A stretch of DNA of 64,000 nt, taken from the NCBI GenBank assembly GCA_964423405.1, contig CAYREY010000003.1, positions 3,944 through 67,943 on the forward strand, given 5' to 3'. A program made the translations under genes and the position numbers. Under the pieces are notes generated by a model. It had not been told where the DNA came from. It searched no databases and worked only from the letters and a program-made list of their open reading frames with translations. This document shows, piece after piece, positions 1 to 64,000 of this stretch. Positions within the stretch are counted from its first letter, which is position 1; every line of letters starts with the position of its first letter. This DNA is from an uncultured Chitinophaga sp. GTDB taxonomy: Bacteria > Bacteroidota > Bacteroidia > Chitinophagales > LD1.

Positions 1-1814
1 TTGTTTAAAGATATTGAAAACTCCTTGCCGGTAGGTGTTTTAAGTATAAGCATATCCATACCACCCAACTCCTCTTTCAGTTTGTTATAGGCTGCATTAA
101 AGTCTACTTGGTTCGGGGTTAAGGCATTTTCACATACTTTCATAAAAATACCCGGTTCAACGTTATAGGTCACCTTCCCTGCTATTGTTTCTGGTTTAAT
201 GCCTTCAATAAAATCCTCGTAGCTAAGGCTTTGGTGAAAAGTAGTGAATACAATCTGGCCCTCTTTCAGTTTAGCATCAAAGATCTTCTTTATATCCTTG
301 CGGCTTTTCCCTTTAAGGTCTACGCCGGTTATCTCTAGTGCCTTATTAATTGTAGTATATGTTTTACCAGTGCCCGGAGGGCCAAAAAGGATTTGGTTAA
401 GAGGCTTGGGTGCCATAGTTGTTTGAGTTTTTTTAACGGCTACATTACCGGCTGTGTTTAATAACGCATCAATTTTATTTATAAGACTGGGGTCTTTTAG
501 TTCGTGAATAGTAGTCTGCAACCCTTCTCTATTACTGAAGTTAGGTTGATTAAGGCTCCAGCTAACATTCATTTGATGAGGAAAACTTCCCTTCTTCTCA
601 AAATCATATTCATCAGCAACAATACCGATAGCCAATACCGTCATACCATTTTGTGCAACCGCCACATCACCTACCTTTATGTCATTATAAAAATGAAACA
701 CCTCACGAGCCTTTTTTGATAGCGTCCGTGAGTCGTTCTTATAGTAGTCTTTTTGTCGCATTATTTTCGCAACGTCTTCCTTACTTTTAATTTCCTCCTC
801 ATTCAAGTCACCAAGCCGTGGCCAACCAATGCAGATTTTACCATCGGCTTTCATATCTTCCCAATAGCTCGACTTATCATCGGTTGTACCTACACGCCAA
901 TAATTTCTTAAAGCTCCTAAACGCTTATCTAAAGATTGATACAAAATATCCTGGGCCAATAATTTGTGGCTTGGATCAGAAAACAGACCCGCCGTGTTTT
1001 TATTGACCAAATCAATCAACTCGAGGTCATCGACTATATAATCCTCTATAAATTCATTGATCAGGTCAAGATAGTGGACATACTTGTCACCCTTTTTCCT
1101 GCCTTTTATACCTAAAAGCCGGCAATATTTCTGATAAAAAGAATCTTTATAAAAGGGGTACACATCCGGATTATGATAAGCCAAAAAGGTAGCCATCGTG
1201 CGCTCATCCTGGTGATGCGAGAACTTCTCCTCGGGAATCAGTTGCCGATATAATTTCAATGTATCAGAACTAAAAATTTTTATTCTAAACTCAAGCGAAG
1301 TTTGCTCATTATATAAAGCCCGGAAACAGTCACGGTATTGTTCTGTTCTGTCTTTCGCTATGTGATGTACAACGCTTATTCCAACGGGATATATCAGATT
1401 GCCGAAATCAATAGCTTTTATTTCCTCATAAAAATTTGCCGCATTAGTATCAGGTCTGCCTTTAAACCGGTTAAGAAGTTGCCACTTGTAAACTTCACCA
1501 ATTAATCCATTGGTTCGCACGTGAGTTTTATAACTCCTAATCAGCTCCTTTACTGGATCCTCATTTTTATCGCTTATACTAAACCCCATTTTCTCTAGAT
1601 AGGAGTTGGTAGCCTTCCCCCCGCCATATTCCCACACCTTTTCTCCATTCATTTGTTCATGCGCATAACGCATTACTTCCTTGGGAGGAAATTTCTTCCC
1701 GTTTATTTCAACATTCCAGCGGGTGGGTGCATTAAGTTCTAGATTACTGCCATCAATTTTTTCTATAGCCTGCAAAACATGATCGCGGGTGATATTTCCG
1801 GGGATAAAAGCCAT
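1..1814 (-). CDS. mcrB: McrB-like AAA+ GTPase of a type IV (modification-dependent) restriction system; 3' end cut by the window edge
   Basis: Absent from the ORF track because it runs off the window. My own translation from the ATG at 1814 (MAFIPGNITRDHVLQAIEKIDG...) stays open to base 1, about 604 codons. It has the P-loop LNQILFGPPGTGKTY and the McrB-type motif FHQSLSYEDFIEGIKP. The N-terminal ~450 aa look like DNA-reader domains. A McrC partner would lie beyond base 1. Confidence 0.8.
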   Translation of the reverse strand, partial: MAFIPGNITRDHVLQAIEKIDGSNLELNAPTRWNVEINGKKFPPKEVMRYAHEQMNGEKVWEYGGGKATNSYLEKMGFSISDKNEDPVKELIRSYKTHVRTNGLIGEVYKWQLLNRFKGRPDTNAANFYEEIKAIDFGNLIYPVGISVVHHIAKDRTEQYRDCFRALYNEQTSLEFRIKIFSSDTLKLYRQLIPEEKFSHHQDERTMATFLAYHNPDVYPFYKDSFYQKYCRLLGIKGRKKGDKYVHYLDLINEFIEDYIVDDLELIDLVNKNTAGLFSDPSHKLLAQDILYQSLDKRLGALRNYWRVGTTDDKSSYWEDMKADGKICIGWPRLGDLNEEEIKSKEDVAKIMRQKDYYKNDSRTLSKKAREVFHFYNDIKVGDVAVAQNGMTVLAIGIVADEYDFEKKGSFPHQMNVSWSLNQPNFSNREGLQTTIHELKDPSLINKIDALLNTAGNVAVKKTQTTMAPKPLNQILFGPPGTGKTYTTINKALEITGVDLKGKSRKDIKKIFDAKLKEGQIVFTTFHQSLSYEDFIEGIKPETIAGKVTYNVEPGIFMKVCENALTPNQVDFNAAYNKLKEELGGMDMLILKTPTGKEFSISLN

Positions 1815-1882
1815 TGTTAGGTTAATTTCGGTTTTGCAACTATCAGTTTATCGACCGGGTTAATTGTTAGTTTACTTTCGAG

Positions 1883-2857
1883 TTAAATCAATCCTACTTG
1901 CCTTGCAATATCCTGAGTAAATTTTGCCATTGGCCTTTTATGAATATCACGTACATCAACATAATTCCCAACAACCAAGCGGCTAAGCATAGGACCTTTA
2001 TGACTATATAATTTCCCCAACGATGCTCTCAATTGGTTAATATATGCCTTATTATAAATAATTGATTTTAGAACTATCTCTTCAGCTACGTCCTTTTGCT
2101 GATTATAAATACCTTCAACAGCAAAAGCTTCATTAAAGCCAGAAGTTGCAGGTTCGTGAAATTTTATTTTTAATGCATCCTGAGTTCCATTTACCCGATA
2201 TTTCACCAACGATTCTTTTTCAATTTCAAAATAAAACTGGCATTTAGTAAAATCTTTAAAATTTCCGGAGTACAATTGAAAATTGACTGTATCGTCACTA
2301 CTCTTACTGTTATTACATGACCCACAAACCGGATATAGATTATAGAAGGAAATACTGAAGCATGGGTATTTTGATTTGGGGTAATAATGGTCGACCTGAA
2401 ATTTTGCACTTTTCGTACCATCCAGCTTTTCTACGGTAAGAGCAAATTGAGAATTGCAATAAACGCACGCTCTAATTCCCATTTGCTCAAAATACTTTGG
2501 ATAAAAATCATCTCTAAGGTCACTATATCCCATTCTCTTTATAAGCTCATTTCTAAAAAGTTTGTGCGTATTACTTTTGATAGCTTCTGAATCAATAATT
2601 TTATTAAACCGCTCCTTATACTTTTCCAAATTTGAGTTATCCGAAAATGCAATCTTCTCAAATTCTCCAGTCAAAAGCTTTAGATATGCTACCTCTTCTG
2701 AAGATAAAGGAAGGGCTTTGGGTTGTCGGTCTACTATTCTCGTCGGCGTAACCATGAAATTTTCTACTTCATTCTTTTTTGAAGTGATCAGAGCATCAAC
2801 ATCCAATTCCTTCTGTTTAAAAAGAGTTTCTACTATTTTCTCGTTTATTGCAATCAT
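1883..2857 (-). CDS. ptuB: HNH endonuclease, Septu PtuB-like
   Basis: HNH-type motif ACVYCNSQF...FQVDHYYPKSKYP...NLYPVCGSCNNSKS. Overlaps the upstream ATPase gene by 4 nt. Confidence 0.7.
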   Translation of the reverse strand: MIAINEKIVETLFKQKELDVDALITSKKNEVENFMVTPTRIVDRQPKALPLSSEEVAYLKLLTGEFEKIAFSDNSNLEKYKERFNKIIDSEAIKSNTHKLFRNELIKRMGYSDLRDDFYPKYFEQMGIRACVYCNSQFALTVEKLDGTKSAKFQVDHYYPKSKYPCFSISFYNLYPVCGSCNNSKSSDDTVNFQLYSGNFKDFTKCQFYFEIEKESLVKYRVNGTQDALKIKFHEPATSGFNEAFAVEGIYNQQKDVAEEIVLKSIIYNKAYINQLRASLGKLYSHKGPMLSRLVVGNYVDVRDIHKRPMAKFTQDIARQVGLI

Positions 2858-4917
2858 TTTTCTTTAAACTTTTTTTTCTTTAGTTTTTGTAGACGTTCTA
2901 TTTCGGCATCTATTCTAGTCACATCTCCAAACCCCTCAATATACAGCTCTTTTAAATCCTCCCTTATTATCGGTTCATCAATCATTTCAATAAACTGCCA
3001 CGGATCTCCGCCCTTCCATTCCTTTCCTTTCTTGATAAAATCAATCAGTTCATTAATCTTTGTTCTGGCATATTCACCCATAAAACTCCCACCTAAAAAA
3101 AAGTCGTTGGCCAGGATATCGTTAATATTCGCTGCAAAAGTTAACAATGGCGGATGCTCCTTAGGAGGCCCATCTAATTGAAGTCTCAAGATGTTTGTAT
3201 TCGGTATATCTGAAAGAATGAAAGGAGAATGTGTAACAAACAAAATATTAATCCCTGCTATCTGGTTCAGACCATCTGGACTTATCTTCTCCAGATATTT
3301 AAGCAAATCAAAAATATAGGTCCGTTGCCAATCTGGATGATAGTACATCTCTATTTCATCCAAAATCAGATTGATATAACGGTAGCTAACAAGTTTGCTA
3401 CCCGTATCTTTTAATTTTTGCTCCTCGACAGAGTTTAAGTTTATTAAATGATATACAATGGAACTAAGGCTATATATACGTTGCTTTTCGCCACTGCTAA
3501 GAGAACCAACGGATAGCTCTGCGTTACCGGGTAAAACATCAACAGTAAAAAAAGATGGCATCGCCATCATGTAGGTATTAATGTAAATCCCCTCGTTCTC
3601 ATATAAACTTTTAATTTTCTCAATTGCCCTGGAGTATGCCTCAATGTCCATTTGAAATGGATAATCAAAACCAACCTTAACGCTCTTGTAAATTAACTCG
3701 TAATGCTTAATATGAAGAATAGCCCCTTTTAACTTAAAGGTAATATGACTATTGTCACTTTTTATTTTTTCTAAAAGTGCCTTAATATTTTTTAAGCCCC
3801 TGTCCTTCTCTGACCTAAAAGCTTGGTATAACGGGTAAACCCACACTATTTTTTTAAGCTTGTTCCAAACGTATTTAATAACAAGATCACTATAATAACC
3901 CTTTCCGTCAGTGCCGGTTTTTAACTCCAAGTTAAAAACCTCTTGAATCGCCTCAACAATCTCCTTTCTGTGCCCATCCATTAAAATTGCATCGTTAAGT
4001 GATGTCGCGTTTTTAACCAGATCATCATCAATTTTTTCAAAGTAACTGCGGTTATATTCTACCTCAAACGTTTTTGCGATTTTTCCGTTAGCAAGGTTTC
4101 GCAAACTTTTTTCCGGTTCTGAATCGAGCTTCTCGAGTACCACTGCTTGAAGCCTTCTTGACAGCAAATGCTTTTCCCTATTAATATCAATGTTACCATC
4201 ATGTCTCATGGGGTTTAAAACTATTGGAGTCTGATACCCGTCATTTTTATGAAACAACGGATTTATCCATTCACCGACTTCCAATGCATTTAACGCATAT
4301 TGCGAGTAGTTGATGACCAATGTGTAAAAAAAATCGCTCAAATCTTCAATTCGCGTCACAGGTCGCCATGCATTTACTGGTTCAGCACTACTTTGGCCTT
4401 CCACTAACTCAAACTTTTGTTGCTTAATTTGTCCGCCTTTTACCTGTAGAATATAATGACTTTTATCATCAGTTGTATACAGCAATTCTATATCAATACA
4501 TGTATCAATTTGATATGGCCTACTGTTTTCATCTTCCAGTAATCCGAACGTACAGCCCAGATTATAGTTAATCCAGTATATGAGTTCAATCAAAGTACTT
4601 TTACCTGAACCGTTTTCACCAACAATAGCATTTATGCTTACCGGTATTTTTTTTACACCCCGCAATTTAAGACTGTACAAATCAATTCCGTTATATAGGT
4701 CACGTTGAATTACACTAAAATCTTTATTAGGGAATGAATAACTATTATAAAGCCGGTAAACAGTGTTTTGAGCCAAATTTTTAAGATATTTAATGGCAAC
4801 ACCTTTTGTACTATGGTTAAGCCAATTAGCCATAGACAGATCCCCAGTTCCAGTTTTCAGAGCGATTATCTTAAATGATCCCATAAATTTGTTTTTACTA
4901 TAATTTCCGCTGTTCAA
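2854..4917 (-). CDS. ptuA: ABC/SMC-like AAA ATPase, Septu PtuA-like
   Basis: Walker A GENGSGKSTLIELIYW, signature-like LSSGEKQRIYSLSS, Walker B LILDEIEMYYHP, then FVTHSPFILSD. Translationally coupled to the HNH gene. The true start may be the internal MGSFKII. Confidence 0.7.
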   Translation of the reverse strand: MNSGNYSKNKFMGSFKIIALKTGTGDLSMANWLNHSTKGVAIKYLKNLAQNTVYRLYNSYSFPNKDFSVIQRDLYNGIDLYSLKLRGVKKIPVSINAIVGENGSGKSTLIELIYWINYNLGCTFGLLEDENSRPYQIDTCIDIELLYTTDDKSHYILQVKGGQIKQQKFELVEGQSSAEPVNAWRPVTRIEDLSDFFYTLVINYSQYALNALEVGEWINPLFHKNDGYQTPIVLNPMRHDGNIDINREKHLLSRRLQAVVLEKLDSEPEKSLRNLANGKIAKTFEVEYNRSYFEKIDDDLVKNATSLNDAILMDGHRKEIVEAIQEVFNLELKTGTDGKGYYSDLVIKYVWNKLKKIVWVYPLYQAFRSEKDRGLKNIKALLEKIKSDNSHITFKLKGAILHIKHYELIYKSVKVGFDYPFQMDIEAYSRAIEKIKSLYENEGIYINTYMMAMPSFFTVDVLPGNAELSVGSLSSGEKQRIYSLSSIVYHLINLNSVEEQKLKDTGSKLVSYRYINLILDEIEMYYHPDWQRTYIFDLLKYLEKISPDGLNQIAGINILFVTHSPFILSDIPNTNILRLQLDGPPKEHPPLLTFAANINDILANDFFLGGSFMGEYARTKINELIDFIKKGKEWKGGDPWQFIEMIDEPIIREDLKELYIEGFGDVTRIDAEIERLQKLKKKKFKEK

Positions 4918-4994
4918 GGCTTCTTATGATATATAATCAATCAGTTCAAAAATTACCGGTGCTTTAATTAAGGGCGATTACTATTCATAATTAT

Positions 4995-5684
4995 CTATCC
5001 TACGACATCTAACCCACTCAAATCAACATCAAACCTACCAACCTGCCTTATATTATACTTTATACAGTAGGCGTCATGATTTGCAACCGGCCTTCCATTC
5101 GTTAATAAGCAATTTGTCTTAAGCATTGTAAGTGAACTAAAATCCAATGATAATCTTGTCGCCAAGCTCGTTTCCAACGCATTTACCCTCTGCATAAAGG
5201 CATGAATCTGTTCTATCGACAGTGCATCGGAGTCATCATACTTAAACTTAGCATCCATTATTAATTCAACCATTGTTTCATCCGGATCGTACGTTGAATT
5301 GTGCTTTTGAATTGAAATATCTGCTGCAATGGTAGTTCGGGGAGCGGTACTTAACTTAACTTTGGTCCCATAACAAACTTGGTACTTGTTTCTCGCATTT
5401 TTCTTATTCTCTATTCTAAAAAATGGCCATCCATTTTTTGGCGACGGAGCCTCAGGAAATATTTTATCCATTCTAGTGCCTGGCTCAAGCGTAATTTTAT
5501 AATTTACTTTTAAATCTTCGAGCACTTTCATCAGACAATAGAACTCGTAAATCTTGTCCGCTCCTTTTTTTTCAGTTGCATCACTGGCCAATACCTTAAA
5601 ATGTCCGAATGCCTTACCTGACGACTCCCACTTCGTCAACTTTTTAGTTGCTTCCTTAAGCCTTTTTAACTGAGCTTTAGTCAT
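4995..5684 (-). CDS. PD-(D/E)xK-fold nuclease-like protein
   Basis: Candidate catalytic pattern IAADISIQ ... VELIMDAKFK (D ... E-x-x-x-D-A-K). Lies 6 nt downstream of the 274-aa ORF, between Septu and the type I R-M operon. Confidence 0.5.
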   Translation of the reverse strand: MTKAQLKRLKEATKKLTKWESSGKAFGHFKVLASDATEKKGADKIYEFYCLMKVLEDLKVNYKITLEPGTRMDKIFPEAPSPKNGWPFFRIENKKNARNKYQVCYGTKVKLSTAPRTTIAADISIQKHNSTYDPDETMVELIMDAKFKYDDSDALSIEQIHAFMQRVNALETSLATRLSLDFSSLTMLKTNCLLTNGRPVANHDAYCIKYNIRQVGRFDVDLSGLDVVG

Positions 5685-5690
5685 ATAGAA

Positions 5691-6515
5691 TTAGTTGAGC
5701 GTTATTGGCAGTGATGTATTTCTAAACAGCCTTTTAAAGGATGAACTATCTTCCATACTCTCTAATTGCTGACGCGAACGGCTTTTAGACAAGTTAGCCA
5801 GATCGCGCAAATGTTCCTGGATGGCTTTTACCTGGGGTTGAATAAGTTGTCTTTTTATAATTATCGACTTTTCCAAATCAGAACCGAAACCTACTTCTCC
5901 CATATCTGAATCGGACACGATACTTCTAAGGATTTTTGCGCTTTCATCCAAGTAAAGTGCAGGCTTAACTACTGCAAAGTCCAGATACTTGATAAGTAAG
6001 TCCAATGCAGTATCAAGGTTTGTCTTATTAGTTAACAATACCGGATTCTCGCTTGCCAGGTAACGTATAAAGGCCTCCTTGTGTTTACTATGCATGGCGT
6101 TTAAAACGGTTCCGAAAACAGTTCGTTTTTGATAAATTTTATCATACATAATAGCATCAAACTCAGGATCAAAGAGTCGGGTATATTTCCTTAAAAAATG
6201 CCTCATGGGATCCCCATAGTTTGTAATCCTTCTTAGACTATAGATGTAATCTTCCAGTAATTTCTCTTCCTGAATCATTTCCACCAAATGCATGGTGATA
6301 GTTATTTGCTTGTAACCGCTTTGCAGTTCTTTTATAACAACACTGGTAATTTCATAATGCCGGGTAAATTGCCACTCATCTGCCTTCCAATCCAAAATTA
6401 AAACCTGTTCACCCTTTTCGCCAGAAAAATTCAATTTCTGCGCGATGCTAGCAACTGCCGTTTTACCATCCTTTTCAAAATGTAAGAAATCGCCGGTTTT
6501 GAATATCCAATTCAT
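5691..6515 (-). CDS. hypothetical protein, partner of the PD-(D/E)xK protein
   Basis: 274-aa ORF with no motif I recognise. Same strand, 62 nt downstream of hsdS and 6 nt upstream of the nuclease-like gene. Confidence 0.6.
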   Translation of the reverse strand: MNWIFKTGDFLHFEKDGKTAVASIAQKLNFSGEKGEQVLILDWKADEWQFTRHYEITSVVIKELQSGYKQITITMHLVEMIQEEKLLEDYIYSLRRITNYGDPMRHFLRKYTRLFDPEFDAIMYDKIYQKRTVFGTVLNAMHSKHKEAFIRYLASENPVLLTNKTNLDTALDLLIKYLDFAVVKPALYLDESAKILRSIVSDSDMGEVGFGSDLEKSIIIKRQLIQPQVKAIQEHLRDLANLSKSRSRQQLESMEDSSSFKRLFRNTSLPITLN

Positions 6516-6577
6516 AGTATGGGCTTATTTATCACAGAATTATTATTATTCTTTAGCAACCGTGCGCATTCAAGACC

Positions 6578-7897
6578 CTATTTCACCTTTACCTGCCCGT
6601 TCATTAGCATGGGCAACAGCCAGTCGCGCAGTTGGGTAAGGGTTTGATTTTCGGATAATAGGGTTTGTTTTTTTGCCTGTATATTTTGCATAAAGGCATA
6701 AAAATTTTTAACCAATTTTTCTTCAGGAACTACGGTACAATAAGAGCTTACAAAGGATTCAAACAACAAATTTTTAATACCACTTGTTTTGCTTTCGTAA
6801 TTGAAAAAGGCTCCACTGTCGTATAGGCTGTTCCAATAGTAAGCAAAGTTGTATAACTGCGTTTTGTTTTTTAAAGACACAGCCTTGCAGAAATTGGAAC
6901 AAATCAATGGAGTGTCAAATCGCTTTATTGTATGGTCTGTTATGTAGGCAAGCCTGCCTGTTGATTGTGTTGGAGCACCCCCAGAAATCTCAATTATTAA
7001 ATCGTGAGCATCCAGTATTTTAAAACTGTTTTTCGCGAGGATATACCGCACCGGTGGGTCACACTGACCTAAACCATTTAATCCATTAATATCGGTACCG
7101 CGGATGCATTTTACTTTTGTCGTGTAATTACCCTCCGATTCGTCCCTCCCCCAATCACCGCTTTTATCTTTATCAATCCATTCCGACATTTTTGTTACTT
7201 CCCATCCTACCGGGACTTCTCTTTTCAATTCTTTATTGTAAACCATTTTACCGCCGCTGCTTTTGTAGGGTTTGCCCTTGGCGTTAGGAAAATCGAACTG
7301 CACAAACCAATAATCGTAGATGGTTTTTGCCATGGTTTCTAACTCGTCATTCACGCAGTTGTTTAATTCTACTTTGGAATCTATAGTAGTGAGAACTTTA
7401 GCAATTTTTTGTTGGTTTGTTAAAATTGGCAGCGGAATTTCAATTAACTTAAAGTTTGTTGTGGCTTGGGCTAAAGCAGGCACCCCCACGTGACATTTAT
7501 TTGCAAGTAATCTCTTTTGACCCTCCGTGGTGTGAAAATAGTAAACAAAAAAGGCAGGGTCAACCAGCTTTCTATTTAATGCAACTCTAAACTGGCTTTG
7601 TGAGATTACGTATTCAATAAATTTTGAATTATCAGGAATATAGGAAATTTGCCCTAATGTGCCCCGGTGTGTGATAACAATATCTCCTCTTTTAGCAATA
7701 GCTTTTTTAAAGGTTTTTGCTTTTTCCGTGGTTACGTATTTGAATTCATCTTCAACAAGCTTAAATCCAGATAAGTTTGAGCCATTTAAAACAGGAACGC
7801 CATCTTTTACAAAATTTTCAACTTTAATATCTGAACCAAAAGGGCCCATTGAAATTTCATCAATAATTGAAGATACTTTTGTTAGTGGTCTACTCAT
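6578..7897 (-). CDS. hsdS: type I restriction-modification specificity subunit
   Basis: Two TRD-like halves, each followed by a conserved helix (LTNQQKIAKVLTTIDSKVE; LSENQTLTQLRDWLLPMLMNGQVKV). Overlaps hsdM by 8 nt. Confidence 0.9.
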   Translation of the reverse strand: MSRPLTKVSSIIDEISMGPFGSDIKVENFVKDGVPVLNGSNLSGFKLVEDEFKYVTTEKAKTFKKAIAKRGDIVITHRGTLGQISYIPDNSKFIEYVISQSQFRVALNRKLVDPAFFVYYFHTTEGQKRLLANKCHVGVPALAQATTNFKLIEIPLPILTNQQKIAKVLTTIDSKVELNNCVNDELETMAKTIYDYWFVQFDFPNAKGKPYKSSGGKMVYNKELKREVPVGWEVTKMSEWIDKDKSGDWGRDESEGNYTTKVKCIRGTDINGLNGLGQCDPPVRYILAKNSFKILDAHDLIIEISGGAPTQSTGRLAYITDHTIKRFDTPLICSNFCKAVSLKNKTQLYNFAYYWNSLYDSGAFFNYESKTSGIKNLLFESFVSSYCTVVPEEKLVKNFYAFMQNIQAKKQTLLSENQTLTQLRDWLLPMLMNGQVKVK

Positions 7898-9518
7898 AAT
7901 TTAACCCTCCTAATTGTTTCTTGATTTCCGTTTCCAATGTCTTCGATTCAGCAAACAGCGAATCTAAATTATTTTTAAAGTCATCCATACGGGTCGCAAA
8001 CTGTTTTGGGGTAATATCGGTGTATTGAATCTTTACCTCAAAGTATTGGCCAGCACTAAAGCTGTAATTCTTTTCTCTTATTTGGTCATAGCTCACTACT
8101 GCTGTAAAATCTTCAATAGCTTGGTGCTTATTGAAGTTATCTATAATGTTTTGTTCTTCGACTTCGCTTAGAAGTGTTTTCTGGTTTTTTCCCTCCTTTA
8201 CGGTAGTTCCGAATTCTCTGGCATCCATCAGAACTATATTGCCTTTGGTATTGGCTTTATCTATAAACAAAATAGATACGCTGGTACCGGTAGTGGCAAA
8301 AATATTACTGGGCATACTGATAACCCCACGCAGCATTTTATCTTCTACCAGTTTTTCTCGGATTCGCTTTTCAATGCCGCTTTGGGCGGTAATAAAACCG
8401 GTTGGCACCACAATGGCTGCGCGGCCTTTGCTGGTAAGTGAGAACATAATATGTTGTATAAACAAAGGGTAAATGGCCATATTATCTTTATCCTTATTAG
8501 GTACTTTAGGGAAGCCTGCAAAAAACCGCTCCTGGTTTTGCTTAGTGTTAAGGTCGGCCACATAGTCGCTAATATCCAGCTTAAATGGTGGGTTGCTTAC
8601 TATGTAATCAAATTTCTGTATTTGCTTGTCGGCTGTTTTGTGGTAAGGAGCTAACAGGGTGTTGCCCTGTATAATGTTTTGTATGCTATGCACAAGGTTG
8701 TTCAATATCAAATTTAGCCGCAGCATGCTGCTGCTTTTTTGCGATATATCCTGGCTGTAAATGGTACACCGGTCCTCACCAATGGCGTGAGCCAAATTCA
8801 TTAGCAAAGTTCCTGAACCTGCGCTGGGGTCGTAGCAGGTTACATTCTTAACGGGCTGGTCAACCAAAATAGCGGCCATAATTTTAGCTACGGCATGGGG
8901 GGTGTAGTACTCGGCATATTTACCGCCGCCATCTTTGTTATAATCTTTAATCAGGTATTCAAAAATGGTGCTGAAGAAATCGAACTTTTGGCTGAATATT
9001 TTTTCGAAACTGAAATTTACCAACTGGTTAACAAGGGCTTTGCAAAAACTATCGCGTTGGCTGCTATCGGTAATATAATTACTCAACTCATCAAACAACG
9101 TAATCTTGGCACCGGTACCTGTTTTAACCGAAAATATTTCATTATTAAATATGGCAATATCGCGCAGGGTATCGTCGAAAAATTTGGCAAATTCTTCCTG
9201 GTTCTGCCGGTTATAAAGATTGCTTAAAAAATGTTCCCGTTTTAATTTGGCGCTGTCGGGGCTCATTTTCATTAACAGCTTTTCAAAATCCTTCTCGCTG
9301 TATTTTGCAATTTCCTGCTCCCAGTTATCTGCTTTTTTAAGTCGTGGGTCCAGTTGTTTTACTTCGTAACCAAATTTATCGTTCATAAATTTGTAAAGGA
9401 ACACCTGTGTTATTATTTTAAACTCGTTGCCATCGTTACCCAAACCATAGCTGGTACAAACCCCTTTTAAGTTATCAATCAACGTTTTGGTCTGTGCCGT
9501 AAAATCCTGTGTTACCAT
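7890..9518 (-). CDS. hsdM: type I R-M N6-adenine DNA methyltransferase subunit
   Basis: AdoMet motif CYDPSAGSGTLL, catalytic motif IVSNPPFKL, and C-terminal VISMPSNIFATTGTSVSILFIDK. Overlaps hsdR by 7 nt. Confidence 0.95.
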   Translation of the reverse strand: MVTQDFTAQTKTLIDNLKGVCTSYGLGNDGNEFKIITQVFLYKFMNDKFGYEVKQLDPRLKKADNWEQEIAKYSEKDFEKLLMKMSPDSAKLKREHFLSNLYNRQNQEEFAKFFDDTLRDIAIFNNEIFSVKTGTGAKITLFDELSNYITDSSQRDSFCKALVNQLVNFSFEKIFSQKFDFFSTIFEYLIKDYNKDGGGKYAEYYTPHAVAKIMAAILVDQPVKNVTCYDPSAGSGTLLMNLAHAIGEDRCTIYSQDISQKSSSMLRLNLILNNLVHSIQNIIQGNTLLAPYHKTADKQIQKFDYIVSNPPFKLDISDYVADLNTKQNQERFFAGFPKVPNKDKDNMAIYPLFIQHIMFSLTSKGRAAIVVPTGFITAQSGIEKRIREKLVEDKMLRGVISMPSNIFATTGTSVSILFIDKANTKGNIVLMDAREFGTTVKEGKNQKTLLSEVEEQNIIDNFNKHQAIEDFTAVVSYDQIREKNYSFSAGQYFEVKIQYTDITPKQFATRMDDFKNNLDSLFAESKTLETEIKKQLGGLNYE

Positions 9519-12500
9519 GCTTGTTTTCCCTCGTATTCGTTTATGTATTCTTTCACTAACAGGTTGTTAATGTATTTGGCCGTTTCCGGCTCTAAATCAA
9601 TTTTTGTAGTATCGAAATTGCTTACCACTAATTGCAACATTAGCTTGCTAAAGTAATCTTCGTTAGTAAGCAGGCGGGTGTTTATTAAAACCTTTTCGTC
9701 GGCGTCGTTTTTAATAAGCACCAGTGCTTCACAAATTTCACTTTCGCGTTTGCTTACGTTGCCACGCTCTACCACCCGTTTGTGCAGGCGGGCGTATTTA
9801 GCATCGTTTTCGTATTTGGCCTTTAGCAAATTGTTTTTGCGGTTTAGCTCTGTTACCTTATCAAATATTTGCTGCAGGGCAGCAATGTTGCGCTTCATAT
9901 CTTCCTGCGTAATTTCATCCAGATTCTTTTTATCAAACAGCCTTCTAAGTTCATCGTGCAGGGTAGTAAACTGCGGGTCCACCTGGTCAAAATTACTGCC
10001 CAGGGCTTCGCGGGTTCTTTGCAGAATATCTTTTAATTCATCGGCAATAATCATTTCCTCTTCGCTAATCTTACGGAACATAAACAGGATATTTTCCAGC
10101 GCCACGTTTAGCAGGTTGGTAGTATCAACACTGTTTTGCACCGAGTCTTTCAGGTTCAGCAAATCGAGGTGATGAGCAGCTTCGCGGTATAAATCGTTCA
10201 GCTTTTTAAAATCCGTGCGCTCCAGCAAATCGTAATGTCCGTATAAGCGGATAAGGTTGTACAGGTTGCGCGCTCCCTCTAAAGCCTTTTTGATTTCGAG
10301 CACCGTTTTGCGGTCTTCAATCTGGCTTATCTGGCGGGCAAATATTTCAGCGTTCTGTAAATCGTAATGGAAAAGCTTTTCCTTAATGTCGCGCAACTCA
10401 GCCTCAATTTCTTCTGCCGACTTAAACAAGGCGCTATACTTACCCATTTCATCGCCCAGTTCTTCCTGCAACTCGTCGAAATAAGCCTTGTTGGCTTTGT
10501 CAAACTCCAAAGTTATATCTGCAAAGTCAACCACAAACCCATAGCGGAATGCCTTATAGGGCCGGTTAACGCGAGTAAGGGTTTGGAGCAGGTTATGGTC
10601 TTTAATAACGCGGCCAATGAACAGTTTTTTAAGACGCTTGGCATCAAAGCCGGTAAGCAGCATGTTGTATACAAACAGCAAATCAATTTTGCCATCTTTA
10701 AAATCTTCAACCTGTTGTTTGCGTTCGTCTTTCGTTCCAATATCGTGCAGTATCAAAGCAGCCCTCAAGTCTTTTTTATAACGTATTTGAAAGCTGGTAT
10801 AACTTACATCGGGCTCCTTTATTATAGCATACGGTTCTACCGGTTCGGTAACTGTTTGTTGCGGGCTGTATTTGTTTACAAAAATGCGGAACATCTGCTC
10901 AGCCTGGTCTGCGCTATCGCAAACTACCATACCGCCAATGGTATCATCATTAAAGCGTATGCGGCTTTTTACAAAGTCCTCTACAATATAATCGAGCATA
11001 GGTTCTACAAACCGCGTGTGCGAAAAAATAACGCGGCGGTCGGCATCTCCTTTAAGCAGCTTTATTTCTTTAAGCGCCTGCTCCAGTTGCATCCGGTAAT
11101 TGGTTTCAATACCTTCACGAATAAGGCGCAGGGTGTAACCATCTGCTATAGAGGCATTGTAATAATACTTGTGAATGTAACCGCCAAAGGTATCGCGCGA
11201 TTTCCGGTCGCTGCCAATTAAAGGTGTACCGGTTAAGCCAATCAGTACAGCGTTGCGGTCGCTGCTGGTAAGGTTAGCCAGAAAACTACCATTAGGGTCG
11301 TAGCTTCGGTGCACCTCATCTAAAAAATAAATACGCTGCGTACTAAGGTCGTAATCGTTAGCCTTAATAGCGTCGGTATCGTCTTTAAATTTTTGAATGT
11401 TTACTACCGTAATTTCTCTTTGACCGCTCAGGTTATGTATGGCGCCACGCTTGCCAAAATCGCGCCTCAAATCCTCTTTAGAGTTAACGGTATGCACTAT
11501 TAAACCGCGAGAGGTAAACTCTCGGTGGGCCTGGGTTGCTAAATCAATTCTATCTACAATAAAATAAAACTTAGGCACCACGCCTTTGCGCTGGTAGTAA
11601 TCGGTAAGATAATGCACATTGTAATAGGCCAATGCGGTTTTCCCGCTGCCCTGTGTGTGCCAAATAATGCCTTTCTTTTCCCCGGCCTGCAGCGTTTTTT
11701 CAATAGCAAACGTTGCAAAAATTTGCGGGTAACGCATTATATGCTTTTCAAGCCCCTTGGGTTCATTTACATAGGCAATGGCGTATTTTAAAACTATTGC
11801 TAGCCTCTCTTTACAAAACAGCGAAGTGAGCAAGCGATTGGTGGGTGTGTCTACTTCCTTATTAGTAATAAACTCAGGCGAGTGCTTTATACTGAGGAGA
11901 TTGTTATCTTTTAATACGGCATTTTCCAGTATATCATCTTCAGGCCGTAATGTGGTAATGGTTGACAGGGGTTCCTCTTCTCGGAATACATTGAAATTTG
12001 CATCGCTGTAACCGGTAGTAGCGTAAAATGCACCCTGTATGGGCTCTATCGATTCTGCATCATACTCCATGTTATTAGAGAACACAAGCAGTTGCAGGGT
12101 ATTAATGAATTTGCGAAACTTTTTGTTTTTAAAGCGGATATTAATACGCTCGCGCTCAGCTAAAACTCCATCGGTATTATTGGGCTTTTTTACCTCGATA
12201 AACGCCAGAGGCATACCATTAATAAGCACTGTAATATCCGGGCGAAATTCATCGTCACCGTTTTTGAAAGTTAACTCTGTAACTACATGGAAAGAGTTGC
12301 GCGAAAAATCATTAAAATCAATCAGTTTAATACCCGAAGTAGCTGTAAGCATTTTGTAAAAGGCCTGTCCTAAATCTTCATTATCCAAGGTCAGCGATAC
12401 TTTTTCCAATATCCGTTTTATATCGCTTTGCTCTAAACCATCATTTATTTTTAAAATGCTTTTGGTAAATACGTCGGTAAAAATATTGGTGCTTTCATCC

Positions 12501-12595
12501 CGGTTAGCTTTTGCTAACGACAAGTAGGCATAACCCATTCTACACAAATGCAGTATTGCGGGGATTTTTACTCTTGTATTCTCGTTAAAAGCCAT
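9512..12595 (-). CDS. hsdR: type I R-M restriction/helicase subunit
   Basis: SF2 motifs HTQGSGKTALAY (motif I) and FLDEVHRS (motif II), plus LTGTPL. 1027 aa, at the head of the R-M-S operon. Confidence 0.95.
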   Translation of the reverse strand: MAFNENTRVKIPAILHLCRMGYAYLSLAKANRDESTNIFTDVFTKSILKINDGLEQSDIKRILEKVSLTLDNEDLGQAFYKMLTATSGIKLIDFNDFSRNSFHVVTELTFKNGDDEFRPDITVLINGMPLAFIEVKKPNNTDGVLAERERINIRFKNKKFRKFINTLQLLVFSNNMEYDAESIEPIQGAFYATTGYSDANFNVFREEEPLSTITTLRPEDDILENAVLKDNNLLSIKHSPEFITNKEVDTPTNRLLTSLFCKERLAIVLKYAIAYVNEPKGLEKHIMRYPQIFATFAIEKTLQAGEKKGIIWHTQGSGKTALAYYNVHYLTDYYQRKGVVPKFYFIVDRIDLATQAHREFTSRGLIVHTVNSKEDLRRDFGKRGAIHNLSGQREITVVNIQKFKDDTDAIKANDYDLSTQRIYFLDEVHRSYDPNGSFLANLTSSDRNAVLIGLTGTPLIGSDRKSRDTFGGYIHKYYYNASIADGYTLRLIREGIETNYRMQLEQALKEIKLLKGDADRRVIFSHTRFVEPMLDYIVEDFVKSRIRFNDDTIGGMVVCDSADQAEQMFRIFVNKYSPQQTVTEPVEPYAIIKEPDVSYTSFQIRYKKDLRAALILHDIGTKDERKQQVEDFKDGKIDLLFVYNMLLTGFDAKRLKKLFIGRVIKDHNLLQTLTRVNRPYKAFRYGFVVDFADITLEFDKANKAYFDELQEELGDEMGKYSALFKSAEEIEAELRDIKEKLFHYDLQNAEIFARQISQIEDRKTVLEIKKALEGARNLYNLIRLYGHYDLLERTDFKKLNDLYREAAHHLDLLNLKDSVQNSVDTTNLLNVALENILFMFRKISEEEMIIADELKDILQRTREALGSNFDQVDPQFTTLHDELRRLFDKKNLDEITQEDMKRNIAALQQIFDKVTELNRKNNLLKAKYENDAKYARLHKRVVERGNVSKRESEICEALVLIKNDADEKVLINTRLLTNEDYFSKLMLQLVVSNFDTTKIDLEPETAKYINNLLVKEYINEYEGKQAW

Positions 12596-12757
12596 TGTTG
12601 GGTTGTATGAGTTGCAAAATACATATTTTTAAGAACCCAGTAGCATTAGTAATCTACCGGCTGGTTAAGTGGGTAAAGATTAATAAAACACTCCGACACA
12701 CGCAGTCCCATTTTATGTAATCAGCACATTATGGGAAGATTTGTTCAGAGATTTTTT

Positions 12758-13489
12758 CTATTTCTTAATTTTTTTTGACAACTCATGTAGAACTAACGCC
12801 AGTCTGGGGAATTTCCTTTCGATTTCCTCCATTTTCATTTGATAAGAGGGAGTTTGCGAAACCATTATCCATTCAATATTGGTGATATATTTCAATATCG
12901 CCTCCATTTTTTGATCAACTCCAGAAATTTTTTCTCGCTTAAAGAAGTCGCTGAAAATTTCACTTTTAAAATCGTTAAGGTCATATTTAAGGTTATGAAC
13001 AAAACAATTCCGAAGACGGTTAATTTCCAGCAAAAAAGGAATGATTTGAGGGTATATACCCTGTTTGGATGGCAATAACTTTACTTTATTCCAAAAAGAT
13101 AGTTTTGCTTGTGCTAAGAGATTTTCATCATCACAGACTTTAAAGTTTCCAAGTAAAATCTGATCAATCAAGTGCTCAAGGCGCAAATGGGCAATGAGTA
13201 GTTTGTTTACAAATTCGGGATTTGCTGGTTTTAGATCATCATTCAGGCGTCTTTGCTGATCTCCTAATGCCAAAATCATTTCTTGGCCACCTAATGTCAT
13301 ATCACGAAGTACGTCTTCTTCGTTCATGAGCTCTTCTACCATAAGTTTTGTAACAACATCAATACCAAGGTCGTCAAGGAAGCCTTGCCATTCATGCGGA
13401 GGTATATCACGTTTCTTTTGCTTCGCTTCTTTTAGAAAATTTCTAAAACGGTCTATATTAGCGTTATCAGGCATTGGTGAATTTTTCAT
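12758..13489 (-). CDS. HEPN-domain (RNxxxH) protein, paralog 1
   Basis: Motif EINRLRNCFVHNLKY fits Rx4H. Colinear with its neighbour paralog (LIAHLRLEHLIDQIL / KLSFWNKVKLLP). I moved the start from the TTG at 13516 to the ATG at 13489, because MKNSPMPDN aligns with the paralog's MKYPPMPNQ. Confidence 0.7.
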   Translation of the reverse strand: MKNSPMPDNANIDRFRNFLKEAKQKKRDIPPHEWQGFLDDLGIDVVTKLMVEELMNEEDVLRDMTLGGQEMILALGDQQRRLNDDLKPANPEFVNKLLIAHLRLEHLIDQILLGNFKVCDDENLLAQAKLSFWNKVKLLPSKQGIYPQIIPFLLEINRLRNCFVHNLKYDLNDFKSEIFSDFFKREKISGVDQKMEAILKYITNIEWIMVSQTPSYQMKMEEIERKFPRLALVLHELSKKIKK

Positions 13490-13513
13490 GTTAAGTTTAG
13501 GAATTTTATACTG

Positions 13514-13548
13514 CAAAACAAGCTACAAGCGATGCAACCTATTTGCAT
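13514..13548 (-). promoter_or_regulatory. palindrome + TTTG module, copy 1
   Basis: In gene orientation: ATGCAAATAGGTTGCAT-CGCTTGTAGCTTGT-TTTG. The TTTG ends about 24 nt before the ATG at 13489. Confidence 0.65.
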
Positions 13549-13599
13549 TCCAGAAAATACTCCATTAAGCAAAAGAATATCGAAATATTTCGGCAGCAT

Positions 13600-14376
13600 C
13601 TACAAATGCTTCAACCAATTTTCTATCGTTTTCCCATTGCCAAAAGATACCTGCCTAAGTATCGGATTGCTGTTCACAACGTCCTGCATTTGATCTTTAA
13701 GTGATGGCGTCTGTAGCAGCAAAATAAATTCCGCCACAGCGACAAACTTCATTATAGCCCGGAATTTGTCTTCAGGAGTGTCAGTCTTTTCGTCTTTCAA
13801 ATATTTTTTAAATCGCCTTCCTTCAAAATTCCGTATATCGAATTTTATGTTGTGCGCATATTCGTTTCTAAGAGTGTTTATTTCGTGCAGGAGGGAAATT
13901 ATCTCCTTAGATAATGGCGAATTTGTCGGCAACATTTTCAACTTCTGGTAAAAAGAAAGCTTTGCTTTGCTCAGATTATCTTCCCCTCGCTTATCCCTTA
14001 GATTGTCAGTTATTATTTTCTCAATAATGTATTCAAGCCTCAAATGCGCAATGAGAAATTCGCCGACTTGTCCTGCATTTAAAGGATTTAGTATCTCCTC
14101 CAACTTAGTGCGCTCCTTGTCAACCGTTTCGGCCAATTCAGCAACTGCCGTAAAATATTGAATTGCTCTTTTGAAGAGTCTCCCCCAATCATAGCCCTCT
14201 TCGGCCATAATCTGTTTTACTCTTTCTTTACCAAGCATATCCTCCAATTCTTTCCACTTTGGACTCGGATCATTTGACAGGCTAGATAGAGGCCTCTTTT
14301 CCTCTGTTTTGGCCTTTTGCAACAATTCCCGTAGCTCTTGTTCGGCACTTTGGTTTGGCATAGGTGGATATTTCAT
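13600..14376 (-). CDS. HEPN-domain (RNxxxH) protein, paralog 2
   Basis: Motif EINTLRNEYAHNIKF fits Rx4H. Paralogous to 12758..13489. Lies 19 nt downstream of the radical SAM gene with no palindrome between them, so it is probably co-transcribed. Confidence 0.7.
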   Translation of the reverse strand: MKYPPMPNQSAEQELRELLQKAKTEEKRPLSSLSNDPSPKWKELEDMLGKERVKQIMAEEGYDWGRLFKRAIQYFTAVAELAETVDKERTKLEEILNPLNAGQVGEFLIAHLRLEYIIEKIITDNLRDKRGEDNLSKAKLSFYQKLKMLPTNSPLSKEIISLLHEINTLRNEYAHNIKFDIRNFEGRRFKKYLKDEKTDTPEDKFRAIMKFVAVAEFILLLQTPSLKDQMQDVVNSNPILRQVSFGNGKTIENWLKHL

Positions 14377-14395
14377 GTTAAGCTAATTTATAGTT

Positions 14396-15631
14396 TTAAA
14401 ACAATCTACCAGCGGGATTTAATGAGCCGGCCAACTCATGCATGGTCTGCCAATCGGCGCTACTAAACGTAGGCGAGTATGCTACATGCGGAATAGCATA
14501 TTCACCCAGCACTCCTTCGCCATACTCCGGACCTGCATGATGCTTTTGCATTTCTGTACCAGGTAAAAACATAAGGGGATAGGCTACGACATTCTTAATT
14601 CCAAGGCGGGTTACCTGGTCCACATCGTTTTTAAAAGATTTTAGAGTTTGGTTAGGTAAACCATATATAAGGCTGATACCAAACTTAATCCCTCTGTCGC
14701 GCAACGCATCTAGAGTCTTTTGGATAGCTGGGTAATTGTTTCGGCGCTTTATTACAGCATTAACCAACGGGTCGAAAGTTTGTATACCAAGTTCAATCTC
14801 CGAGCCGGTCTCTGCAATAAGATCAAGAAAACGCTCATCATTTTTGCGGCTGATAAGTTCGGGCCTAACCTGGAAATTGAAAACACCTTTCATACCAAGG
14901 CTATTGACTTGCTCAAGGTAAGGTATGTATGTATTACCCATGTTGAATACCGGATCGGTTACACTTATGCGTGTAGGAGAAAATTTATGGATGTGCTCCA
15001 GTTCTGGCAATAGGCGAGTTTCGAGGTAATAATAAACCTTGCGTTGATCAAGGTCGTGCTGAGCACAAAAGGTGCATTCATATGGGCAGCCCCTTTTAGT
15101 CTCTAACCTTATTCTGGACGTATTATTGCTTAAGGAAATAACATCAGTAATAAACGGCGAAGGTATTAGGCTAAAATCTACCCCGACCTGCGAAATGGCC
15201 GGTGCAGTACCAGTTTGGACAATTTGATACAAAGCGCTCTCAGCATAGCCCAGTATAAAATGATCTGCATCCGGGTAAAATTTCTTCAAAGTTGTTAACT
15301 CATTTACATTAACCTGGTAACCTCCAGCGATAATGGAGGCCGGAACCTTATTATCCTTTAGCCACCGCATTAACCCCAGTGATTGCTTGTGCGACCAGAT
15401 GTAACAGCTAACAGCTATAAAATCCATAGCATGCCAATCAAGCCCTATAGTCTCCCAATCTATTACGCGCAATGGGCGGCTAGCCAGATTAATAGATTTG
15501 TGATGGACTTCGTAGTCTTGTCCATACCCTGGTTGACCTTTTAAATAGGAAAGAATGGAGCCTACCGAAAAGGCTACTTCGGGTTCGTCATACCGGATAA
15601 TATCGAAGGTTACAATTGCAAGGTGTTTCAT
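14396..15631 (-). CDS. radical SAM enzyme with an N-terminal B12-binding-like domain
   Basis: CxxxCxxC cluster in KRGCPYECTFCAQ. The ~170 aa before it are flavodoxin-like (MKHLAIVTFD...IIAGGYQV), as in class B radical SAM proteins. Confidence 0.8.
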   Translation of the reverse strand: MKHLAIVTFDIIRYDEPEVAFSVGSILSYLKGQPGYGQDYEVHHKSINLASRPLRVIDWETIGLDWHAMDFIAVSCYIWSHKQSLGLMRWLKDNKVPASIIAGGYQVNVNELTTLKKFYPDADHFILGYAESALYQIVQTGTAPAISQVGVDFSLIPSPFITDVISLSNNTSRIRLETKRGCPYECTFCAQHDLDQRKVYYYLETRLLPELEHIHKFSPTRISVTDPVFNMGNTYIPYLEQVNSLGMKGVFNFQVRPELISRKNDERFLDLIAETGSEIELGIQTFDPLVNAVIKRRNNYPAIQKTLDALRDRGIKFGISLIYGLPNQTLKSFKNDVDQVTRLGIKNVVAYPLMFLPGTEMQKHHAGPEYGEGVLGEYAIPHVAYSPTFSSADWQTMHELAGSLNPAGRLF

Positions 15632-15652
15632 AAGGTGGTTTATTTATACCGA

Positions 15653-15687
15653 CAAAAATGAAACGACGCAATGCAACCTATTTGCAT
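15653..15687 (-). promoter_or_regulatory. palindrome + TTTG module, copy 2
   Basis: In gene orientation: ATGCAAATAGGTTGCAT-TGCGTCGTTTCATT-TTTG, 21 nt before the radical SAM ATG at 15631. Confidence 0.65.
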
Positions 15688-15696
15688 TTGAGATAT

Positions 15697-16614
15697 TTAT
15701 TTCAAATCTGGATAGTTATGGTCGATGTATTCCTTAAACCAAATTAGGACTTCGACTAAAGCAAGAACAGAACTTTGAAAAGCATATTTTGTAACTGGGT
15801 GATCGTAACGATGTGATAGCGTTTGGCAGGTATTAACTACCGAAGAAAACAACCAACTCACATGATCAGTAAAAATGGCTTTAGGCGCTACAATTTCTCC
15901 AGAGCCGAGATTAATTTTTGCTAAATCAACCTTTCTGCCGGACAAAAATAATTCTGCGGCTTTTAGGTTTAATCGCAAATTAGCTCCTGGCTTTAACAAA
16001 GCATCCGGCAAGAAAGCTCTATTGTCTATTGTATTTGCACGTTTAAGCATTTCTTCGACCAGACCACGAATAACATTGAAATTTGCCTGGCTATACGTCC
16101 GTTCTTCTAAACAGCCGAGTAAGGAAATCATTTTATCTTGCGAAGCAATAGGTAAATACCTACCACCAAATACACTGAAGGCCTCTGGATATTTAAGTTT
16201 TAGTTTCTGTTGAGGCAAATCTTCAATCAAGAATTGAAGTTTCCGCAACATAGGCTCCGCACCTTTAGCCTTATCAAAAATCAAATCACTTTCAGTTTCA
16301 GGAATTTGGTCGAAAAGACGCTCGAAATGGCCGGTGTTAATTACAAAAGGGACAAATATGTTTTGCTTTCGTAATTCCTTAATTTTTGCCACAGCAGTGT
16401 GAATGTGCTTGTCAGTTTCTTGTGGCATGTCTTCACTTAGCCATCCCCTTCCGTCTAAAATGATTCCAGAAAATTCTCTATGCCTTCGCTCCAGTTCAAT
16501 AAGGCCCTCTTCTAAACCCTGGTAGTGTTCAATCTCAAAGTTAAATCGGCTCGCGCTATCATACAACGAATCGGCCACACTCTTGTCATCATCTATTAGG
16601 AGGATTTTAATCAT
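15697..16614 (-). CDS. response-regulator receiver (REC) protein with an uncharacterised ~180-aa C-terminal domain
   Basis: N-terminal MIKILLIDDDKSVADSL ... FSGIILDGRGW ... VPFVINTGH fits the REC beta1/beta3/beta4 pattern with an acceptor Asp. Overlaps the kinase gene by 8 nt. Confidence 0.7.
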   Translation of the reverse strand: MIKILLIDDDKSVADSLYDSASRFNFEIEHYQGLEEGLIELERRHREFSGIILDGRGWLSEDMPQETDKHIHTAVAKIKELRKQNIFVPFVINTGHFERLFDQIPETESDLIFDKAKGAEPMLRKLQFLIEDLPQQKLKLKYPEAFSVFGGRYLPIASQDKMISLLGCLEERTYSQANFNVIRGLVEEMLKRANTIDNRAFLPDALLKPGANLRLNLKAAELFLSGRKVDLAKINLGSGEIVAPKAIFTDHVSWLFSSVVNTCQTLSHRYDHPVTKYAFQSSVLALVEVLIWFKEYIDHNYPDLK

Positions 16615-19438
16615 AGTTTTGATTGAAGGGCAAAGTTAAATCTAGTTGAAAATTACTATAATCCGGATGGCCAACCACAAGATTATTTCCACCATCTATC
16701 TGGCCGCCATGTAAATTTACTATCTGTTTAAGGATATACCCCCCGATTCCAGAGCCGCCTGATTCACCTGATTTTTTCCCAAACTCAAAAAAATCATCAT
16801 AAGAAAAGTCATTCTTTACGCCTTTGCCTGAATCATAATACGCAATGCCAATATTTTTATTCTTTTCCGGGTCTCCCTCAATGTATAAGTCGATAAACAA
16901 CTTATGGTCTTCAACTTTTCCATGTTTCATAGCATTTTCGACAATATTTCTGAAAAACTCCTGAATCAAGAATCTATCGATATCAACCCAAATAGGTTTC
17001 AGTCTTATACTTTCTACTGATGTGCTTCCTACGATTGCCCACTCACCATTTGTATCTAAAGCATTAATCTCAAGCGCAAAATCACGCTCAGGGAGATTAA
17101 TCTCACTTATAGTTTTTTGAATGAAAGTGACCAACTCAGTCTTCTCAAACTTTAATTCTCTTCTATTCAATTCGGTCAAACTTTTGATTTTGTCGAAAGT
17201 ATGTTCTGCAGAAAGAATACTATCATCCATTCTTGCTATCAGTTGCTCTAGGCTCCTCTTTTTAGAGATTTCCGAAGTCCAAGAAATGTTTTCTCTTGCG
17301 TCGATTGCAGAAGCCAGAAAATACTTCAAAGACTCAACATCATTCCGAATGGAACTAAATTGTTGAGAAAGACTATGACGTACTGTGGAGAGAATTGAAT
17401 ATTCACGTTTTCGGGCACCGCTTTTTTCCGCTAGCGTATCAGCTTCGCTTTGCTTTAGTCGATGTAAAATTTGAAGTTTTTCACGAATAATTTTATCCTG
17501 TTCATGAAGTGAGGGAATAGCCAAAGCAATATTCAAAAATTCGTTCACCCTCCAGGTTAGTTGCGCGGCACCAGTAAGAATATTCCTGAACTGTTTTAAG
17601 AAAAGATCCGAGCGAAATTCCTGAATTAAAAATTCAATACGAACTTTCGACTCATCAAGCGTGAATGCAAGTATATTAGGACTAATAACAATATTTCTTT
17701 CCTTGGCACTAAAAAATGTTGGCTTTAAGTTTTCGCCTATTCTCGCAACTAGTAAAACTGGTTGACTCAGATGCATTCCTTTTTGAGACCAGGTTTCCAC
17801 AGATGTTTCGGAAGCAAAAGATAATTCGAAATCACTATCAGAATTCTTCAAATCAGATATTTTAATAAAAGGCACCTTTGCATCATTCGATTCAATTTTC
17901 TCCTTAACTACCGTCAGGATCTCATTCAGCAAACAAATCTCTTTCCGCTCGCTTTTAAGTTTTTCTAATTCATGTTGGACTGGTGAAATGTATCGTTCCG
18001 GCTGAAGTATAGAATCAATTTCCAATACTTCAGACATTGTTACAACTCTTGAGTTAGAACTGTTATCAGGCTTTTCCAGCGACTCAAGAATATCCTCCGG
18101 GTGTTGAGTTATGACCTGGTTAGTTGACTCTAAAGTATACACCGAATTCAGGAAGTGTATTCGTCCCTTCTTGCTCTCTTCTTTGTTTTTATTCAGAATC
18201 AATAAATCCTGTTTAACTCCCGAATTGGATTTATCCATTCCCAAAGGCAAAGATATTACTGCCTCCACCCAATCTTTAGATACAAGTAGCTCGCGTAAAT
18301 AATAATGCGCTCCTGAGGATGCAGACAAAAGACTCTGAGGTACAACTACAAAGGCTATTCCGTTCGTCTTTAGCATAGAGGTTATCGCCTCAACGTATGC
18401 TAATTCTGCATTTTTAACACTACCTTGTAATGTTCGAAATTTAGAGTTACCTGTTGGGTCTATAATTACTCTTGAAGGTACAATACCAAATACGGCATCG
18501 TACGAGGCTTCACCGACCTCTGCCAATCTCAAGAAGTCATAGCAGAGAATCGTATTCTTGTTAGATACAAATAAATTCCTTAACTCCAGAAAAACTGCCT
18601 GTGCCTCCATATCAGTATGTAAATCAACTTGGTCTGTTGCTTTTATAGACAATTTGGATATTACGGGCGTTAGTTCAGTAAAGGCATTCAGCATTTTTCC
18701 TTGAATGTCCTTAAACTTGGCAATAGTTCCTATTAAATTCAATATGTAATCTGGAACTTGAATGCCACGGTTTGCTGACCCTTTGAGATAAAGACCTTTT
18801 ATTTTTTCGAATTCAGATAATAGCTTTGAAAGGGTTGATGTATCAAACTGATATGATTTGGTGATCACAAATGCCTCATACCAGACACTTGCATTTACGG
18901 CGTGCAATTGCATCTTAATGAATGCTTGCAGCCTTGGAGTGAGATTTCCATTTACAATCAAAGCATCAGTTAAAGAGCCTAGGCTCTGTTGAATTTCATT
19001 AGCATTAGCGTGTTCTACTTCAGCTAGCCTTAAGGCCAGTGTATTAGAACTACCACTTTCCCTCTGCTGCTCGGCAGAGAACCGTTTAGACATCGCAAAT
19101 AAAAATTTCACATAACAGGTCCAAAGACACAACTCAATTGTCAGTATACCCTCGCCCGCATGCTTAGACCGGGAAAACAAATTGAAGAGATCAGAAGTCA
19201 ATCTTTGATAATCATCGCTTCCTTCTGTAAGATTGGCTCTTAACTCATATAAATTTGAAATTTTATTCTGGAATAATTGCGGATAATTTTTGATTCGTGC
19301 ATGAATTTGTGAAGTAGGAACAGGCTTCCCATCCTTTCTCACATATAATTTTAACGCGTTAATCCTTTCCGCAATATCTTTTGCGTTGGAAATCTTCTTA
19401 GTCTTTAAAACTTCTACTATTGCTTCGTGTAATGTCAT
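16607..19438 (-). CDS. fusion protein: winged-HTH-like N-terminus, degenerate HsdM-like methylase fold, HsdS-like TRD, then histidine kinase (H-box + HATPase_c)
   Basis: Colinear with the HsdM in this window, but the catalytic motifs are replaced: DPSAGSG becomes NAFTELT, and NPPF becomes GIVPS. It retains FVVVPQSLLSASSG...VISLPLGM...LLILNK. The TRD-like region ends in IPSLHEQDKIIREKLQIL. The kinase part has STVRHSLSQQ, N-box FRNIVENAMKHG, YYDSGKGV, and GGSGIGGYILKQIVNLHGGQI. Confidence 0.7.
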   Translation of the reverse strand: MTLHEAIVEVLKTKKISNAKDIAERINALKLYVRKDGKPVPTSQIHARIKNYPQLFQNKISNLYELRANLTEGSDDYQRLTSDLFNLFSRSKHAGEGILTIELCLWTCYVKFLFAMSKRFSAEQQRESGSSNTLALRLAEVEHANANEIQQSLGSLTDALIVNGNLTPRLQAFIKMQLHAVNASVWYEAFVITKSYQFDTSTLSKLLSEFEKIKGLYLKGSANRGIQVPDYILNLIGTIAKFKDIQGKMLNAFTELTPVISKLSIKATDQVDLHTDMEAQAVFLELRNLFVSNKNTILCYDFLRLAEVGEASYDAVFGIVPSRVIIDPTGNSKFRTLQGSVKNAELAYVEAITSMLKTNGIAFVVVPQSLLSASSGAHYYLRELLVSKDWVEAVISLPLGMDKSNSGVKQDLLILNKNKEESKKGRIHFLNSVYTLESTNQVITQHPEDILESLEKPDNSSNSRVVTMSEVLEIDSILQPERYISPVQHELEKLKSERKEICLLNEILTVVKEKIESNDAKVPFIKISDLKNSDSDFELSFASETSVETWSQKGMHLSQPVLLVARIGENLKPTFFSAKERNIVISPNILAFTLDESKVRIEFLIQEFRSDLFLKQFRNILTGAAQLTWRVNEFLNIALAIPSLHEQDKIIREKLQILHRLKQSEADTLAEKSGARKREYSILSTVRHSLSQQFSSIRNDVESLKYFLASAIDARENISWTSEISKKRSLEQLIARMDDSILSAEHTFDKIKSLTELNRRELKFEKTELVTFIQKTISEINLPERDFALEINALDTNGEWAIVGSTSVESIRLKPIWVDIDRFLIQEFFRNIVENAMKHGKVEDHKLFIDLYIEGDPEKNKNIGIAYYDSGKGVKNDFSYDDFFEFGKKSGESGGSGIGGYILKQIVNLHGGQIDGGNNLVVGHPDYSNFQLDLTLPFNQNYD

Positions 19439-19504
19439 ATTATATCCTTCTAACTTTAAATTACTTTTATTTCCTCTTTTGTCTATTCAATGTTTACTCA
19501 GGTG

Positions 19505-19539
19505 CAAATAAAAGCACTCTCAATGCAATCTATTTGCAT
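19505..19539 (-). promoter_or_regulatory. palindrome + TTTG module, copy 3
   Basis: In gene orientation: ATGCAAATAGATTGCAT-TGAGAGTGCTTTTA-TTTG, upstream of the kinase/REC pair (ATG at 19438). Confidence 0.65.
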
Positions 19540-19540
19540 T

Positions 19541-19978
19541 TTAGAAAGGCGCATTATCAAAAAGTGAAAATTGCTGATCGACCTCCACGCGAATTGTCTT
19601 CTCAGGAACCGGCACATCATTGATAAAATTAACGCATTCGTAAATGTCAGCTATTTTATCCCCATCCAATTGAAACAATAAATCCATATAATGACCCTGT
19701 TCACCAAGGAAGGTAAGTCCCCGACAGCCCTTGCTGCAACCTGAGCAACTACCCTTATGTAAAGTAAGATTTTTATCCCCTGCCTTCTCAAATTGCTCAA
19801 ATGCCTTAATTAGTTTGCTTACAAATAGATACTTAGGGAAATCCTGGTAAGTCCTCTCCACGTCGAGAAATGAACTAACCATTTCAATATCTAGGCGAGC
19901 TATAAAATAGACTATCGCCTCATATTGATTTCGCGGTTTCGCTATATATTCTTGTTCCGAAAATAGTTGAAGTTGCAT
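19541..19978 (-). CDS. hypothetical Cys-rich protein, partner of the SF1 helicase
   Basis: 145-aa ORF lying 9 nt downstream of the helicase gene, with the cysteine cluster GSCSGCSKGCRG. No recognisable family. Confidence 0.55.
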   Translation of the reverse strand: MQLQLFSEQEYIAKPRNQYEAIVYFIARLDIEMVSSFLDVERTYQDFPKYLFVSKLIKAFEQFEKAGDKNLTLHKGSCSGCSKGCRGLTFLGEQGHYMDLLFQLDGDKIADIYECVNFINDVPVPEKTIRVEVDQQFSLFDNAPF

Positions 19979-19987
19979 CCTTTCAGT

Positions 19988-21340
19988 TCAATAAAGATTC
20001 AAAATACTCTTTGCTCTGGTTACCGCTGTATATTGATATTTTAAGGATGGCATATAGAAGGTATTTAAAAACACCTTTTCCCATTCACCTCCTTGCGCCT
20101 TATTACAAGTAATGCTATGTCCGTAACTCAAACGAATTGCTCCAACGTACTTATCGTCCTGCGGAAACATGGATTCACGAAATACAGGATTTTTAGCATA
20201 GCGCTCCTGCCTCAAACCATTTTCAGCGCCCATGGACAATGTTCCATTTGCAGCATTTAAGCAATCGAGCAGAATGTAATCCTCAATTTCAAATTCTTCG
20301 CCCTTCATATTTTTCGAGGAAATCTTTACCGGCACGAAATGCAGACCAGCAACAACTTCCATCCGGTCCATATCCACCTCTTTAACCACCACATGGTCAC
20401 CATTAAACAAGTTCTGCGCATTTCTACTCCAGTTTTGCGTCACAATCATTAAGTCTCCTGATTCAACAATAGCTGCATTGGAACCATAAATACGTTCACG
20501 CACTCTGTCGTTAAATACCTTATTACTTTTATGCGAACAAGCTATTGATACGCAATATTCTTGGCCGTATCTCTTAAAGTCCTCTACGTAATTAGTCACC
20601 GCACCTGAAAAATAGCTAAATTTAAAGCCTTCTAATCGCGGCTCGCCGGTATTATTTTCTATGGCTTTTCGGAGGTTTAGGGCATTCTTCATAATCTCGC
20701 TACCGTCCTCCTGGCGTTTTACTTCTGTCAAAAAATGAGATGTTCCTTTCCAGCTAAAGGTTTTCCGCAAAAATTCAGGCACCAATGCCATTGAATCTTG
20801 CTCATCAATCGGGGGCAATTGATTTCTATCGCCTAGAAAAACCACCTTGTTTTTCTGATTGCCATTTTTCACAAACTTCACCAAATCGCTCAATAATGAG
20901 TTTTCACTTTTCATCAGCGACAATTCTTTGTTGGTAGAATTCGCTGGAATCATTGAAGATTCATCCAGGATATAAACCGTAAATTTATCTACCGGATTTT
21001 GTTTCAGCCGATAATTGACTTCGCCGGTGGTTTTATTCACCGAAACGTTATAAATCATGGAGTGAATGGTGGAACTGACTGAATTTCCCTTCCGGCCTAT
21101 AATACGCGCCGCCCGGCCTGTAGGTGCCGCAATCTTATAACTTTGTTCCAACTTGTTTAAATAACCAATAAGGGCCGAAGTAATTGAGGTTTTTCCAGTG
21201 CCTGCTGCACCGCACAGAATCATAAAGTCATCCGTATTTTCCTGCTTCACGAACTCCGACATTGCCGTAAGAGCTTTCTTCTGTTCGGCAGTAGGACAAT
21301 CAAAATGTAAAAAATCAAGGATAGAAATTGCGGTGTTCAT
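19988..21340 (-). CDS. RecD/Pif1/TraA-like SF1 helicase (AAA_30 + UvrD_C_2-like)
   Basis: LCGAAGTGKTSITSAL (Walker A), VYILDESSMI (Walker B), LGDRNQLPPI, HSITCNKAQGGEWEKVF, YTAVTRAKSILNLY. Confidence 0.85.
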   Translation of the reverse strand: MNTAISILDFLHFDCPTAEQKKALTAMSEFVKQENTDDFMILCGAAGTGKTSITSALIGYLNKLEQSYKIAAPTGRAARIIGRKGNSVSSTIHSMIYNVSVNKTTGEVNYRLKQNPVDKFTVYILDESSMIPANSTNKELSLMKSENSLLSDLVKFVKNGNQKNKVVFLGDRNQLPPIDEQDSMALVPEFLRKTFSWKGTSHFLTEVKRQEDGSEIMKNALNLRKAIENNTGEPRLEGFKFSYFSGAVTNYVEDFKRYGQEYCVSIACSHKSNKVFNDRVRERIYGSNAAIVESGDLMIVTQNWSRNAQNLFNGDHVVVKEVDMDRMEVVAGLHFVPVKISSKNMKGEEFEIEDYILLDCLNAANGTLSMGAENGLRQERYAKNPVFRESMFPQDDKYVGAIRLSYGHSITCNKAQGGEWEKVFLNTFYMPSLKYQYTAVTRAKSILNLY

Positions 21341-21363
21341 GGCGTTTCGCTTTATTTACGCAG

Positions 21364-21398
21364 CAAACATCGAGACACCCGATGCAATCTATTTGCAT
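21364..21398 (-). promoter_or_regulatory. palindrome + TTTG module, copy 4, in the divergent helicase / WYL-regulator intergenic region
   Basis: In minus orientation: ATGCAAATAGATTGCAT-CGGGTGTCTCGATG-TTTG, 23 nt before the helicase ATG at 21340. On the plus strand the palindrome reads ...TCTATTTGCAT and ends 12 nt before the WYL gene ATG at 21411. TCTATTTG resembles a TAnnTTTG -7 box. Confidence 0.65.
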
Positions 21399-21410
21399 TT
21401 CGCCCCAATT

Positions 21411-22418
21411 ATGCCGAAGAACTTACATTTTGACATTCGAAAACAGCACCTAAATGAGTTACTGCGTGGCAAACAAGGCTACACCTTAGAGGAATTGATG
21501 AATCGGATAGGTGAAAAAATTAGCGATTACCGAAAAAACAGTAAAGGTGTAAGTAAAAAGACTATCCAGAATGACATCAGGTTCATGAAGGAAGAAGCCC
21601 TAAAAAAGAATGGCAAAATTGTTTGTATAAAAGGGAAATACAGGTATGAACCACCCGATTTCAATATTTATGACGTCCAGATTAGCCCCCACTCGGTTGA
21701 GAAAATAAAGCTGGCAATTTCTCTTTTAAAGCAGATAAAAGGACTTGATCTACACGAGGAACTTAAGGAAATATATGATGAACTGAAAATGCGAGTAACC
21801 GATGATCAGGAAGTCGACAACCGTTACATACAGTTTGATGTTAGGCCAGAATATCAAGGAAGCGAATATATAAGTGAACTGTTGGCGGCAATAACCGGCG
21901 AAACACCAATCAGTTTTGATTATCAGCCTTTTCTAGTTCCCGAAAAGTATAGAGTTATAGTTCATCCCTACCTGCTTAAGGAGTATAATAACAGATGGTT
22001 CCTGATTGGATGGCAGGAGGAAAAGAAAATAATTCAGGTTTATGCCCTTGACCGGATAAAGAGCAAAATTAAACATGAAGGCAAGTTCGAATTTTTCAAT
22101 TACCATAAATTCCACGCGGACACGTATTATAACGATGTGATCGGGGTCAGCATTCCACCAGAAGCAAAGGTTGAAAAGGTGGTATTGAAATTTAGACGTG
22201 AAAGGGTTCAATACGTGGAAACCAACCCCTTGCACCACAGCCAGAAACCGAATGGGCAAGACGAGGCTACAAAGTCGTTTCAGTATCAGTTAATTCCAAA
22301 TAACGAGTTGAAGGCCCAAATTCTGTATTTCGGTAGTGATATTGAGGTGATTGGGCCAGAAAAGCTGAGAGAAGATATTGCAGCAATTATTACAGAAGCA
22401 AACAAAAAGTATATTTAG
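21411..22418 (+). CDS. HTH + WYL-domain transcriptional regulator (BrxR/CapW-like)
   Basis: N-terminal HTH-like YTLEELMNRIGEKIS...KKTIQNDIRFMKEE. WYL-type core VIVHPYLLKEYNNRWFLIGW and YALDRIKS. I start it at the ATG at 21411. The track start at 21198 would overlap the divergent helicase gene and run through the palindrome. Confidence 0.8.
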   Translation: MPKNLHFDIRKQHLNELLRGKQGYTLEELMNRIGEKISDYRKNSKGVSKKTIQNDIRFMKEEALKKNGKIVCIKGKYRYEPPDFNIYDVQISPHSVEKIKLAISLLKQIKGLDLHEELKEIYDELKMRVTDDQEVDNRYIQFDVRPEYQGSEYISELLAAITGETPISFDYQPFLVPEKYRVIVHPYLLKEYNNRWFLIGWQEEKKIIQVYALDRIKSKIKHEGKFEFFNYHKFHADTYYNDVIGVSIPPEAKVEKVVLKFRRERVQYVETNPLHHSQKPNGQDEATKSFQYQLIPNNELKAQILYFGSDIEVIGPEKLREDIAAIITEANKKYI

Positions 22419-22420
22419 AA

Positions 22421-22455
22421 ATGCAAATAGATTGCACTCCTTAAGAGTTTATTTG
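22421..22455 (+). promoter_or_regulatory. palindrome + TTTG module, copy 5
   Basis: ATGCAAATAGATTGCAC-TCCTTAAGAGTTTA-TTTG. The TTTG ends 6 nt before the first arm of the inverted repeat that brackets the RT-upstream region. Confidence 0.65.
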
Positions 22456-22461
22456 TATCAC

Positions 22462-22732
22462 GTTCCTTGAATGCCTGCCGAAAATATTGATTGTGTCAGC
22501 TGGAAATTACCGAAAGGTGGATTTCAGATCGGCTGATGGCATTGGGAGTAATCCTGGTGCTGAATGTTTCTTTGGTCATTTTAATCGATAACTTTCGATA
22601 AACTGTATCAATAGAAACGATATATATGTTATGTTATAATATGATATATAATATAGCAATATCATTTGTTATAATTAATAATCATTGCGAATTGATTCAT
22701 ATACAAAGAATAAAAGGCAGGCATTCGGGAAC
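22462..22732 (+). ncRNA. candidate retron msr-msd-type non-coding RNA bracketed by a1/a2-like inverted repeats
   Basis: GTTCCTTGAATGCCTGCC (22462-22479) is complementary to GGCAGGCATTCGGGAAC (22716-22732): 11 bp perfect, a small internal loop, then 5 bp. The ~236 nt between have no ORF. They contain local hairpins, e.g. GCAUUGGGA-GUAA-UCCUGGUGC, and an AT-rich stretch. The 3' arm ends 8 nt before the RT ATG. This position and architecture match retron ncRNAs. Confidence 0.5.
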
Positions 22733-22740
22733 TTTTAATC

Positions 22741-25497
22741 ATGAGACCCGAAAACGAGCAAATTCTTTTTATTAAAAATGCTTTTCAAAATATGAAAAGC
22801 CCTGAAGACTTCCTTAAACTGCTAAATTATGCCAAACCCATAATTTACGGTATTAAGTCAGTGCCTTTCGGAATAAAACATCTTCGTTTTCATTCTAATC
22901 CGAAAGCCAACAGAAGAAGGTACGTTAGTTTTTCAATTCCCAAAAAAGCGGGTGGAATTAGAACCATACATGCGCCTAATAAGGGATTAAAATCAGTTTT
23001 GAAGTGCCTAAACATGATTCTTCAATGCGTTTACGAACCTCATAAAGCAGCTACCGGGTTCGTTTTAGATAAGTCGATTGTCACTAACGCCAAGCAGCAT
23101 ACCGGTAGTCTATACGTTTATAATATCGATTTGAAGGATTTCTTTCCAAGCGTGGACCAGGCAAGATTCTGGGGCCGTTTAAAGTATCATCCCTTTAACC
23201 TCAATGAGGAAAACAACCGTCTTGATATCGCTAACATAATAGGAGGCTTATGTTTTCAGGAAATGGAGGTAGAGCGAATCGAAGAAAATGGCAATTGGGT
23301 GAAAGTTGTGAAGAACGTTTTGCCTCAAGGAGCACCAACCTCCCCAACGATTACCAATATTATTTGCGAACGGCTTGACTTCTATTTAAGCGCAGTAGCC
23401 CGGCGTTTTGGCCTTAAATATTCTCGTTATGCCGATGATATTACTTTTTCTTCTATGCACAACGTTTATCATAAAGACGGGGACTTTATAAAGGAATTGC
23501 ATAGAATAATTGCGACGCAAGGCTTTCACATTAAAGAAAGCAAAGTACGCTTACAACGACCGGGCTACCGCCAGGAAGTAACCGGACTGATTGTGAATGA
23601 AAAAGTCAATGTAACGAAACGATACATAAAACGGTTGAGAATGTGCCTTTATCTATGGGAGCATTATGGCTATATAAAAGCAGAACAAATTTTCATTAAA
23701 GATTATATCGGAGATAAGGGCCATCTTATAAAAAGCAAGCCCAATATGGCCAACGTTATTTGGGGGAAACTGGAGTACTTGAAGATGGTAAAAGGCACGA
23801 AAGACAAAGTATATCTAGGGTTGTCAAGCCGGTTCTCGAAGTTAACCGAAACAAATGTTCCAGCAAAAGAAACAACTGATTTTAAAGAGGTAGAGAAAGC
23901 GAACATTCCCGATACCGTAAGTAAAATAGGCGATCCTCAAAAAGCGGAATGGATTACACCAGAAGAATATGGAAAGGTACTAACGCTTATTAAAGCCGAG
24001 GAAGCAGTAAAAATGGAGTATCAAAAGAGCTTTGAACAGGTTTACAATTTAACTGAAGGTAATTATCAGTATTTTAAAAAGAGTGGAGAACTGATTGCAA
24101 CAATGAATATTGAAATCTTAGACCAAAGACTTGTAGTCAATAAGTTTCAATTAAGTGATTTAGAAGGTCTTCCAGATTCAGTTAAAACTGCTCAGAATTT
24201 TGAGGAAAGATTAAATAGCCAGGTGTTGTGTCCTAATCGAGGTTTAATAAACAACAAGGCGATTGTTGAGTTGGCTATATTGGAAAATTTCGGAAACGCT
24301 TTTGCCGGAATTTTTAGGAAAATTGAAGAACCCGCGAATCCAACAAACTCAAAAATCAAGGTACTAATTATTCATACTGATAAAAGGACAGATACGTTAA
24401 GAAAAGATATTACCCTCCGCAAGGGAACACTTGTCCCTTATGAAGGGGAATTGGAAAATTCCGTTGAATCCAGCTTGAGTCAGCAACACAATCCTCTCAA
24501 TACGTTGAATGTTTTGAAACTGTTTCACGACAACAATAGCTATTTAAAATACACAACTCACAGTTGGGAATTTGGAATTGACGAATCAGATGACAATTAC
24601 TATAACTATAGGAATTACAGCGATTTTATTGGTAAGGCATTAGGCCAATGGAATAAAATCAAAAGAAAATACAAAAAATGGAATGCTGTTGACAAAAAGT
24701 TTGACTACACTATCCCGCCAAGCCTTTGGGAAAAAATAGAATTATTTCTCCTTTCAACCGATTTTAAACGACTCGGAAAAGATGGACACTTAGCTAAACC
24801 TGTTGGCTGGGGCAAACACCATGTTCAATTTGGTTGGTCCAGCATTGAATTATCTGAATGGGCAAAGTCCAATCCCAACGAAAATCCATTAAAATTTCCT
24901 TTACCCACCGAAAAGCAACTCGAGATTAACGGAAGAAAACTATACAGTTTTAAAGATATAACTATACTTTTTAAAAGCGAGATTGAGTTTAGAGAAGATA
25001 CAAATCATTTTTACAATTTAATTCTTCGTTTATGGGAGGACGTTTGGCATTTCGATATTAAATTAAATTCCGAAGAACTTGAAAAACTTAAGGGAGTTTC
25101 ATTGTTCACCGAAACTCAAAGAATTGAATCTGGTCTTAATAAAATTTTTGAGTCGTTTATCCAAGGTGGACGAACTACTTTCAACGAAGCGATAATACAG
25201 CGGAGTGATATCTTAATTGATCCTTATACAAATCCATATCAAGAAATTAGAATTACTCAAGTAGGTAGTTTTAGCGTTAGAAACCCCAAGGACTCTAACC
25301 TAGACGGCAACTCTGGTGATTTTGTAGACATCAAAAGATTATTCAACAGCCTATGTGATTGGTCAGTTGAATCTAAATTTGGTGACGGAAAAGCATATAG
25401 GTTAAGTTATCTTGACATTGCGAACGGGCCTTTTATTGAAGAAATCGATGTGTCTTCTGTAAGAGGATTTACTCATGTTTTAAAATTTTACCTATGA
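22741..25497 (+). CDS. retron-type reverse transcriptase with a ~580-aa C-terminal extension
   Basis: NAxxH (VTNAKQHTG), NIDLKDFFPSV, LPQGAPTSPTITNIICERLD, SRYADDITFSS (YADD), RQEVTGLIVNEK (VTG). At 918 aa it is far longer than the usual 300-400 aa retron RT. Confidence 0.85.
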   Translation: MRPENEQILFIKNAFQNMKSPEDFLKLLNYAKPIIYGIKSVPFGIKHLRFHSNPKANRRRYVSFSIPKKAGGIRTIHAPNKGLKSVLKCLNMILQCVYEPHKAATGFVLDKSIVTNAKQHTGSLYVYNIDLKDFFPSVDQARFWGRLKYHPFNLNEENNRLDIANIIGGLCFQEMEVERIEENGNWVKVVKNVLPQGAPTSPTITNIICERLDFYLSAVARRFGLKYSRYADDITFSSMHNVYHKDGDFIKELHRIIATQGFHIKESKVRLQRPGYRQEVTGLIVNEKVNVTKRYIKRLRMCLYLWEHYGYIKAEQIFIKDYIGDKGHLIKSKPNMANVIWGKLEYLKMVKGTKDKVYLGLSSRFSKLTETNVPAKETTDFKEVEKANIPDTVSKIGDPQKAEWITPEEYGKVLTLIKAEEAVKMEYQKSFEQVYNLTEGNYQYFKKSGELIATMNIEILDQRLVVNKFQLSDLEGLPDSVKTAQNFEERLNSQVLCPNRGLINNKAIVELAILENFGNAFAGIFRKIEEPANPTNSKIKVLIIHTDKRTDTLRKDITLRKGTLVPYEGELENSVESSLSQQHNPLNTLNVLKLFHDNNSYLKYTTHSWEFGIDESDDNYYNYRNYSDFIGKALGQWNKIKRKYKKWNAVDKKFDYTIPPSLWEKIELFLLSTDFKRLGKDGHLAKPVGWGKHHVQFGWSSIELSEWAKSNPNENPLKFPLPTEKQLEINGRKLYSFKDITILFKSEIEFREDTNHFYNLILRLWEDVWHFDIKLNSEELEKLKGVSLFTETQRIESGLNKIFESFIQGGRTTFNEAIIQRSDILIDPYTNPYQEIRITQVGSFSVRNPKDSNLDGNSGDFVDIKRLFNSLCDWSVESKFGDGKAYRLSYLDIANGPFIEEIDVSSVRGFTHVLKFYL

Positions 25498-26180
25498 AAA
25501 CGATTGCTCTAATAGATGATCGAAAATCCAGACAAGAAATTTATAGTGAAAGCATTGTTCAGGCACTTGCTCATTCCAACTTGGACAACATTCAAGGATC
25601 ACGGTTGATAGGGTTTAACGACAACATGAATAAACTGGAAACCTCAATTTTTGACAACTACAAGGTTATTATTATTCACAGATCCTTTCTTTTGCAATCT
25701 TACAGACTTGCTTTAAAAGATTATATCGAAAAGACGGAAAAGTACTTGGTGTTATTTTCTGGTGGAACTCCGGCAACGGTATTAAATGACAGAGTGCTTT
25801 CTATCAATTCCAAGGATTTATACTCGCATAAACTATATACATTTTTAGAAAATTCAATCAATAGCAGCATACCTAATCTACAGATTCTTGCGTTTGGAGC
25901 GAGATGGAAATTAAACTTACTCTACGGGTTGGTGGATAAAATTCAGAATTATCTAGCTCAAAATGCAGAAAAAAATGTCCCCATAAGCGTCATTAAACAG
26001 CATGTGGGGTATACATCATCTTTCCGCGATTTTTTCCCAAATAGCAAAGTCTTAGCGGAGTTTGAATCCATTTCCTCTGGAGAGATAATCAATAGCAACA
26101 AACAACTTTCCTTGATATTAAATGAATTGACACTAATTATTAATATCGAAATTCAATCAGATGAAACCTTTACTAATTGA
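25494..26180 (+). CDS. receiver-like (degenerate REC) protein
   Basis: MKTIALIDDRKS ... YKVIIIHRSFL ... YLVLFSGGTP follows the REC strand pattern, but His sits where the acceptor Asp would be. 4-nt overlap with the RT gene. Confidence 0.55.
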   Translation: MKTIALIDDRKSRQEIYSESIVQALAHSNLDNIQGSRLIGFNDNMNKLETSIFDNYKVIIIHRSFLLQSYRLALKDYIEKTEKYLVLFSGGTPATVLNDRVLSINSKDLYSHKLYTFLENSINSSIPNLQILAFGARWKLNLLYGLVDKIQNYLAQNAEKNVPISVIKQHVGYTSSFRDFFPNSKVLAEFESISSGEIINSNKQLSLILNELTLIINIEIQSDETFTN

Positions 26181-27870
26181 TTCGACAGATAGTAGGTACG
26201 GCGGCTTACTAAAATGGGAAAACAGCGTTTCTATTGGCTACAAGTATCCTGAAGAATCGGATTTAAAGGGCGATTTTTCAAATATTGATACTTTTATTAG
26301 CAATGGTCCCGCCAGCATTATTTCGCAGATAGCTTCCTGCGATTTCGAATACTACATCATTCCGCTTTCCTTAACGAATACATTATTAGATTTTTCCGGA
26401 ATTAGGCTGGCACAACATATAAGACTCACTAAGAGCCTAGAGGAAAAAAGATTGTTTCCTATAATTTTTGTTAGCTGGATTAATCCAATGCACGTCATCA
26501 AATTAGCTGAAGCAGGAGAAATAATTACTGCATCAGGTAATTATTTCTGCAAACCAACTAGAGATGCAATTGAGAATGCAATTAGCATGGGATTATTGCC
26601 CTGTAAGCAGGCTACTGATAAAATTAAAATCTCAATTCATAACCAATCAAACTCTCACCATTCCATAGCCAATGAGTGGTCGATTCTTACTCTATCGCAA
26701 TCGCTAGGCATCAGCGAAAAATTAAAAGAAACAACAGATTACTTCGAGGCTCAATTATATTTTAAATATCTGTTAACCAATTTTGACAACAATGTAAATA
26801 CGCCTCGCAACATTCCGCAATTGAATCGCACTGGAGAGAAGAAGAGGATCCTTTATATTGACGATGAATACAAAAAGGGCTGGGAGGAAATATTTGGTGC
26901 TTTTTTCTCAGGTCAGTCGAATATTAACTTTAAGTGTTTTGAGCCAACTAAGGATTTTACGGACTTTGAAACTTCGGACGACCTCATCGTTGAAATCGTC
27001 AAATTTGTAAGAAATTTTGACCCGGACATTGTTCTTCTTGATTTGCGATTGCATGACCAAGACTTCGAGCCAAACAGAGCAGCAAATGAAATGACCGGAT
27101 TAAAAATCCTCAAGGAAATTAAGGATAAGATTAATCCTGGCATCCAAATTATTGTCATTACTGCTTCAAATAAAGTTTGGAACTTAATCGAACTTCAAAA
27201 TTCAGGAATGGACTTTTTTGTTCTAAAAAATTCACCTGAAATAAATTCGGGTACTCAATCTATTGACCATTTTTTTTATCAATTTCAGGAAGTCTTAGAA
27301 CAAGCTTTCAAGAAATCATTCATTAAGGGATTAATATCTTCCTTATTAAAAATCAAAACGAAACTGTCAATAGTAAATGAGCCTGAAAATCCAGAATATA
27401 ACAAGCTGATTGCTTATTTGAAATCCCAAATCAATGTAGGAATCTCAATGCTGGGTCTAATTAATCCTCAAAAATCAGTTACGCTTGATATTGCCTTCTT
27501 AACATTTTATAATTTTCTTGAAAGTTTTAAAGGATACTATTTGCAGTATGACAAAAGCGACTACCGATATTATTTAGGCTTTGACAAAATTATAGTTCAT
27601 AGATACTCTTATGACAAAGGTCTGAAAGATGATGGGGAATTTGTTGCGAAGGATACATATGACAAACCTAGTTGGAGTTGCTTTCTAACTGCTCTTTTTT
27701 TCGATTATTTTAAGGTTATAAAAAGCCCTTACCAAGAAGCTGGTTCATTGAAGCAACTACAAAAATGGCGAAATGATTATATCCACTCAACCAAACGATT
27801 TTTCGACAAAAGTGAATTGACAATAATAATCTCTATTTGCGTAAGGGCATGTGACGCTATAAAAGAGTGA
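26161..27870 (+). CDS. multi-domain protein: degenerate receiver-like N-terminus, canonical REC domain, and C-terminal HEPN-like domain
   Basis: REC: KRILYIDDEYKKGW ... PDIVLLDLRLHD ... QIIVITASNK ... FFVLK. C-terminus: LQKWRNDYIHSTK fits Rx4H. 20-nt overlap with the upstream gene. Confidence 0.65.
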   Translation: MKPLLIDSTDSRYGGLLKWENSVSIGYKYPEESDLKGDFSNIDTFISNGPASIISQIASCDFEYYIIPLSLTNTLLDFSGIRLAQHIRLTKSLEEKRLFPIIFVSWINPMHVIKLAEAGEIITASGNYFCKPTRDAIENAISMGLLPCKQATDKIKISIHNQSNSHHSIANEWSILTLSQSLGISEKLKETTDYFEAQLYFKYLLTNFDNNVNTPRNIPQLNRTGEKKRILYIDDEYKKGWEEIFGAFFSGQSNINFKCFEPTKDFTDFETSDDLIVEIVKFVRNFDPDIVLLDLRLHDQDFEPNRAANEMTGLKILKEIKDKINPGIQIIVITASNKVWNLIELQNSGMDFFVLKNSPEINSGTQSIDHFFYQFQEVLEQAFKKSFIKGLISSLLKIKTKLSIVNEPENPEYNKLIAYLKSQINVGISMLGLINPQKSVTLDIAFLTFYNFLESFKGYYLQYDKSDYRYYLGFDKIIVHRYSYDKGLKDDGEFVAKDTYDKPSWSCFLTALFFDYFKVIKSPYQEAGSLKQLQKWRNDYIHSTKRFFDKSELTIIISICVRACDAIKE

Positions 27871-27871
27871 A

Positions 27872-27906
27872 ATGCAAATAGATTGCACTGAATTAATGTT
27901 TGTTTG
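27872..27906 (+). promoter_or_regulatory. palindrome + TTTG module, copy 6
   Basis: ATGCAAATAGATTGCAC-TGAATTAATGTTTG-TTTG, starting 1 nt after the stop at 27870 and ending 18 nt before the ATG at 27925. Confidence 0.65.
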
Positions 27907-27924
27907 TCAAAATTTTATGTCCTT

Positions 27925-30129
27925 ATGGATATCTTAAACTTCTTTCCTGATATTAATCTCTCCAGCGACCAAAAAGTCGCATTGGGAAAACTGGAGACAT
28001 TTCTTTCAGGGAACAGCCATGTGTTCATGCTAAAAGGTTACGCCGGAAGCGGCAAGACAACCATCCTTAAAGGCCTGGTAGATTATTTAATCTCCATTGA
28101 AAGACCTGTCTGTTTGATGGCACCCACAGGAAGAGCGGCTAAAGTAATCCGCGAAAAAACCGGAGAGGAAGCTTATACGATTCACAAGTGTATTTACAAC
28201 TACAATGCACTGGTAGAAGTTGAGGCAAAAAATGAAAATGAGGAAACCAGCTTCTATTACGCTTACAAGATTCGTAACAGCGACGATGTTGCCAACAAGA
28301 TATTTATTGTTGATGAGTCTTCAATGATTTCTGACACATTTAGCCAGGGCGAATTTTTTAGATTTGGAACAGGCCATCTGCTTGCTGATCTGATTCAATA
28401 TTCCCGCGTTAAAGAATTAACCAGTAATACCAAAATTATCTTTGTTGGTGATCCGGCGCAGTTACCGCCGGTTGGCGACAATTCATCAAAGGCCTTTGAC
28501 AAAACTTATCTGGCTGAGAAATTCGGCTTAATGTCCGAGGATGTAGAAATGAAAGAAGTTAAAAGATATGGCAGTGAAAGCGGCATTATGAGAGTCGCAG
28601 CAAGATTACGTAAGTCACTTACCTCTGGATACTTTAATAACTTTAATCTCAAACCAAATGAAGTTGACATCTTAAACCCTTCATACGAGGAGTTCCTGGG
28701 CATATATGGCAAAGTCAATGAGAGAAAAATAATCGTTGCATACAAAAATGAAACCTGTAAGGAATTGAATGCCGAAATACGGGAACTAAAGTACGGTTCC
28801 AAAGAACTTCCCATGCAAAAGGGAGACATTGTAATAATAGGGGCCAACAACTACAGAAAAGATATAATGAACGGTGAGTTCGCCGTGGTGAATGAGGTAG
28901 ACTCGGTTTCTACAGACCGTGAAATACCTTTGCGCGGAAAAAAACCGGTACTGTTGAAATGGAGAAATGTTGAATTGGTTTTTCCAGATGGAGAGACAAG
29001 CGGGAAAGTAGTAAGTGGTAAAATGCTGGACAATTTTCTGATAGGAGAAAATTTCCTTAAACCCGAGGAGATGCAGGCCATCTATGTAGATTTTAAGAAC
29101 AGGCATCCCAACCTAAAACCAAAAACCGATGAATTTAAAGACGCCATCATAAATGACCCATATTTCAATCCTATAATGCTGAAATATGGTTATGCCGTGA
29201 CCTGTCACAAGGCACAAGGCGGTGAATGGCCTCATGTCTTTACCATTTGGGACCATGATTTGCGGGAAGGTTATGATTGTTTCCATGACCCGCAAGGCAA
29301 ATCGGGCAAAACCAATCAAAATTTTTACAGATGGTCTTATACTGCTGTAACCAGAGCATCTGAAAAGTTATACGCAATAAACCCACCGCATTTCAACTCG
29401 TACTCCACTATGGCTTTTACAGATGAAGCTGTATTGAAGAGTTTAACGGAATTAACTGGGGCAAATCATCAGCCACAGGAAATAGAATTAGATGATTCAA
29501 TCCTATTAAGTCTTAACAAATATGGGTTGCTTGAGCAGAATTTGGCTATACAGGATCATTTTATAAAGGTAATGAACATGGTCTGCCAAAACAATATTGA
29601 AGTAATCGGTTGGGAAAAAGTAGTATACGAGGTTAGATACTATTTTAAGCGGGAAGCGAATACTGCCGCCGTGAAAACCTGGATAGATGGGAATAGCAAA
29701 TTCAACGGAAAATTTCTGGAAATCCCAGCAGGAACCAATTCAAAAGAGCTTGTGAAGGAAATCGCAACTCTCATTTCTGCATTGCCGAATGTTTCTATTA
29801 AAAGGAACTCATCTGAAACAATTATCACTAAATTAGAATTTGATGCGGAAGTAGAAGAAAAACTACCGTTTACACGAACTCTTTTTGAAGATATATCGGA
29901 AGCAATTGCTGAGTATGGAATATCCATTGAAGAAATAAATCATCAGCAATATAAAGAACGTTATACGTTTGTCAGAAATGGCGAGAAAGCCGAAATTGAT
30001 TTTGAATATAATCAACAGGGCTTCTTCGGCAGGGTAATGCCCTTGACTAAAAAATGCAACAGCGAAATTTTACTTTTAGATATTAAAGTAGCTGTTCAAA
30101 AACTTAAACAAGAAGCATATGCCGGCTAA
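27925..30129 (+). CDS. RecD/Pif1/TraA-like SF1 helicase with a ~240-aa C-terminal extension
   Basis: GYAGSGKTTILKGL, IFIVDESSMISD, VGDPAQLPPVG, YAVTCHKAQGGEWPHVF, YTAVTRASEKLYA. The C-terminal part contains two similar ~100-aa modules (IEVIGWEKVVYEVRYYFKRE... / ISIEEINHQQYKERYTFVRN...). I start it at the ATG at 27925, because MDILNFF parallels the other helicase's ISILDFLHF. The track uses the TTG at 27904. Confidence 0.85.
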   Translation: MDILNFFPDINLSSDQKVALGKLETFLSGNSHVFMLKGYAGSGKTTILKGLVDYLISIERPVCLMAPTGRAAKVIREKTGEEAYTIHKCIYNYNALVEVEAKNENEETSFYYAYKIRNSDDVANKIFIVDESSMISDTFSQGEFFRFGTGHLLADLIQYSRVKELTSNTKIIFVGDPAQLPPVGDNSSKAFDKTYLAEKFGLMSEDVEMKEVKRYGSESGIMRVAARLRKSLTSGYFNNFNLKPNEVDILNPSYEEFLGIYGKVNERKIIVAYKNETCKELNAEIRELKYGSKELPMQKGDIVIIGANNYRKDIMNGEFAVVNEVDSVSTDREIPLRGKKPVLLKWRNVELVFPDGETSGKVVSGKMLDNFLIGENFLKPEEMQAIYVDFKNRHPNLKPKTDEFKDAIINDPYFNPIMLKYGYAVTCHKAQGGEWPHVFTIWDHDLREGYDCFHDPQGKSGKTNQNFYRWSYTAVTRASEKLYAINPPHFNSYSTMAFTDEAVLKSLTELTGANHQPQEIELDDSILLSLNKYGLLEQNLAIQDHFIKVMNMVCQNNIEVIGWEKVVYEVRYYFKREANTAAVKTWIDGNSKFNGKFLEIPAGTNSKELVKEIATLISALPNVSIKRNSSETIITKLEFDAEVEEKLPFTRTLFEDISEAIAEYGISIEEINHQQYKERYTFVRNGEKAEIDFEYNQQGFFGRVMPLTKKCNSEILLLDIKVAVQKLKQEAYAG

Positions 30130-31708
30130 AGAGATAAAAGAATTACGAAAGTCAGGGAAACTCGACGAAGCCTATGCGCTTGCAATTAAGGAATTTGACG
30201 AGGCAAATGTGCCCACGCAAATTGTTAATTCGAAAAATGGTGAAACGATTAACGTAGAGCCAAACCTACTTTGGCAAAAGAGAAATTTAAGCTGGGTCTA
30301 CTACGATTATATAAAGTTAAGCTGCGAACCAGCAAAGTTTGAGGATTTCAAAACCAACCTCAAGAAAATAGTTGAGCTTAACTTACCGGAAGATGAAAAA
30401 ATTCTTTTTGATCAGCTTGCCTGGCAGATTGGCAAAATGCTTTTTGCTATAGGATTTAAGCAGCCAAAATTTGGTGAAGCCGTTTTTCAACCGGATTCTA
30501 ATCGAGTTCATGCAGACGAACTATTCGAAATTGCAAAGAAACTGTCCTTCACAAAGCTTTCAGAAGCATATAGTTTTCTTTTCAAGGCTTTTCATACAGC
30601 GTTTAAGCTTTCCCAACAATACGTTCAATTTGTAGATTGGTGGGGTCTTGAAAATTTTCGAAAAGAAGATTTTGAAAAAGAAAAATTACCGAATGGTAAA
30701 GATGTAATGTCTATCGCTGAACAGGCCTACATAGCCTATGCAAAGCATTTGTTACCCGAGAAGTCGAGCAGTTCTCAATTGGTAAATCCGGACAAAATAA
30801 AGGAGTTTATACCCAAGCTCGATAAAGTAATTGACGATCACCCAGAATTTCAATACCCTCCCTATTTTAAGGCCAAGCTACTTCTTGCTCTCGGTGATAA
30901 GGAACACATGCTATCAGCCTTGCTTCCCTTTGCAAGGAAAAAAATGAATGACTTTTGGGTATGGGAAGTTTTAAGTGAAGCAGTTAGTGCTGAGGACCAA
31001 ATTCTATCCTGCTATTGCCGGGCATTACTATGCAGAACCCAAGAAGAGTTTTTAATCGGCATCCGACAAAGAATAGCAGCCTTGCTTATTAGAAAAGAAC
31101 TTTATTCAGAGGCAAAAAATGAAATAGAATTACTAGTAGCCGCAAGAACCGAGAAAAACTTTAAAATTCCCGCGCCGGTTTCAAATTGGATGCAACAGGA
31201 TTGGTTTAAGAACGCTGCTGCCGCAGACAATAACACAGAATTTTACAAAAGGCATCAGGATGCCGCTGAAGGATTATTATTCTCAGATTATCCGGAAGAG
31301 GAAATTGTGGTTGATTTTGTAAATACGGACAAAAAAATATTAAACTTCGTTTCGACGGATGAACGCTCAGGTTTTTTTAAATATGATCGTTTCGCAACAG
31401 ATGTAAATATTGGAGACGTATTGAATGTTCGTTTCAAAGAAAAGAAACCAGAGGGGTTGCAGCAAATTTATTCGGTCTCCAAATCCACAGTACCTGGCGC
31501 TGCCGGTTCTTTATTGAAAACGATTTCCGGCAAAGTAAGAATTGGGGAGGGGAAGAACTTTGGGTTTGTTGAAAATGTATACATCCACCCAGCAACTATA
31601 AAAACTTTGAATCTCTCCAACGGACTTCAAATAAAAGGCACTGCGTTGAAGACCTATAACTCAGAGAAAAAAGAGTGGGGCTGGAAGTTATTTAAGGTCG
31701 AACCCTAA
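30119..31708 (+). CDS. helical-repeat protein with C-terminal cold-shock/S1-like OB-fold(s)
   Basis: C-terminus GKVRIGEGKNFGFVENVYIHPATIK...LQIKGTALKTYN resembles the CSD pattern (GFGFI...vFvH). A second, weaker OB-like segment comes just before it (SGFFKYDRFATDVNIGDVLNVRF). 11-nt overlap with the helicase gene. Confidence 0.55.
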   Translation: MPAKEIKELRKSGKLDEAYALAIKEFDEANVPTQIVNSKNGETINVEPNLLWQKRNLSWVYYDYIKLSCEPAKFEDFKTNLKKIVELNLPEDEKILFDQLAWQIGKMLFAIGFKQPKFGEAVFQPDSNRVHADELFEIAKKLSFTKLSEAYSFLFKAFHTAFKLSQQYVQFVDWWGLENFRKEDFEKEKLPNGKDVMSIAEQAYIAYAKHLLPEKSSSSQLVNPDKIKEFIPKLDKVIDDHPEFQYPPYFKAKLLLALGDKEHMLSALLPFARKKMNDFWVWEVLSEAVSAEDQILSCYCRALLCRTQEEFLIGIRQRIAALLIRKELYSEAKNEIELLVAARTEKNFKIPAPVSNWMQQDWFKNAAAADNNTEFYKRHQDAAEGLLFSDYPEEEIVVDFVNTDKKILNFVSTDERSGFFKYDRFATDVNIGDVLNVRFKEKKPEGLQQIYSVSKSTVPGAAGSLLKTISGKVRIGEGKNFGFVENVYIHPATIKTLNLSNGLQIKGTALKTYNSEKKEWGWKLFKVEP

Positions 31709-32520
31709 CTCAGGAAGAAACAGCCGTCTTGGTTAATGCCTAGATAGAAAACCATATCGTGATATGACTAGTAAGCAGGATCTGGTTTTCATTATGACAA
31801 GAAGTGGCTTAATTTTTCATGCGAAAAATGGACATACTCATCAAAACTATTTACTCCAGATGCGTAGCGGCAGCTTCACTAAAAACACGAGCATCTTTCC
31901 CGTTGTAAAATCCCTATTGAACACCTATTAGTAGGCGTTTAGCCGCAACTTTATGGCCATATAATGTTAACTCTTGATTTTCAAATGAAAAGAAATTCTA
32001 TCTGGAAATAGGGATCTGAAGAAGAAGAAAATCTCCTTGATTATTCCGGTATAATCAAGAATTTTCCTATTCTTTCACATATAATCTGGGATAGTTCCAA
32101 ATTTTCTCAGGTTAATTCCATTCATTTCATATTAAGCCGTTATAGCTCAGAGTATTCGATAATTTCCCAAACTTAGATTTAAAAATTCCGAATAATCCAA
32201 ATTTTTTTGGATTATTTTTAGCTTCTTCAGTTTAACACGGACTTTCCCTAAATACCCAATCCAAACCTAAACTTGTTACGAATAATCTAAAGTAATTTGG
32301 AAGACTTAAGTTCAAAAATTTAAGACGAGGCCGAATCCAGGCAAGCCATTACGTGGTTTTATCTGGGACTGGGACTCATTATTCATAATATTTCTTTGGC
32401 AGGTTAAAATCTAAAAGTATATTTTTGATTTAACTTAAACGATAAAATGTAGTAAGAAAAGAAACAATCAAAACATATCAGCGTTATCCCTCTCGAACCG
32501 AAAACTGAGAAATTTCATTT

Positions 32521-32663
32521 ACACGGGAGTAAGTATAACGTTCACGCTAAGGCGTGGGCGTACTTATTCGTGTAAAGGCATCTCAGTGCCTCGGTCCGGA
32601 TAGGGTTCAGTCCCACGCTGATTTTTTATAAAAATATCTCCGGTGGGCCTGACGGAGAACCCT
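32521..32663 (+). promoter_or_regulatory. structured 5' leader (attenuator- or riboswitch-like) upstream of the lipoprotein gene
   Basis: Nested helices: ACACG/CGTGT with TAAGTA/TACTTA, CACGC/GCGTG, GGCA/TGCC, AGGGTTC/GAACCCT. There are also competing pairings: GCGTGGG (32552-58) with CCCACGC (32612-18), followed by a T-run, versus CCCAC with GTGGG (32643-47). Confidence 0.35.
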
Positions 32664-32674
32664 AAAACATTTTT

Positions 32675-33097
32675 ATGAAGAATTTAAAAAGAAACACGGC
32701 CCTGCTGATGGCCGTACTAATCATCAGCATAATATCGGGCTGCACTAAAGTAAAGGACAAGTGCGAAGGCATAGTCTGCCAAAATCCCGGTACTTGCGCC
32801 AACGGCAATTGCCAATGTTCGACAGGATACGAGGGAACCAAATGCGAAACTAAGGCCAATGCAAAGTTCGCGGGCAATTACACCGGGCAAATGAATTGCG
32901 ATGGCACTAGTGATAATGAATCGATTCCCATAGAGGCCTTGACCGACCCACTATCCGTAACAATATATCTAAACTCACAACATCTGTTAACCGCTACTGT
33001 CAGCGGCAACTCAATTACAATACCTGTTCAAAATTTCCCCACCGGAAATGAAAACTATAGATATTCAGGGAATGGAACGCTAATGGTAATGTGCTGA
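32675..33097 (+). CDS. lipoprotein with an EGF-like cysteine-rich module
   Basis: Signal peptide plus lipobox (LMAVLIISIISGC), then CEGIVCQNPGTCANGNCQCSTGYEGTKCE with six-Cys EGF spacing. Confidence 0.65.
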   Translation: MKNLKRNTALLMAVLIISIISGCTKVKDKCEGIVCQNPGTCANGNCQCSTGYEGTKCETKANAKFAGNYTGQMNCDGTSDNESIPIEALTDPLSVTIYLNSQHLLTATVSGNSITIPVQNFPTGNENYRYSGNGTLMVMC

Positions 33098-33188
33098 ACT
33101 TGACATTATATGTTTTGTATAGCAGTGTCGATCCCGATTTGTCGTACACATGTACATTTAACGGCAGCAAATAAACATTGTAATAGCC

Positions 33189-33677
33189 ATGGTTTACAAG
33201 TATCTTAATTCCGAGAAAATTGATTCCGACAATTGCTCGGACTGGGAGTCGCTTTTCCGGGTTTGTATGCAACAACCTCGAAAGGAATCTAGCGTTTTTA
33301 TTCCAGTCAACGGAGAATTGGTATTGAATCAAGTTACTCTCGACAAGGTGGAAACAAATACGGATTGGAATATAGTTAGGCCAAAACAACCGGCCACCAG
33401 CAACAAAATACCATTAGTCCATCTATCCGGTATGGCAAAGCCCATTGAAAACGGTGAGCAAATCTTCTTAGTAAAAGATAAACGATACTTAAAAGACAGT
33501 TCATGGCTGCATCAGTCCCCGGGCTATGTAGTAACTGCATTTGACATTTGGGTATTTGATAATTACAAGATAGCAATTGCGTATGCTAATACCAGGATGG
33601 TTGAATGCTCCATCTGGCAGCTTTCAAAGGCAAAGTTTGAACTACTACATGATTTTGGTTATCTGGAGTCTTGGTAA
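33189..33677 (+). CDS. hypothetical protein
   Basis: 162-aa ORF with no recognisable motif. An antisense ORF overlaps it, so the coding call is moderate. Confidence 0.4.
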   Translation: MVYKYLNSEKIDSDNCSDWESLFRVCMQQPRKESSVFIPVNGELVLNQVTLDKVETNTDWNIVRPKQPATSNKIPLVHLSGMAKPIENGEQIFLVKDKRYLKDSSWLHQSPGYVVTAFDIWVFDNYKIAIAYANTRMVECSIWQLSKAKFELLHDFGYLESW

Positions 33678-33958
33678 ACTTTCACCTACCATTCCGATTC
33701 ATCAGTTTGGTTTATTTGCACTTTGGAGGAAAGTGAGAAATATCGCTTAAAAACATCAAGACTCTCCTTTATGTCTTGACATTCTTTATGAGTTATAATT
33801 CATCATCTATAATTTCGAATGGCTTATAATTAGCTATTACGAAACATTTCTTTAAAGTCTGCATTAGAAGTGATTGTTATCCAGTTGCCGAGTTGTGAAC
33901 TCGCCGGCGACAAAAATCAAACAAAGAGGATATTTTAGTTTCACTTTATTTAAACAGC

Positions 33959-35050
33959 ATGAAATCAATAAATTTCACACGCAGCGAACTCCATGAATTG
34001 GTATGGCGGGTATCTCTTCCATCCATCTCGAAAAAGTATGACATTTCCTATCACGATTTAAGAAAGACTTGCATCACTATGGATGTTCCCTTACCTAAAG
34101 CTGGTTATTGGCAAAACATATGGTTGGGCAAAGAGGTAACTATTGAACCATTATCCAATTCGTCATCCGCTCAGCAAGAATGCACCTTAAATCTTTTTGA
34201 AGAAGGTGATGCTCGCACCGAGAAGGCTAAGACAGCAAACAAAATACTGAAGGAAAAGATAGAGGAAGATTCGAAGTTGACCCTTACGGTGCCAAATAAG
34301 CTTTCTAAGCCTGATGCATTGGTAGAGGCAGCAAAGAAGGATATGGATAATGGGAGAGCTTGGGACTTTGGGCATACTGCTGGCTTAATTGTATGCTCAA
34401 AGCACATCCTTGATGTTAGCGTTTCACCCGGCAATCTTGGCCGAGCCCTTAGGTTCATGGATGCATTTATTAAACTTATAAAGGCCCGTGGCAACAATAT
34501 CATTGTGGAGAACAGAAAAACTTACGCGGTAATTGAGGGAGAAAAGGTCCCAATTGTTTTAAAGGAGAAATCCAAGCGCTTTGTAATTAAAGAGGCCAGT
34601 GGCTATGAAAAATCTGAATACAAGCCGACCGGTATACTTTCTTTTAAGATGGTAATTTCATTTTATAAGGAAACAGAATGGAAAGACGGAAAACTACCTT
34701 TAGAAGACCAACTTTCTTTAATTCTGTCAACTATGGAAGTTAAGGCCAGGGACCATAAGCAAGAAATGTTGCGCTGGCACAAAAAAGCTGAAGAGGATGA
34801 GAATGAAAGACAGAAACTTCGGGAAGAAGAGCAACTGAAGGCAAAAGAACTGGCTGCTTTCAATGACTTGTTAACTGAAGCACAAGAATGGAGGCGTGTA
34901 GCTGTGCTTAGAGAATACATTGACAAAGTCGAGGCGAGAGCGATAGAAAAAAATGTAGGCACAGAATACTTGAAAACTTGGTTATCATGGGCGCGGAGAA
35001 TGGCAGATAAGTACGACCCATTGAAAGATATTTATAAATCTCCTATTTAA
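33959..35050 (+). CDS. hypothetical protein with a charged coiled-coil C-terminal half
   Basis: 363-aa ORF. N-terminal SELHELVWRVSLPSISKKYDISYHDLRKTCITMDVPLPKAGYW resembles a recurrent uncharacterised N-terminal module. C-terminal EEDENERQKLREEEQLKAKE. Confidence 0.6.
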   Translation: MKSINFTRSELHELVWRVSLPSISKKYDISYHDLRKTCITMDVPLPKAGYWQNIWLGKEVTIEPLSNSSSAQQECTLNLFEEGDARTEKAKTANKILKEKIEEDSKLTLTVPNKLSKPDALVEAAKKDMDNGRAWDFGHTAGLIVCSKHILDVSVSPGNLGRALRFMDAFIKLIKARGNNIIVENRKTYAVIEGEKVPIVLKEKSKRFVIKEASGYEKSEYKPTGILSFKMVISFYKETEWKDGKLPLEDQLSLILSTMEVKARDHKQEMLRWHKKAEEDENERQKLREEEQLKAKELAAFNDLLTEAQEWRRVAVLREYIDKVEARAIEKNVGTEYLKTWLSWARRMADKYDPLKDIYKSPI

Positions 35051-35389
35051 CCAACTCCATCTAACATGGTGTTTGGTCTATTAGTTCGCTATGGACCATA
35101 AAAAATGGCAAACAAAAAGAGTATACATCGCTTTTGTTTGCCATTCCCTATGCAGCTATATTTTCGCTACTATCAATGTGAATGGGTTCGACCTTTGCCT
35201 GCTGAAACAAACCCATTGTATTCGGTCCTAACCCAAGCCAAAAGTTTAAAAAGCCCACCAACGGCAATAAGAGATGTTACAGTTCCTACTCCTAATAGCA
35301 AAAACATTCCTGCTGGATGGGCCCAAACAGAGGCCAGGACTCCCTTTTGGGATATTTCGTTTACATCCTTGCCATTATCGTTGTATGAT

Positions 35390-35737
35390 TCAAACTTTTT
35401 CATTGTCGGTTTGCGAGATTGTGGATTGAACATTGGTTGCATTTTTTGTTGTTTGATTATTTAATAAAATTTCTTCTGTGATTTTTAGTTGCCCCTGATC
35501 TGCTAAATCTGCAAGCGATCCATTTATGCCGTCTAACTTCTTCATTATCCCCGCCTGCTGAATGAAATGAAGACCAGTGAATACAAGCAGGGTCAACACC
35601 AAGCCCAGTATCGTATATAGTTCTACTTTAGAAAATTGCTTCTTGGTAGGTACAGCTGCGGGGGGTGGGGAAGTTGCTAGTGGAGGGCTGAAGTGCTTTG
35701 CGAAGTCATTTGCTTGATACGGGAGATGTGGTTTCAT
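35390..35737 (-). CDS. small single-pass membrane protein (hypothetical)
   Basis: 115-aa ORF with one hydrophobic helix (VELYTILGLVLTLLVFTGLHFI). Overlaps the end of the Zn-ribbon gene. A second small TM ORF (35173..35442) follows. Confidence 0.35.
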   Translation of the reverse strand: MKPHLPYQANDFAKHFSPPLATSPPPAAVPTKKQFSKVELYTILGLVLTLLVFTGLHFIQQAGIMKKLDGINGSLADLADQGQLKITEEILLNNQTTKNATNVQSTISQTDNEKV

Positions 35738-36095
35738 GTTTGAAAATTTTGAAGTTTAAAAAAGTAGAATTCGTAATCATGTAGAAAACACCGAAGTCTA
35801 ACATAAGATAGGCATGATGTTCTGGTGGTGGTTTTAAATATCTGACAAGGGAAATATCTATTTGGTGCAACTCCAATGCTTCCCTTGAAAGTTCAATGGT
35901 TCCCTCATTAAAAAGGCTTTCAAGCTTTTCGTGGTTAGCAACCAGGATCGGAATAAAGCGAGCAATTGGATCTCTTTTGGCTTTTTGACGTTCAGCCTTC
36001 GCTGCAATTGCGCATTCCTGGCTGCAATAATTAGAATTGCCGTGTCCAGGGGTAAACTGTTTAGAACACCATAGGCATTTTTTTTCTGCTGACAT
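35706..36095 (-). CDS. Zn-ribbon protein (hypothetical)
   Basis: N-terminal CLWCSKQF...NYCSQEC (CxxC...CxxxC), 129 aa. Confidence 0.5.
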   Translation of the reverse strand: MSAEKKCLWCSKQFTPGHGNSNYCSQECAIAAKAERQKAKRDPIARFIPILVANHEKLESLFNEGTIELSREALELHQIDISLVRYLKPPPEHHAYLMLDFGVFYMITNSTFLNFKIFKHETTSPVSSK

Positions 36096-36187
36096 TTTTA
36101 TTCGTTTTATTTTCGAAATAATTCATTTAGGCCGTCGTTAAGAGCCAAGGCCCTCTGACTTTTGAATCATTTAGTTTTTCCATTTTG

Positions 36188-36514
36188 CTATTTTGATTTT
36201 TGATTCTTGATAGTAGAATTTCGTTTCAGGTATGCCTGAAGACTGGTTTCGAGGTATAGAAATTCCCTCCCAGGTTTAGAAAACTCAATTTCCAGATTGT
36301 CCCTCAGCGATTTCCATTTCTTCTTTGATGAAAAAGGTAGAATTGCTTTCGCCTGCTCCAGCCTTAGCCACCTGTCACAACTGTTTCCCTTAATAGAGTT
36401 TTTCTCAAGGTGATCCAGTAACCGGCAATAAACTTTCTCCGCTACCTGCTCAGCTAAATCTGCCGAAGCGTTGGAGTCAGGTATTATCATTACGATATTT
36501 TGAGTTTGTGTCAT
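36188..36514 (-). CDS. excisionase/MerR-like HTH DNA-binding protein, as found on Bacteroidota mobile elements
   Basis: RWLRLEQAKAILPFSSKKKWKSLRDNLEIEFSKPGREFLYLETSLQAYLKRN matches the HTH_17-like pattern (W-l-t-x-eaa ... g-x-i-x-x-x-k-x-g ... l-x-x-y-l). Confidence 0.5.
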   Translation of the reverse strand: MTQTQNIVMIIPDSNASADLAEQVAEKVYCRLLDHLEKNSIKGNSCDRWLRLEQAKAILPFSSKKKWKSLRDNLEIEFSKPGREFLYLETSLQAYLKRNSTIKNQKSK

Positions 36515-36604
36515 ACCACAAACATATCATGCATGTTAATAGTCTCTCTACTATGTGCAGTGAATTTGGGTTGTAAACGAGCATTACAACCCATTACAAC
36601 CTAT

Positions 36605-37774
36605 TTAAGAGCCTTCGGCTATCTTGGTACGCATATCGGCTGCAATTTTCTCTAGGCCCTGACAGACTTTTAAAGCCTCTGCCTTTCTAAAATCACTTCC
36701 CGGTGTATGAAACTGTTTGGCGTAATCAATTTCCCATCCCGTAGGTATGTCATTATATACAGTATTGATACTGATTCCAGTTAAACTACTAATCACTGCG
36801 GCTACTTGTTGCCTCGAAAAATCACCTTGGAAGAAATCACCTTCCACCAACATTTGAAAAAGAAGAATAATATCTGCGGTTTTATATTTCTGGCTTCCTT
36901 TAATACGGTCATTTTTTAACCCAAAAGCATCGATGAAAATCTGTAACTTTTGCTTGTGATCTACCGGTAATATATTCTTCACTTTTGATTTCGTAGAGAA
37001 TGTTTCGCTATTTACGTTCAAGTGGGCAGCGACTTTCCTTTTGAGAAGGTCAATGATTGCATTTCTGAAATTCTCTGAGGTCCTACGGCTAAACAGATAA
37101 GTGAATTTGTTATCTTTCTGGTTTGCCATATGCTCCAGCATAAATTTTTCATTATGCGACATTATCACAGAATTAGTATCGAAGTTGACAAGATCCGGAA
37201 TTTGGAAATTCGTTTGTTTCTCGAGTTTTTCGATAATGTGCTTTAGCAGAGATAAAGCCGCCTGGGCCTTATCATCCGTAGGAATGATACTTCCTTTGGA
37301 ATAGGCATATAGATAGTGAAGAAATTTATCCAGGCTTCGATTAACAGCTTTGAACATATTCCATAAAACCAACTGATGGTGAGAGCTAAAATTCTCCTCT
37401 TTTGTTTTATCACGAATTGTTTCTTCCACAACTATTTCCTGAGAAAGGCTGCCGAAAAGAAAAAAAACGGTGTTTTCATGTTTGACAGCGGTTTCGGTTG
37501 ATAGAAAATCCGGTGAAGGAAGAATATAGTTTATCAACTGAGCTGGCTCCTTTACTTTAGTAACCGCAGCCGCATCTCTATCCTCGAATGTATGCCGGTG
37601 ACCCCATTCCCCCGTAAAGCATATCCACTCAGCCAATTCCTTTAGCAGGAAGTCCTCCGCATTCAATTGAATAGGTGGGGATGAATTGGCAACCACTTTC
37701 TCCGTCCTGTTGTTTACAATAACTCCTTTTGTACTTTTACTGATTTCTGTAGTTGGTGTTTTTTCATTTTTCAT
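36605..37774 (-). CDS. hypothetical protein
   Basis: 389-aa ORF with no motif I recognise. A possible C-terminal HTH (VAAVISSLTGISINTVYNDI). Confidence 0.55.
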   Translation of the reverse strand: MKNEKTPTTEISKSTKGVIVNNRTEKVVANSSPPIQLNAEDFLLKELAEWICFTGEWGHRHTFEDRDAAAVTKVKEPAQLINYILPSPDFLSTETAVKHENTVFFLFGSLSQEIVVEETIRDKTKEENFSSHHQLVLWNMFKAVNRSLDKFLHYLYAYSKGSIIPTDDKAQAALSLLKHIIEKLEKQTNFQIPDLVNFDTNSVIMSHNEKFMLEHMANQKDNKFTYLFSRRTSENFRNAIIDLLKRKVAAHLNVNSETFSTKSKVKNILPVDHKQKLQIFIDAFGLKNDRIKGSQKYKTADIILLFQMLVEGDFFQGDFSRQQVAAVISSLTGISINTVYNDIPTGWEIDYAKQFHTPGSDFRKAEALKVCQGLEKIAADMRTKIAEGS

Positions 37775-38444
37775 ACTAAGATTTTGGTCATACTCTTACC
37801 ATAATTCATGCCCCGCTACCCGTGCTTTGAAAGTTGCATTATATAGGCTACAAGTAGGGCATATAAGACAACTTGCAAAATCCCAACCTCGTATTACACT
37901 GCCAACTTCGCTGGGGAAAACGGCACTTAACCGCCATTTCTGCAAATATGATTCATACTATAGGAACGCATCATCAGAGGAGCATCCGGGATGAATCAAA
38001 CCTCCATACAAAATATTTCAGGGATCAATATGACATTGTGGCAGAAAATTGCTGGCCTGTACTAAAACTTGTACCTCTCAGCTATTGAGTTTCAAAAGGA
38101 ATTATGAGAAACCCACTCAAATCCATGGCCAGGCTTGAGTTACAGAGACCAGAGAGTAACAAATTAAGGCCAGGTGTCGCAGGAGGATATATCCTGCGTG
38201 TTCTTCACTAAAGAATATCGTCATTATCATCTATCTATTGAAAATTACTCCGCTTTAGGTAACGGAGTATTCATTGGCAACGCAGTGCTTTCTCAAATCG
38301 CTATACGAGATCTCATATCATTTTGAAATGGATGGAAGCGATCCACGCTATACCAATTCGTAAGGTTCCTCCTTGGAAATTTTTCTATTTCATCCATGCC
38401 GGTTAATTGTTATAGATTCTATAATGATTAGATACCGGAATTAA

Positions 38445-41400
38445 TTACTTAGGATATAGCCGGTTAAGAAAAACAAATGGATCTTCCTTATAGTGACCAA
38501 CCATCTTTTTAATTAAGCGAAATCCCTCACCATATTCATCCCTCCGGGTGGCTGGCGCTATCAGTTCTTCCCAATTTACTTCGGGACGAATTTTCCTTCT
38601 TACGTTAATTTCAACCCAAGTTGCGTGCCCTTCAATTAAAAATAGTTCATAATCCTTTCTCATTCGATCCATATCCAGATTCTTATACTGCCAGATATGG
38701 ACTAACTCATGTGTAAGCACAGCTATGGTATCCTTTTTAGGTGCGCCGTTCTCTACAGCCACAAGATTGTCGGACTGGGCAAAACCTGCTACCCTCGGGT
38801 CGAACCTAGGCGTTGGAACAAATCCTTTTCTGTGCTTATTTATCATATGCGCATTCGCATATTTAATTTCAACATTCTCTGGTAATGAAATCGAATACTC
38901 CTTCGTAAGGAAATCTCTGGAAAAAGAAATACACTCGACGAGTTCCTCACAGGTTGTTACACAGGTAACAATACAATTGCTACAAATTTCACGTCCGTCG
39001 TTTTGAATGGCTTTAATCGTTGAGACATCTTCCCACTGACCACAAAAATCGCATTGGTGCTTATTACCGGTTTCGCTCACTTCAACTTCACCAAATAAAA
39101 ATTGTTGACGTTTCTCAGTGATAGCGTTACTCCTGCCAGCCCTCATCGTTTTAAGCAATTTTTGAGCACCTTTTAGGTATAGCCATTCCGGAGTTTCGGT
39201 TCTTCCAAAATTCAGATAAAATAAAGGCAGATCCAGATATACAGCAGAACTTACCGGATCAAATTGAACTCCCTCCATTTCTACAGTATCAAGGGGCGCT
39301 ACGCAGTTCTGAAAACCGCCACTTACAACCGGTGCGTCACCATCTGCCCTGGAAGATTTTACGGTTTCGTAATTGCAGAAGTTGAGATAATCTTCTAGTA
39401 CCCCGGTCACGTACTCCATATTCCGGTAAATACTTCCGGCGATTCCCATATCGAAAGCACAATCTTCAAAAATGATAACCTGCAAGGAACTTTCCTTTTT
39501 ATGGGGATGCCCTTCTGGCGTTATGAGAAAAGGTTGTACAAAGCCCTTATCATCCGTTCCAGGGCAAACTATTTTCTCTGCATGCATGGCCGTGGCATGT
39601 ACATAAGGCCATACCGAAGGAAAAAATGTTCTCAAACTCTCATGCAGTAAAGCAGCCAACGTTTGCTCATGCTGCATAAAGTCTGGCAAATTAGTGTGCG
39701 CTTCAAATTTAGCGATAGGTAATTCCAACAACACATACCGACCGAAAGCATATTTACGGCTTACCTGGGAATCTTGCGTCGAATCTGCGGGATAAAAATT
39801 CTGCCGATTGAATAAATTAAATTCTTCTGTTATTCTGAAATATCCATGCGTATTAATCTCAAATTCCCCTTCCCACAAACTTACCTCATAGGTATTGTTG
39901 ACCAACCTTGTTTCTATCATTTGGGTAAGTGCAGGTTTCTCGCCACAAAACTTTATAGTTGTGGCACTACGATAAGCGGCAACTTTCCCTTGCGTGTTAT
40001 CCAATTGAACCCATAGTACGGGACGTGTTTTGTCAGAATCATCATAACCTCTTACCCCATAAGTTTTTCCTTTAAACACATGAATTTGTCCTACTACATA
40101 TTTTTGAAACAAAAGCCCCTTGGGAATAATATCTAAAACCACCGAGCCTGTAGGCGTATTTTCCTGAACATATACCTCGCTCTCAAAATCAAAAGTAAAA
40201 TTACGTAGGTCTCCTTTATTAAAATAGGTATTTGTTACAAAAGAATAACTTCTTCCCTTCTCCAGAGGTTCAAAAGTCTCCTCCTGTTTAACTTTGACCA
40301 AGCCCTTAACTTGTGAGTCTGGAAGCTGTAAATACTTTACCCATAAATTTTCCAAATTTTCGATAGTTGTTTTTTTCACATCCACCGCAAACCTTACTTC
40401 CTTCAATTTCAACTTCGACTCCACATCTTTCTCCGAAACATCATTGATACGCAAAATCTTAAACAAAGAATAGGCAATTGTATAGGGCGTCCTCTGCAAA
40501 ACAACACCTAAAGACCGAACCGGTGAGTCTTTAAAAAATTGAATGTTCGCGGAAAAATACTCCCGAAACAAATATGGTGCTGCCAACACGTGGACCATTT
40601 CTGCCTTCCGGTAAAACGTCAAGGCTTCGGATAAGGTCTCCCCCGCATTAAAAGCATAATCATAAACCACAGCAAATCCTTCCGGCTGATGGGTATAAAA
40701 ATTATGATTGTAAATTTCGCCTACCAGTTTTCGCAAAAGAATATCCGGATAATTCCAGTTTACAGGGTCCGGTAGCTTGTTAGGGTCTATTTTATTTATA
40801 ACTTTCTGCGTTTCTTCTATAAATTCCTTTACCGCCCATTTATCGGGATTATAAATAGAAATGTTTTTCGTCATTAAGTTAATAGCCGGAAGTGTAAGCA
40901 TAAGCGAATCGCCTAGGTCGGTGTTACTATGATGACCCCTTAAAAAATAACTGGCAAAAGCCCGGCCCTCATCTCTCCAAATAAAATAATACTGCTGGTG
41001 CGCGGTAATGGCATGTGTTTCTTTTTCCTCAATACCCGGATGCATTTCAAATGCCGAACGTACTGAAGATTCAAGTTGTTCCTGGGGCCCCGAAACTACA
41101 GCCAATTGACAATTAATTTTCAGTCGACGGAGAATATTGGATAAAATAAGATTATTGAAATTTCCCGCCTTAATTTGATCTTCATAACTCATGACAAGTA
41201 TAAATCCGGTATTGTCAAACCAATCTTTGCTCAATTCGAGAGTATTTCTACCCTCCAATAAATCGTACGAAGACGTAACAAGAATATTCCCAATTATATT
41301 TTCAGGCCGCAGTGCAGAAAATGTCTGAACAGTAAAATAGTGAACATCAAGTAATTGATCAAGAGTTTTCCTTACCCAATCCACACAGTTGCTATAATAG

Positions 41401-42440
41401 CTGCTTAGCTCTGGCTTACCTTCCCTATCCACTTCCGGAAGATTCCGTTCTGGCAATAAAACCAAAACATGCTCTCCATTATTTAATACCTCCGTTACCC
41501 TGTCCCAGATAGTAAGTATAGAAACCTCTGCGTCTAATCCCGATGGTATCACATCCTTTCCTTTAGGAGGGGCACTCAGCATTTCCCGCAGGTCAATCAT
41601 GTCGCGCGTAACGTACGGAAGCTTTAACAGGCGCAAATACCCTTTACCACTCATATCCGGGAAAGAGAGGTTTTTTATTTTTTCCGTATCTAATATGCTG
41701 GTAATGTCTACAGACTTACGGGCAGTAATAAGTCGCTTTTCAGTAAATGGAGAATTTATAAAATAGCGCCAAAGGCGCTCAAACTGATTCAAGTCAAAGT
41801 CAAGGTCTTCCGCCCATTCTATCGGCTTTTCCTTTTCTTCCTCTTTTTCCAACTCCAGGAATTGGAAAAACAAAACTGTTTCCTTTAATACCAACAACGT
41901 CAGCAAAACAATGCCAACAACAAGGTCAAGTGCTAATTTCTGATACAAATACGGAAGAAGTGCTATCAATATTATAATGCCAACTACATTGATAAAAGAA
42001 ATCCACTCCTTAAGCCAGGTAAATCGTTTTAAAAGAAACCCCGGTTTTCCTAAACAATAAAAGGTCTCCTCAATTGGAAGAATATTATCTCCCTTTACTA
42101 AATCAAGCAATGCTCTGACTCCCCACTTTAGCAGATTATACGACAGGAGAAACAAAAGCACCAATAGAAAAAAAACAAAGCTCTTAATAACATTCAGAAA
42201 TGGAGCTATGCCAAGAATAGAGGCAGCGAGGTTATTGACCCAGTCGAGTATTGGCATTCCGTAATAAATAAATAATGGAATGGCTGTCATGCAAAACAAG
42301 AAGGAGAAGAACACAAAACCCAGGTTCCAAAAACTTCGGGGGGCAGTTTTGTAATTGGGTTTTTCTACCAACCAGTTCATTAATATGAAAAGAAGCGGAT
42401 ACGCAATGTATGAAAAGATAAAATTGAGGGTATCAGACAT
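38445..42440 (-). CDS. large polytopic membrane protein with a Zn-ribbon and C-terminal HExxH metallopeptidase-like domain
   Basis: About 6 hydrophobic helices in the first ~200 aa, then a long soluble region. CDFCGQW...CSNC forms a Zn-ribbon. LTHELVHIWQ...FLIEGHATWVE gives HExxH plus a downstream Glu. Last gene of the four-gene operon. Confidence 0.65.
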   Translation of the reverse strand: MSDTLNFIFSYIAYPLLFILMNWLVEKPNYKTAPRSFWNLGFVFFSFLFCMTAIPLFIYYGMPILDWVNNLAASILGIAPFLNVIKSFVFFLLVLLFLLSYNLLKWGVRALLDLVKGDNILPIEETFYCLGKPGFLLKRFTWLKEWISFINVVGIIILIALLPYLYQKLALDLVVGIVLLTLLVLKETVLFFQFLELEKEEEKEKPIEWAEDLDFDLNQFERLWRYFINSPFTEKRLITARKSVDITSILDTEKIKNLSFPDMSGKGYLRLLKLPYVTRDMIDLREMLSAPPKGKDVIPSGLDAEVSILTIWDRVTEVLNNGEHVLVLLPERNLPEVDREGKPELSSYYSNCVDWVRKTLDQLLDVHYFTVQTFSALRPENIIGNILVTSSYDLLEGRNTLELSKDWFDNTGFILVMSYEDQIKAGNFNNLILSNILRRLKINCQLAVVSGPQEQLESSVRSAFEMHPGIEEKETHAITAHQQYYFIWRDEGRAFASYFLRGHHSNTDLGDSLMLTLPAINLMTKNISIYNPDKWAVKEFIEETQKVINKIDPNKLPDPVNWNYPDILLRKLVGEIYNHNFYTHQPEGFAVVYDYAFNAGETLSEALTFYRKAEMVHVLAAPYLFREYFSANIQFFKDSPVRSLGVVLQRTPYTIAYSLFKILRINDVSEKDVESKLKLKEVRFAVDVKKTTIENLENLWVKYLQLPDSQVKGLVKVKQEETFEPLEKGRSYSFVTNTYFNKGDLRNFTFDFESEVYVQENTPTGSVVLDIIPKGLLFQKYVVGQIHVFKGKTYGVRGYDDSDKTRPVLWVQLDNTQGKVAAYRSATTIKFCGEKPALTQMIETRLVNNTYEVSLWEGEFEINTHGYFRITEEFNLFNRQNFYPADSTQDSQVSRKYAFGRYVLLELPIAKFEAHTNLPDFMQHEQTLAALLHESLRTFFPSVWPYVHATAMHAEKIVCPGTDDKGFVQPFLITPEGHPHKKESSLQVIIFEDCAFDMGIAGSIYRNMEYVTGVLEDYLNFCNYETVKSSRADGDAPVVSGGFQNCVAPLDTVEMEGVQFDPVSSAVYLDLPLFYLNFGRTETPEWLYLKGAQKLLKTMRAGRSNAITEKRQQFLFGEVEVSETGNKHQCDFCGQWEDVSTIKAIQNDGREICSNCIVTCVTTCEELVECISFSRDFLTKEYSISLPENVEIKYANAHMINKHRKGFVPTPRFDPRVAGFAQSDNLVAVENGAPKKDTIAVLTHELVHIWQYKNLDMDRMRKDYELFLIEGHATWVEINVRRKIRPEVNWEELIAPATRRDEYGEGFRLIKKMVGHYKEDPFVFLNRLYPK

Positions 42441-42455
42441 ATTATATCTTCTGTC

Positions 42456-44192
42456 TTATTTCTTTTTATAAATTAAATCCTCCACCGAAGTAACCGAATT
42501 TGCCATCCATTCATTTTGTTCATCGCTTAGTTGATACAATTGAAAATTCACCGGATTTGCTTCCATCAGTTCAGTCCGCACGTCCGCCAGGTAATTTTTC
42601 TGTAGGCTTTGATGTGCCTTATTTTGCTCCAGGTGCATCTTCCATTCCACAAGATTTAGATGATTGTTCTCGAGGAATTTAACCGCAGACCGGTTATACT
42701 CTTTTTGGAACTCAAGGCGATCGAAATTTCTTTTTAATTTCTCAATCTCATCTTCAAGAATTACAATATTCTTATTTAGAAGACGTATCTCGTACAAGCA
42801 TTTTACATAAGTGAATTGATGCTGATAATAGTCTTCTACCCTTCTAAAAAAACCAAGGGCGGCAGAAAATATGGCCGATTTAATTAGGTCCGCAGCCTTC
42901 CTTGTTTTCCGGATATAAAACCATAAGCAAAAAAGATAGGATAAGGCGAACAGGGTTGGCCCGAGCCAACCTAACTTCAGCCAAACAACAAATTTTTCAT
43001 AATTTTCTGTGGCCCCCAGCAAAAGGAAAGGAATAAGTATTAATACTAAAAAAGTGAAGGACCAGCTTTTCTCAGGTAATGCGTCAACAACCTTGTCATA
43101 TTTTTCCCTAAGTTCAAGAACAGATTGCATAAAAACATTCCACGTATCAAGTGGATTTTCGAGTCCAACTTGTAACTCTTTTTTCTGCTTTACTTCATTA
43201 CGGATAGATTCCAGTTTCACCTGAATTTCTTTTTCAGATTGGTAGGAAAATGTCAACTCCGGCTTAGGAATTATCCCCCGCAGAAATTCCACTCGCCTGA
43301 TAAAGTCCTCTCTTCGTGTTTCTGACGTTTTTTTGACACCAGCCACAATTCGGTCAACATATGACTGAGTTACTTCCCGGGTGGAATCATTATACCAACA
43401 GGGGATCTCCCATAATACCCCGGTATTCAAATTGTCAAAACGGGGAAAGTCGATCTTAATTTCAGAATTGTAAAGAATAACGTTTCCCTGAACAGGCATG
43501 TTTATCTCCAGTGCCTTTTCGACTACATGCGCATTCCATCTCAACTCCTCAAGTAACTTTTTTTTACCTTCCGTATCATTTTGCAACACACGAAAAAGAA
43601 TAGTATCATTTGTGCCCAGTATTTCCTTAGAACCTGACCTGGGATGGAGATTGTAGATGGTTAGCAGAGAACTGTCCCAAAGAAGTTGGTCCTTTTCCGG
43701 TTTATCATCATATGTTTTATACCTAAAGAAACGGTCTGTAGAAGGGGATAGTAAACGAGGGCCTTGACTTAAATCCTCGTCAATGTTTTTTTTATGGCCG
43801 GCACTTAAAAGGGAGTAGAGTTCATCCTTGCAGTCATAGCGATTATCTATCGCCACAATTGTTTTCTTCCAATTTCTAACTATCCCTTCCCCGGCGAAAT
43901 CCTTTAGCGAACCCAAAAGTGCGTTTGCCCGTTTTACCAGGTTGTCACTGCAATCAAGATGATTCTCATAGCATAAAAAAAAGACAATTTGTACATCCGT
44001 AGACTTATAGATCAAGCGATGCATCCACCAGCGCCTTACATCCATACTAATTGCCTCTGCCCGCTCCGAAAAACTACCGTGTATTGCAGAAGATACCAGC
44101 AACTCTCCCTGTGACACTTGCTTATTAAGTAAGAAAGAACTTTCTATACCTTTAAGTTCAGAGATCGTATTTAGAAGCAGTGTAATCATCAT
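42456..44192 (-). CDS. membrane protein with a coiled-coil C-terminus (hypothetical)
   Basis: 578 aa. Two or three central TM helices (WSFTFLVLILIPFLLLGA; LGWLGPTLFALSYLFCLWFYI) and C-terminal heptad-like EDEIEKLKRNFDRLEFQKE. Confidence 0.6.
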   Translation of the reverse strand: MMITLLLNTISELKGIESSFLLNKQVSQGELLVSSAIHGSFSERAEAISMDVRRWWMHRLIYKSTDVQIVFFLCYENHLDCSDNLVKRANALLGSLKDFAGEGIVRNWKKTIVAIDNRYDCKDELYSLLSAGHKKNIDEDLSQGPRLLSPSTDRFFRYKTYDDKPEKDQLLWDSSLLTIYNLHPRSGSKEILGTNDTILFRVLQNDTEGKKKLLEELRWNAHVVEKALEINMPVQGNVILYNSEIKIDFPRFDNLNTGVLWEIPCWYNDSTREVTQSYVDRIVAGVKKTSETRREDFIRRVEFLRGIIPKPELTFSYQSEKEIQVKLESIRNEVKQKKELQVGLENPLDTWNVFMQSVLELREKYDKVVDALPEKSWSFTFLVLILIPFLLLGATENYEKFVVWLKLGWLGPTLFALSYLFCLWFYIRKTRKAADLIKSAIFSAALGFFRRVEDYYQHQFTYVKCLYEIRLLNKNIVILEDEIEKLKRNFDRLEFQKEYNRSAVKFLENNHLNLVEWKMHLEQNKAHQSLQKNYLADVRTELMEANPVNFQLYQLSDEQNEWMANSVTSVEDLIYKKK

Positions 44193-44206
44193 TCAACCGG
44201 TTCCGG

Positions 44207-47200
44207 TTAAGCCTTTGGTTTACGGGTATCTATAATTTTATCCCACATCTGTATAGTAGTAGGCTCAAGTTTATTATAGGTTTTTCCAGCCTTTTTCAGT
44301 GTTTCAAAAAACTCAAGATACTCCTTCTGAGCATCTCTTACTTTTTCCTTGCCAAAAATTGTAGCATAAAACGCTGATATATCGTCAGCATAGTCTTTAA
44401 ACAGTAGTTCGGCTAACCTTTCGGAATCAGTGCTCTTTTTTTCAGAGATGATTGTGGCCAATACATCCAATATGTTTAAATCCTTGTCCTTAAACTCAAT
44501 TTTTCTCGAGCCTGTGTAAAATTTGCGCTTGCTTATACTTTTGGCATCTGAAGATGTATCCAAATCCTTCTTCGCTTTGATGCTTCCCTCTTTCAATAAC
44601 TCATCCACTGCTTCAGGATTATCCAATAAATAATTAAGTAAGCTGTTAAACGTGCCGCTTACCGCCTTACCATATTCATCCCTTAAAACAACAAATTCAT
44701 CCCCCACAAATTGTTTCCATCCAAAACCCGATTCTGTTTCCCCCGAAGGACTATGAACAAACTCATCATAAATAAGCCCTAACAGAAATGTTTCCCTTGC
44801 AAGAATATCGCTTACCTTGTTAAACCCAACGCGCACTTCAGGAAGATATGATCTTTTGTGCCAGCGCTTGTCAAGATGGGGAGTGAAAAATTTCATTACA
44901 TCCTTATCCTTTCCATTCTCCGAACTACGCTCCGACAAGTGAAGCTTCCTTATCCTTTCCTTATACACCTCAAAATACGTTCCGATGGCAAATTTATTTT
45001 CCGGATCGTTGTCGTTAAAGGCCTCTACTTCATCAATAGTAAAACAAACTGTACTGTTAGCGTAAACAATGGCGTAGGGATCAAAAGCGTTATCCGCAAC
45101 TATTTCACCATTCATACTCGTTTGGGAAGGCAAAGAAGCGGCAAGTGCCTCGTTAACTCCCCAAAACTGAAATTTAGTATTCTCTTCGTGGCGAACATCC
45201 GGGTTCAGTTTAAGCAAAGGCGTATCGGCCCTCAAGGTAATACCATTGATTCTGCTTGAAACATACTTTTGTATGTCCTCATCCTCATATTTACCATTAA
45301 GTTCAGCTTCTTTCCGGAGGGCCTGTAACAAATTCATGTTAATCTGTGGATCCGTTTTCAGTTTTTCTGCGCCAAGCGGAACTACTTGCTGCTTGAATTT
45401 TTCTACGCTATCCAGCAACGCATTTTTTTGCTTACCTGATTTTTTATTTGATCGGTATGTTTCAATAAAAGTGTCATAGATCATATAAAAAATGCCTTCC
45501 AAAACTTCTTTTGGCAGATCCTGGTCATCATAGAAAGGCTTGCGTTCCGCCCAAATTTTTTCCTTGTATCCGTTCAACTTAATCGTCTCCCGCTCGGTCT
45601 TTCCCTGAATTAATACTTCGGAATAATTTTTATCAGATAAAACAAATGAATTCGAGCTATCAGCAGGTTTGTGATGCTTGTTATTCAAAACATCTGCTTC
45701 ATCCAATAATTCAGATTCCAACTTTACAATATTATCGAAAAAACTTTCGAGCAGAGAATTCATAATACTAATACCGCCAGTCAACTCCTCCAAAACCATT
45801 TCGAGCGTCTTTTCCTTCGCGTATTTGGAAATATTGGTTTTTTGACGCTGTGCTTTTTGCACGTACTCCTCTGTAAATTGCTTATACTTATTTTTCACTG
45901 CAACCTTTTTCAACCAATTCTGTTGCTTGGCTGCACGAAGTCTGTCCACCGCAGATTCCTGTTCGTCCGTACCTGGGTCATCGTAAGAGCTTTCATATTT
46001 TTCAATCGCTTTCTCAAGCCCCTCCGCTTCCGTTTTAATGAGGGCCAATTTCTTTTCAATCTGCGATTGCAGGTCGTACAATATATACCGGATTGCTACC
46101 GGATGCACCGGGTCCGCACCTCCGCTGAATAAATTGGTTAAATCCACTGCATTTTTGCGAATGGTTTCCTTATAATCTTTATCGGGCAGAATTGTAGAAG
46201 TGACATTTACTTTGATGGTATGTACCAATTCGAAAACGTAGGTTTTAAAATCACTTAAGTTTCTCTCGTAAGAGGCAATTTCATTATCAGCCTGCACCGG
46301 TTCCTTTAAACTTTCAGTTTCAAGCTTCTTACCGGTAAAATATTTGTATTTAGGCGTATTCTGCAATTGCTCCTCTATAAATTTCTCAATGCTACTTAAG
46401 AATTCACCCGATTTTGGGGCACCAATTTCTCCATTCTCTCTTTTTGCGAAAGTCTGATTATACAACCGTTTAAACAACTTACCCAAAACCTGGTCTTTGG
46501 CCAAAGACGGAATAGTTTGAAGATAATGCTCTCTTCGGTTCGGACGGGGATATTCCCTTCCTTGTAACTTGGCTTTATTATACTCATTTATCAAAATCAT
46601 AAACCTTCTGTCGGTTTCACTCCATTGCTCCGAGATATTTCCGGCAATCCACTTTAGTGCACAAAAACGGGCCATATCATCAACAGGGTATATAAGGCGG
46701 CTTACTGCGCTTCCGCAAAAGCGTGCATAGCCATTGCTTTGAATCAGTTTAAGCAACTCGTTATTGGCTATAGACAGCGAGCGCTCTCCGGCCCGGCTTG
46801 CAGCTAGCAAAAACAAGGTCTCTTCTACCTGTTTATAATAAGGGATAATGCCTCCGCCTAAGTTCTTTTTATCATCACCATCCCGATCAAACAGAAAAAC
46901 AAAATCGTACGGAATATTGCTTTTAGGTAAAGCCCTGTTTTTATCAATTAAAGACTCTTTAACATCGAACTCAAACTCCAATTTAAAACTGTCGGTATCT
47001 ATACCGTTGTAGTTGTATTTATAAACGGCTGCTAACTCTTTGATAGCTGCAAAGCCATTGGCCTTCATATTTGTCTTTTGATTTACGCTTAAATCGCGAA
47101 CATTATTCTCGTTCGATTCGGTAATTATACTTGGCAGAATAAACAGTCCAAAAAGATTGAATTTTTCGATTCCTCTTTCAGTAAGCAACGTACGCATAAT

Positions 47201-47674
47201 GGCCCCCATTTGCAAAAAAATACCGGAGCCGGTACCACCCGCTAGGGTACATACGATAAAAACCCTGGGTGTTACTTTAAAAACATTTTCATCTCTAACA
47301 AACAGGTTGGCAATTTGGGAACTCAATTTCTTGAGCTTCCCTTCACGTATGGCAGCGCGTAAAGCAAGTCGACTTATAACACGAAATTGTGCCGCGCCCT
47401 GTGTAAGGTTATGCTCATCAAGCAAGGGCGAATCGGGAAACCATTCCTTTGCTTGTTCATCTACTTTTAGATAGGTGCCTACTTTCCGGTCGGTGCTGGT
47501 TTGGAAAATATTCTCCGGCTTAATGTGCTTCAACTCTTTAATGTCGTTTACATCCGTATCAAAGCATGCCACGAGCAAATTGTCGCGCATGTTGCCCGTT
47601 ATCCTGCTGCTTACCTCATTAACAATTTTACAGCCGGTGCCTCCTAAACCAATAATAATCGTAGGTGTATTCAT
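44207..47674 (-). CDS. tubulin/FtsZ-superfamily GTPase-like protein (Tubulin_2 / FtsZ-like family), 1155 aa
   Basis: N-terminal IIIGLGGTGCKIVNEV (T1-like GxGxxG) and VFIVCTLAGGTGSGIFLQMG (tubulin signature GGTGSG). Followed by a long helical C-terminal region. Confidence 0.7.
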   Translation of the reverse strand: MNTPTIIIGLGGTGCKIVNEVSSRITGNMRDNLLVACFDTDVNDIKELKHIKPENIFQTSTDRKVGTYLKVDEQAKEWFPDSPLLDEHNLTQGAAQFRVISRLALRAAIREGKLKKLSSQIANLFVRDENVFKVTPRVFIVCTLAGGTGSGIFLQMGAIMRTLLTERGIEKFNLFGLFILPSIITESNENNVRDLSVNQKTNMKANGFAAIKELAAVYKYNYNGIDTDSFKLEFEFDVKESLIDKNRALPKSNIPYDFVFLFDRDGDDKKNLGGGIIPYYKQVEETLFLLAASRAGERSLSIANNELLKLIQSNGYARFCGSAVSRLIYPVDDMARFCALKWIAGNISEQWSETDRRFMILINEYNKAKLQGREYPRPNRREHYLQTIPSLAKDQVLGKLFKRLYNQTFAKRENGEIGAPKSGEFLSSIEKFIEEQLQNTPKYKYFTGKKLETESLKEPVQADNEIASYERNLSDFKTYVFELVHTIKVNVTSTILPDKDYKETIRKNAVDLTNLFSGGADPVHPVAIRYILYDLQSQIEKKLALIKTEAEGLEKAIEKYESSYDDPGTDEQESAVDRLRAAKQQNWLKKVAVKNKYKQFTEEYVQKAQRQKTNISKYAKEKTLEMVLEELTGGISIMNSLLESFFDNIVKLESELLDEADVLNNKHHKPADSSNSFVLSDKNYSEVLIQGKTERETIKLNGYKEKIWAERKPFYDDQDLPKEVLEGIFYMIYDTFIETYRSNKKSGKQKNALLDSVEKFKQQVVPLGAEKLKTDPQINMNLLQALRKEAELNGKYEDEDIQKYVSSRINGITLRADTPLLKLNPDVRHEENTKFQFWGVNEALAASLPSQTSMNGEIVADNAFDPYAIVYANSTVCFTIDEVEAFNDNDPENKFAIGTYFEVYKERIRKLHLSERSSENGKDKDVMKFFTPHLDKRWHKRSYLPEVRVGFNKVSDILARETFLLGLIYDEFVHSPSGETESGFGWKQFVGDEFVVLRDEYGKAVSGTFNSLLNYLLDNPEAVDELLKEGSIKAKKDLDTSSDAKSISKRKFYTGSRKIEFKDKDLNILDVLATIISEKKSTDSERLAELLFKDYADDISAFYATIFGKEKVRDAQKEYLEFFETLKKAGKTYNKLEPTTIQMWDKIIDTRKPKA

Positions 47675-47684
47675 AACTGTTTTT

Positions 47685-49787
47685 TTATGGAATGGTTATT
47701 TTGTAAAAATCAATATAGTCGTTTTGGGTAACAGTAATTACATCCCCGTCAATAATCTGCTCGCCTTTGGAAGGTATCTTATCTTCAACATTCTGATAAT
47801 GCTCTAACCGCTGACCGTTTCTACGCATAGTGCTTTTACTCAGGCAGTTTTCTTTTACTAAAACAATCGAACTGGTACGGGTTGCTTCAAGAATTAGTGA
47901 TCCAACCGTGGTTCTTTCCGGTATTATAGGTATCAGATAGCGTGAAATTATTCCGGTTGGTAGTTTTCTTAAAGCACCGTAATTGATGCTTCGTTCATCC
48001 TCATAAAACTGAGAAACCCGTTTTGTCTGAATATAACTCCCTCTTCTAAACCGAGGCTTCTTAAACAACAGGATAATATAGAGCAGAAAAAGGATCAGGA
48101 AGAGGATGAATAATAGCAACTTCAAACAGCGCAAATACCAGGGTTGATCGGTTTTTAAATTTATTTTCCATTCGCCTTCAATCGACTCGTAATTCGGATT
48201 TTTAGATTTTGCCCTATATTTACCTGCATACGTTCCCTCGCGCATAAAGCAATTGCATAAATTCTTTTTTAAGCATATCCGGTAACCAGACCCAACGACT
48301 TCCACGTCGAACGAAGTGCCCATAGGCGCATCAAACAAGACAAGATCAAAATCTTTTGGATCCAGAGGTTGCCCGGTCTGACGTACATATAAAAAGCCCT
48401 CTGAACAGATTTTATCTACAAAAGTACTTAATGCAATATCAGGGAACTGTATTTGCCCCCCGGGTACTGTGTCGGTCTTACCACTTATGTCGCAAACCTT
48501 CCTAATCAAAACAATTGTTTTTAGCATCTTGTCCAGGTAGCCGTCTTTTATTATCTGTATGCTTAACATAGAAGTATCGGCTTTAACCGGAACCATGCAG
48601 GTTAGCTTTCCATTGCTATAACCTGCCTCATAAGATTTATCGTTCGATTTTACAATAACCTTCAACGATTTCAATAACCCATTGGTATCAGTAATACCGG
48701 TAAGGTTTTTACCTTCCAACACCACCTCATATTCCTTTAAATCCTCGCAAATTTCATAAACACCATTTTCCGGGTCCTGACTTTTAAATTTTCCAACAAA
48801 CCCCACATTAAATTCCAGTTCAGCAAAAGGCAGAATGCGTATTTTAGAAGGATTTACTCTACGGTCAAAATTTATTCTAATTTGCTTACCAGCCGGAATT
48901 AGCCCATTACCCGCTGGTTTTACATGATATAAAAACGAACTAATAAGCGCAATTAGTTCACCCACCGGGGGCGTTGCGTCATTACAATTTTGAAAATGTT
49001 CGCTGATTACTAAAGGAAAGGTTGATTTTAGATCCGTAACCTGCGGAACCGTATTGTAAAGTATTTCGTCCTCGTAATAAACAATAAATCCTTTCAGTGG
49101 AATCTCCGGCGTATATTCAATTGATTGGTCACCAACCTTTTTAAAGTCTCTATTTTGCGAGGTTCCCAATATCTCCTGAGTTACCAGCGACAAGTCTTTA
49201 CTGAGCTCTTCAACATCACCATTCGTAATAGTATGCGTTACCACCAATTTATAATCCTTTAGTAGCGCGCTTTCTAAAGAAGAGCTAGCGCGTTCAGATC
49301 TTTCCCTTAAAGTTTGTATAAAAACTACGTTTGGCCGAATAGAATTATAAAAGGCGCTATACTCCTTGTCAAAATCTTTTGCTACATCTCCACCCTTACA
49401 CCCTCTATATGTATTCCAATCACCCCATACACCATCCGAAAAAATAATCAGCCAATTATCCTTACCGTCATTTTTAAAAGCGGGAATTGCAGTTTTAAGC
49501 AAGCTAAACCCGTCGCATTGCTTTTGCTGCCATGCCTCAATCGCTCTTAAATCATCATGCGTATGCTTAATGGTTATCAAATCATTACCACGCACAATAT
49601 AAAACTCATCACTATCATCTAGCACGCTCCCCAAAAACTGCAGGGCATAATCGGCTACTTTGTATTTCTCCCCGGTCATGCTTCCCGAATCATCCAGCAC
49701 AAAAACAACCCTCCTCGAACTATTTGCCTCTTGACTAAATAGCGCTAAAAGTGCTAACATCAACAAAAGCCTGGTTACTTTAATCAT
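47685..49787 (-). CDS. secreted vWA-domain protein with a C-terminal TM anchor and cytoplasmic tail
   Basis: Signal peptide LLLMLALLALFSQEANS, MIDAS motif VVFVLDDSGSMTG (DxSxS), and a TM helix LLLFILFLILFLLYIILLF near aa 590. Confidence 0.75.
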   Translation of the reverse strand: MIKVTRLLLMLALLALFSQEANSSRRVVFVLDDSGSMTGEKYKVADYALQFLGSVLDDSDEFYIVRGNDLITIKHTHDDLRAIEAWQQKQCDGFSLLKTAIPAFKNDGKDNWLIIFSDGVWGDWNTYRGCKGGDVAKDFDKEYSAFYNSIRPNVVFIQTLRERSERASSSLESALLKDYKLVVTHTITNGDVEELSKDLSLVTQEILGTSQNRDFKKVGDQSIEYTPEIPLKGFIVYYEDEILYNTVPQVTDLKSTFPLVISEHFQNCNDATPPVGELIALISSFLYHVKPAGNGLIPAGKQIRINFDRRVNPSKIRILPFAELEFNVGFVGKFKSQDPENGVYEICEDLKEYEVVLEGKNLTGITDTNGLLKSLKVIVKSNDKSYEAGYSNGKLTCMVPVKADTSMLSIQIIKDGYLDKMLKTIVLIRKVCDISGKTDTVPGGQIQFPDIALSTFVDKICSEGFLYVRQTGQPLDPKDFDLVLFDAPMGTSFDVEVVGSGYRICLKKNLCNCFMREGTYAGKYRAKSKNPNYESIEGEWKINLKTDQPWYLRCLKLLLFILFLILFLLYIILLFKKPRFRRGSYIQTKRVSQFYEDERSINYGALRKLPTGIISRYLIPIIPERTTVGSLILEATRTSSIVLVKENCLSKSTMRRNGQRLEHYQNVEDKIPSKGEQIIDGDVITVTQNDYIDFYKITIP

Positions 49788-50240
49788 GCGGGGTTAAATA
49801 TCTATGTCTAACGGATAAAGAGTGTGTTGCTAAGCAAGGATAAGAAATTTTGTGGGGAAAAACGCTATGATTAGAAATTTTCCTGAAATGACTAATACAT
49901 TAGATGATTACGATATAGAACTCGGTGGGGATCAAAGAGTGTTTCAGAAAAGTTGTTTGTTTTTCTTTTATTTGCTTCCAAGAAAAATACCCTGTTATTT
50001 ATCAAATTGGGTTTATGTAAGTTTATTGCTGACTGACTAGGTAATTAAAGGAAGTAGGATAATATAGGATATATTTCATTTCTAAATTTTTCTTACTATT
50101 GTCTACAATAACTAATGACCTGATTATAATTTTATATTGCCTTTGCTTTATTCTTTTTAAGAATTTCAATGATCGCAAAACCTAATCAGCTTAATTCTTA
50201 TTGACCTTTTTATAAATACTACAACCCAAATCCTTTAATC

Positions 50241-51263
50241 ATGAAAAAAAATCTGTTTATTCTTTTTTTTGTTGCCTCACTTGTGAATGGCTGTAATACA
50301 GGCTCCAATAAGCCCTCCAGTGAAACAACCCAAAGCGATGGCCTTTATCACGGTACAATTAAAGCGGGTCACCTTGTTGCGTTAGACCACGCACCTTTAT
50401 TTGTGGCAAAAGAAGCCGGCTATTTTAAGCAAAATGGCATCGATTTAGAGACTGTGGCATTTAGCAATCCTGGTGACAATAACACCGCGCTTGCAGGCGG
50501 AAGCATTCAGTTTTCAGCTAATCCATTCACGCTGCCCTATTTCGCTGTTAACAGCGGTATTAATATGCAGATCGTTTCTGCGGCAGGAGGACTCGGTGTG
50601 ATTGAAGTTGTTATTCAGGGGAAATACAAAGTTACCAGTATTAGCGCCTTAATAAGCTATATTAAAGCACATAAAGGTAAAAAGCTGAAGATAGCAGTAC
50701 TAAAGGGAGATACTCTTGAAATGATGATATACAAAATACTTACTGACAACGGGCTTACTTACGATGACGTGGAAATGATTTGGTTTAATGACCTATTGGC
50801 AATGGTTGATGCTTTCAAAACAAAACAGGTAGATGTCCTTAGTTTCCTTAAACCCTATTCAACCGATTTGATAGTGAATTACGGAGCTACCTCTATTGCT
50901 ACCAATAGCGATGTGTGGGGAGAAGGAACGCCTAACTGCACAGTGGATATTATGGAAGATTTTGGAAAGAAATATCCCAAAACTGTTGAGGCATATATCA
51001 AATCCCTGAATCAGGGTTTCGACCTTATTGTAAACCAACCCGACAGTGCTGTTGCACTTTTGGAGAAAGGTGGCTATTTTAAGGTTGGCAAGGATGTCCT
51101 TTTATATGCATTTAAAAATCAACCAAAGAAGGTGACATTAAGGCCAAATGTTGCCGGAATGAATCAAGCTATCGATAACATGGTAACAATGGGCTACATA
51201 AAAAAGCCTACAAAAGAGGTTGTGAATTTACGCTTTCTGGAAGCGGCCTTACCTAATCAATAG
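50241..51263 (+). CDS. ABC transporter substrate-binding lipoprotein, NitT/TauT (NMT1/SsuA-like) family
   Basis: Lipobox LVNGC. GHLVALDHAPLFVAKEAGYFKQNGIDLE is typical of this SBP family. Adjacent to the permease and ATPase genes. Confidence 0.75.
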   Translation: MKKNLFILFFVASLVNGCNTGSNKPSSETTQSDGLYHGTIKAGHLVALDHAPLFVAKEAGYFKQNGIDLETVAFSNPGDNNTALAGGSIQFSANPFTLPYFAVNSGINMQIVSAAGGLGVIEVVIQGKYKVTSISALISYIKAHKGKKLKIAVLKGDTLEMMIYKILTDNGLTYDDVEMIWFNDLLAMVDAFKTKQVDVLSFLKPYSTDLIVNYGATSIATNSDVWGEGTPNCTVDIMEDFGKKYPKTVEAYIKSLNQGFDLIVNQPDSAVALLEKGGYFKVGKDVLLYAFKNQPKKVTLRPNVAGMNQAIDNMVTMGYIKKPTKEVVNLRFLEAALPNQ

Positions 51264-51268
51264 AACCG

Positions 51269-52048
51269 ATGCCGCGCTATTTAAAGAGCACATTATTCCA
51301 TATTGCTTCAATAGGTTCGCTATTCTTGGTTTGGGAATTACTGTATAAGGCAGGATTTGATTGGATGAAGTTATTTCCACCGCCAACAGTTTTTCTTAAA
51401 TCAATGTATGAAAGCGATTTCAAAATAGGCTACGGTTCGCAGACTGCTTCCGTATTTACATCAGTTACGGGAAGTATCTATCGCGTAATTATGGGCTTAA
51501 TCGTTGCTACCCTGGGGGCCTTTATATTCGGCACACTATTCTCCTTAAGTTCAAACGCCAAGGCCTTTTTTTTACCGGTAATAAGGCTATTGGCACCTAT
51601 CGCACCAATAGCGTGGATACCCCTGGGACTTTGGATATTTGGAATAGGCGACCAAACTGCAATTTTTATCGTCTTTATGGGTGTTTTCTTCATACTCACA
51701 ATCTCGGTTGTAAGGGCAATTGAAACTGTTCCGCCCAAATTTTTGCAAACGGCATCTGTATTTGGCGCAACAAAGTTCCAAACTTTTTACATGGTAATAA
51801 TTCCGGCAATAGTGCCCGCGGTTTTTACCAGCCTTCGAATAAACTTTCTTGCCGCATGGATGGCGGTGTTGGCGGCGGAAATGACTGGCCTAAGAGATGG
51901 TTTGGGAGCTATAATTATGACAGGGAGAAATCTCTTTAATCCGGAAATGATTGTATCGGGTATGTTTTTGATTGGGGTTACAGGATTTCTTTTTGATTCA
52001 TTTCTTAATTTCCTTCAAAACAAATTTTTTTGGTGGGATAAAATTTAA
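51269..52048 (+). CDS. ABC transporter permease (NitT/TauT family)
   Basis: About 6 hydrophobic helices. EAA-type loop LAAEMTGLRDGLGAII. Confidence 0.85.
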   Translation: MPRYLKSTLFHIASIGSLFLVWELLYKAGFDWMKLFPPPTVFLKSMYESDFKIGYGSQTASVFTSVTGSIYRVIMGLIVATLGAFIFGTLFSLSSNAKAFFLPVIRLLAPIAPIAWIPLGLWIFGIGDQTAIFIVFMGVFFILTISVVRAIETVPPKFLQTASVFGATKFQTFYMVIIPAIVPAVFTSLRINFLAAWMAVLAAEMTGLRDGLGAIIMTGRNLFNPEMIVSGMFLIGVTGFLFDSFLNFLQNKFFWWDKI

Positions 52049-52050
52049 CT

Positions 52051-52770
52051 ATGATCGAACTAAAGAAAGTTCATTTTGGTTACACAGGCGAAATTCTGAT
52101 CTTTAAGGATTTTGATTTCAATATTGCAGAAGGCGAGTTTGTATGCATATTAGGAAGTTCCGGCTCAGGAAAGTCTACGCTCTTGAATTTGGTCTCCGGA
52201 ATTCTGGCCCCGGATCACGGGAAAATTGAGCGTCGGCCTGAATTGGAAATTGGTTTCGTTTTCCAGGACTATTCGCTTTACCCATGGTTAGATGTGGAAT
52301 CTAATGCTGCATTTGGACTGAAAATAAAGGGGATGGGAAAACAAGAGCGACTCGCCCAAACGCGTGGAGTGCTAAAGAATGTAGGGCTATTTGAGGCAAG
52401 CCATAAATACCCTCACCAATTGTCTGGAGGGATGAAGCAAAGAGTAGCAATAGCCCGGGCCATAACCAATAAGTCCAATTTGCTGTTGATGGATGAGCCG
52501 TTTGGGGCGTTGGATCAAACTACAAGAAATGAGATGCAGGCCTTTATCCGTGGAATATGGAGGGATTCAAAAGCAGGCGCCCGGCCTTTGAGCATTGTTT
52601 TTATTACGCACAACATAGAAGAGGCCTACCTTCTTGGTGAACGAATTTTAATTTTTAAAAAGGGAAAGCCCGTAGCGATAACCGAGAAACAACTGACGCC
52701 AAACACTAAACGCGACTTATTTACAGATGAATACGGCGTATTTAGAAGAGAAATTTTAGAACTAATATAA
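52051..52770 (+). CDS. ABC transporter ATP-binding protein (NitT/TauT family)
   Basis: Walker A GSSGSGKSTLLNL, signature LSGGMKQRVAIARA, Walker B LLLMDEPFGALD, H-loop FITHN. Confidence 0.9.
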   Translation: MIELKKVHFGYTGEILIFKDFDFNIAEGEFVCILGSSGSGKSTLLNLVSGILAPDHGKIERRPELEIGFVFQDYSLYPWLDVESNAAFGLKIKGMGKQERLAQTRGVLKNVGLFEASHKYPHQLSGGMKQRVAIARAITNKSNLLLMDEPFGALDQTTRNEMQAFIRGIWRDSKAGARPLSIVFITHNIEEAYLLGERILIFKKGKPVAITEKQLTPNTKRDLFTDEYGVFRREILELI

Positions 52771-52779
52771 TATACAAAT

Positions 52780-55700
52780 ATGGATAACACCGAACTGTTG
52801 CATAACTCAAGTAGTGAAAGTCAGGAAAACGGTAATAGTTTTAAAAAAATTCCGGTTTTCGAAACTGAAGATGAGGAAACCGGGTTAAAAAAAATAAATC
52901 TAAGTAAAGCTCTCCTCGAGGAGTACCGCGACAGGCTATTTAGACTCTCGGGTTTGGAGGAAATATACAAGGCTATTACTAGGGAAATCAGCAGTGTTGC
53001 TAATGTGAAATATTTGTTTGTGGAAAACTCCACTTTTAGTTCTGCAATAGGCAACAACCGACTTGATGCGTTTACCTGCGTAATGGACAAAGGAAATGGT
53101 CAGTTTCGAAAAAATGTTGCGAGCTATTTAAAACCTGTAATTGCAAAACTTCAAGAAAGACATCACGCACTCTTAGTTCATCCTGATTTTTGCAAAAGCC
53201 CTCAATCCGCCCGCGCGTACACTTCAGTTTTGAACCCTAAAGAACTCAAGTTTCTGGGAGACGCAGAAAAGTATGAGGCGGAATATCTAAATCTTAACGC
53301 AGATAGCTCTGAGAATGCGGTACCCCTTGATAAAGTAAAAGACGAAGAGTTTAATGAAGAGGGGGTCTATTCCTGTAATAGTAACATAAATATCCCCTAT
53401 GACAATTTAGAGTCACAATCCCGCAAGACGAAAGCAACGAGTGAACCGGGTCAGTTACATATATTGAACCATAGCATTTATAATAGATATTTTCTCGCTC
53501 CACGAAGTGATGAAGAAGTTCCGGATGTAGAGGGGTGCCAAACAGTTTTTCTTTCCATACCTGTACTATCATCTTCTGGCAGCTTGGATCTCGATGGTGA
53601 GAATGAAGAAAAAAATTCCGAGGAACGCTTTAAGGGACAAGGAGCACTTTTTATTTTTTTGGTTTTAAGAAAGAACGATGAAAAGATATCCGAGGAAAAA
53701 TTCGCTCAAGAACTTGACGCTACAATCCGGCAATTAGCTCTTAAACTACCCAGAATCGTGAAAACAATCACATTCGATTATGTTTTTAACATCGGATTAG
53801 AAAAGGCAAAAAGAGCTAAAAACGAAGCGATAAAATCCGCAAAGGCCGCGATTATGGCAAGAAACATGAGCCACAATATTGGTAGCCATGTCATTTCATA
53901 TTTAAACGCACATTTGAGCAATGTAGAGGCCGTTTTGGATATTGGCGCTTTCAACGATATTGTAAAACGTACCCATTCTAGCGATGGCAGGATTAAACTG
54001 CAGTTCACCGATTCGGAACAAAAGGGAGACTTTGACGATGAAATGGTGCAGTTACCTTTTTTGTTAGGCCTGGGCAAGTTTCTGGGATATTTGCAGGAGA
54101 GGCAGGATTTCATTGCCTCTATTGCTACGGACCATATTCCGCCAAGTTCCGGTGTTAATTTGAAAGATTTTGTTTTAGATGGATTTGCATGGGATAGTCG
54201 CCAAAAGCGCCATGGAAAGGAAGTTAAACAATACTCTAATATTCTTTTGGAATACATTGCCAAATCTGAAGGGATAACCAGAGAAAAGCTAAAGATATTT
54301 TTCAACAATCAGGATTTGGATATCCCCATATTAGCAGATAACTCCAATGTAAGGGGAGTAAATGTGGCGCTGCCGGGAGGTATTATGGGAAGACAGGCAT
54401 TATATTCGATTTTCGAAAATATTATACGGAATTCTGCTAAACATGCCAAAGCAGAAAAAAATGAGTTTCATCTTCATATTGAGGTTAACGAATTTAACAA
54501 GTTTGAAAACTATGAGTTCTTTCGTTTCAGTGAAGGGGAAACGAAAGGAAAAGAGCGCCAAATTGAACAAGTTTGCTTAAGTGATTTCAAAAATTATGAA
54601 GACACTTACTATAGCCTGATAGTAAGGGATCATTTTGGTAATGCTAATGAGGAAACTCTCACTAAGGTATTGGAGGGTGTAGAAAAGGAAATGATAAACG
54701 CCGACTATTCGCTAAATGAACAGGCCAAAGGGTTAAAAGAGATGAAAATATCTGCGGCCTGGATACGCGGAAAATCGGTTGCTGCTGAAAACGAAAGATT
54801 CCCCTTTTTATTGGCAGGAAGGTTAAAAACAACTAAAGAGGAGGCATTATTATATTGGATAGAGGATAGGAAAGGCAAACAAGTTGGCAAGACTTTTCGC
54901 TCCAAAGAGTATATCACATTACTGACCGAAATCAATCAATTACAAGAACAATTAAGTTCGCTCACTCAAGATGAGAAAAAACAGCTGGTTCCACACTTGT
55001 CTTTCCATATTCTCCTTCCTAAATCATTTAAAGTTATAGTGATTTCTGATAAGCTTAGCGAAGAAGTTAAGGTCTTACTAAAAAAACATGATTGGCAGGT
55101 TGTTTCATCTTGGGAGGTAGAAAAAATACAGAATTTATATTCATCCATATACATATTGGATTCAGATCTCAAAGAAAAATTGGCTGATGCAGTTTACTCA
55201 TTTGGCGTCAGCGACATCAAGGATAGCAAAGAGCGCATGGTCAAATTGAAGAAATATAAACCAATTGATTTTCGGGCGAACCTGTTTTCAAAAAGAATGA
55301 TCGAGGCCAAAGTTACCGAAAATACCATCGAAAATTACTTATTAAAAGATGGCGATGGTGCTACTGAAAAGCTGCATGATTTATTTGTTTATCTTTATAA
55401 TAAGATAATAAATATTAATTTTAATATTTCAACTAAGGATGTTTTAATTAAAATTGAAGATAAGGATAAACAAGTTAAGGAACCGATGACCGCATTAGCA
55501 AAGGCACAAATAACTCAGGACCTTCAAAAAGATTTGCCAGGACGGTCAAACCTGCATGAGATTTATTTTGGAAAGCACTTGAAAATTAAGGATTTAGATA
55601 CTATCAGAGAGAAATCAAAGGCTGCGTTTCATTATGCAGAAAGTATCACCGGCGATAATTCAACCAATCGTTTGTTAAGAAGTGAAGACAAAGACGATAT

Positions 55701-56313
55701 GTGGTTTTTTAAAATGGCGGAATCTGCCCTATCCCAGGTATTGATAATAGATGAGCGCATTTGGGATGATATTGTGGTACCTGAAAAAAATAAAACACTT
55801 AACATACCTGACGAAAAGGTAAAAATTCTTAGAGCCAAACACATATACATAGCTAATTTGGACATTATTGCGGCCGATAATGAGAAAGCTAATTTGAACA
55901 TTACTCAACCCGATAATGAGAAGGTGGGGAAAAAGGCCAGACTGCGATCAGTGAATTCTGATAATAAGATTGAGGAAACTTTCGAAATTACTGCAGATAA
56001 AGACACAAAGAAGTTGGTATTTAAGCCACTTATCGATAGTAAACCCCAATTCTCATTTTTGCTAATCCACCAGGGACTTTTAGACAAATTGTATACCCAC
56101 TTGCTCCCGGACTACTATGGAAATATTACTGAATTTTCAAATCATTTTAAGGGGGTTAAACTTATTGTGCACTCTGGCCGTTCGAGACCCTCAAGGGAGC
56201 AACTGCCTACGTGGGTACCTTTTTTAAGTTTTAGTTCCGTAAGATTCCTATTAGAAGATAGTAAATATGCGCTTACCGAACAATTATATGCTGCTCACCC
56301 CCTATTAATATAA
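52780..56313 (+). CDS. cytoplasmic histidine-kinase-like protein (GAF-like N-terminus, H-box, HATPase_c with inserts, C-terminal receiver-like domain)
   Basis: H-box-like IMARNMSHNIGSHV (compare canonical FLANMSHEIRTPL). N-box IFENIIRNSAKHAK. No TM segment. The C-terminus (VLIIDERIW ... FSFLLIHQGLLDK ... KLIVHSGRS) follows the REC strand pattern, with His at the acceptor position. Confidence 0.6.
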   Translation: MDNTELLHNSSSESQENGNSFKKIPVFETEDEETGLKKINLSKALLEEYRDRLFRLSGLEEIYKAITREISSVANVKYLFVENSTFSSAIGNNRLDAFTCVMDKGNGQFRKNVASYLKPVIAKLQERHHALLVHPDFCKSPQSARAYTSVLNPKELKFLGDAEKYEAEYLNLNADSSENAVPLDKVKDEEFNEEGVYSCNSNINIPYDNLESQSRKTKATSEPGQLHILNHSIYNRYFLAPRSDEEVPDVEGCQTVFLSIPVLSSSGSLDLDGENEEKNSEERFKGQGALFIFLVLRKNDEKISEEKFAQELDATIRQLALKLPRIVKTITFDYVFNIGLEKAKRAKNEAIKSAKAAIMARNMSHNIGSHVISYLNAHLSNVEAVLDIGAFNDIVKRTHSSDGRIKLQFTDSEQKGDFDDEMVQLPFLLGLGKFLGYLQERQDFIASIATDHIPPSSGVNLKDFVLDGFAWDSRQKRHGKEVKQYSNILLEYIAKSEGITREKLKIFFNNQDLDIPILADNSNVRGVNVALPGGIMGRQALYSIFENIIRNSAKHAKAEKNEFHLHIEVNEFNKFENYEFFRFSEGETKGKERQIEQVCLSDFKNYEDTYYSLIVRDHFGNANEETLTKVLEGVEKEMINADYSLNEQAKGLKEMKISAAWIRGKSVAAENERFPFLLAGRLKTTKEEALLYWIEDRKGKQVGKTFRSKEYITLLTEINQLQEQLSSLTQDEKKQLVPHLSFHILLPKSFKVIVISDKLSEEVKVLLKKHDWQVVSSWEVEKIQNLYSSIYILDSDLKEKLADAVYSFGVSDIKDSKERMVKLKKYKPIDFRANLFSKRMIEAKVTENTIENYLLKDGDGATEKLHDLFVYLYNKIININFNISTKDVLIKIEDKDKQVKEPMTALAKAQITQDLQKDLPGRSNLHEIYFGKHLKIKDLDTIREKSKAAFHYAESITGDNSTNRLLRSEDKDDMWFFKMAESALSQVLIIDERIWDDIVVPEKNKTLNIPDEKVKILRAKHIYIANLDIIAADNEKANLNITQPDNEKVGKKARLRSVNSDNKIEETFEITADKDTKKLVFKPLIDSKPQFSFLLIHQGLLDKLYTHLLPDYYGNITEFSNHFKGVKLIVHSGRSRPSREQLPTWVPFLSFSSVRFLLEDSKYALTEQLYAAHPLLI

Positions 56314-56317
56314 TAAT

Positions 56318-57136
56318 ATGCATTATATATTTACAGCTAAAAGTGATTTATTAAAATGCTTAACTAAGGATTCAACCCCATTAGCGGGTAAATCTATGGC
56401 GCTATTTTCCGTAAGTAATCTAGTGGAAAATTTGAACGAAAACGAAGCTTTGGAACACAAAAAATATTATACCGACAGTTTCGCCATCAGCTTCCCGGGA
56501 AATGAAAGTTTACTCGCTGCTATCATAAAATCAGATAAAAGCATTTATACAGATGATAGCTTATTCCAGTCGATAAAAGAAGATTATGAGAAATTGCCGG
56601 TTGCCAGTAAACCCGAGGTTAAAGCAATAAGAAAAGTAACTTGTGGAGAACACAAAATTTACTCATGTCCGGCTATTGATAAGGAAGGTAAAAGGGATTT
56701 TATTACCTGTTTGTTAACGGATATATTTAATAATGATGTGTCAACAGAAAAGAATATAAATCTAATTCTCCACGGTTCCGACATATTTTCTACCCATCTT
56801 CGCTTTGAAGAAAACCTGGATATTGAGAAAAACATGAATTTGCTGAAAGCAATGAATCCACTGTTACCAACTTCACTTCTGGATAGAATTCGAAAGGTAT
56901 ATATGTTTAATCATGCGAGTAATCTTGATAGCTTTTATCTTTTTTTTGACCAACGTAAATCCTCTCCTAATTGTATTGAAGAACTTCTAGTTTTCATTGA
57001 AAACCCGACAGTCGCCAAAGATTTCGTTGAGATGAAGGATAATTTGAACTCTTATATCGCAAGCCAGGATAAACAACCTTTTGATAAGTATGACCCTAAG
57101 TTTTTTCATGACTTCAAGGTGAAACAAGTTAACTAA
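56318..57136 (+). CDS. hypothetical protein
   Basis: 272-aa ORF, 4 nt after the kinase-like gene and 2 nt before the next gene. No recognisable motif. Confidence 0.6.
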   Translation: MHYIFTAKSDLLKCLTKDSTPLAGKSMALFSVSNLVENLNENEALEHKKYYTDSFAISFPGNESLLAAIIKSDKSIYTDDSLFQSIKEDYEKLPVASKPEVKAIRKVTCGEHKIYSCPAIDKEGKRDFITCLLTDIFNNDVSTEKNINLILHGSDIFSTHLRFEENLDIEKNMNLLKAMNPLLPTSLLDRIRKVYMFNHASNLDSFYLFFDQRKSSPNCIEELLVFIENPTVAKDFVEMKDNLNSYIASQDKQPFDKYDPKFFHDFKVKQVN

Positions 57137-57138
57137 AC

Positions 57139-59025
57139 ATGAGTACTCCTGAAAAAGGTAAAGTTTATAAGTACCAAGATGGTGAATTACGTCTGCTCAG
57201 TCAGTTATTTGAAATCAAGACGGCTTCGATTGAGCTAAGTTGTGAATCAGGGGATATTAAAATTATTAAATGCGGTAAGGATTCATTATATAATATTTGT
57301 AAAGAGATTAGTTTAATATTTATAGCATGTAATTCTGTCAGAAGTTATTTGGTAGAAGCTAATACCGAAAAAAAAGAGACCGAAAACTATATTGACTTTA
57401 TTGCAAAACTGAGAAACATTCGGTTCCCGATAATAACGGTATCGGATTTTAACCTGCTCAATTACCCCGATTCCGCAGAGTCTTCAGGTTCCGATGGCGG
57501 AGTGTATAGTCTTACCCACACAAAATTTCTTCAACGCCTTGACATCGACAAGCGCATTTCTTTTCTTGACGGATCCATTTGGTATCGCTTAACATCGATT
57601 GAAAGCATACTTTCAAGCCAAGGAAATTGTTTAATCGAGCTGTTTACCTATTATAAAAAGGTGTTTGATGCCGACCCCTTAGCCTTTTCAAAATCAGCTA
57701 CAACAGAATATCAGAACGTTTTATCCAGGATACAGGAGCAAAACTACCTTGTGCATTACGAAGGAGGACATTCTAATTACGTAGTGCCATTCGTAAGCCA
57801 TTCCGAAACGGTTATTGGCGATAAAATCAACGCCTTCTTTAAAGATGCCCATAAAGTAAATTACCTAAAAAAGGCTGTGGGCGATGCTGGATTGCTGAAA
57901 TGGAAAATTTTAATTGTCGACGATAAATTTTTTCTGAATACAGCAGAAAAGAATGGAGACCTTGATAAGAGTCGGTTCCTGACCATTCATGCACACGAAC
58001 GTGTTGCCCAAAACCCCGGCGAGAGCAGGGTATTCGTATTGAATCAGTTCGGAAATATTGAACTGCACATTGAAGGTTGCAAAACCATCCAGGATGCCGT
58101 TACCAAACTCTCTACGAATAAGGGAGCATTTGATATTATTATGCTTGACTACCTGTTGGGCCCGCTTACCAGCAATAAAAACGATGAACGAAGAGATTAT
58201 GGACACCGCCTTATTAAAGTGTTCAATGATATTTTCAAAGGAAGCTCTTATAGTAAAGGGGAAAGAGAAAAATATATTGCAGGCAAATATGGATTGGATA
58301 ACCTGGGTTTCACGGTTATTGAGGACAACCAGGTTCCCTTCGGCAGATTTTGGATTTACCCCATCTCCGTTCATAACGCTGCCTTGTTAGAAACATTGAA
58401 GGCCGAAGGTATTCCGTTTACAAACCCCAACTGGCATATTTCCCGCGGAGGCGATCCGGTTAATACACCGAACCTGTTTCTATACAATCTTTTAAAGATG
58501 ATGGAAACCCAGGTGAAGGAAGTTTATCTTGATTTTAAAAGCATTTTTTGTTTTTTTCAGAAGTACCACCAGGAAATCAGGAAATACACCTCCTCCCACC
58601 AACCATCCTTACACTCCGTATCGGTTTTTGATAAGGGAAGCGATATACACGTGGAGCAGGAAATACTACATGAGGTATCTACAACTTCTGTGGCTGGCCT
58701 TGAAAAATACACCCGGGTTGCCTTAAATCGGTTTGTGTATGAATTCGGCACCTTTGAAATGCTGAAACAGGATGCGGATAAAGGCAGCTTGCTGGCAGAA
58801 TCCATGGAGCAAATCAACAATCCCGACGCTGAGTTATTGTTCAGCCGTATCCGTAAACTGCTTTATATGCTTGCCTACCGCAACTATAATCACTTGTCGG
58901 AACTGGTTAACTCCATTTATGCCATTGAGGAGTTATACAAAAAGAAAACGAATTTGTTGCAGGAAGTTGTCATTGATTTCCGTGAGTTTAGATCAGATAT
59001 CATTAGCCTTATAAACAGAAAGTAA
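57139..59025 (+). CDS. receiver (REC)-like domain protein with unknown N- and C-terminal domains
   Basis: Central WKILIVDDKFF ... FDIIMLDYLLGP ... FWIYPISVH fits a REC-like pattern with an insertion. Confidence 0.55.
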   Translation: MSTPEKGKVYKYQDGELRLLSQLFEIKTASIELSCESGDIKIIKCGKDSLYNICKEISLIFIACNSVRSYLVEANTEKKETENYIDFIAKLRNIRFPIITVSDFNLLNYPDSAESSGSDGGVYSLTHTKFLQRLDIDKRISFLDGSIWYRLTSIESILSSQGNCLIELFTYYKKVFDADPLAFSKSATTEYQNVLSRIQEQNYLVHYEGGHSNYVVPFVSHSETVIGDKINAFFKDAHKVNYLKKAVGDAGLLKWKILIVDDKFFLNTAEKNGDLDKSRFLTIHAHERVAQNPGESRVFVLNQFGNIELHIEGCKTIQDAVTKLSTNKGAFDIIMLDYLLGPLTSNKNDERRDYGHRLIKVFNDIFKGSSYSKGEREKYIAGKYGLDNLGFTVIEDNQVPFGRFWIYPISVHNAALLETLKAEGIPFTNPNWHISRGGDPVNTPNLFLYNLLKMMETQVKEVYLDFKSIFCFFQKYHQEIRKYTSSHQPSLHSVSVFDKGSDIHVEQEILHEVSTTSVAGLEKYTRVALNRFVYEFGTFEMLKQDADKGSLLAESMEQINNPDAELLFSRIRKLLYMLAYRNYNHLSELVNSIYAIEELYKKKTNLLQEVVIDFREFRSDIISLINRK

Positions 59026-59049
59026 TTTCTTTTTAACTCTAACCTACAC

Positions 59050-61890
59050 ATGAAAGCTAACCGGTTTTTTAAGGAAAGCGGGCATCCATCCGACGACAAC
59101 TACCGGTACGAACTGCTCAGTTTCGAAGATGATGCTAACCAGCACTGGCCTAAAATATATCTTGATTTCAGCGCAGAACGCATTAAATGTTATCTGCAAT
59201 ATACAAGCGAGGACAAGAGAAGTAAGTTAGAAGACTTGTCCAAAAAGGACAGCAAATTCTACAAGCAACTTAAGCAAGCCACAGCCGATGCCCGGCCTGT
59301 TGTGGATATTGTCGACGAGATATTTACAATTAGACTGCGCTCTGACCGCGATACGGAACGAAGCCTAAATCATTTAATTTTTGAAGGTAGCTTTGCAGAT
59401 AGCGTAATTGACAGGGTGGGTAGTAACTCTTATCATGAGTTTAAAGATTTTGTAGAAAAAGCAATTCGACATAAGCTAAAGATTGAATTTCCCTCGCCTA
59501 CAGTTAAGGAAGACATGAATACTTCGTTACTTCTTTTTTACTTTTTCTACGAAGAATTTGAGAACACAAAATTATTCCGCTCGCATCCCGACTATGACCT
59601 GGTGCATCAGACTCTACATAACTGTTATGTATATCGTGCCTTTCTATATAAGGTAAAGTTCTTACAATACTATCGCCTGTTAGTGGCTGGGAGAGATGCA
59701 AATGTTTCGGACTTATTTAACAGTAAGGTATCTTTCCGCTTTATTGAAAAAATGAGTTCACGTTTCCCATTTTTATCGATTTTTTTTGAGTATCCGGACG
59801 AAGTTGCAAAGAATAACGAATTGAACGATGAGACTGACTTGACCGAAGTAGTAAACGAAAATATTTTGAAAGATGAGTTTGTGTTTGTGCTAAAGGAATG
59901 GACCAATATAGCCTGCAGCGATGAATATGTTGAAAAAATGGGCGCGAATAACATAAGTGACAAATCCCATTTTTTTAAAAATCCGGAAGAGGAAATAAAA
60001 GCCATAACCAAGGCTACGCGAGATTTATCAAAAATTTTGAAACGCAGCGAACTTAATACGGGCCGCGAATCGAAAACATCCGGAGATATAAAAGATGATC
60101 TCCTTCAAATAGAAGATAAATCAGTTAAATATCTCTTGAAGCGCTACAACGTAACTAGCGCAATGAATATTGATACCGGAAACAATAAACTGATTTTTAT
60201 ATTGTCTTGTTTATGTCCTTTACTCCCTGTCTTTTTTTCTTTGGCCCTGTTAAAAAATTCGGGGCATTGGTCAGCCGTAGTTTTTTGGATTGTAATAGCC
60301 ATATGGCTGGCAGGAGGGGGGATTTTTTTGCTGTTAGAAGTCTTTGGTGATGAAACAGTTGGTAGGCGCGTAAAAGTCAGGTGGGACAAAGCCGGAATAG
60401 TATTGCCTTACTTTACAGTATTGTTTCTGCTTCCGGTAATATTGGTTTGCTGCGAATTTTTGACGTGTATTTTTTGGATTGGACTTAGCTTTTGCGCAAT
60501 TACTTTTGTGCTATTAACCTATAAACTATCAGCCAGGGAGGGCACACACCGGGCTTTTTCGTCAATTATAAAATTACTTTTCCCCCGCTTATTAATTGCA
60601 ATAATTTCAGGTTGGGTATTGTTTGCATCTGCTACCGAGTTCATCTCAACGGAAATGAAAAAAGAAGGCGCTGATATGCTGCTGGGCACTATCGTATTGG
60701 CTGTGACCTGGGTTTTTATGTTCCATGAGGTAAGAAATATTGCACCTTATTATTCCCTGGATGACTCTTTGTTTAAGGAACTTTTTCCGGACCTGCCTAA
60801 TACAAAATCATTATCGAATAAGATCAGGCAACTTTTAAAAGACACTTTTAAGACCATTTGGCTACTATTCTTCAGTAGAATAACTTTGGTAGTTAGCGCC
60901 TCGTTCATGATTTCATTCTACATAGGCGCCTTTTTCCATATGACTTTTATAGCTGATATAATGCAGCAGCAGGATAACATTATAAACCAGTTTGATGAAA
61001 TAAAGAAAACGGAGGAACAAAGCGCCGGCCTAACAGGCCTGCGGGAAAGCATCACCAATGTAACCGATTTTTTAGAAAATCAATTTGACTTAAGGAAAGA
61101 GTTTGCAGTTTGGCAAGCAAGCGCAATGGTTAGAATAGTTGAGCGAAACAATACTATCGGATTTACCATTCCTTCCGATTTCAAAATTAAAACTGAGGCG
61201 GAGAAAACGGTATATGTGGTAGGCAGAATTACAGGAAACGATACCATCCATCGCCAGTTTTTGGATAAATTGACTAGGGATGATATTGCATTATTTAAAA
61301 CTTTGGGCCAGGATAAACTGCGAAACATTGACTCATCCTTGTATTACCTGAAATCTGTTGCAGGTATCTATACTAGGGTTGATTCCCTGGGAGCTGCCAG
61401 TAAGTATAAATTGCTGGGACAAAATTACCAATTGGTGGATAGCATCAATCAGTTACTTAAGGATACAAGCAAGCTTCAAAAACTATATGGAGAATTAAAA
61501 TCATTCAATGGAAACGGTGACCTTGACGATATATTTATAAAGATAGATACCCTGAGTAATAATATTATCTCCCGACTGTTACGCACACATGCAGCATCCT
61601 TGGAAAGAGAAAGCACGATAAAGGCCGAGGTTGAGCATACCAGAAATTTAATGTCAGATTACGATTTTCTTTCCGGCAATAACTTGTCATGTCAACAACA
61701 TAGCCTATGTAAAAATGTATTTAGTTCAATTAAAGACAACCATTACGTTATAAACATATTTCCTGGTTGGGCCTCACCAAGGTTTATTATTTTTCCGAGA
61801 ATGCTGGTATACCAGGCATTATTTGCTATGTTTTTTGGAATTTTCTCACAGTTAGTTTTGCAAGATAAATCTATTACAGAATCACTTTAA
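59050..61890 (+). CDS. large polytopic membrane protein (hypothetical)
   Basis: 946 aa: ~380-aa soluble N-terminus, ~8 hydrophobic helices (aa ~385-650, e.g. LIFILSCLCPLLPVFFSLALL, VVFWIVIAIWLAGGGIFLLL), and a ~300-aa soluble C-terminus with a final TM. Confidence 0.65.
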   Translation: MKANRFFKESGHPSDDNYRYELLSFEDDANQHWPKIYLDFSAERIKCYLQYTSEDKRSKLEDLSKKDSKFYKQLKQATADARPVVDIVDEIFTIRLRSDRDTERSLNHLIFEGSFADSVIDRVGSNSYHEFKDFVEKAIRHKLKIEFPSPTVKEDMNTSLLLFYFFYEEFENTKLFRSHPDYDLVHQTLHNCYVYRAFLYKVKFLQYYRLLVAGRDANVSDLFNSKVSFRFIEKMSSRFPFLSIFFEYPDEVAKNNELNDETDLTEVVNENILKDEFVFVLKEWTNIACSDEYVEKMGANNISDKSHFFKNPEEEIKAITKATRDLSKILKRSELNTGRESKTSGDIKDDLLQIEDKSVKYLLKRYNVTSAMNIDTGNNKLIFILSCLCPLLPVFFSLALLKNSGHWSAVVFWIVIAIWLAGGGIFLLLEVFGDETVGRRVKVRWDKAGIVLPYFTVLFLLPVILVCCEFLTCIFWIGLSFCAITFVLLTYKLSAREGTHRAFSSIIKLLFPRLLIAIISGWVLFASATEFISTEMKKEGADMLLGTIVLAVTWVFMFHEVRNIAPYYSLDDSLFKELFPDLPNTKSLSNKIRQLLKDTFKTIWLLFFSRITLVVSASFMISFYIGAFFHMTFIADIMQQQDNIINQFDEIKKTEEQSAGLTGLRESITNVTDFLENQFDLRKEFAVWQASAMVRIVERNNTIGFTIPSDFKIKTEAEKTVYVVGRITGNDTIHRQFLDKLTRDDIALFKTLGQDKLRNIDSSLYYLKSVAGIYTRVDSLGAASKYKLLGQNYQLVDSINQLLKDTSKLQKLYGELKSFNGNGDLDDIFIKIDTLSNNIISRLLRTHAASLERESTIKAEVEHTRNLMSDYDFLSGNNLSCQQHSLCKNVFSSIKDNHYVINIFPGWASPRFIIFPRMLVYQALFAMFFGIFSQLVLQDKSITESL

Positions 61891-61901
61891 AATTTTATAT
61901 T

Positions 61902-62435
61902 ATGAGCCAAGCCAACGAGAAACCGAGTAATAACCCTTTTATTAAGGGTGCTCCATCGTTTAACAAACTTCTTTTACATTTTGCGGTTATTGTCCTGTTA
62001 TTTTTGGCAATTGTGTTAGCTTTGGCACCGGCGGCTATGTTGTTTTTGCAGTCCGGAGGATTTGTAGGTACTTCTACGCCAACCAATACAGCTAATTTAC
62101 TGCTTGTAATTTTACCTCTGGTAATAGTATTGGTTTCGCTGCTTGCTATTGTTTTTAATCTTTTAAAAATGCGCCACCAACAAAAAAAACTTGAGCAGCA
62201 ATTGGAAGAATTGAAGCTTACTAATGAGTGGAACAGCAGACTTTTAAATGTTCCACTAATGGCGCTATGTTTTGACAATATAAATAAAATTACGGAAATT
62301 GAGTTCGACAATCCGAAGCACGGTGACGCTAATAAAGTGAAGATTAAGATGGAGGATATCAGAGAAAATGTCCTTACTGCTTTAAATCAACAAAAGTTTC
62401 CTGCCAATCCGGGCACAGACCAGTTGGCAAAATAG
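61902..62435 (+). CDS. small membrane protein (hypothetical)
   Basis: 177 aa with two TM helices (LLLHFAVIVLLFLAIVLALAPAAMLFL; LLLVILPLVIVLVSLLAIVFNLL). Lies 11 nt after the upstream gene. The overlapping minus-strand ORF 61895..62311 is judged a shadow. Confidence 0.55.
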   Translation: MSQANEKPSNNPFIKGAPSFNKLLLHFAVIVLLFLAIVLALAPAAMLFLQSGGFVGTSTPTNTANLLLVILPLVIVLVSLLAIVFNLLKMRHQQKKLEQQLEELKLTNEWNSRLLNVPLMALCFDNINKITEIEFDNPKHGDANKVKIKMEDIRENVLTALNQQKFPANPGTDQLAK

Positions 62436-62896
62436 GAGTTTTCATTACGAATGCACATTGCCGGTGCATAGCAAAATTGAGTTAAATAGGCCCCCGCTAC
62501 CCCTCTCCTCCCACATAAAGCACCCTACCCACCAATTTAGCGGGTAGTGATTCAAGGGGGCTGACCATTAAAACCTTAGAAGGTTCACTGTCAATGTATA
62601 CCGAAAGCGCTCCAAATAACGGATCAATTACTCCCTCGGTACTACCCTCTTTCAATAGCTTAATCGCTCTGTAACAAACTTGGTCGACGAAACTTTGGGA
62701 TAAACTTATATTAAGTTTAGGAGTTTTAATGATATTCTGTCAAATTTAGCCGTGCTGCGGTTGTCTGGGAAACCACTTTTATTGAAAAATTGATTTTAAT
62801 CCGTATTGATTTAATTTCTAGACAGAAGGGTATCTAAAAAACGGTTGAAATTATGCAGGATTAAGAGATATAATACCAACAGGTTAACCTTTACTA

Positions 62897-63262
62897 TCAT
62901 ATCTCTTCAATAGCCATAACCGAGCCGGAACCCGGCATTTTAAAATACTGATTCACTCTGCCATAAACCTGTTTCTTCTTGCCATCGTTTGGCACTGCAC
63001 TGCTGGTAACTACGAAAATACTTCCGGATGCATCTGTGAGAGTATAAAACTTTACAACAAGTAGGTTGGTTCCGTCGGAAGTTGTTCCCTCTAGGCAGAC
63101 TTCCTTCCCTTGAAAATCATCGGGAGCATCGTAAAGTTCCTTTATTTTAGGGCAGCCGCTTATCCCGTTTGAACAGCCTTTACAGCCAGCGAATAATAGG
63201 CTTGAGGATAGCAATAGCATTAAAAATACTTGTTTCATAGTGTGGGAGCTTTGGTATTGCAA
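62897..63262 (-). CDS. small lipoprotein (hypothetical)
   Basis: Signal peptide plus lipobox (LMLLLSSSLLFAGC). 121 aa. Confidence 0.6.
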   Translation of the reverse strand: MQYQSSHTMKQVFLMLLLSSSLLFAGCKGCSNGISGCPKIKELYDAPDDFQGKEVCLEGTTSDGTNLLVVKFYTLTDASGSIFVVTSSAVPNDGKKKQVYGRVNQYFKMPGSGSVMAIEEI

Positions 63263-63346
63263 TATAAATTAATTGTCAATTTTTGTAAATTGTTGAATGG
63301 ATTAAAAGAGCCGGCTTTATAGTCTTTCCCTTGGCTCACCTTATCG

Positions 63347-63961
63347 CTATCCAAAAATTCTATGCAAATGCATTAAGAAATAATAGCAAAGCCATTCTGT
63401 TAAAGCAGCAATGGGTATACCAGCCATTAGCACCATGGCAATTAATGGGATGCTCTTCCATTTCGGCATTGATTGCATGAACTCCCCGTTCAAAAATCTG
63501 ATAGTATATTCCAAAGGATACTTCCAAACATTTAAAGCCAGTGATACCAAGAGATCAATTATTATTTGAACAAGGGTAAAAACAAATGCGAAAAAACTGG
63601 AAAGGAATTCTTTCAAAAAGTGTTGAAAGCTGAAATCAAATCTGTCCCAAAATGCCTCCTTAACATCCGCCCATACAATTATAAAATGAATAGAGAACGC
63701 AAGCAAAAAGCCGGAAAAATAGGCACTATATGGTATACTGAGCCAAAGCCAATGGAGTTTATTAAATCGTATATAGCCGGTTAAGTTTATGTGGCTAAAA
63801 CGTGCTACCTGATAAAGTACGATATTACACACAGGGAGTAATAGGATGAAGGCAATTACGAACGGAGTTTCCTCGTTTAATTTCATTCCCCCTTTTATGT
63901 AACCCAGCGCCAGATACCCGGAAATCCCAATAAGAAAAACATTATTGGGCAAAAAAATCAA
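63347..63961 (-). CDS. integral membrane protein (hypothetical)
   Basis: 204 aa with about 5-6 hydrophobic helices. Confidence 0.55.
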   Translation of the reverse strand: MIFLPNNVFLIGISGYLALGYIKGGMKLNEETPFVIAFILLLPVCNIVLYQVARFSHINLTGYIRFNKLHWLWLSIPYSAYFSGFLLAFSIHFIIVWADVKEAFWDRFDFSFQHFLKEFLSSFFAFVFTLVQIIIDLLVSLALNVWKYPLEYTIRFLNGEFMQSMPKWKSIPLIAMVLMAGIPIAALTEWLCYYFLMHLHRIFG

Positions 63962-64000
63962 TAATGTCTTCCATTTATTAACCGACCCTAGTATAATGCC

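Follow-up and report, generated by a model that had tools for sequence, protein, structure and literature searches.

The block at 12758..31708 of the window, i.e. of the whole 64,000 nt stretch of DNA that was analysed, is an anti-phage defence island of a Chitinophagales-like bacterium, with 13 genes in six transcription units (gene calling and the database calls for the same contig agree). It contains two sets of kinase and receiver genes, hereafter modules A and B, and we consider it probable that each is self-contained and that the two are coupled through a shared promoter motif, at the level of transcription, rather than as arms of a branched relay. What the analysis shows directly is which domains and conserved residues are present, how the genes are linked, that cassettes have been replaced and where the motif lies; phosphotransfer, triggers, effector activities and binding by a WYL protein are inferred. 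Overlaps of 8, 4 and 20 nt tie the kinases to their own receivers.

Unit 1 (12758..13489, reverse strand) encodes a HEPN-motif protein of 243 aa from the ATG at 13489, a length shared by the database call, with the R-x4-H motif LRNCFVHN and no Pfam match. The longest ORF of this gene reaches 13516. The protein is a paralogue of the HEPN/DUF4145-like product of the second gene of unit 2 (13600..14376, reverse strand; motif LRNEYAHN, weak Pfam DUF4145 match of 7e-4), and a homologue with 38% identity is found near a methylase-kinase pair at locus L013. The first gene of unit 2 (14396..15631, reverse strand) codes for a B12-binding radical SAM protein (Pfam Radical_SAM 1.6e-17; PADLOC candidate PDC-M51A 3.4e-85). 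Unit 4, on the same strand, begins with an SF1 helicase gene (19988..21340; Pfam AAA_19/AAA_30/PIF1; PADLOC PDC-M16A 2.7e-89 over profile positions 10-481 of 721) whose product is a paralogue of the TOTE helicase described below, without its TBP-like domains and 29% identical to 27904..30129. The second gene (19541..19978, reverse strand) specifies a 145 aa protein without a family match, in which reading of the sequence reveals the cysteine cluster CSGCSKGC; it is conserved beside the 450-aa helicase in L001-L005. Divergent from unit 4 lies the gene of a WYL-WCX transcription regulator of 335 aa (21411..22418, forward strand; Pfam WYL 2.5e-11, WCX 7.9e-9; PADLOC WYL 3.6e-27). Type I restriction-modification genes (6578..12595, reverse strand: HsdR 9512..12595, HsdM 7890..9518 and HsdS 6578..7897) adjoin the block directly downstream on the same strand.

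The kinase of module A (16607..19438, reverse strand) combines a HARE-HTH-like N-terminus, a degenerate N6-methylase, a type I S-like target-recognition domain, a DHp domain with His688 and an ATP-binding domain (Pfam HATPase_c 6.7e-9), and its best NCBIfam matches are CpxA, WalK, PmrB, KdpD and EnvZ. His688 of the H-box, N835 and H839 of the N-box and the G-box residues G871, G897 and G899 are invariant among 13 family sequences; the G boxes of the window kinase read DSGKG and GSGIGG. The methylase part has lost motif I, and VPS stands in place of motif IV (NPPF) in the window and the relatives closest to it, so that the signature of an active N6-adenine DNA methylase is absent; several distant relatives retain DPFxGxxG and (D/S/H)PPF. 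As judged from its sequence, the input of module A is a catalytically dead methylase with a target-recognition domain, located in the cytoplasm. The protein has the appearance of a sensor that reads DNA and is paired with the adjacent receiver, and the DNA-sensing kinase postulated in an earlier note on this region is borne out to that extent by its domain composition.

The receiver gene (15697..16614, reverse strand), whose first 8 nt lie within the kinase gene, encodes an N-terminal REC domain (D8, D9, D54, T94, K115) and an all-helical C-terminal output domain for which no known relative was found. Single-sequence searches with the protein gave no match in Pfam (E up to 10) and nothing useful among PDB sequences, and the same was true of the pseudo-receiver of module B; a family profile was needed. 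The profile from 14 sequences of the 15697..16614 family retrieved response-regulator structures (3a0r_B, E 9.5e-6), nearly all of its 33 structure matches being receiver domains, and the top Foldseek matches are also receiver domains, with weak E-values. Within the family D54 and K115 never vary, D8 and D9 almost never do, and T or S occupies position 94. In its kinase boxes, its acceptor residues and the adjacency of its genes module A agrees with classical two-component systems. It would read DNA sequence or modification state, whereupon autophosphorylation of His688 and transfer to Asp54 of the overlapping receiver would switch the helical output domain.

In 12 of the 13 metagenomic loci whose homologue is nearly full-length, the receiver gene comes immediately after the methylase-kinase gene, and the two are likewise adjacent in L001-L005. 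A WYL gene is present in 6 of these metagenomic loci, DUF2130 in 5, and HsdM lies directly downstream in 8. The usual company of module A in other genomes is thus a WYL gene, DUF2130 and a type I system, and the module probably serves restriction as an add-on for sensing or control. The window has neither the DUF2130 nor the REase-ARP gene, both carried by close relatives, and together with the loss of the methylase motifs this means that module A could be decaying here.

Module B opens with a retron-type non-coding RNA region (msr-msd; 22460..22735, forward strand) bounded by terminal inverted repeats at 22469-22479 and 22716-22726. Its long-range pairing and stems are kept in 5 loci, with compensatory changes at 10 pairs; Rfam at gathering thresholds had no match in the window. 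The adjoining gene (22741..25497, forward strand) encodes a reverse transcriptase (RT, residues ~60-380) that scores with PADLOC retron RT models up to 2.7e-96 and with NCBIfam Retron_TIR at 2.2e-78, as well as with Ec67 and St85, the NCBIfam scores all being under the full-length cut-offs. With the structured RNA upstream of it, this RT has the sequence characteristics of a retron. Residues 582-917 match the Pfam family HisKin-conflict (PF22561) with an E-value of 1.4e-51 and 176 bits against a gathering cut-off of 27. The earlier note had recognized one clear histidine kinase, 16607..19438, and had left room for a second one at the RT C-terminus; the first kinase is real, it is not the only one, and the reservation about the RT was well placed given the match to PF22561, which is a kinase by its Pfam label.

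A profile of the HisKin-conflict family retrieved 790 cluster representatives, and in the members examined sensor-type domains of varying kind always precede the HisKin-conflict domain. A retron RT is the fusion partner in 35 of the best 151 of the 790 representatives, and 48 of 62 long non-RT members scanned have ankyrin repeats. Among 158 family members His607 is 99% conserved and His583, in an HNP motif, about 50-75%, which leaves the identity of the phospho-acceptor histidine uncertain. No conserved N-box Asn and no canonical G1 box were detected among the same 158 members, the family profile matched no solved kinase among PDB sequences, and hhalign detected no similarity to the kinase region of module A, so that a kinase activity of the RT C-terminus is predicted from the Pfam label only. 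A literature search returned no paper on a retron with a kinase.

Two genes follow in the retron operon. The product of the first (25494..26180, forward strand) is a 228 aa pseudo-receiver with a CheY-like fold (AF2 model, pLDDT 73.5; weak Foldseek matches to CheY folds), for which a Pfam search with E up to 10 and a single-sequence search of PDB sequences yielded nothing useful. The acceptor Asp is replaced by an invariant H62-R63-S64, and the family keeps D9-R10, S89-G90-G91 and N105-S106-K107; hhalign detected no similarity between this family and the iREC-REC protein. The second gene (26161..27870, forward strand) encodes the putative effector, composed of iREC (Pfam 6.8e-18), REC (Response_reg 3.2e-7) and a C-terminal domain with a HEPN-type motif, R537-x4-H542, which is invariant in three otherwise divergent C-termini of the family; the region of this motif has no Pfam match. 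The REC pocket (D234, D235, D294, T334, K356) is invariant in the three sequences compared, in agreement with the earlier claim of an intact acceptor pocket, and hhalign placed the receiver family of module A on this REC in the correct register, at a non-significant score. The note had counted three receiver or receiver-like proteins: 15697..16614 and 26161..27870 are upheld, while 25494..26180 is, by its weak fold matches, only receiver-like and has lost the acceptor Asp. In module B the non-coding RNA or msDNA together with the RT would be the phage sensor, HisKin-conflict would pass the signal on to Asp294 in the iREC-REC-HEPN protein, and the putative HEPN RNase would then be released and cause abortive infection, with the pseudo-receiver acting as an adaptor or a brake. 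Behind this operon, under a promoter of its own, lies a gene pair that is a usual companion of the retron module: the TOTE helicase with two TBP-like domains (27925..30129, forward strand; Pfam TBP-TOTE 1.5e-36; PDC-M16A 1.4e-266) and its partner with DUF7017 and two S1/cold-shock-like domains (30119..31708, forward strand; Pfam DUF7017 1.2e-47 and S1CSD-TOTE-1/2; PDC-M16B 1.2e-203). The helicase probably starts at the ATG at 27925; the longest ORF begins at 27904, and homologues begin at residue 8.

The six units have a promoter-embedded motif in common, TGCAAATAGRTTGCA. The 15-mer is present in four exact copies and two with one mismatch, each just upstream of a unit and pointing toward it, and its core is the inverted repeat TGCAA-N5-TTGCA. 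Every unit begins with this element as AAATGCAAATAGRTTGCA, followed after a spacing of 12 nt by a TTTG box. Four copies are on the reverse strand, upstream of unit 1 (13533..13547) and of unit 2 (15672..15686), both reading TGCAAATAGGTTGCA, upstream of module A (19524..19538; TGCAAATAGATTGCA), and within the 70 bp that separate the divergent helicase and WYL genes, 13 nt from the WYL start codon (21383..21397). The two others, on the forward strand, precede the retron non-coding RNA (22422..22436) and the TOTE pair (27873..27887). L001 has 6 occurrences of the motif where chance predicts 0.18, and related motifs are found 8 times in distant loci against 0.65 expected. Four of the latter lie 53-71 nt upstream of the methylase-kinase start beside WYL genes, and a fifth (L012) is upstream of the gene preceding the methylase-kinase, just after WYL; WYL homologues with 25-35% identity adjoin methylase-kinase genes in six distant loci. 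Since the six oriented copies surround the WYL gene and related motifs precede the methylase-kinase gene beside WYL genes at distant loci, the six units are, on these sequence data, very probably co-regulated, and the shared promoter/operator of the earlier note is a real element. The presence of related motifs ahead of module A beside WYL genes in distant loci makes the motif probably an operator bound by the WYL protein; it is probably ancestral to module A and has spread to the neighbouring units. L006-L009 keep the motif upstream of retron and TOTE, and no WYL gene was found within 10 kb upstream or within the downstream flanks covered. A scan for sigma-70 promoters and terminators gave no enrichment over shuffled sequences, the model being ill-suited to Bacteroidota promoters. 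An integron-like site was also considered for the motif and ranked low.

The distribution of the two modules bears directly on whether the methylase-kinase could be the sole kinase and phosphorylate all three receivers, the six operons forming one branched phosphorelay as the earlier note had proposed. The methylase-kinase is indeed the only protein with clearly canonical kinase motifs, the REC pocket of 26161..27870 is intact, one promoter motif is common to all units, and the whole island stays together in L001-L005. However, the RT has a kinase-family domain of its own, one of the three "receivers" has no acceptor Asp, and the units are separable, occurring independently and in other combinations when gene neighbourhoods are compared, which is an outcome that the earlier note had itself named as refuting its network. 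Thus the 12 metagenomic loci with the methylase-kinase and receiver pair have no RT-HisKin, pseudo-receiver, iREC-REC protein, 450-aa helicase or TOTE, and in L004 and L005 module A lies beside a retron with a 424-aa RT that has neither kinase nor receivers. Conversely, RT(-)HisKin, a protein of ~210-230 aa and an iREC protein are colinear, without module A, in L006-L009, L070, L071 and a contig of P0009. There is no methylase-kinase within 10 kb upstream of the RT-HisKin/receiver/TOTE block in L006-L009 and L070, nor among the genes listed for the 18.9-kb P0009 contig, so that the intact-pocket iREC-REC protein occurs with RT-HisKin and no methylase-kinase in that range; the flanks covered were 10 kb, and a partner kinase could lie farther away in those genomes. 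Relatives were few in a word-indexed protein search (4, 3 and 2 matches), and a single-protein scan of genome contigs led to one locus. Compared with a Chitinophagales relative, the frame of the island is 90-93% identical and the kinase and receiver blocks have been replaced whole, with 24-38% protein identity. Against L001, identity is 92% for the RT and 94/92% for the TOTE pair versus 28% for HisKin, 35% for the pseudo-receiver and 38% for iREC-REC; against L006 the corresponding values are 85%, 80/65%, 62%, 63% and 68%. Each kinase co-varies, and is replaced, with its own receivers only. Taken together, a single network run by one kinase is highly improbable and should not be carried forward.

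Alternatively, HisKin-conflict would be an inactive scaffold holding the retron receivers, and these would be phosphorylation-free switches responsive to ligands or nucleotides, or protein-protein adaptors. We regard this as unlikely, while recognizing that the missing N-box Asn and canonical G1 box in 158 members, the failure of sequence comparison to link the family with any solved kinase or with the kinase of module A, and the inactive state of two of the three receiver-fold domains in the retron operon would suit it, and that kinase-independent receiver switches in conflict systems have already been proposed by the Aravind group (PMC8195603). The family is nevertheless classed as a histidine kinase by the Pfam curators, H607 is 99% conserved, and the domain co-varies with its receivers as cognate kinase-regulator pairs do; the full phospho-acceptor set kept by 26161..27870 in three out of three sequences is hard to explain without phosphorylation. 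A further reading is that the motif is mainly a recombination or cassette boundary at which units are swapped by homologous recombination, and not a regulator site. The edges of the replacements between the window and L001 do coincide, or nearly so, with copies of the motif (15686, about 19493 and 27869), and the motif moves with the units where there is no WYL nearby (L006-L009). Such a role is distinctly improbable, given that one replacement edge falls inside the RT gene, off the motif, that the spacing to the TTTG box and start codon is fixed with an orientation always following the downstream gene, and that the core is an inverted repeat; diverged motifs at the same position upstream of the methylase-kinase, beside a diverged WYL, fit a co-evolving operator.

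Returning to two modules joined by transcription, the data can be combined, tentatively and with less than even confidence, into a picture in which a single WYL regulon, shaped by an arms race, takes in a phosphorelay-gated retron and a sensor kinase with a dead methylase, the kinase tuning type I restriction or serving as its backup. The RT and its msDNA would sense phage attack, and the fused kinase-family domain would phosphorylate the receiver and unleash the HEPN RNase; both modules and four more units would make up the regulon, its operator having spread from the methylase-kinase system. If this is true, the swaps of whole kinase and receiver blocks within a frame of 90-93% identity would be the trace of an arms race in which phage inhibitors act on the signalling step. 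The kinase-family-fused RT and the receiver-gated HEPN protein offer, for the step from retron sensing to effector, a switch that can be tested by point mutation (H607, D294). A dead-methylase sensor kinase placed with type I restriction and WYL would be a new layer of control on restriction, and spread of the operator over six defence units would make the island a single regulon without any signalling link between the systems.

Module A shares with classical two-component systems the H-box His, the N, G1 and G2 boxes, a receiver with all acceptor residues and overlapping genes. It differs from them at both ends: instead of a membrane or PAS sensor there is a dead methylase with a target-recognition domain, and in place of the known DNA-binding output of classical regulators there is a helical output domain in the company of restriction genes. 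Another comparison is with the two-component-like Response_reg_2/HEF_HK pairs linked to restriction-modification (Bellieny-Rabelo et al. 2021, PMC8011034), which are also adjacent kinase-like and receiver-like genes enriched beside such systems. These have a MORC-type HATPase_c_3 and go mostly with type II systems and C5 methylases (PMC8011034), whereas in module A an N6-methylase-like reader is joined to a canonical kinase and the company is type I. We rejected this label for module A because neither PF19191 nor PF19192 was matched even at E up to 10. The best models for the RT domain of module B are those of effector-fused retrons (PADLOC XI RT-protease, XII RT-TIR and I-C RT-Toprim; NCBIfam Retron_TIR_antiphage and Ec67), with which it shares a structured RNA just upstream, terminal inverted repeats and effector genes in the same operon, msDNA production being predicted. 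In contrast to these retrons, the partner of the RT is a histidine-kinase-family module and not an effector, and the HEPN-motif effector stands behind two or three receiver-fold domains.

The acronym TOTE stands for TPR, OB, TBP and Effector (Aravind, Iyer and Burroughs 2022, as cited in PMC12458937). Over their full length the products of 27925..30129 and 30119..31708 agree with the PDC-M16A and PDC-M16B models, respectively, which places them in the TOTE/PDC-M16 class. The pair comes directly after the retron kinase/receiver operon in the window as well as in L001, L006 and L070; not far from it the window has another helicase paralogue, one devoid of TBP domains. BrxR and CapW are WYL regulators encoded beside defence operons, with an inverted-repeat motif in the promoters of these operons and by their own gene. 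The WYL-WCX protein of the window resembles them in its position beside defence operons and in the inverted-repeat motif found in their promoters and near its own gene. The arrangement differs from that of BrxR and CapW in that one putative operator stands before six units of different defence types.

The block at 12758..31708 contains 13 genes, a map with which the database annotation of this contig is concordant. On the minus strand lie two paralogous HEPN-type proteins recognised by sequence reading from their LRNxxxHN motif (12758..13489 and 13600..14376), a B12/radical SAM protein (14396..15631; PADLOC PDC-M51A), a 305-aa protein with no Pfam match (15697..16614), a fusion of N6_Mtase, a type I S-like specificity region and HATPase_c (16607..19438), a 145-aa protein with a CSGCSKGC cysteine cluster and no match (19541..19978), and an SF1 helicase akin to that of TOTE but devoid of TBP domains (19988..21340). 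The plus strand encodes a WYL-WCX regulator (21411..22418), an RVT_1 protein ending in a HisKin-conflict domain (22741..25497), a 228-aa protein with no match (25494..26180), an iREC plus Response_reg protein (26161..27870), a helicase with TBP-TOTE domains (27925..30129) and a DUF7017 plus S1CSD-TOTE-1/2 protein (30119..31708). The earlier note had seen here one clear histidine kinase and three receiver or receiver-like proteins. That was mostly right as far as the receiver-type proteins are concerned, although one of them has lost its acceptor Asp, but the kinase is not the only one: two kinase-type proteins are present, each encoded next to one or more receiver-type proteins of its own. We refer to these two groups of genes as modules A and B.

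The kinase of module A, 16607..19438, was correctly recognised. CpxA, WalK, PmrB, KdpD and EnvZ, all sensor kinases, are its best NCBIfam matches, and H-box His688, N-box N835/H839 and the G-box glycines are invariant in 13 relatives, the motifs of a canonical histidine kinase. Its methylase part is degenerate in the lineage of the window, with motif I deleted and motif IV reading VPS, while several distant relatives retain DPFxGxxG and (D/S/H)PPF. Since the motifs have been lost, the term putative DNA reader suits this part better than enzyme. The partner protein 15697..16614 has the acceptor set of a receiver: D54 and K115 are invariant in its family of 14 sequences, D8/D9 nearly so, and position 94 is T or S. 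The family profile matches response-regulator structures (E 9.5e-6), and receiver domains are the top Foldseek matches of a low-confidence AF2 model. The C-terminal 170 residues are confidently predicted as a helical domain, for which no assignable relative was found. In the close relatives L001, L002 and L004 the methylase-kinase is preceded by a DUF2130 gene, and the receiver is followed by a gene for a REase-ARP nuclease. Compared with these loci, both genes are missing from 15687-19492 of the window and methylase motifs I and IV are gone; module A of the window may be a reduced version.

The second kinase-type protein is the reverse transcriptase (RT) of module B, residues 582-917 of which correspond to the Pfam HisKin-conflict domain (E 1.4e-51). 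A profile search of 1.84 billion representatives returned 790 members, with the domain C-terminal in every case. Of the best 151 of these 790, 35 are retron-type RT fusions and about 41 consist of the domain alone; N-terminal ankyrin repeats are found in 48 of the 62 longer non-RT members scanned. A few long non-RT members contain BRCT, LRR or Endonuclease_NS domains. Because most long members without an RT possess ankyrin repeats, the retron fusion is a minority architecture within a wider sensor-kinase-like family, and the variety of N-terminal domains fits a signalling module mounted on diverse sensors. Conservation reaches 90-99% at K603, H607, R751, S843, G859 and in the C-terminal motifs CDWS.ES and GF.H.L.FY, but only about 50-75% at H583. 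No conserved N-box Asn was seen in 158 family members, and no similarity was found in PDB sequences or in the kinase region of module A, so that the designation as a putative kinase rests on Pfam curation and on the genomic coupling to receivers.

Two receiver-type proteins follow this RT. The first, 25494..26180, is predicted to fold like CheY, with weak structural matches; it is a pseudo-receiver because the acceptor Asp is replaced by an invariant His-Arg-Ser (residues 62-64, 5/5 family members). The second, 26161..27870, combines an inactive receiver with another whose acceptor pocket is intact, as had been proposed (D234, D235, D294, T334, K356), and ends in a conserved R-x4-H motif. Its effector end varies independently: the HEPN-motif ends of the window (27230-27870) and of L006, a locus carrying module B (11743-12407), are 22% identical and share the R-x4-H motif alone, whereas the remaining protein is 68% identical. 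The RT scores highest with retron RT models. The 276-nt region between the promoter motif described below and the RT start is bounded by terminal inverted repeats (22469-22479 and 22716-22726); it gave no match in Rfam, and its structure is kept in 5 loci with compensatory changes in 10 pairs.

According to the earlier note the block would form a single network governed by one kinase. The distribution of the two modules speaks against this. When metagenomes were scanned with the methylase-kinase family, 13 loci with a near-full-length homologue were obtained, 12 of which have the 15697..16614 homologue immediately after it, in many cases overlapping by 8 nt as in the window. Six loci have a neighbouring WYL gene and 5 contain DUF2130; HsdM of a single clade directly follows the pair in 8, with HsdS and HsdR next in 4. 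The RT-HisKin, pseudo-receiver, iREC-REC protein, TOTE genes and 450-aa helicase (19988..21340) are absent from the 12 pair-bearing loci. At one of these distant methylase-kinase loci (L010) a SMODS second-messenger nucleotidyltransferase gene (19023-20042) lies after the type I restriction genes. Conversely, L006-L009 and L070 have a block of RT-HisKin, a protein of ~227-230 aa, the iREC-REC protein and the TOTE pair, with neither methylase-kinase nor 450-aa helicase within 10 kb upstream. A more distant genome encodes RT and HisKin in two neighbouring genes; a 208-aa protein and an iREC protein still come next, and a giant helicase takes the position of TOTE. L004 and L005 have the same island frame and keep module A, and their 424-aa retron RT lacks the kinase, while an unrelated 268-aa protein occupies the place of the receiver proteins behind it (1433-2707 and 646-1452). 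It looks as if effector modules had been exchanged on a single retron scaffold. The L004/L005 retron keeps the same non-coding RNA as the window.

The replacement of each kinase together with its own receivers likewise speaks against the single network. Window and L001 DNA are 90-93% identical at 14916-15686, 19493-23795 and 27869-31699. They do not align across the genes of module A (15687-19492) or across 23796-27868, which covers the HisKin domain, the pseudo-receiver and iREC-REC-HEPN. The proteins follow the same pattern: the RT is 92% and the TOTE genes 94% and 92% identical, against 28% for HisKin, 35% for the pseudo-receiver, 38% for iREC-REC and 25% and 24.5% for module A. The corresponding values with L006 are 85% for the RT, 62%, 63% and 68% for HisKin, pseudo-receiver and iREC-REC, and 80% and 65% for the TOTE genes. 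Each kinase thus covaries with its own receivers, apart from all else, a pattern expected for cognate pairs.

What does hold is the proposed co-regulation of the units, which is supported by six oriented copies of a promoter motif, TGCAAATAGRTTGCA, at 13533, 15672, 19524 and 21383 (minus strand) and at 22422 and 27873 (plus strand). Two carry a single mismatch and the other four none; all six are intergenic and face the downstream unit, one within the 70-bp gap between helicase and WYL genes. Every copy is followed by 12 nt, an nnnnTTTG box and then a start codon or the retron RNA. The layout is the same in L001, L002 and L004. A relaxed pattern (GC[AG]AA.A...TGCA) was found 8 times across the 13 distant methylase-kinase loci, where 0.65 occurrences would be expected. 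Four of these copies precede the methylase-kinase start by 53-71 nt (L013, L015, L018, L027), with orientation and downstream TTTG box as in the window; a fifth (L012) precedes the gene before the methylase-kinase, just past WYL. A WYL gene lies alongside in L013, L015, L027 and L012, and none is present on the L018 contig. The motif drifts with WYL protein divergence (TGCAAATAGGCTGCA, TGCGAATACATTGCA, TGCAAACACACTGCA). Because of the window copies, the positions in distant loci and this drift, the motif is probably a WYL operator. It would be ancestral to module A and would have spread to the other five units in the lineage of the window. Two observations qualify this reading: L006-L009 keep the motif before retron and TOTE although neither the 10 kb upstream nor the downstream flanks covered contain a WYL gene, and L070 has neither motif nor WYL. 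In L013 a second operator-like copy (7319) stands ahead of the following unit, which includes a 38% identical homologue (8659-9435) of the HEPN-motif protein 12758..13489, and for this reason HEPN proteins may regularly accompany module A.

A type I restriction system (6578..12595, minus strand) lies directly downstream of the block, followed by an AAA_15/AAA_21 ATPase (687 aa) and an HNH protein (324 aa; 1883..4917, minus strand). PADLOC assigns the latter pair to candidate PDC-M62 A/B (4e-47 and 9e-48); judged by these matches it is distantly Septu-like (PtuA/PtuB). Since both systems adjoin the block, 1.9-31.7 kb of the window is a defence island. A Chitinophagales MAG is the closest genome match. 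The 145-aa cysteine-cluster protein and the TBP-less TOTE-helicase paralogue (19541-21340) are kept beside the WYL gene in L001-L005. Further along, a minus-strand cluster (38445-49787) encodes four large proteins of 1331, 578, 1155 and 700 aa; a Tubulin_2 domain (Pfam, 1.4e-45) lies at the N-terminus of the 1155-aa protein, the other three are essentially without Pfam matches and none of the four is matched in PADLOC. The cluster may be a further uncharacterised conflict system.

The data establish the two kinase-receiver gene modules with their conserved residues, independent distribution and block replacement, and the promoter element that the units share. As to mechanism, we propose that in module A the dead methylase and specificity domains would sense DNA and signal from His688 to Asp54 in support of type I restriction. 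In module B, RT and msDNA would act as the sensor and the HisKin-conflict domain would signal to Asp294, releasing a putative HEPN RNase, with the pseudo-receiver as a possible adaptor. The WYL protein would set the expression level of all six units.

We found no literature report of a kinase-fused retron, nor of a methylase-fused kinase tied to type I restriction. The two signalling-type defence modules of this region are, as a pair, moderately novel. TOTE is named in a passage of PMC12458937, which cites an Aravind review. Among published systems, module A comes closest to the restriction-linked Response_reg_2/HEF_HK pair (PMC8011034), from which it differs in that its proteins belong to different families.

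Follow-up and report, generated by a model that had tools for sequence, protein, structure and literature searches.

DriD of Caulobacter crescentus is a WYL activator of an SOS-independent DNA-damage response, and its three-helix bundle is key to its activation (PMC10853764, PMC12392091). It binds DNA asymmetrically (PMC10853764, PMC13004042) at CGAC-N7-GTCG sites with AT-rich centres, which lie ~17 nt ahead of driD start codons (PMC10853764); in regulated promoters, which have no -35 element, they cover the -35 position with the same spacing to the -10 each time, and an operon divergent from driD is driven from the site lying between the two (PMC13004042). PafBC, a WYL activator of Actinobacteria, works via sigma adaptation at a -26 element, and its operator takes the place of a -35 element, with set spacing to the -10 (summarised in PMC12392091 and PMC13004042). 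Invariant spacing and orientation are a documented hallmark of activation by both DriD and PafBC (PMC13004042). In Moraxellaceae, the WYL activator DdaA governs DNA-damage and anti-phage networks, and many operons, RM and CRISPR-Cas among them, are headed by its palindrome, CGWCA-N5-TGWCG (PMC12392091). BrxR has two sites within one island and CapW is an ssDNA sensor (PMC9122601, PMC11662680); a survey of the BrxR family lists no Bacteroidetes members (PMC9122601).

In the window analysed here, the whole stretch of 64,000 nucleotides, the inverted repeat TGCAA-N5-TTGCA occurs six times, compared with 0.14 expected from shuffled sequence. The 35-nt module ATGCAAATAGRTTGCAY-N14-TTTG has exactly six sites, each with 0 mismatches:

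13514..13548, (-) strand: module 1, palindrome ATGCAAATAGGTTGCAT, N14 and TTTG; -7 box TTGTTTTG
15653..15687, (-) strand: module 2, pattern match; -7 box CATTTTTG
19505..19539, (-) strand: module 3, pattern match; -7 box TTTATTTG
21364..21398, (-) strand: module 4, divergent from the WYL gene; -7 box GATGTTTG
22421..22455, (+) strand: module 5, pattern match; -7 box TTTATTTG
27872..27906, (+) strand: module 6, pattern match; -7 box TTTGTTTG

All six are intergenic when called start codons are used and are oriented towards the downstream gene. The initial annotation had described these copies and had seen none elsewhere in the window; the pattern search agrees on both points, as the module matched in 0 of 100 shuffles of the window sequence and no seventh copy appeared even with up to 3 mismatches allowed. 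TTTG lies 18–66 nt ahead of the downstream ATG in five units (24 nt for module 1) and 285 nt ahead of it in the reverse transcriptase (RT) unit. The preceding stop codon is 1–9 nt from the module in four of the six copies, with module 3 beginning 1 nt past the stop codon of the upstream gene, module 5 beginning 2 nt past the WYL stop codon and module 6 beginning 1 nt past the preceding stop codon. Module 4 ends 12 nt ahead of the WYL ATG (21411).

With TTTG taken as part of the -7 box, which spans -12 to -5 in mapped Bacteroidota promoters (PMC9723704), the 17-mer covers -39 to -23 and is centred at -31, over the -33 region. In the 69 non-redundant modules that we aligned, for most of which TTTG had been imposed by the search and positions -12 and -11 had not, -12 is T in 46 and -11 is A in 43, completing TAnnTTTG. 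No TTTG element is present at -33 in the aligned modules, where positions -35 to -32 read AAAT within the palindrome; its absence is weak evidence, because Flavobacterium promoters generally have no -33 element, which is dispensable or absent there (PMC7366714). Across module-bearing loci the median distance from TTTG to the start codon is 30 nt, with clustering at 15–40 nt. Each module copy looks like a Bacteroidota promoter with the palindrome over its -33 region, an interpretation proposed initially that the -12/-11 bias and the median start distance support. None of the six -7 boxes in the window has the full TA, consistent with weak, factor-dependent promoters. The palindrome core is 4-N7-4, TGCA-AATAGRT-TGCA, with an AT-rich, asymmetric centre, and TGCA is invariant on both sides among natural variants. 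Read on the + strand, the palindrome of copy 4 contains TCTATTTG (21388-21395). The 160 nt ahead of the WYL start hold no other TTTG, and this sequence is a candidate -7 box for transcription of the regulator gene itself.

Domain and PADLOC searches of the transcription units behind the modules gave the following:

12758..13489, (-) strand: unit 1, a 243-aa protein without a detectable domain (domain searches)
13600..15631, (-) strand: unit 2, a radical SAM protein and a 258-aa protein (domain and PADLOC searches)
15697..19438, (-) strand: unit 3, a 943-aa N6_Mtase / type-I-S-like / HATPase_c (GHKL) fusion and a 305-aa protein
19541..21340, (-) strand: unit 4, an SF1 helicase and a 4-Cys protein (domain and PADLOC searches)
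22456..22740, (+) strand: leader of unit 5, 285 nt, a probable retron non-coding RNA (terminal pairing, covariation)
22741..27870, (+) strand: unit 5, a retron-type RT-HisKin-conflict protein and two further genes (domain and PADLOC searches)
27925..31708, (+) strand: unit 6, a TOTE-type conflict system, PADLOC PDC-M16 (PADLOC models)

Several of these assignments replace those made initially. Units 1 and 2 had been credited with HEPN proteins; no domain is detectable in the first, and the second gene of unit 2 (13600-14376, 258 aa) has only a sub-threshold match to DUF4145. The 'kinase + REC' of unit 3 is the N6-methyltransferase/specificity/GHKL-ATPase fusion with its 305-aa partner, and at other loci no gene follows modules more often than homologues of this fusion do (8 loci). 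Downstream of unit 1, co-directional and 163 nt away, lie type I RM genes, and the B12-binding radical SAM protein of unit 2 (14396-15631) corresponds to PADLOC PDC-M51A (E 3e-85). In unit 4, a 450-aa helicase (AAA_19/AAA_30/PIF1/UvrD_C_2, PDC-M16A-like in PADLOC) precedes a 145-aa protein that weakly resembles the NTF2-like fold and in which four Cys are invariant; the pair keeps the WYL gene as its neighbour among relatives. The first protein of unit 5, 918 aa, joins an RT to HisKin-conflict and matches retron RT models of PADLOC with E values as low as 3e-96; a 228-aa protein and a 569-aa iREC and receiver protein complete the unit. Its leader base-pairs 5' GTTCCTTGAATGCCTGCCG with 3' CGGCAGGCATTCGGGAAC, the 5' arm starting 7 nt past TTTG and ~2 nt past the predicted start site; across seven homologous leaders, 13 of 22 pairs are kept via double changes, and no Rfam family was found for the leader. 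With a retron-clade RT and an upstream structured ncRNA, unit 5 is probably a retron. Unit 6 pairs a fusion of SF1 helicase and TBP-TOTE (PDC-M16A, E 1e-266) with a DUF7017 protein carrying S1CSD-TOTE-1/2 (PDC-M16B, E 1e-203); TOTE is defined in PMC12458937. The neighbours of the regulator, comprising a retron RT, PDC-M16/TOTE, PDC-M51A, type I RM and Cas6b, place it in the vicinity of defence systems.

The module is associated with the WYL family across the phylum. Although most hits of a genome-wide 16-mer scan were chance singletons, WYL homologues adjoin the motif in L006, L045, L103 and L106, and tblastn found a WYL homologue in 22 of 60 metagenome loci with the full module. On ORF clustering, the WYL family was present at 30 of 68 module-bearing loci and the next family at 8. 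Upstream sequence of 1.1 kb or more was available for 36 non-redundant modules; a WYL gene lies within 400 nt of 13 of them, matching the window ratio of 2/6; the available sequence around 20 of these 36 holds no WYL gene, so action in trans must be assumed. For the converse test, WYL homologues were picked blind to the motif, and neither motif nor TTTG was imposed. All seven blind-picked lineages (34–96% identity) had a module, six canonical, with modules flanking the gene at 96, 50, 48, 48, 41 and 36% identity, and one variant, in which the 34%-identity homologue has an altered recognition helix and a variant palindrome, ATGCAGATACAATGCAC, with TAACTTTG at the same offset. All 21 sites with up to 2 mismatches at the blind loci had TTTG at precisely +14, so the fixed 14-nt offset first reported for the window does not stem from the way in which the pattern was defined. 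Across these lineages the module takes the same two positions flanking the WYL gene. The divergent layout, with the ATG 7–15 nt from the module, recurs in L006, L138, L140, L150, L182-L185 and L187, and the layout after the WYL stop codon in L138, L146, L148, L163, L179, L185, L187 and L188. No module was present within 10 kb of two 31–32%-identity homologues despite a near-identical recognition helix, an observation that counts against the activator model set out below. Unrelated DNA contained 4 near-matches in 822 kb, none of them with TTTG. The tie to the WYL regulator that the initial annotation had drawn is upheld both by this family being the only widely shared neighbour and by the blind homologues that carry the module.

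The palindrome might instead be read by another factor conserved in Bacteroidota, such as a global regulator or an alternative sigma, the WYL gene being merely one target. Although the 17-mer is identical across orders while WYL proteins diverge to ~30% identity, and the flanks available for many modules show no WYL gene, no other protein family occurs in more than 8 of the 68 loci, the module occupies two stereotyped WYL-flanking positions in every blind-sampled lineage, and in one lineage an altered recognition helix accompanies an altered palindrome. The sigma-54 consensus is TGGCAC-N5-TTGCW, and the module is without the GG of its -24 element. The conserved TAnnTTTG indicates housekeeping sigma-A, not an alternative sigma (PMC9723704). 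We consider control by such a factor very improbable.

Comparison with a sister island (L182), whose WYL protein is 96% identical, revealed that homology stops exactly at the 5' edge of module 2 and resumes 3 nt ahead of module 6. The modules could be primarily recombinational, as cassette junctions (integron attC- or shufflon-like) that exchange defence operons, with any promoter role secondary: three of the six homology-block ends against L182 fall within 0–12 nt of module edges, four modules abut a preceding stop codon as described above, and 38 different gene families stand behind modules at module-bearing loci. However, no recombinase is consistently associated with the 68 loci or present among the scanned window ORFs, the fixed phase to the -7 box and the 15–40 nt to start codons are promoter properties, and cassettes with their own promoters would give the same block pattern. 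A primarily recombinational role appears highly unlikely.

The regulator itself belongs to a recognizable fold class:

21411..22418, (+) strand: regulator, 335 aa, wHTH / three-helix bundle / WYL / WCX (Pfam, AF2, Foldseek, profile search)

Pfam detected WYL (E 1.8e-11) followed by WCX (E 5.4e-9), both passing curated cut-offs. In the AF2 model (pLDDT 87), a wHTH (helices 5-17, 26-38 and 49-65 and a beta hairpin at 69-80) is followed by a three-helix bundle (93-107, 114-125 and 150-162) that lies between it and the WYL domain. The model aligned full-length to DriD and PafBC chains in Foldseek, with E values of 2e-14 for DriD and 8e-13 for PafBC versus 5e-8 for CapW and 2e-7 for BrxR; a profile search against the PDB gave 6e-12 for PafBC, 2e-7 for DriD, 6.6e-4 for BrxR and 1.1e-3 for CapW. 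In a single-sequence search CapW reached E 0.94 and BrxR gave no match, and neither this nor the profile search reached E < 1e-5 to BrxR, the family threshold of Picton et al. Identity to DriD and PafBC is remote (13–17%). By sequence profile and predicted fold, the regulator is closer to these activators than to BrxR or CapW. Invariant R195 (NRWF) and R215 (LDRI) align with PafB Arg residues, a match suggestive of ssDNA as the WYL-domain ligand.

DriD, the best structural match, has the same domain order (wHTH-3HB-WYL-WCX, ~330 aa), and the likeness extends to its sites: a 4-N7-4 palindrome with an AT-rich centre, placed over the -35 position with unvarying spacing to the -10 or -7 box and just upstream of the regulator's start codon, where the divergent operon is the activated one (here as proposed). 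The two differ in sequence (only 15–16% identity), in half-sites (CGAC in DriD, TGCA here), in promoter type (a sigma-70-type -10 versus the Bacteroidota -7 box TAnnTTTG) and in targets, which are dispersed repair and division genes for DriD and the defence cassettes of one island here. PafBC is the best sequence-profile match, with two Arg residues that align, one in xRW[YF]L and one in L-x-R-I; it works, however, as a heterodimer or fused tandem, its -26 element is not palindromic and its regulon serves DNA repair, whereas here a single chain and a palindromic site belong to a defence island. DdaA provides a precedent for one WYL regulon across heterogeneous defence systems (PMC12392091), but its site lies ~50 bp upstream of the start site rather than over the -35 position, its genome-wide chromosomal regulon is centred on repair genes rather than confined to one island, and both phylum and promoter type are different. 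Given DdaA regulons (PMC12392091) and the two BrxR sites per island (PMC9122601), the initial description of a multi-operon regulon as unusual was overstated.

We propose, with a probability of about 0.58, that a signal, probably ssDNA, turns on an activator whose regulon is the island's mixed set of defence cassettes, each module copy being a regulated sigma-A promoter. The palindrome would be the operator for the wHTH-3HB-WYL-WCX regulator encoded in the island (21411-22418), which very probably binds it, and a dimer would sit there in one fixed orientation. Most likely DriD- or PafBC-like in action, the regulator would take up a nucleic-acid signal in its WYL domain, probably ssDNA from phage replication or DNA damage, and dock on the palindrome; once docked, it would recruit or adapt RNA polymerase at six otherwise weak promoters, jointly switching on the radical-SAM, MTase-GHKL, helicase/4-Cys, retron (ncRNA, RT-HisKin and iREC/REC) and TOTE/PDC-M16 units and the 243-aa gene. 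Bound at copy 4, it would probably also limit its own synthesis, because the reverse strand of that copy has the sole -7-like box before the regulator gene. The conserved asymmetric spacer is not accounted for by simple dimer symmetry, and a dimer centred at -31 could simply block polymerase; both points count against the activator model.

On the same operator, the same WYL regulator could act as a BrxR/CapW-type repressor, its dimer on -39 to -23 blocking sigma-A until the WYL domain receives a signal of infection or DNA damage, the operator is freed and the six units are de-repressed. BrxR and CapW, wHTH-WYL-WCX dimers that bind inverted repeats beside defence systems or islands, are repressors, and ssDNA releases CapW (PMC9122601, PMC11662680). 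The regulator here is likewise encoded within a defence island, its operator overlaps the core promoter, and effectors as toxic as retrons and TOTE systems would gain from being kept tightly off; with a -7-like box on the reverse strand of the copy-4 operator, auto-repression is implied in either model. However, the protein is nearer to DriD and PafBC in profile and fold and has a 3HB domain, whereas BrxR and CapW are shorter (~285–295 aa) and poorer matches. The BrxR operator lies downstream of the -10 and has 11-bp inverted repeats separated by 5 bp (PMC9122601), unlike the 4–6-bp arms upstream of the -7 box here, and a fixed-phase promoter cassette is not reported for BrxR or CapW. Steric repression needs neither the invariant spacing (21/21) nor the invariant orientation to the -7 box. 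The repressor analogy drawn initially is thus disfavoured by profile, predicted fold and operator type, and we regard repression as possible but doubtful; given binding, the comparison with DriD and PafBC makes activation the fairly probable outcome.

The proposed WYL-controlled promoter cassette of the defence island is undescribed in the literature that we searched. If the regulator binds the palindrome as proposed, the shared cassette and regulator would make a whole anti-phage arsenal of six operons switchable together.

The 64-kb window contains six TGCAA-N5-TTGCA cores, whereas dinucleotide-preserving shuffles predict 0.14, and the only exact matches to the full pattern, ATGCAAATAGRTTGCAY-N14-TTTG (the module), were the six sites listed in the initial annotation. 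A seventh site was absent from the window even at three mismatches and the shuffles gave no match, in agreement with the earlier statement that no copy lies elsewhere in it. As also claimed, all six copies are intergenic and, with called start codons, each faces its downstream gene. Copy 4 (21364-21398, −) ends 12 nt from the ATG of the gene for a 335-aa WYL regulator (21411..22418, +), whose stop codon lies 2 nt before copy 5 (22421-22455, +), and in four copies the stop codon of the preceding gene is 1–9 nt ahead. An intrinsic terminator was ruled out, because an AT-rich stem of 5–6 bp is not strong enough and because every copy is directed at a downstream gene, and a structured RNA family was ruled out by the absence of Rfam matches in the window. 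The modules head the following units.

Transcription units headed by modules 1–6
Unit 1: 243-aa gene, unknown
Unit 2: B12-binding radical SAM protein (PADLOC PDC-M51A) and a 258-aa partner
Unit 3: N6-methyltransferase/specificity/GHKL-ATPase fusion and a 305-aa partner
Unit 4: 19541-21340 (−), SF1 helicase and a 145-aa protein with four invariant Cys
Unit 5: 22741-27870 coding (+), probable retron ncRNA, RT-HisKin-conflict fusion, 228-aa protein and iREC/receiver protein
Unit 6: TOTE-type system (TOTE defined in PMC12458937), PADLOC PDC-M16 A+B

The remaining ~50 kb of the window holds further defence-like genes, type I restriction–modification (RM) included, and a pattern search found no module there. 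The RM genes (−; HsdS 6578-7897, HsdM 7890-9518, HsdR 9512-12595) lie on the same strand as unit 1 and downstream of it, as does an AAA_15/AAA_21 ATPase gene (2854-4917, −); because hsdR starts 163 nt past the unit 1 gene, read-through from module 1 into hsdR is possible. Four very large ORFs at 38445-49787 (−; 1331, 578, 1155 and 700 aa), one with a Tubulin_2 domain, may form another conflict-type gene cluster, in which no module was found.

Scanning 185,579 species genomes (596 Gb) for the 16-mer only, with ~500 chance matches expected, returned at least 120 loci; among the matches listed, which did not include the source genome, most were chance singletons, and TTTG stood at +14 in 10, no other offset exceeding 2. 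A cleaner test used loci obtained through WYL homologues, leaving the DNA unconditioned. TTTG lay at exactly +14 in 21/21 of their sites with two or fewer mismatches, and 822 kb of unrelated DNA contained four near-matches, none with TTTG, upholding the exact 14-nt offset first described from the window. Natural variants retained TGCA at both sides, with changes at positions 1, 6, 9, 10 and 16, and credible carriers were all Bacteroidota except for one contig binned as Parcubacteria. Recent local duplication was ruled out, since no two copies share a 14-nt spacer, whereas different Bacteroidota orders share both the 17-mer and its phase. A phage-borne element was likewise rejected: the single IMG/VR match fell in a group of loci (L162, L169, L171 and L196) in which the WYL gene is absent and the site overlaps ORFs, and which is thus probably unrelated to the module. 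Recurrences of the 17-mer in Flavobacterium (L014, L035, L104 at 5813-5829, and L118) lie within a 355-aa ORF and were dismissed as regulatory modules, being conserved coding sequence that matches by coincidence. Separately, a Cytophagales MAG (L001, 3740-6716, −) carries four 17-mer copies in 3 kb, two with TTTG and two without; these head small genes (DnaB_C-like, ExoX-like_C), a RhuM-family gene is divergent from the outermost copy, and the 8-kb block examined has no WYL gene.

In Flavobacterium, the sigma-A box TAnnTTTG was located at −12 to −5 by transcriptome work (PMC9723704). If the module TTTG is taken as this box, the palindrome spans −39 to −23, centred on −31. Across 69 non-redundant modules compiled from the window and other genomes, in most of which TTTG was imposed by the search, the positions not imposed carried T at −12 in 46 and A at −11 in 43; position −4 was C in 41. 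The distance from TTTG to the first start codon was mostly 15–40 nt (median 30), except for retron-type reverse transcriptase (RT) genes, which have leaders of 276–349 nt. Given the −12 and −11 bases, the start-codon spacing and the retron leader layout, the reading of the module as a promoter, with predicted start sites, is well supported, and the earlier proposal of a −7 box with the palindrome over the −33 region is supported. The full TA of the −7 box was found in 0/6 window modules, which would fit weak, factor-dependent promoters. A sigma-54 promoter (consensus TGGCAC-N5-TTGCW) was ruled out, as the site lacks the GG and is followed, at constant spacing, by a conserved sigma-A −7 box.

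Module 5 and the RT gene are separated by a 285-nt leader (22456-22740, +) with terminal inverted repeats, GTTCCTTGAATGCCTGCCG and CGGCAGGCATTCGGGAAC; in seven homologous leaders (the window and six other loci) the 5′ and 3′ ends pair with each other, 13 of 22 pairs being kept through two-sided changes. The 5′ arm starts 7 nt past TTTG, ~2 nt past the predicted start site, and the leader matched no Rfam family; it is probably the retron msr–msd RNA, which would be transcribed from the module 5 promoter. Unit 5 combines a histidine-kinase-like HisKin-conflict part with an iREC/receiver protein (inactive-receiver plus receiver); this retron effector arrangement is uncharacterised and is reminiscent of a two-component relay. 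Comparison with the sister island L182 (WYL protein 96% identical) shows a conserved RT domain, with the C-terminal part diverging past window position 23795.

WYL homologues adjoined the motif in four genome-scan loci among the matches listed and in 22 of 60 metagenome loci with the full module. All-against-all ORF clustering recovered the WYL family in 30 of 68 module-bearing loci, the next family reaching 8, and Pfam revealed a divergent WYL protein in two further such loci. A WYL gene lay within 400 nt in 13 of the 36 non-redundant modules having at least 1.1 kb upstream, a ratio that matches 2/6 in the window. Either the WYL gene was divergent, with its ATG 7–15 nt (sometimes 46–183 nt) from the module 5′ end, or a same-strand module followed the WYL stop by 4–15 nt; occasionally, a module lay ~260–300 nt upstream of the WYL gene. 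Conversely, WYL homologues on long contigs (96, 50, 48, 48, 41, 36, 34, 32 and 31% identity) were picked blind to the DNA, and modules flanked the gene in all six of those at 96–36% identity. The 34% homologue (L192/L194, near 9841 (−) and 5250 (−)) had a variant operator, ATGCAGATACAATGCAC and TAACTTTG, at the canonical offset and heading a 2640-aa helicase gene; its recognition helix reads SVRQIRADI versus SKKTIQNDI, a possible single case of protein–site co-variation. Homologues of 31–32% identity (L190/L191 and L195) adjoined thioredoxin-like genes and had no module within 10 kb, although their recognition helix is almost canonical (ISKRTIQTDI), a caveat to the link between module and WYL protein. 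The module thus recurs beside WYL homologues in related genomes across Bacteroidota, and the link to a WYL regulator proposed in the initial annotation is corroborated by neighbourhood.

The regulator belongs to the wHTH-WYL-WCX superfamily, as indicated by its Pfam WYL and WCX domains and by an AlphaFold model from 41 homologues (mean pLDDT 87) comprising a winged helix-turn-helix, a three-helix bundle, a WYL barrel and a WCX domain. Foldseek against the PDB ranked DriD first (E 2e-14, TM 0.55), then PafBC (8e-13), with CapW at 5e-8 and BrxR at 2e-7, and a profile search of PDB sequences gave PafBC 6e-12, PafB 1e-9, DriD 2e-7, BrxR 7e-4 and CapW 1e-3. These results place the regulator nearer to the activator branch than to the defence-repressor branch, every similarity being remote. 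The invariant Arg residues of its NRWF and LDRI motifs align with RW and SRI of PafB.

Promoter architecture was compared with that of known WYL systems. The DriD site, ATACGAC-N7-GTCGTAT, has a 4-N7-4 core with an AT-rich centre, is bound asymmetrically and, in driD homologues, averages 17 nt ahead of the start codon (PMC10853764). Cryo-EM work reported that the site of every DriD-regulated promoter lies over the −35 position, its distance to −10 never varying, that a −35 element is missing, and that at the site shared by driD and a divergent operon it is the operon that is driven (PMC13004042). The module is similarly built: its TGCA-N7-TGCA core has an AT-rich, asymmetric centre, its orientation is fixed and its distance to the −7 box invariant, it has no −33 TTTG, and a copy lies 7–15 nt ahead of the regulator's start codon, aimed at the divergent operon. 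PafBC, as summarised in PMC12392091, has a −26 element in place of the −35 element. In contrast to the module, the BrxR operator lies downstream of −10 and consists of 11-bp repeats separated by 5 bp, and a survey of the BrxR family found none in Bacteroidetes (PMC9122601). As the module reproduces each DriD feature and the −7 boxes lack the full TA, we favour, by analogy, an activator that responds to a signal. Repression from −31 is a serious alternative, since the defence-linked WYL proteins characterised to date repress transcription and a missing −33 element is not diagnostic in Bacteroidota (PMC7366714). The specific BrxR/CapW analogy drawn in the initial annotation is not favoured, the regulator being nearer to DriD/PafBC and the BrxR operator differently built.

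On the regulator's own strand, the 160 nt ahead of the ATG contain a single TTTG, which sits inside the palindrome (TCTATTTG, 21388-21395, +), 15 nt before the ATG, and in all divergent relatives the sole TTTG over that distance is likewise the palindrome's own. This element is a candidate −7 box of the WYL gene, with a leader that would be ~4–12 nt; if so, binding of the regulator would cover the promoter of its own gene. Such a role may account for part of the conserved asymmetric spacer, which is also kept in copies distant from any WYL gene.

Genes for a 450-aa SF1 helicase and a 145–149-aa protein are divergent from the WYL gene in the window and in L150, L182, L183, L185 and L187, and the pair accompanies the regulator in relatives of 41–96% identity. 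The smaller, 4-Cys protein (invariant C78, C81, C85 and C115) is 60–70% conserved versus ~50% for the regulator, and its narrow family comprises 44 clusters, all unannotated. The 145-aa protein had no Pfam or PADLOC match and no similarity to TOTE proteins, and its predicted fold gave a weak NTF2-like match that offers no functional clue. Placed under the regulator's own operator, the helicase and 4-Cys protein might generate or present an ssDNA signal; if true, such signal supply would constitute a self-amplifying sensor.

Modules elsewhere precede 65 genes in 38 families, including MTase-GHKL fusions (8), retron RTs (7), SF1 helicases (6), Cas6b, AAA_15/21 ATPases and a trypsin-like protease. 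L182 likewise carries six modules. Its homology to the window is limited to three blocks (14327-15686, 19493-23795 and 27869-31699), and of their six ends three lie at module edges: one exactly at the 5′ end of module 2, one 3 nt ahead of module 6 and one 12 nt beyond the TTTG of module 3. These ends point to cassettes being swapped between the two islands module by module; operons could travel with their own promoter, or modules could be preferred junctions. A broader reading, to which we give roughly one chance in five, is that the module both tags cassettes as members of a plug-in array and acts as a junction for island-to-island exchange, such that operons behind copies join the WYL regulon; it draws on the switches in homology at module edges and on the 38 families behind modules.

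Control of several defence systems by a single WYL regulator is already known from DdaA of Moraxellaceae, an activator whose site, CGWCA-N5-TGWCG, lies ~50 bp upstream of start sites (PMC12392091), and BrxR has two sites within one island (PMC9122601). The six heterogeneous operons share the module, as members of a single regulon would; calling such a regulon unusual, as the initial annotation did, overstates the case. The module's motif strings were not found in the searchable literature, nor was any description of a Bacteroidota WYL defence regulon in the literature searched. What we rate as distinctive is a putative operator of DriD/PafBC style, joined in fixed phase to the Bacteroidota −7 box, present in up to six copies per island and essentially unchanged across the phylum.

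Bacteroidota are a dominant phylum of gut, soil and marine communities. To our knowledge, the regulation of defence islands is poorly understood, and in this phylum essentially unstudied. The module is a compact, searchable motif predicting members of one inducible immune regulon, including uncharacterised cassettes such as a retron with a histidine-kinase/receiver effector, TOTE/PDC-M16, PDC-M51 and MTase-GHKL fusions, and it offers a discovery handle, unknown genes behind it being candidate new defence systems. It is also a candidate case of the DriD/PafBC promoter architecture moved onto the unusual −7/−33 promoter type of Bacteroidota. One regulator and six promoters together provide a testable system for asking whether anti-phage arsenals are co-induced by a nucleic-acid danger signal.

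Follow-up and report, generated by a model that had tools for sequence, protein, structure and literature searches.

What lies between positions 22462 and 22732 of the window (by which we mean the whole 64,000-nt stretch of DNA analyzed here), where inverted repeats bracket an interval directly upstream of a reverse transcriptase (RT) gene? The preliminary description of this DNA had proposed the interval as a candidate msr-msd RNA of a retron, a reading that touches on the type of the RT, on the reality of the bracketing helix, and on the anatomy of what is found between its arms. The interval is framed by the following genes and promoter-side elements, in window coordinates:

21411–22418, plus strand: WYL/WCX-domain protein, likely the transcription regulator of the module (Pfam WYL 1.8e-11, WCX 5.4e-09)
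22422–22436, no strand assigned: palindrome TGCA-N7-TGCA (TGCAAATAGATTGCA) upstream of the -7 box, with conserved spacing in relatives
22448–22455, plus strand: Bacteroidota-type -7 box TTTATTTG, as indicated by TTTG placement in relatives
22741–25497, plus strand: retron-type RT fused to HisKin-conflict, 918 aa, with the RT at about residues 55–385 and HisKin-conflict at residues 582–917
25494–26180, plus strand: conserved 228-aa protein without a family match, whose start overlaps the RT stop codon
26161–27870, plus strand: candidate effector of 569 aa that carries iREC, a receiver domain, and, at its C-terminus, the HEPN-like motif R537-N-D-Y-I-H542

The 918-aa protein matches Pfam families RVT_1 (1.3e-20) and HisKin-conflict (PF22561; 1.4e-51, a full-length match). 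Its PADLOC matches to retron RT models (1e-80 to 1e-96) fall on the RT part only and include RT-Protease_XI (2.7e-96), RT-TIR_XII (1e-90), and RT-Toprim_I-C (1.4e-83), while the NCBIfam matches are to Retron_TIR (2.2e-78) and the Ec67 family (4.1e-69). The nearest solved structures in the PDB are all retron RTs, with Ec67 (8.6e-33) and Ec86 (7e-27) followed by Ec78, Ec83, and Eco8. As hallmarks of retron RTs, Mestre et al. (PMC7736814) describe the NAxxH motif of region X, the VTG motif of RT7, and the YxDD site; among 21 homologues of the window protein, NAxxH (N116, A117, H120), YADD (Y230–D233), and VTG (V280-T281-G282) are invariant. Judged by profile models, solved structures, and invariant motifs, the RT is of the retron type. 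Membership in Drt2 (UG2) finds no such support, with the NCBIfam Drt2 model reaching 28.8 bits versus a cut-off of 390 and over about 80 residues only. The fusion of RT and HisKin-conflict is common in public data (more than 3000 proteins at E <= 1e-10), and both Pfam domains are present on 120 of 120 proteins among the RT+HisKin matches listed.

Upstream of this gene, the plus strand of the interval resolves into these elements:

22462–22479, plus strand: 5' arm of the closing helix P1 (a2-like), GUUCCUUGAAUGCCUGCC, from the MFE fold and co-variation with the 3' arm
22485–22488, plus strand: 5' strand of helix P1b, UAUU, pairing with 22709–22712
22489, plus strand: invariant G in "UUGA" directly 3' of P1b, candidate priming (branching) guanosine
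22495–22537, plus strand: hairpin HP1, from the MFE fold and co-variation
22538–22561, plus strand: hairpin HP2, 10 bp with a GUAA tetraloop, from the fold and co-variation
22561–22568, plus strand: conserved block UGAAUGUU at the putative msr/msd boundary, near-invariant in alignments A3 and A4
22569–22697, plus strand: variable AT-rich centre, candidate body of the msd template, from the fold and 47 relatives
22698–22708, plus strand: conserved block CAUAUACAAAG (CAUAnACAAAG), ending at G22708 directly before P1b
22709–22712, plus strand: 3' strand of helix P1b, AAUA, pairing with 22485–22488
22716–22732, plus strand: 3' arm of P1 (a1-like), GGCAGGCAUUCGGGAAC, with a T-run next and the RT ATG 8 nt on

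In the window, the 5' arm GTTCCTTGAATGCCTGCC (22462–22479) and the 3' arm GGCAGGCATTCGGGAAC (22716–22732), both given as on the plus strand, form an inner helix of 11 perfect base pairs (22469–22479 with 22716–22726) that a repeat finder recovered independently. Beyond a one-base bulge, the MFE fold adds an outer helix of 6 bp, including one G.U pair (22462–22467 with 22727–22732). The arms, the 11-bp helix, and the outer part of 5 bp that the preliminary description had named are all borne out (the outer part is 5 to 6 bp in the fold), and the same is true of its spacing, as the TTTG at 22452–22455 is followed after 6 nt by the 5' arm and the 3' arm after 8 nt by the ATG at 22741. Folded as a whole, the plus strand of the interval is strongly structured (-97.1 kcal/mol, z = -8.3) and the bracketing helix lies within the optimum; the opposite strand reaches -63.2 kcal/mol (z = -4.0). 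The open reading frames inside the interval are only 20 to 49 aa long and, with none suggesting coding, were rejected as genes. Searching positions 21000–26000 against Rfam, including its retron msr models, at E <= 1 matched no family. Taken alone, the inverted repeat is only modestly unusual, because 3.3% of 300 dinucleotide shuffles of 22419–22740 contain a perfect inverted repeat of at least 11 bp.

The decisive evidence against chance comes from the comparison of relatives and not from repeat statistics within the window. A scan of one genome per species yielded 80 related loci, almost all of them in Bacteroidota; cultured relatives such as Pedobacter heparinus, Mucilaginibacter rubeus, and Chryseobacterium gregarium are represented by loci L030, L031, and L037. 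With the spacer of the window as query, nhmmer matched 35 of these 80 loci at E <= 0.11, 33 with E <= 0.002, in each case immediately in front of the RT and on its strand. Both arms could be obtained in about 60 loci using the anchors GTTCTTTGAA and A[CT]AAAGA[AG], the latter side lying 37 to 50 nt before the RT start in most loci. The sequences of the arms diverge widely among loci and yet their complementarity is kept, as a few examples illustrate:

Window: 5' arm GAATGCCTGCC, 3' arm GGCAGGCATTC
Locus L040: 5' arm ACAACCGAAAT, 3' arm ATTTCGGTTG
Locus L035: 5' arm AACCGTAGT, 3' arm ACTACGGTT
Locus L056: 5' arm TGTCCGGCAG, 3' arm CTGCCGGGCA

The closing helix was tested in two ways, by the duplex energies of cognate versus non-cognate arms and on a set of 35 constructs aligned with MAFFT after removal of the variable centre (alignment A3). 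Over the variable inner 15 nt of the arms, mean duplex energy is -16.0 kcal/mol for cognate pairs versus -7.6 kcal/mol for non-cognate ones; the cognate partner ranks best of 54 in 31 cases, and the cognate median energy is reached by only 0.6% of distant non-cognate arm pairs. Run on A3, RNAalifold arrived independently at both the inner closing helix and the HP1 outer stem. Our structure has 88.7% of its cells paired in this alignment versus 75.1% in shuffles, and cells with changes on both sides number 136 versus 40, a value that none of 500 shuffles reaches; sliding the partner by 1 to 3 columns lowers pairing to 35% to 50%. Within P1, 13 of the 17 pairs have changed on both sides. The closing helix is a real, conserved, and co-varying RNA structure, and the a1/a2 arrangement proposed in the preliminary description holds in that the bracketing helix is conserved and co-varying in about 50 related Bacteroidota loci, always directly 5' of the RT and on the same strand.

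Past a small internal loop, the closing helix is prolonged by the 4 bp of P1b, which is paired in all 35 sequences of A3 and co-varies from UAUU/AAUA to UUUU/AAAA in 11 of them and to CAUU/AAUG in 1, with U.G wobbles in 4. A third closing helix that appears in the MFE fold (UUGU/ACAA, 22491–22494 with 22703–22706) was rejected, as its 67% pairing equals that of shuffles and it shows no co-variation. Directly 3' of P1b follows G22489, which is a G in 61 of 61 aligned relatives, with an A as the next base in all 61, and which lies opposite G22708, also invariant, on the other strand. Judged by where it sits, at the end of an a1/a2-type stem, G22489 appears to be a better candidate for the branching guanosine than G22480, the residue favored in the preliminary description. 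We reject G22480 in this role because its position is variable (T in 24, G in 20, C in 8, and A in 7 of the 61 aligned relatives) and usually paired within the helix (pair 23-162). Characterized retrons prime from a G where the a1/a2 stem ends and most commonly copy a G first (PMC10849725); by analogy, G22489 and G22708 would fit this priming geometry. The bases before the candidate priming G read AUU or UUU, versus the frequent UUA of retrons.

HP1 consists of an outer stem (22495–22502 with 22530–22537) and an inner one (22503–22511 with 22516–22525) that is closed by a GAAA loop, and it contains the conserved word UUCAGAUCGG. Across 60 distinct sequences, its outer stem is 98.9% paired and 7 of its 8 pairs change on both sides. 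The neighboring HP2 is the hairpin with a GNRA-type loop that the preliminary description had spotted; it is indeed present at 22538–22561 and co-varies in relatives, with compensatory changes relative to locus L001 and changes on both sides of all four base pairs at its foot across the 60 sequences. Taken together, the HP1 outer stem and the HP2 base reach 95.9% pairing versus 72% in shuffles, with 172 double changes. These counts were taken on an alignment that leans towards structure because it was fitted to the covariance model, but the outer stem of HP1 also has support on the MAFFT alignment A3, and HP2 has it from the changes relative to L001. A terminator scan flagged HP2 and its tail, a candidate that we dismissed given that the tail is not T-rich in relatives. 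The covariance model of this 5' module (R1; 113 positions), searched on both strands of 967 kb, gave one match per locus in 61 of 80 sources, all on the RT strand and about 130 to 370 nt before the RT start; its single significant match in the 64-kb window lies at 22460–22570 (90 bits).

Beyond HP2, the two conserved blocks enclose a centre of very different character. We infer that the UGAAUGUU block is a candidate region for the stop of reverse transcription. At the other end, the CATA and AGA of the 22698–22708 block are invariant or nearly so in A3, making this block a candidate for the first-templated bases. The centre of the window folds into 4 short hairpins (22566–22618, 22623–22650, 22652–22673, and 22680–22697), the longest of 12 bp. 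Its counterparts in 47 relatives are 68 to 163 nt long with a mean GC of 0.26 and usually 2 hairpins, their folds have a mean z of -1.6 with only 30% below -2, and they show no alignable conservation. Consequently, of the msd stem that the preliminary description had sketched for this AT-rich segment, the short palindromes are there, but a conserved long stem is not seen; having folded the centres of all 47 relatives and found weak z values and no common fold, we reject it. The AT-rich region looks like a stretch that drifts freely and is bounded by two conserved signals, as would be expected of a template with a start and a stop site.

The promoter side is conserved as well. Bacteroidota promoters have the -7 consensus TAnnTTTG. 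In 40 of 59 relatives, the TTTG ends 2 to 5 nt before the start of the RNA model, which itself begins 2 nt 5' of the arm, so that about 4 to 6 nt separate TTTG and 5' arm. From the placement of this box, we infer that transcription would start at about 22461–22463; a sigma-70 promoter scan was uninformative, the promoter here being of the Bacteroidota type. The motif TGCA-N6-10-TGCA is found in 43 of 59 related loci and mostly ends 23 to 25 nt before the start of the RNA model. The copy at 22422–22436 is a plausible candidate operator, possibly of the adjacent WYL regulator. Of 82 loci, 54 have a WYL gene upstream of the RT; its orientation is mostly divergent, but in the window both genes point the same way.

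The interval thus combines, on the plus strand, a structured RNA with a P1 + P1b closing helix, two hairpins, and two conserved blocks, and it is invariably coupled to a retron-family RT gene. Retron noncoding RNAs are recognized by an a1/a2 repeat of more than 8 bp, by a G for priming close to the 5' end, and by hairpins beside the RT (PMC10849725). The window has hybridizing, RT-adjacent ends of 11 + 6 bp, and HP1 and HP2, with co-variation in 60 distinct sequences, fall within the one to three hairpins of an msr. We consider it likely that 22462–22732 is the msr-msd-type noncoding RNA of a retron with a HisKin-fused RT, because a retron RT, terminal repeats of more than 8 bp, msr hairpins, and a conserved G at the stem end come together here (PMC7736814, PMC10849725). 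The retron reading of the preliminary description therefore stands as regards the type of the RT, the helix, the msr-like hairpins, and the 5' position, and falls as regards G22480 and the long msd stem. Several observations count against an msr-msd: the centre has no single or double long stable msd stem (10 to 50 bp) of the classical kind (mean z -1.6), AUU or UUU precedes the candidate priming G, and Rfam gave no match.

If the interval is an msr-msd RNA, transcription would begin from the -7 box at about 22461–22463 and probably run on into the RT gene, and HP1 and HP2 would be bound by the RT. DNA synthesis would be primed by the 2'-OH of G22489 atop P1b, start at G22708 or A22707, copy CAUAnACAAAG and the AT-rich centre, and stop near UGAAUGUU. 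This predicts an msr of about 22462–22568, a template of about 22569–22708, and as product an AT-rich msDNA of roughly 100 to 140 nt.

How does this element relate to known retrons? Similar to the classical msr-msd of Ec86 and Ec67, it lies directly 5' of a retron RT, its terminal inverted repeats form the closing stem, 1 to 3 msr hairpins precede the template, and a conserved G at the stem end is accompanied by a G that is likely the first to be templated. Unlike in the classical elements, to which it has no sequence or Rfam similarity, an internal loop interrupts the closing stem before the 4-bp extension, the G is preceded by AUU/UUU where the classical context is frequently UUA, and the AT-rich, putative msd part has a number of short hairpins in place of a single long stable stem. 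The type XI retrons of Mestre et al. 2020, fusions of an RT and a trypsin-like protease, provide the best PADLOC match (RT-Protease_XI, 2.7e-96), but this match is limited to the RT part (model positions 29–331 of 506), and the C-terminus here is HisKin-conflict (1.4e-51) with no protease match in the Pfam search. The protein is not a canonical type XI member because it has no protease. No noncoding RNA was found for type XI retrons in that study (PMC7736814), while the experimental census of Khan et al. includes some validated noncoding RNAs from clade 8/type XI. Type IX offers a different likeness, in that its retron RT is linked to a protein bearing an Rx4-6H motif of the HEPN type (Mestre 2020), whereas here the HEPN-like motif, tentative at E = 0.12, stands behind iREC and REC and a kinase is fused to the RT.

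The closest description is that of "TXI_C2like", protease-less type XI-like retrons of Bacteroidota, in a computational-only preprint (Toro, bioRxiv 10.64898/2026.05.14.725207, May 2026). Within about 390 bp 5' of the RT, it predicts an RNA with three stem-loops between a1/a2-like repeats, and its Table S2 gives HisKin-conflict, iREC, and WYL among the neighbor domains of Bacteroidota "typeXI" entries. One entry of that table has a shortened contig identifier (OMZM0100...) that equals the accession prefix of the related locus L079. As in TXI_C2like, which is confined to Bacteroidota and typically has its WYL gene at offset -1, all four descriptive features are present in our locus, though compared by description only: a Bacteroidota host, a protease-less type XI-like RT with a C-terminal extension, a WYL neighbor, and an upstream RNA of three stem-loops with a1/a2 at its flanks. 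Because these features and the Table S2 domains agree, the window element is very probably a member of this already predicted class, and the class itself is not new, msr/msd-like RNAs having been predicted before for Bacteroidota retrons that are very probably of this lineage. By contrast, the main text of the preprint makes no mention of the kinase, P1b, the invariant G, or the UGAAUGUU and CAUAnACAAAG blocks, and the REC-HEPN-like partner and the linkage to TOTE are not described in the preprint.

A purely regulatory role is also compatible with the position of the RNA because the helix abuts the RT start codon. The interval would then serve the RT-HisKin operon as a cis-regulatory leader (5' UTR) in which P1 and the T-run control read-through or the start of RT translation and no DNA is made. 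In line with this, 8 nt separate the 3' arm from the ATG in the window, most relatives have about 10 to 30 nt between arm and RT start and a T-rich run after the arm, a WYL regulator gene and a conserved palindrome lie just upstream, and the centre has no strong conserved fold. We nevertheless regard a leader as unlikely: the RT carries the full set of retron hallmarks and an enzyme of this type requires a cognate template RNA, the combination of terminal repeats, a helix that ends at an invariant G, a pair of hairpins, and a variable body is retron anatomy, and the single-stranded conserved blocks UGAAUGUU and CAUAnACAAAG are hard to fit to a simple occlusion switch. Regulatory and template roles can, moreover, coexist in one RNA.

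It is also conceivable, if quite improbable, that the RNA is a template of a non-classical kind that does not give rise to constitutive branched msDNA, being reverse transcribed during infection only, as proposed for type VI, or serving repetitive or template-jumping synthesis, as for DRT2 and DRT9. A preprint reports type VI retrons without msDNA accumulation (bioRxiv 10.1101/2025.10.22.683967), and the RNA studied here has no conserved long msd stem and, at several loci (the window, L022, and L060), short direct repeats in its variable centre. These repeats are, however, conserved neither in sequence nor in position, resemblance to Drt2 is slight (28.8 bits where the cut-off is 390) while retron models score 260 to 320 bits, and the a1/a2 helix with its invariant G is the classical priming geometry. 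Finally, we give next to no credence to a chance repeat in AT-rich intergenic DNA or to the terminal repeats of a small mobile element. Apart from the 3.3% of region shuffles with a perfect repeat of at least 11 bp, the evidence runs the other way: the arms co-vary and have kept their complementarity in about 50 loci, the element is present as a single copy in 64 kb at a fixed position and strand relative to the RT, and conserved G.U pairs mark an RNA and not a DNA repeat. Arm co-variation, cognate duplex energies, and the fixed position at the RT refute this last explanation.

The genes downstream of the RT-HisKin fusion bear on what such a retron may do. They follow in the order of the 228-aa gene, the REC protein with the HEPN-like motif, and the TOTE (PDC-M16) genes. 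Homologues of the 228-aa protein are encoded immediately after the RT gene in 37 loci, and it has no family match in searches of Pfam, PADLOC, and NCBIfam-type models; a by-eye guess that it is receiver-like was rejected after a local hhalign comparison with the REC protein family, which yielded a probability of 2.9%. The 569-aa protein matches iREC, an inactive receiver (6.8e-18), and Response_reg (3.2e-07) in Pfam. In all 42 homologues its phospho-acceptor aspartate D294 is unchanged, and 41 of them keep its RNxxxH motif (R537...H542), with a HEPN_RiboL-PSP match below threshold (E = 0.12). Since the RT carries a kinase and a putative RNase carries a receiver, the module may signal by phosphotransfer.

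More speculatively, the complex of msDNA and RT could control the fused histidine-kinase domain, in which H607 is the candidate residue for autophosphorylation, the kinase could signal to D294 of the iREC-REC protein, and the HEPN-like C-terminus of the latter could act as an RNase during phage infection. We entertain, as a tentative and rather doubtful extension, that the retron is the sensor arm of a phosphorelay in which the RT, bound to its noncoding RNA or msDNA, gates the kinase, which passes the signal via D294 to the HEPN-like RNase, with the 228-aa protein as a possible intermediate or inhibitor; many genomes would wire the module instead, or also, to the pair formed by the TOTE (PDC-M16) helicase and S1/CSD. 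The chain from kinase through REC to HEPN is drawn from domain names, one invariant aspartate, and one motif. A search for TOTE, PDC-M16, and iREC found nothing among the papers covered, and two eLife papers by the group behind these Pfam names describe no RT-kinase system.

For a very common lineage of Bacteroidota retrons, these results provide a map of the noncoding RNA, with its helix, the candidate branching residue G22489, the candidate first template base at 22708, the putative protein-recognition hairpins, and a centre that may be replaceable. Such a map is a basis for testing msDNA production or for engineering a DNA-writing tool for Bacteroidota. To the predicted class it adds an experimentally untouched architecture, a retron RT fused to a histidine kinase. 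Together with the receiver-HEPN-like partner, this fusion points to an unstudied route of retron signalling; if the phosphorelay holds true, such a retron would signal via phosphotransfer and not via toxin sequestration.

The predicted retron ncRNA directly 5' of the RT gene is preceded by a TGCA-N7-TGCA palindrome (22422 to 22436). Of 59 related loci, 43 have this palindrome at a fixed distance 5' of the start of the RNA, and it is a candidate operator for the adjoining WYL regulator. At the other end of the element, most relatives carry a T-rich run (CTTTT, CATTTTT) 3' of the 3' arm and 8 to 20 nt upstream of the RT ATG (22733 to 22740 in the window), which could be a terminator-like signal or no more than the AT-rich sequence found around translation starts in Bacteroidota. 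The public protein P0001 is identical to the RT product, and at 901 aa it starts 17 codons further 3' (22792 vs 22741). Because conservation among RT relatives begins at residue 1, with M1 and F15 invariant, sequence comparison favours ATG 22741 over the downstream start, and the protein is probably annotated too short in the public record.

The variable AT-rich centre of the ncRNA contains short direct repeats, ATATGTTATGTTATAAT and ATATCATTTGTTATAAT (22624 to 22640 and 22659 to 22675). Relatives have direct repeats of their own in this region, such as two copies of CTTATATTATTATGAA in locus L022 and two copies of AGCTATGTA in L060, and these repeats are not conserved from locus to locus. A divergent variant of the element that starts at its 5' end with GATCTTTGAA or GGTCTTTGAT is present in Bacteroidales/Rikenellaceae loci (L064, L073, L075, L078, and L079) and escapes R1, our covariance model of the RNA 5' module; the cognate arms of this variant are clearly complementary in L075 and L078.

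The iREC-REC protein (26161 to 27870) carries an RNxxxH motif at its C-terminal end (residues 537 to 542) that is kept in 41 of 42 homologues, and its receiver aspartate D294 is invariant among homologues. Such motifs are typical of HEPN RNases, and the protein hits the Pfam family HEPN_RiboL-PSP only below threshold (E = 0.12). The 228-aa protein (25494 to 26180) has no family match in Pfam, PADLOC, or NCBIfam, and its homologues are encoded directly 3' of the RT gene in 37 loci. A receiver-like fold, guessed by eye, was unsupported (hhalign probability 2.9%). This protein may correspond to AC006, an abundant unannotated cluster in a 2026 preprint (bioRxiv 10.64898/2026.05.14.725207).

Further genes of interest lie on both sides of the module in the window:
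16607-19438, - strand, 943-aa protein with an N6 DNA methylase domain and a HATPase_c (GHKL ATPase) domain
19988-21340, - strand, 450-aa helicase (PDC-M16A, 2.7e-89)
27904-30129 and 30119-31708, TOTE / PDC-M16 genes

The region around the module looks like a defence island, since the 943-aa protein adds another defence-like gene. TOTE / PDC-M16 genes, for which our literature search turned up no paper, are frequent downstream of the ncRNA and RT among the related loci (L003 to L082), with a TBP-TOTE-domain helicase in 37 of 82 loci and a DUF7017 plus S1/CSD-TOTE protein in 20 of 82. They are placed behind the HisKin, 228-aa, and REC genes or immediately behind a shorter RT (e.g., L019, L051, L054, L055, and L061). 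The 450-aa helicase is kin of the TOTE helicase without the TBP domain, and homologues with 54% to 57% identity are encoded immediately 3' of the RT in L040, L041, L048, L049, L056, L070, and L080. The recurrent position of the TOTE / PDC-M16 genes 3' of the module across loci suggests that they are functionally linked to the ncRNA and RT and do not just share an island with them.
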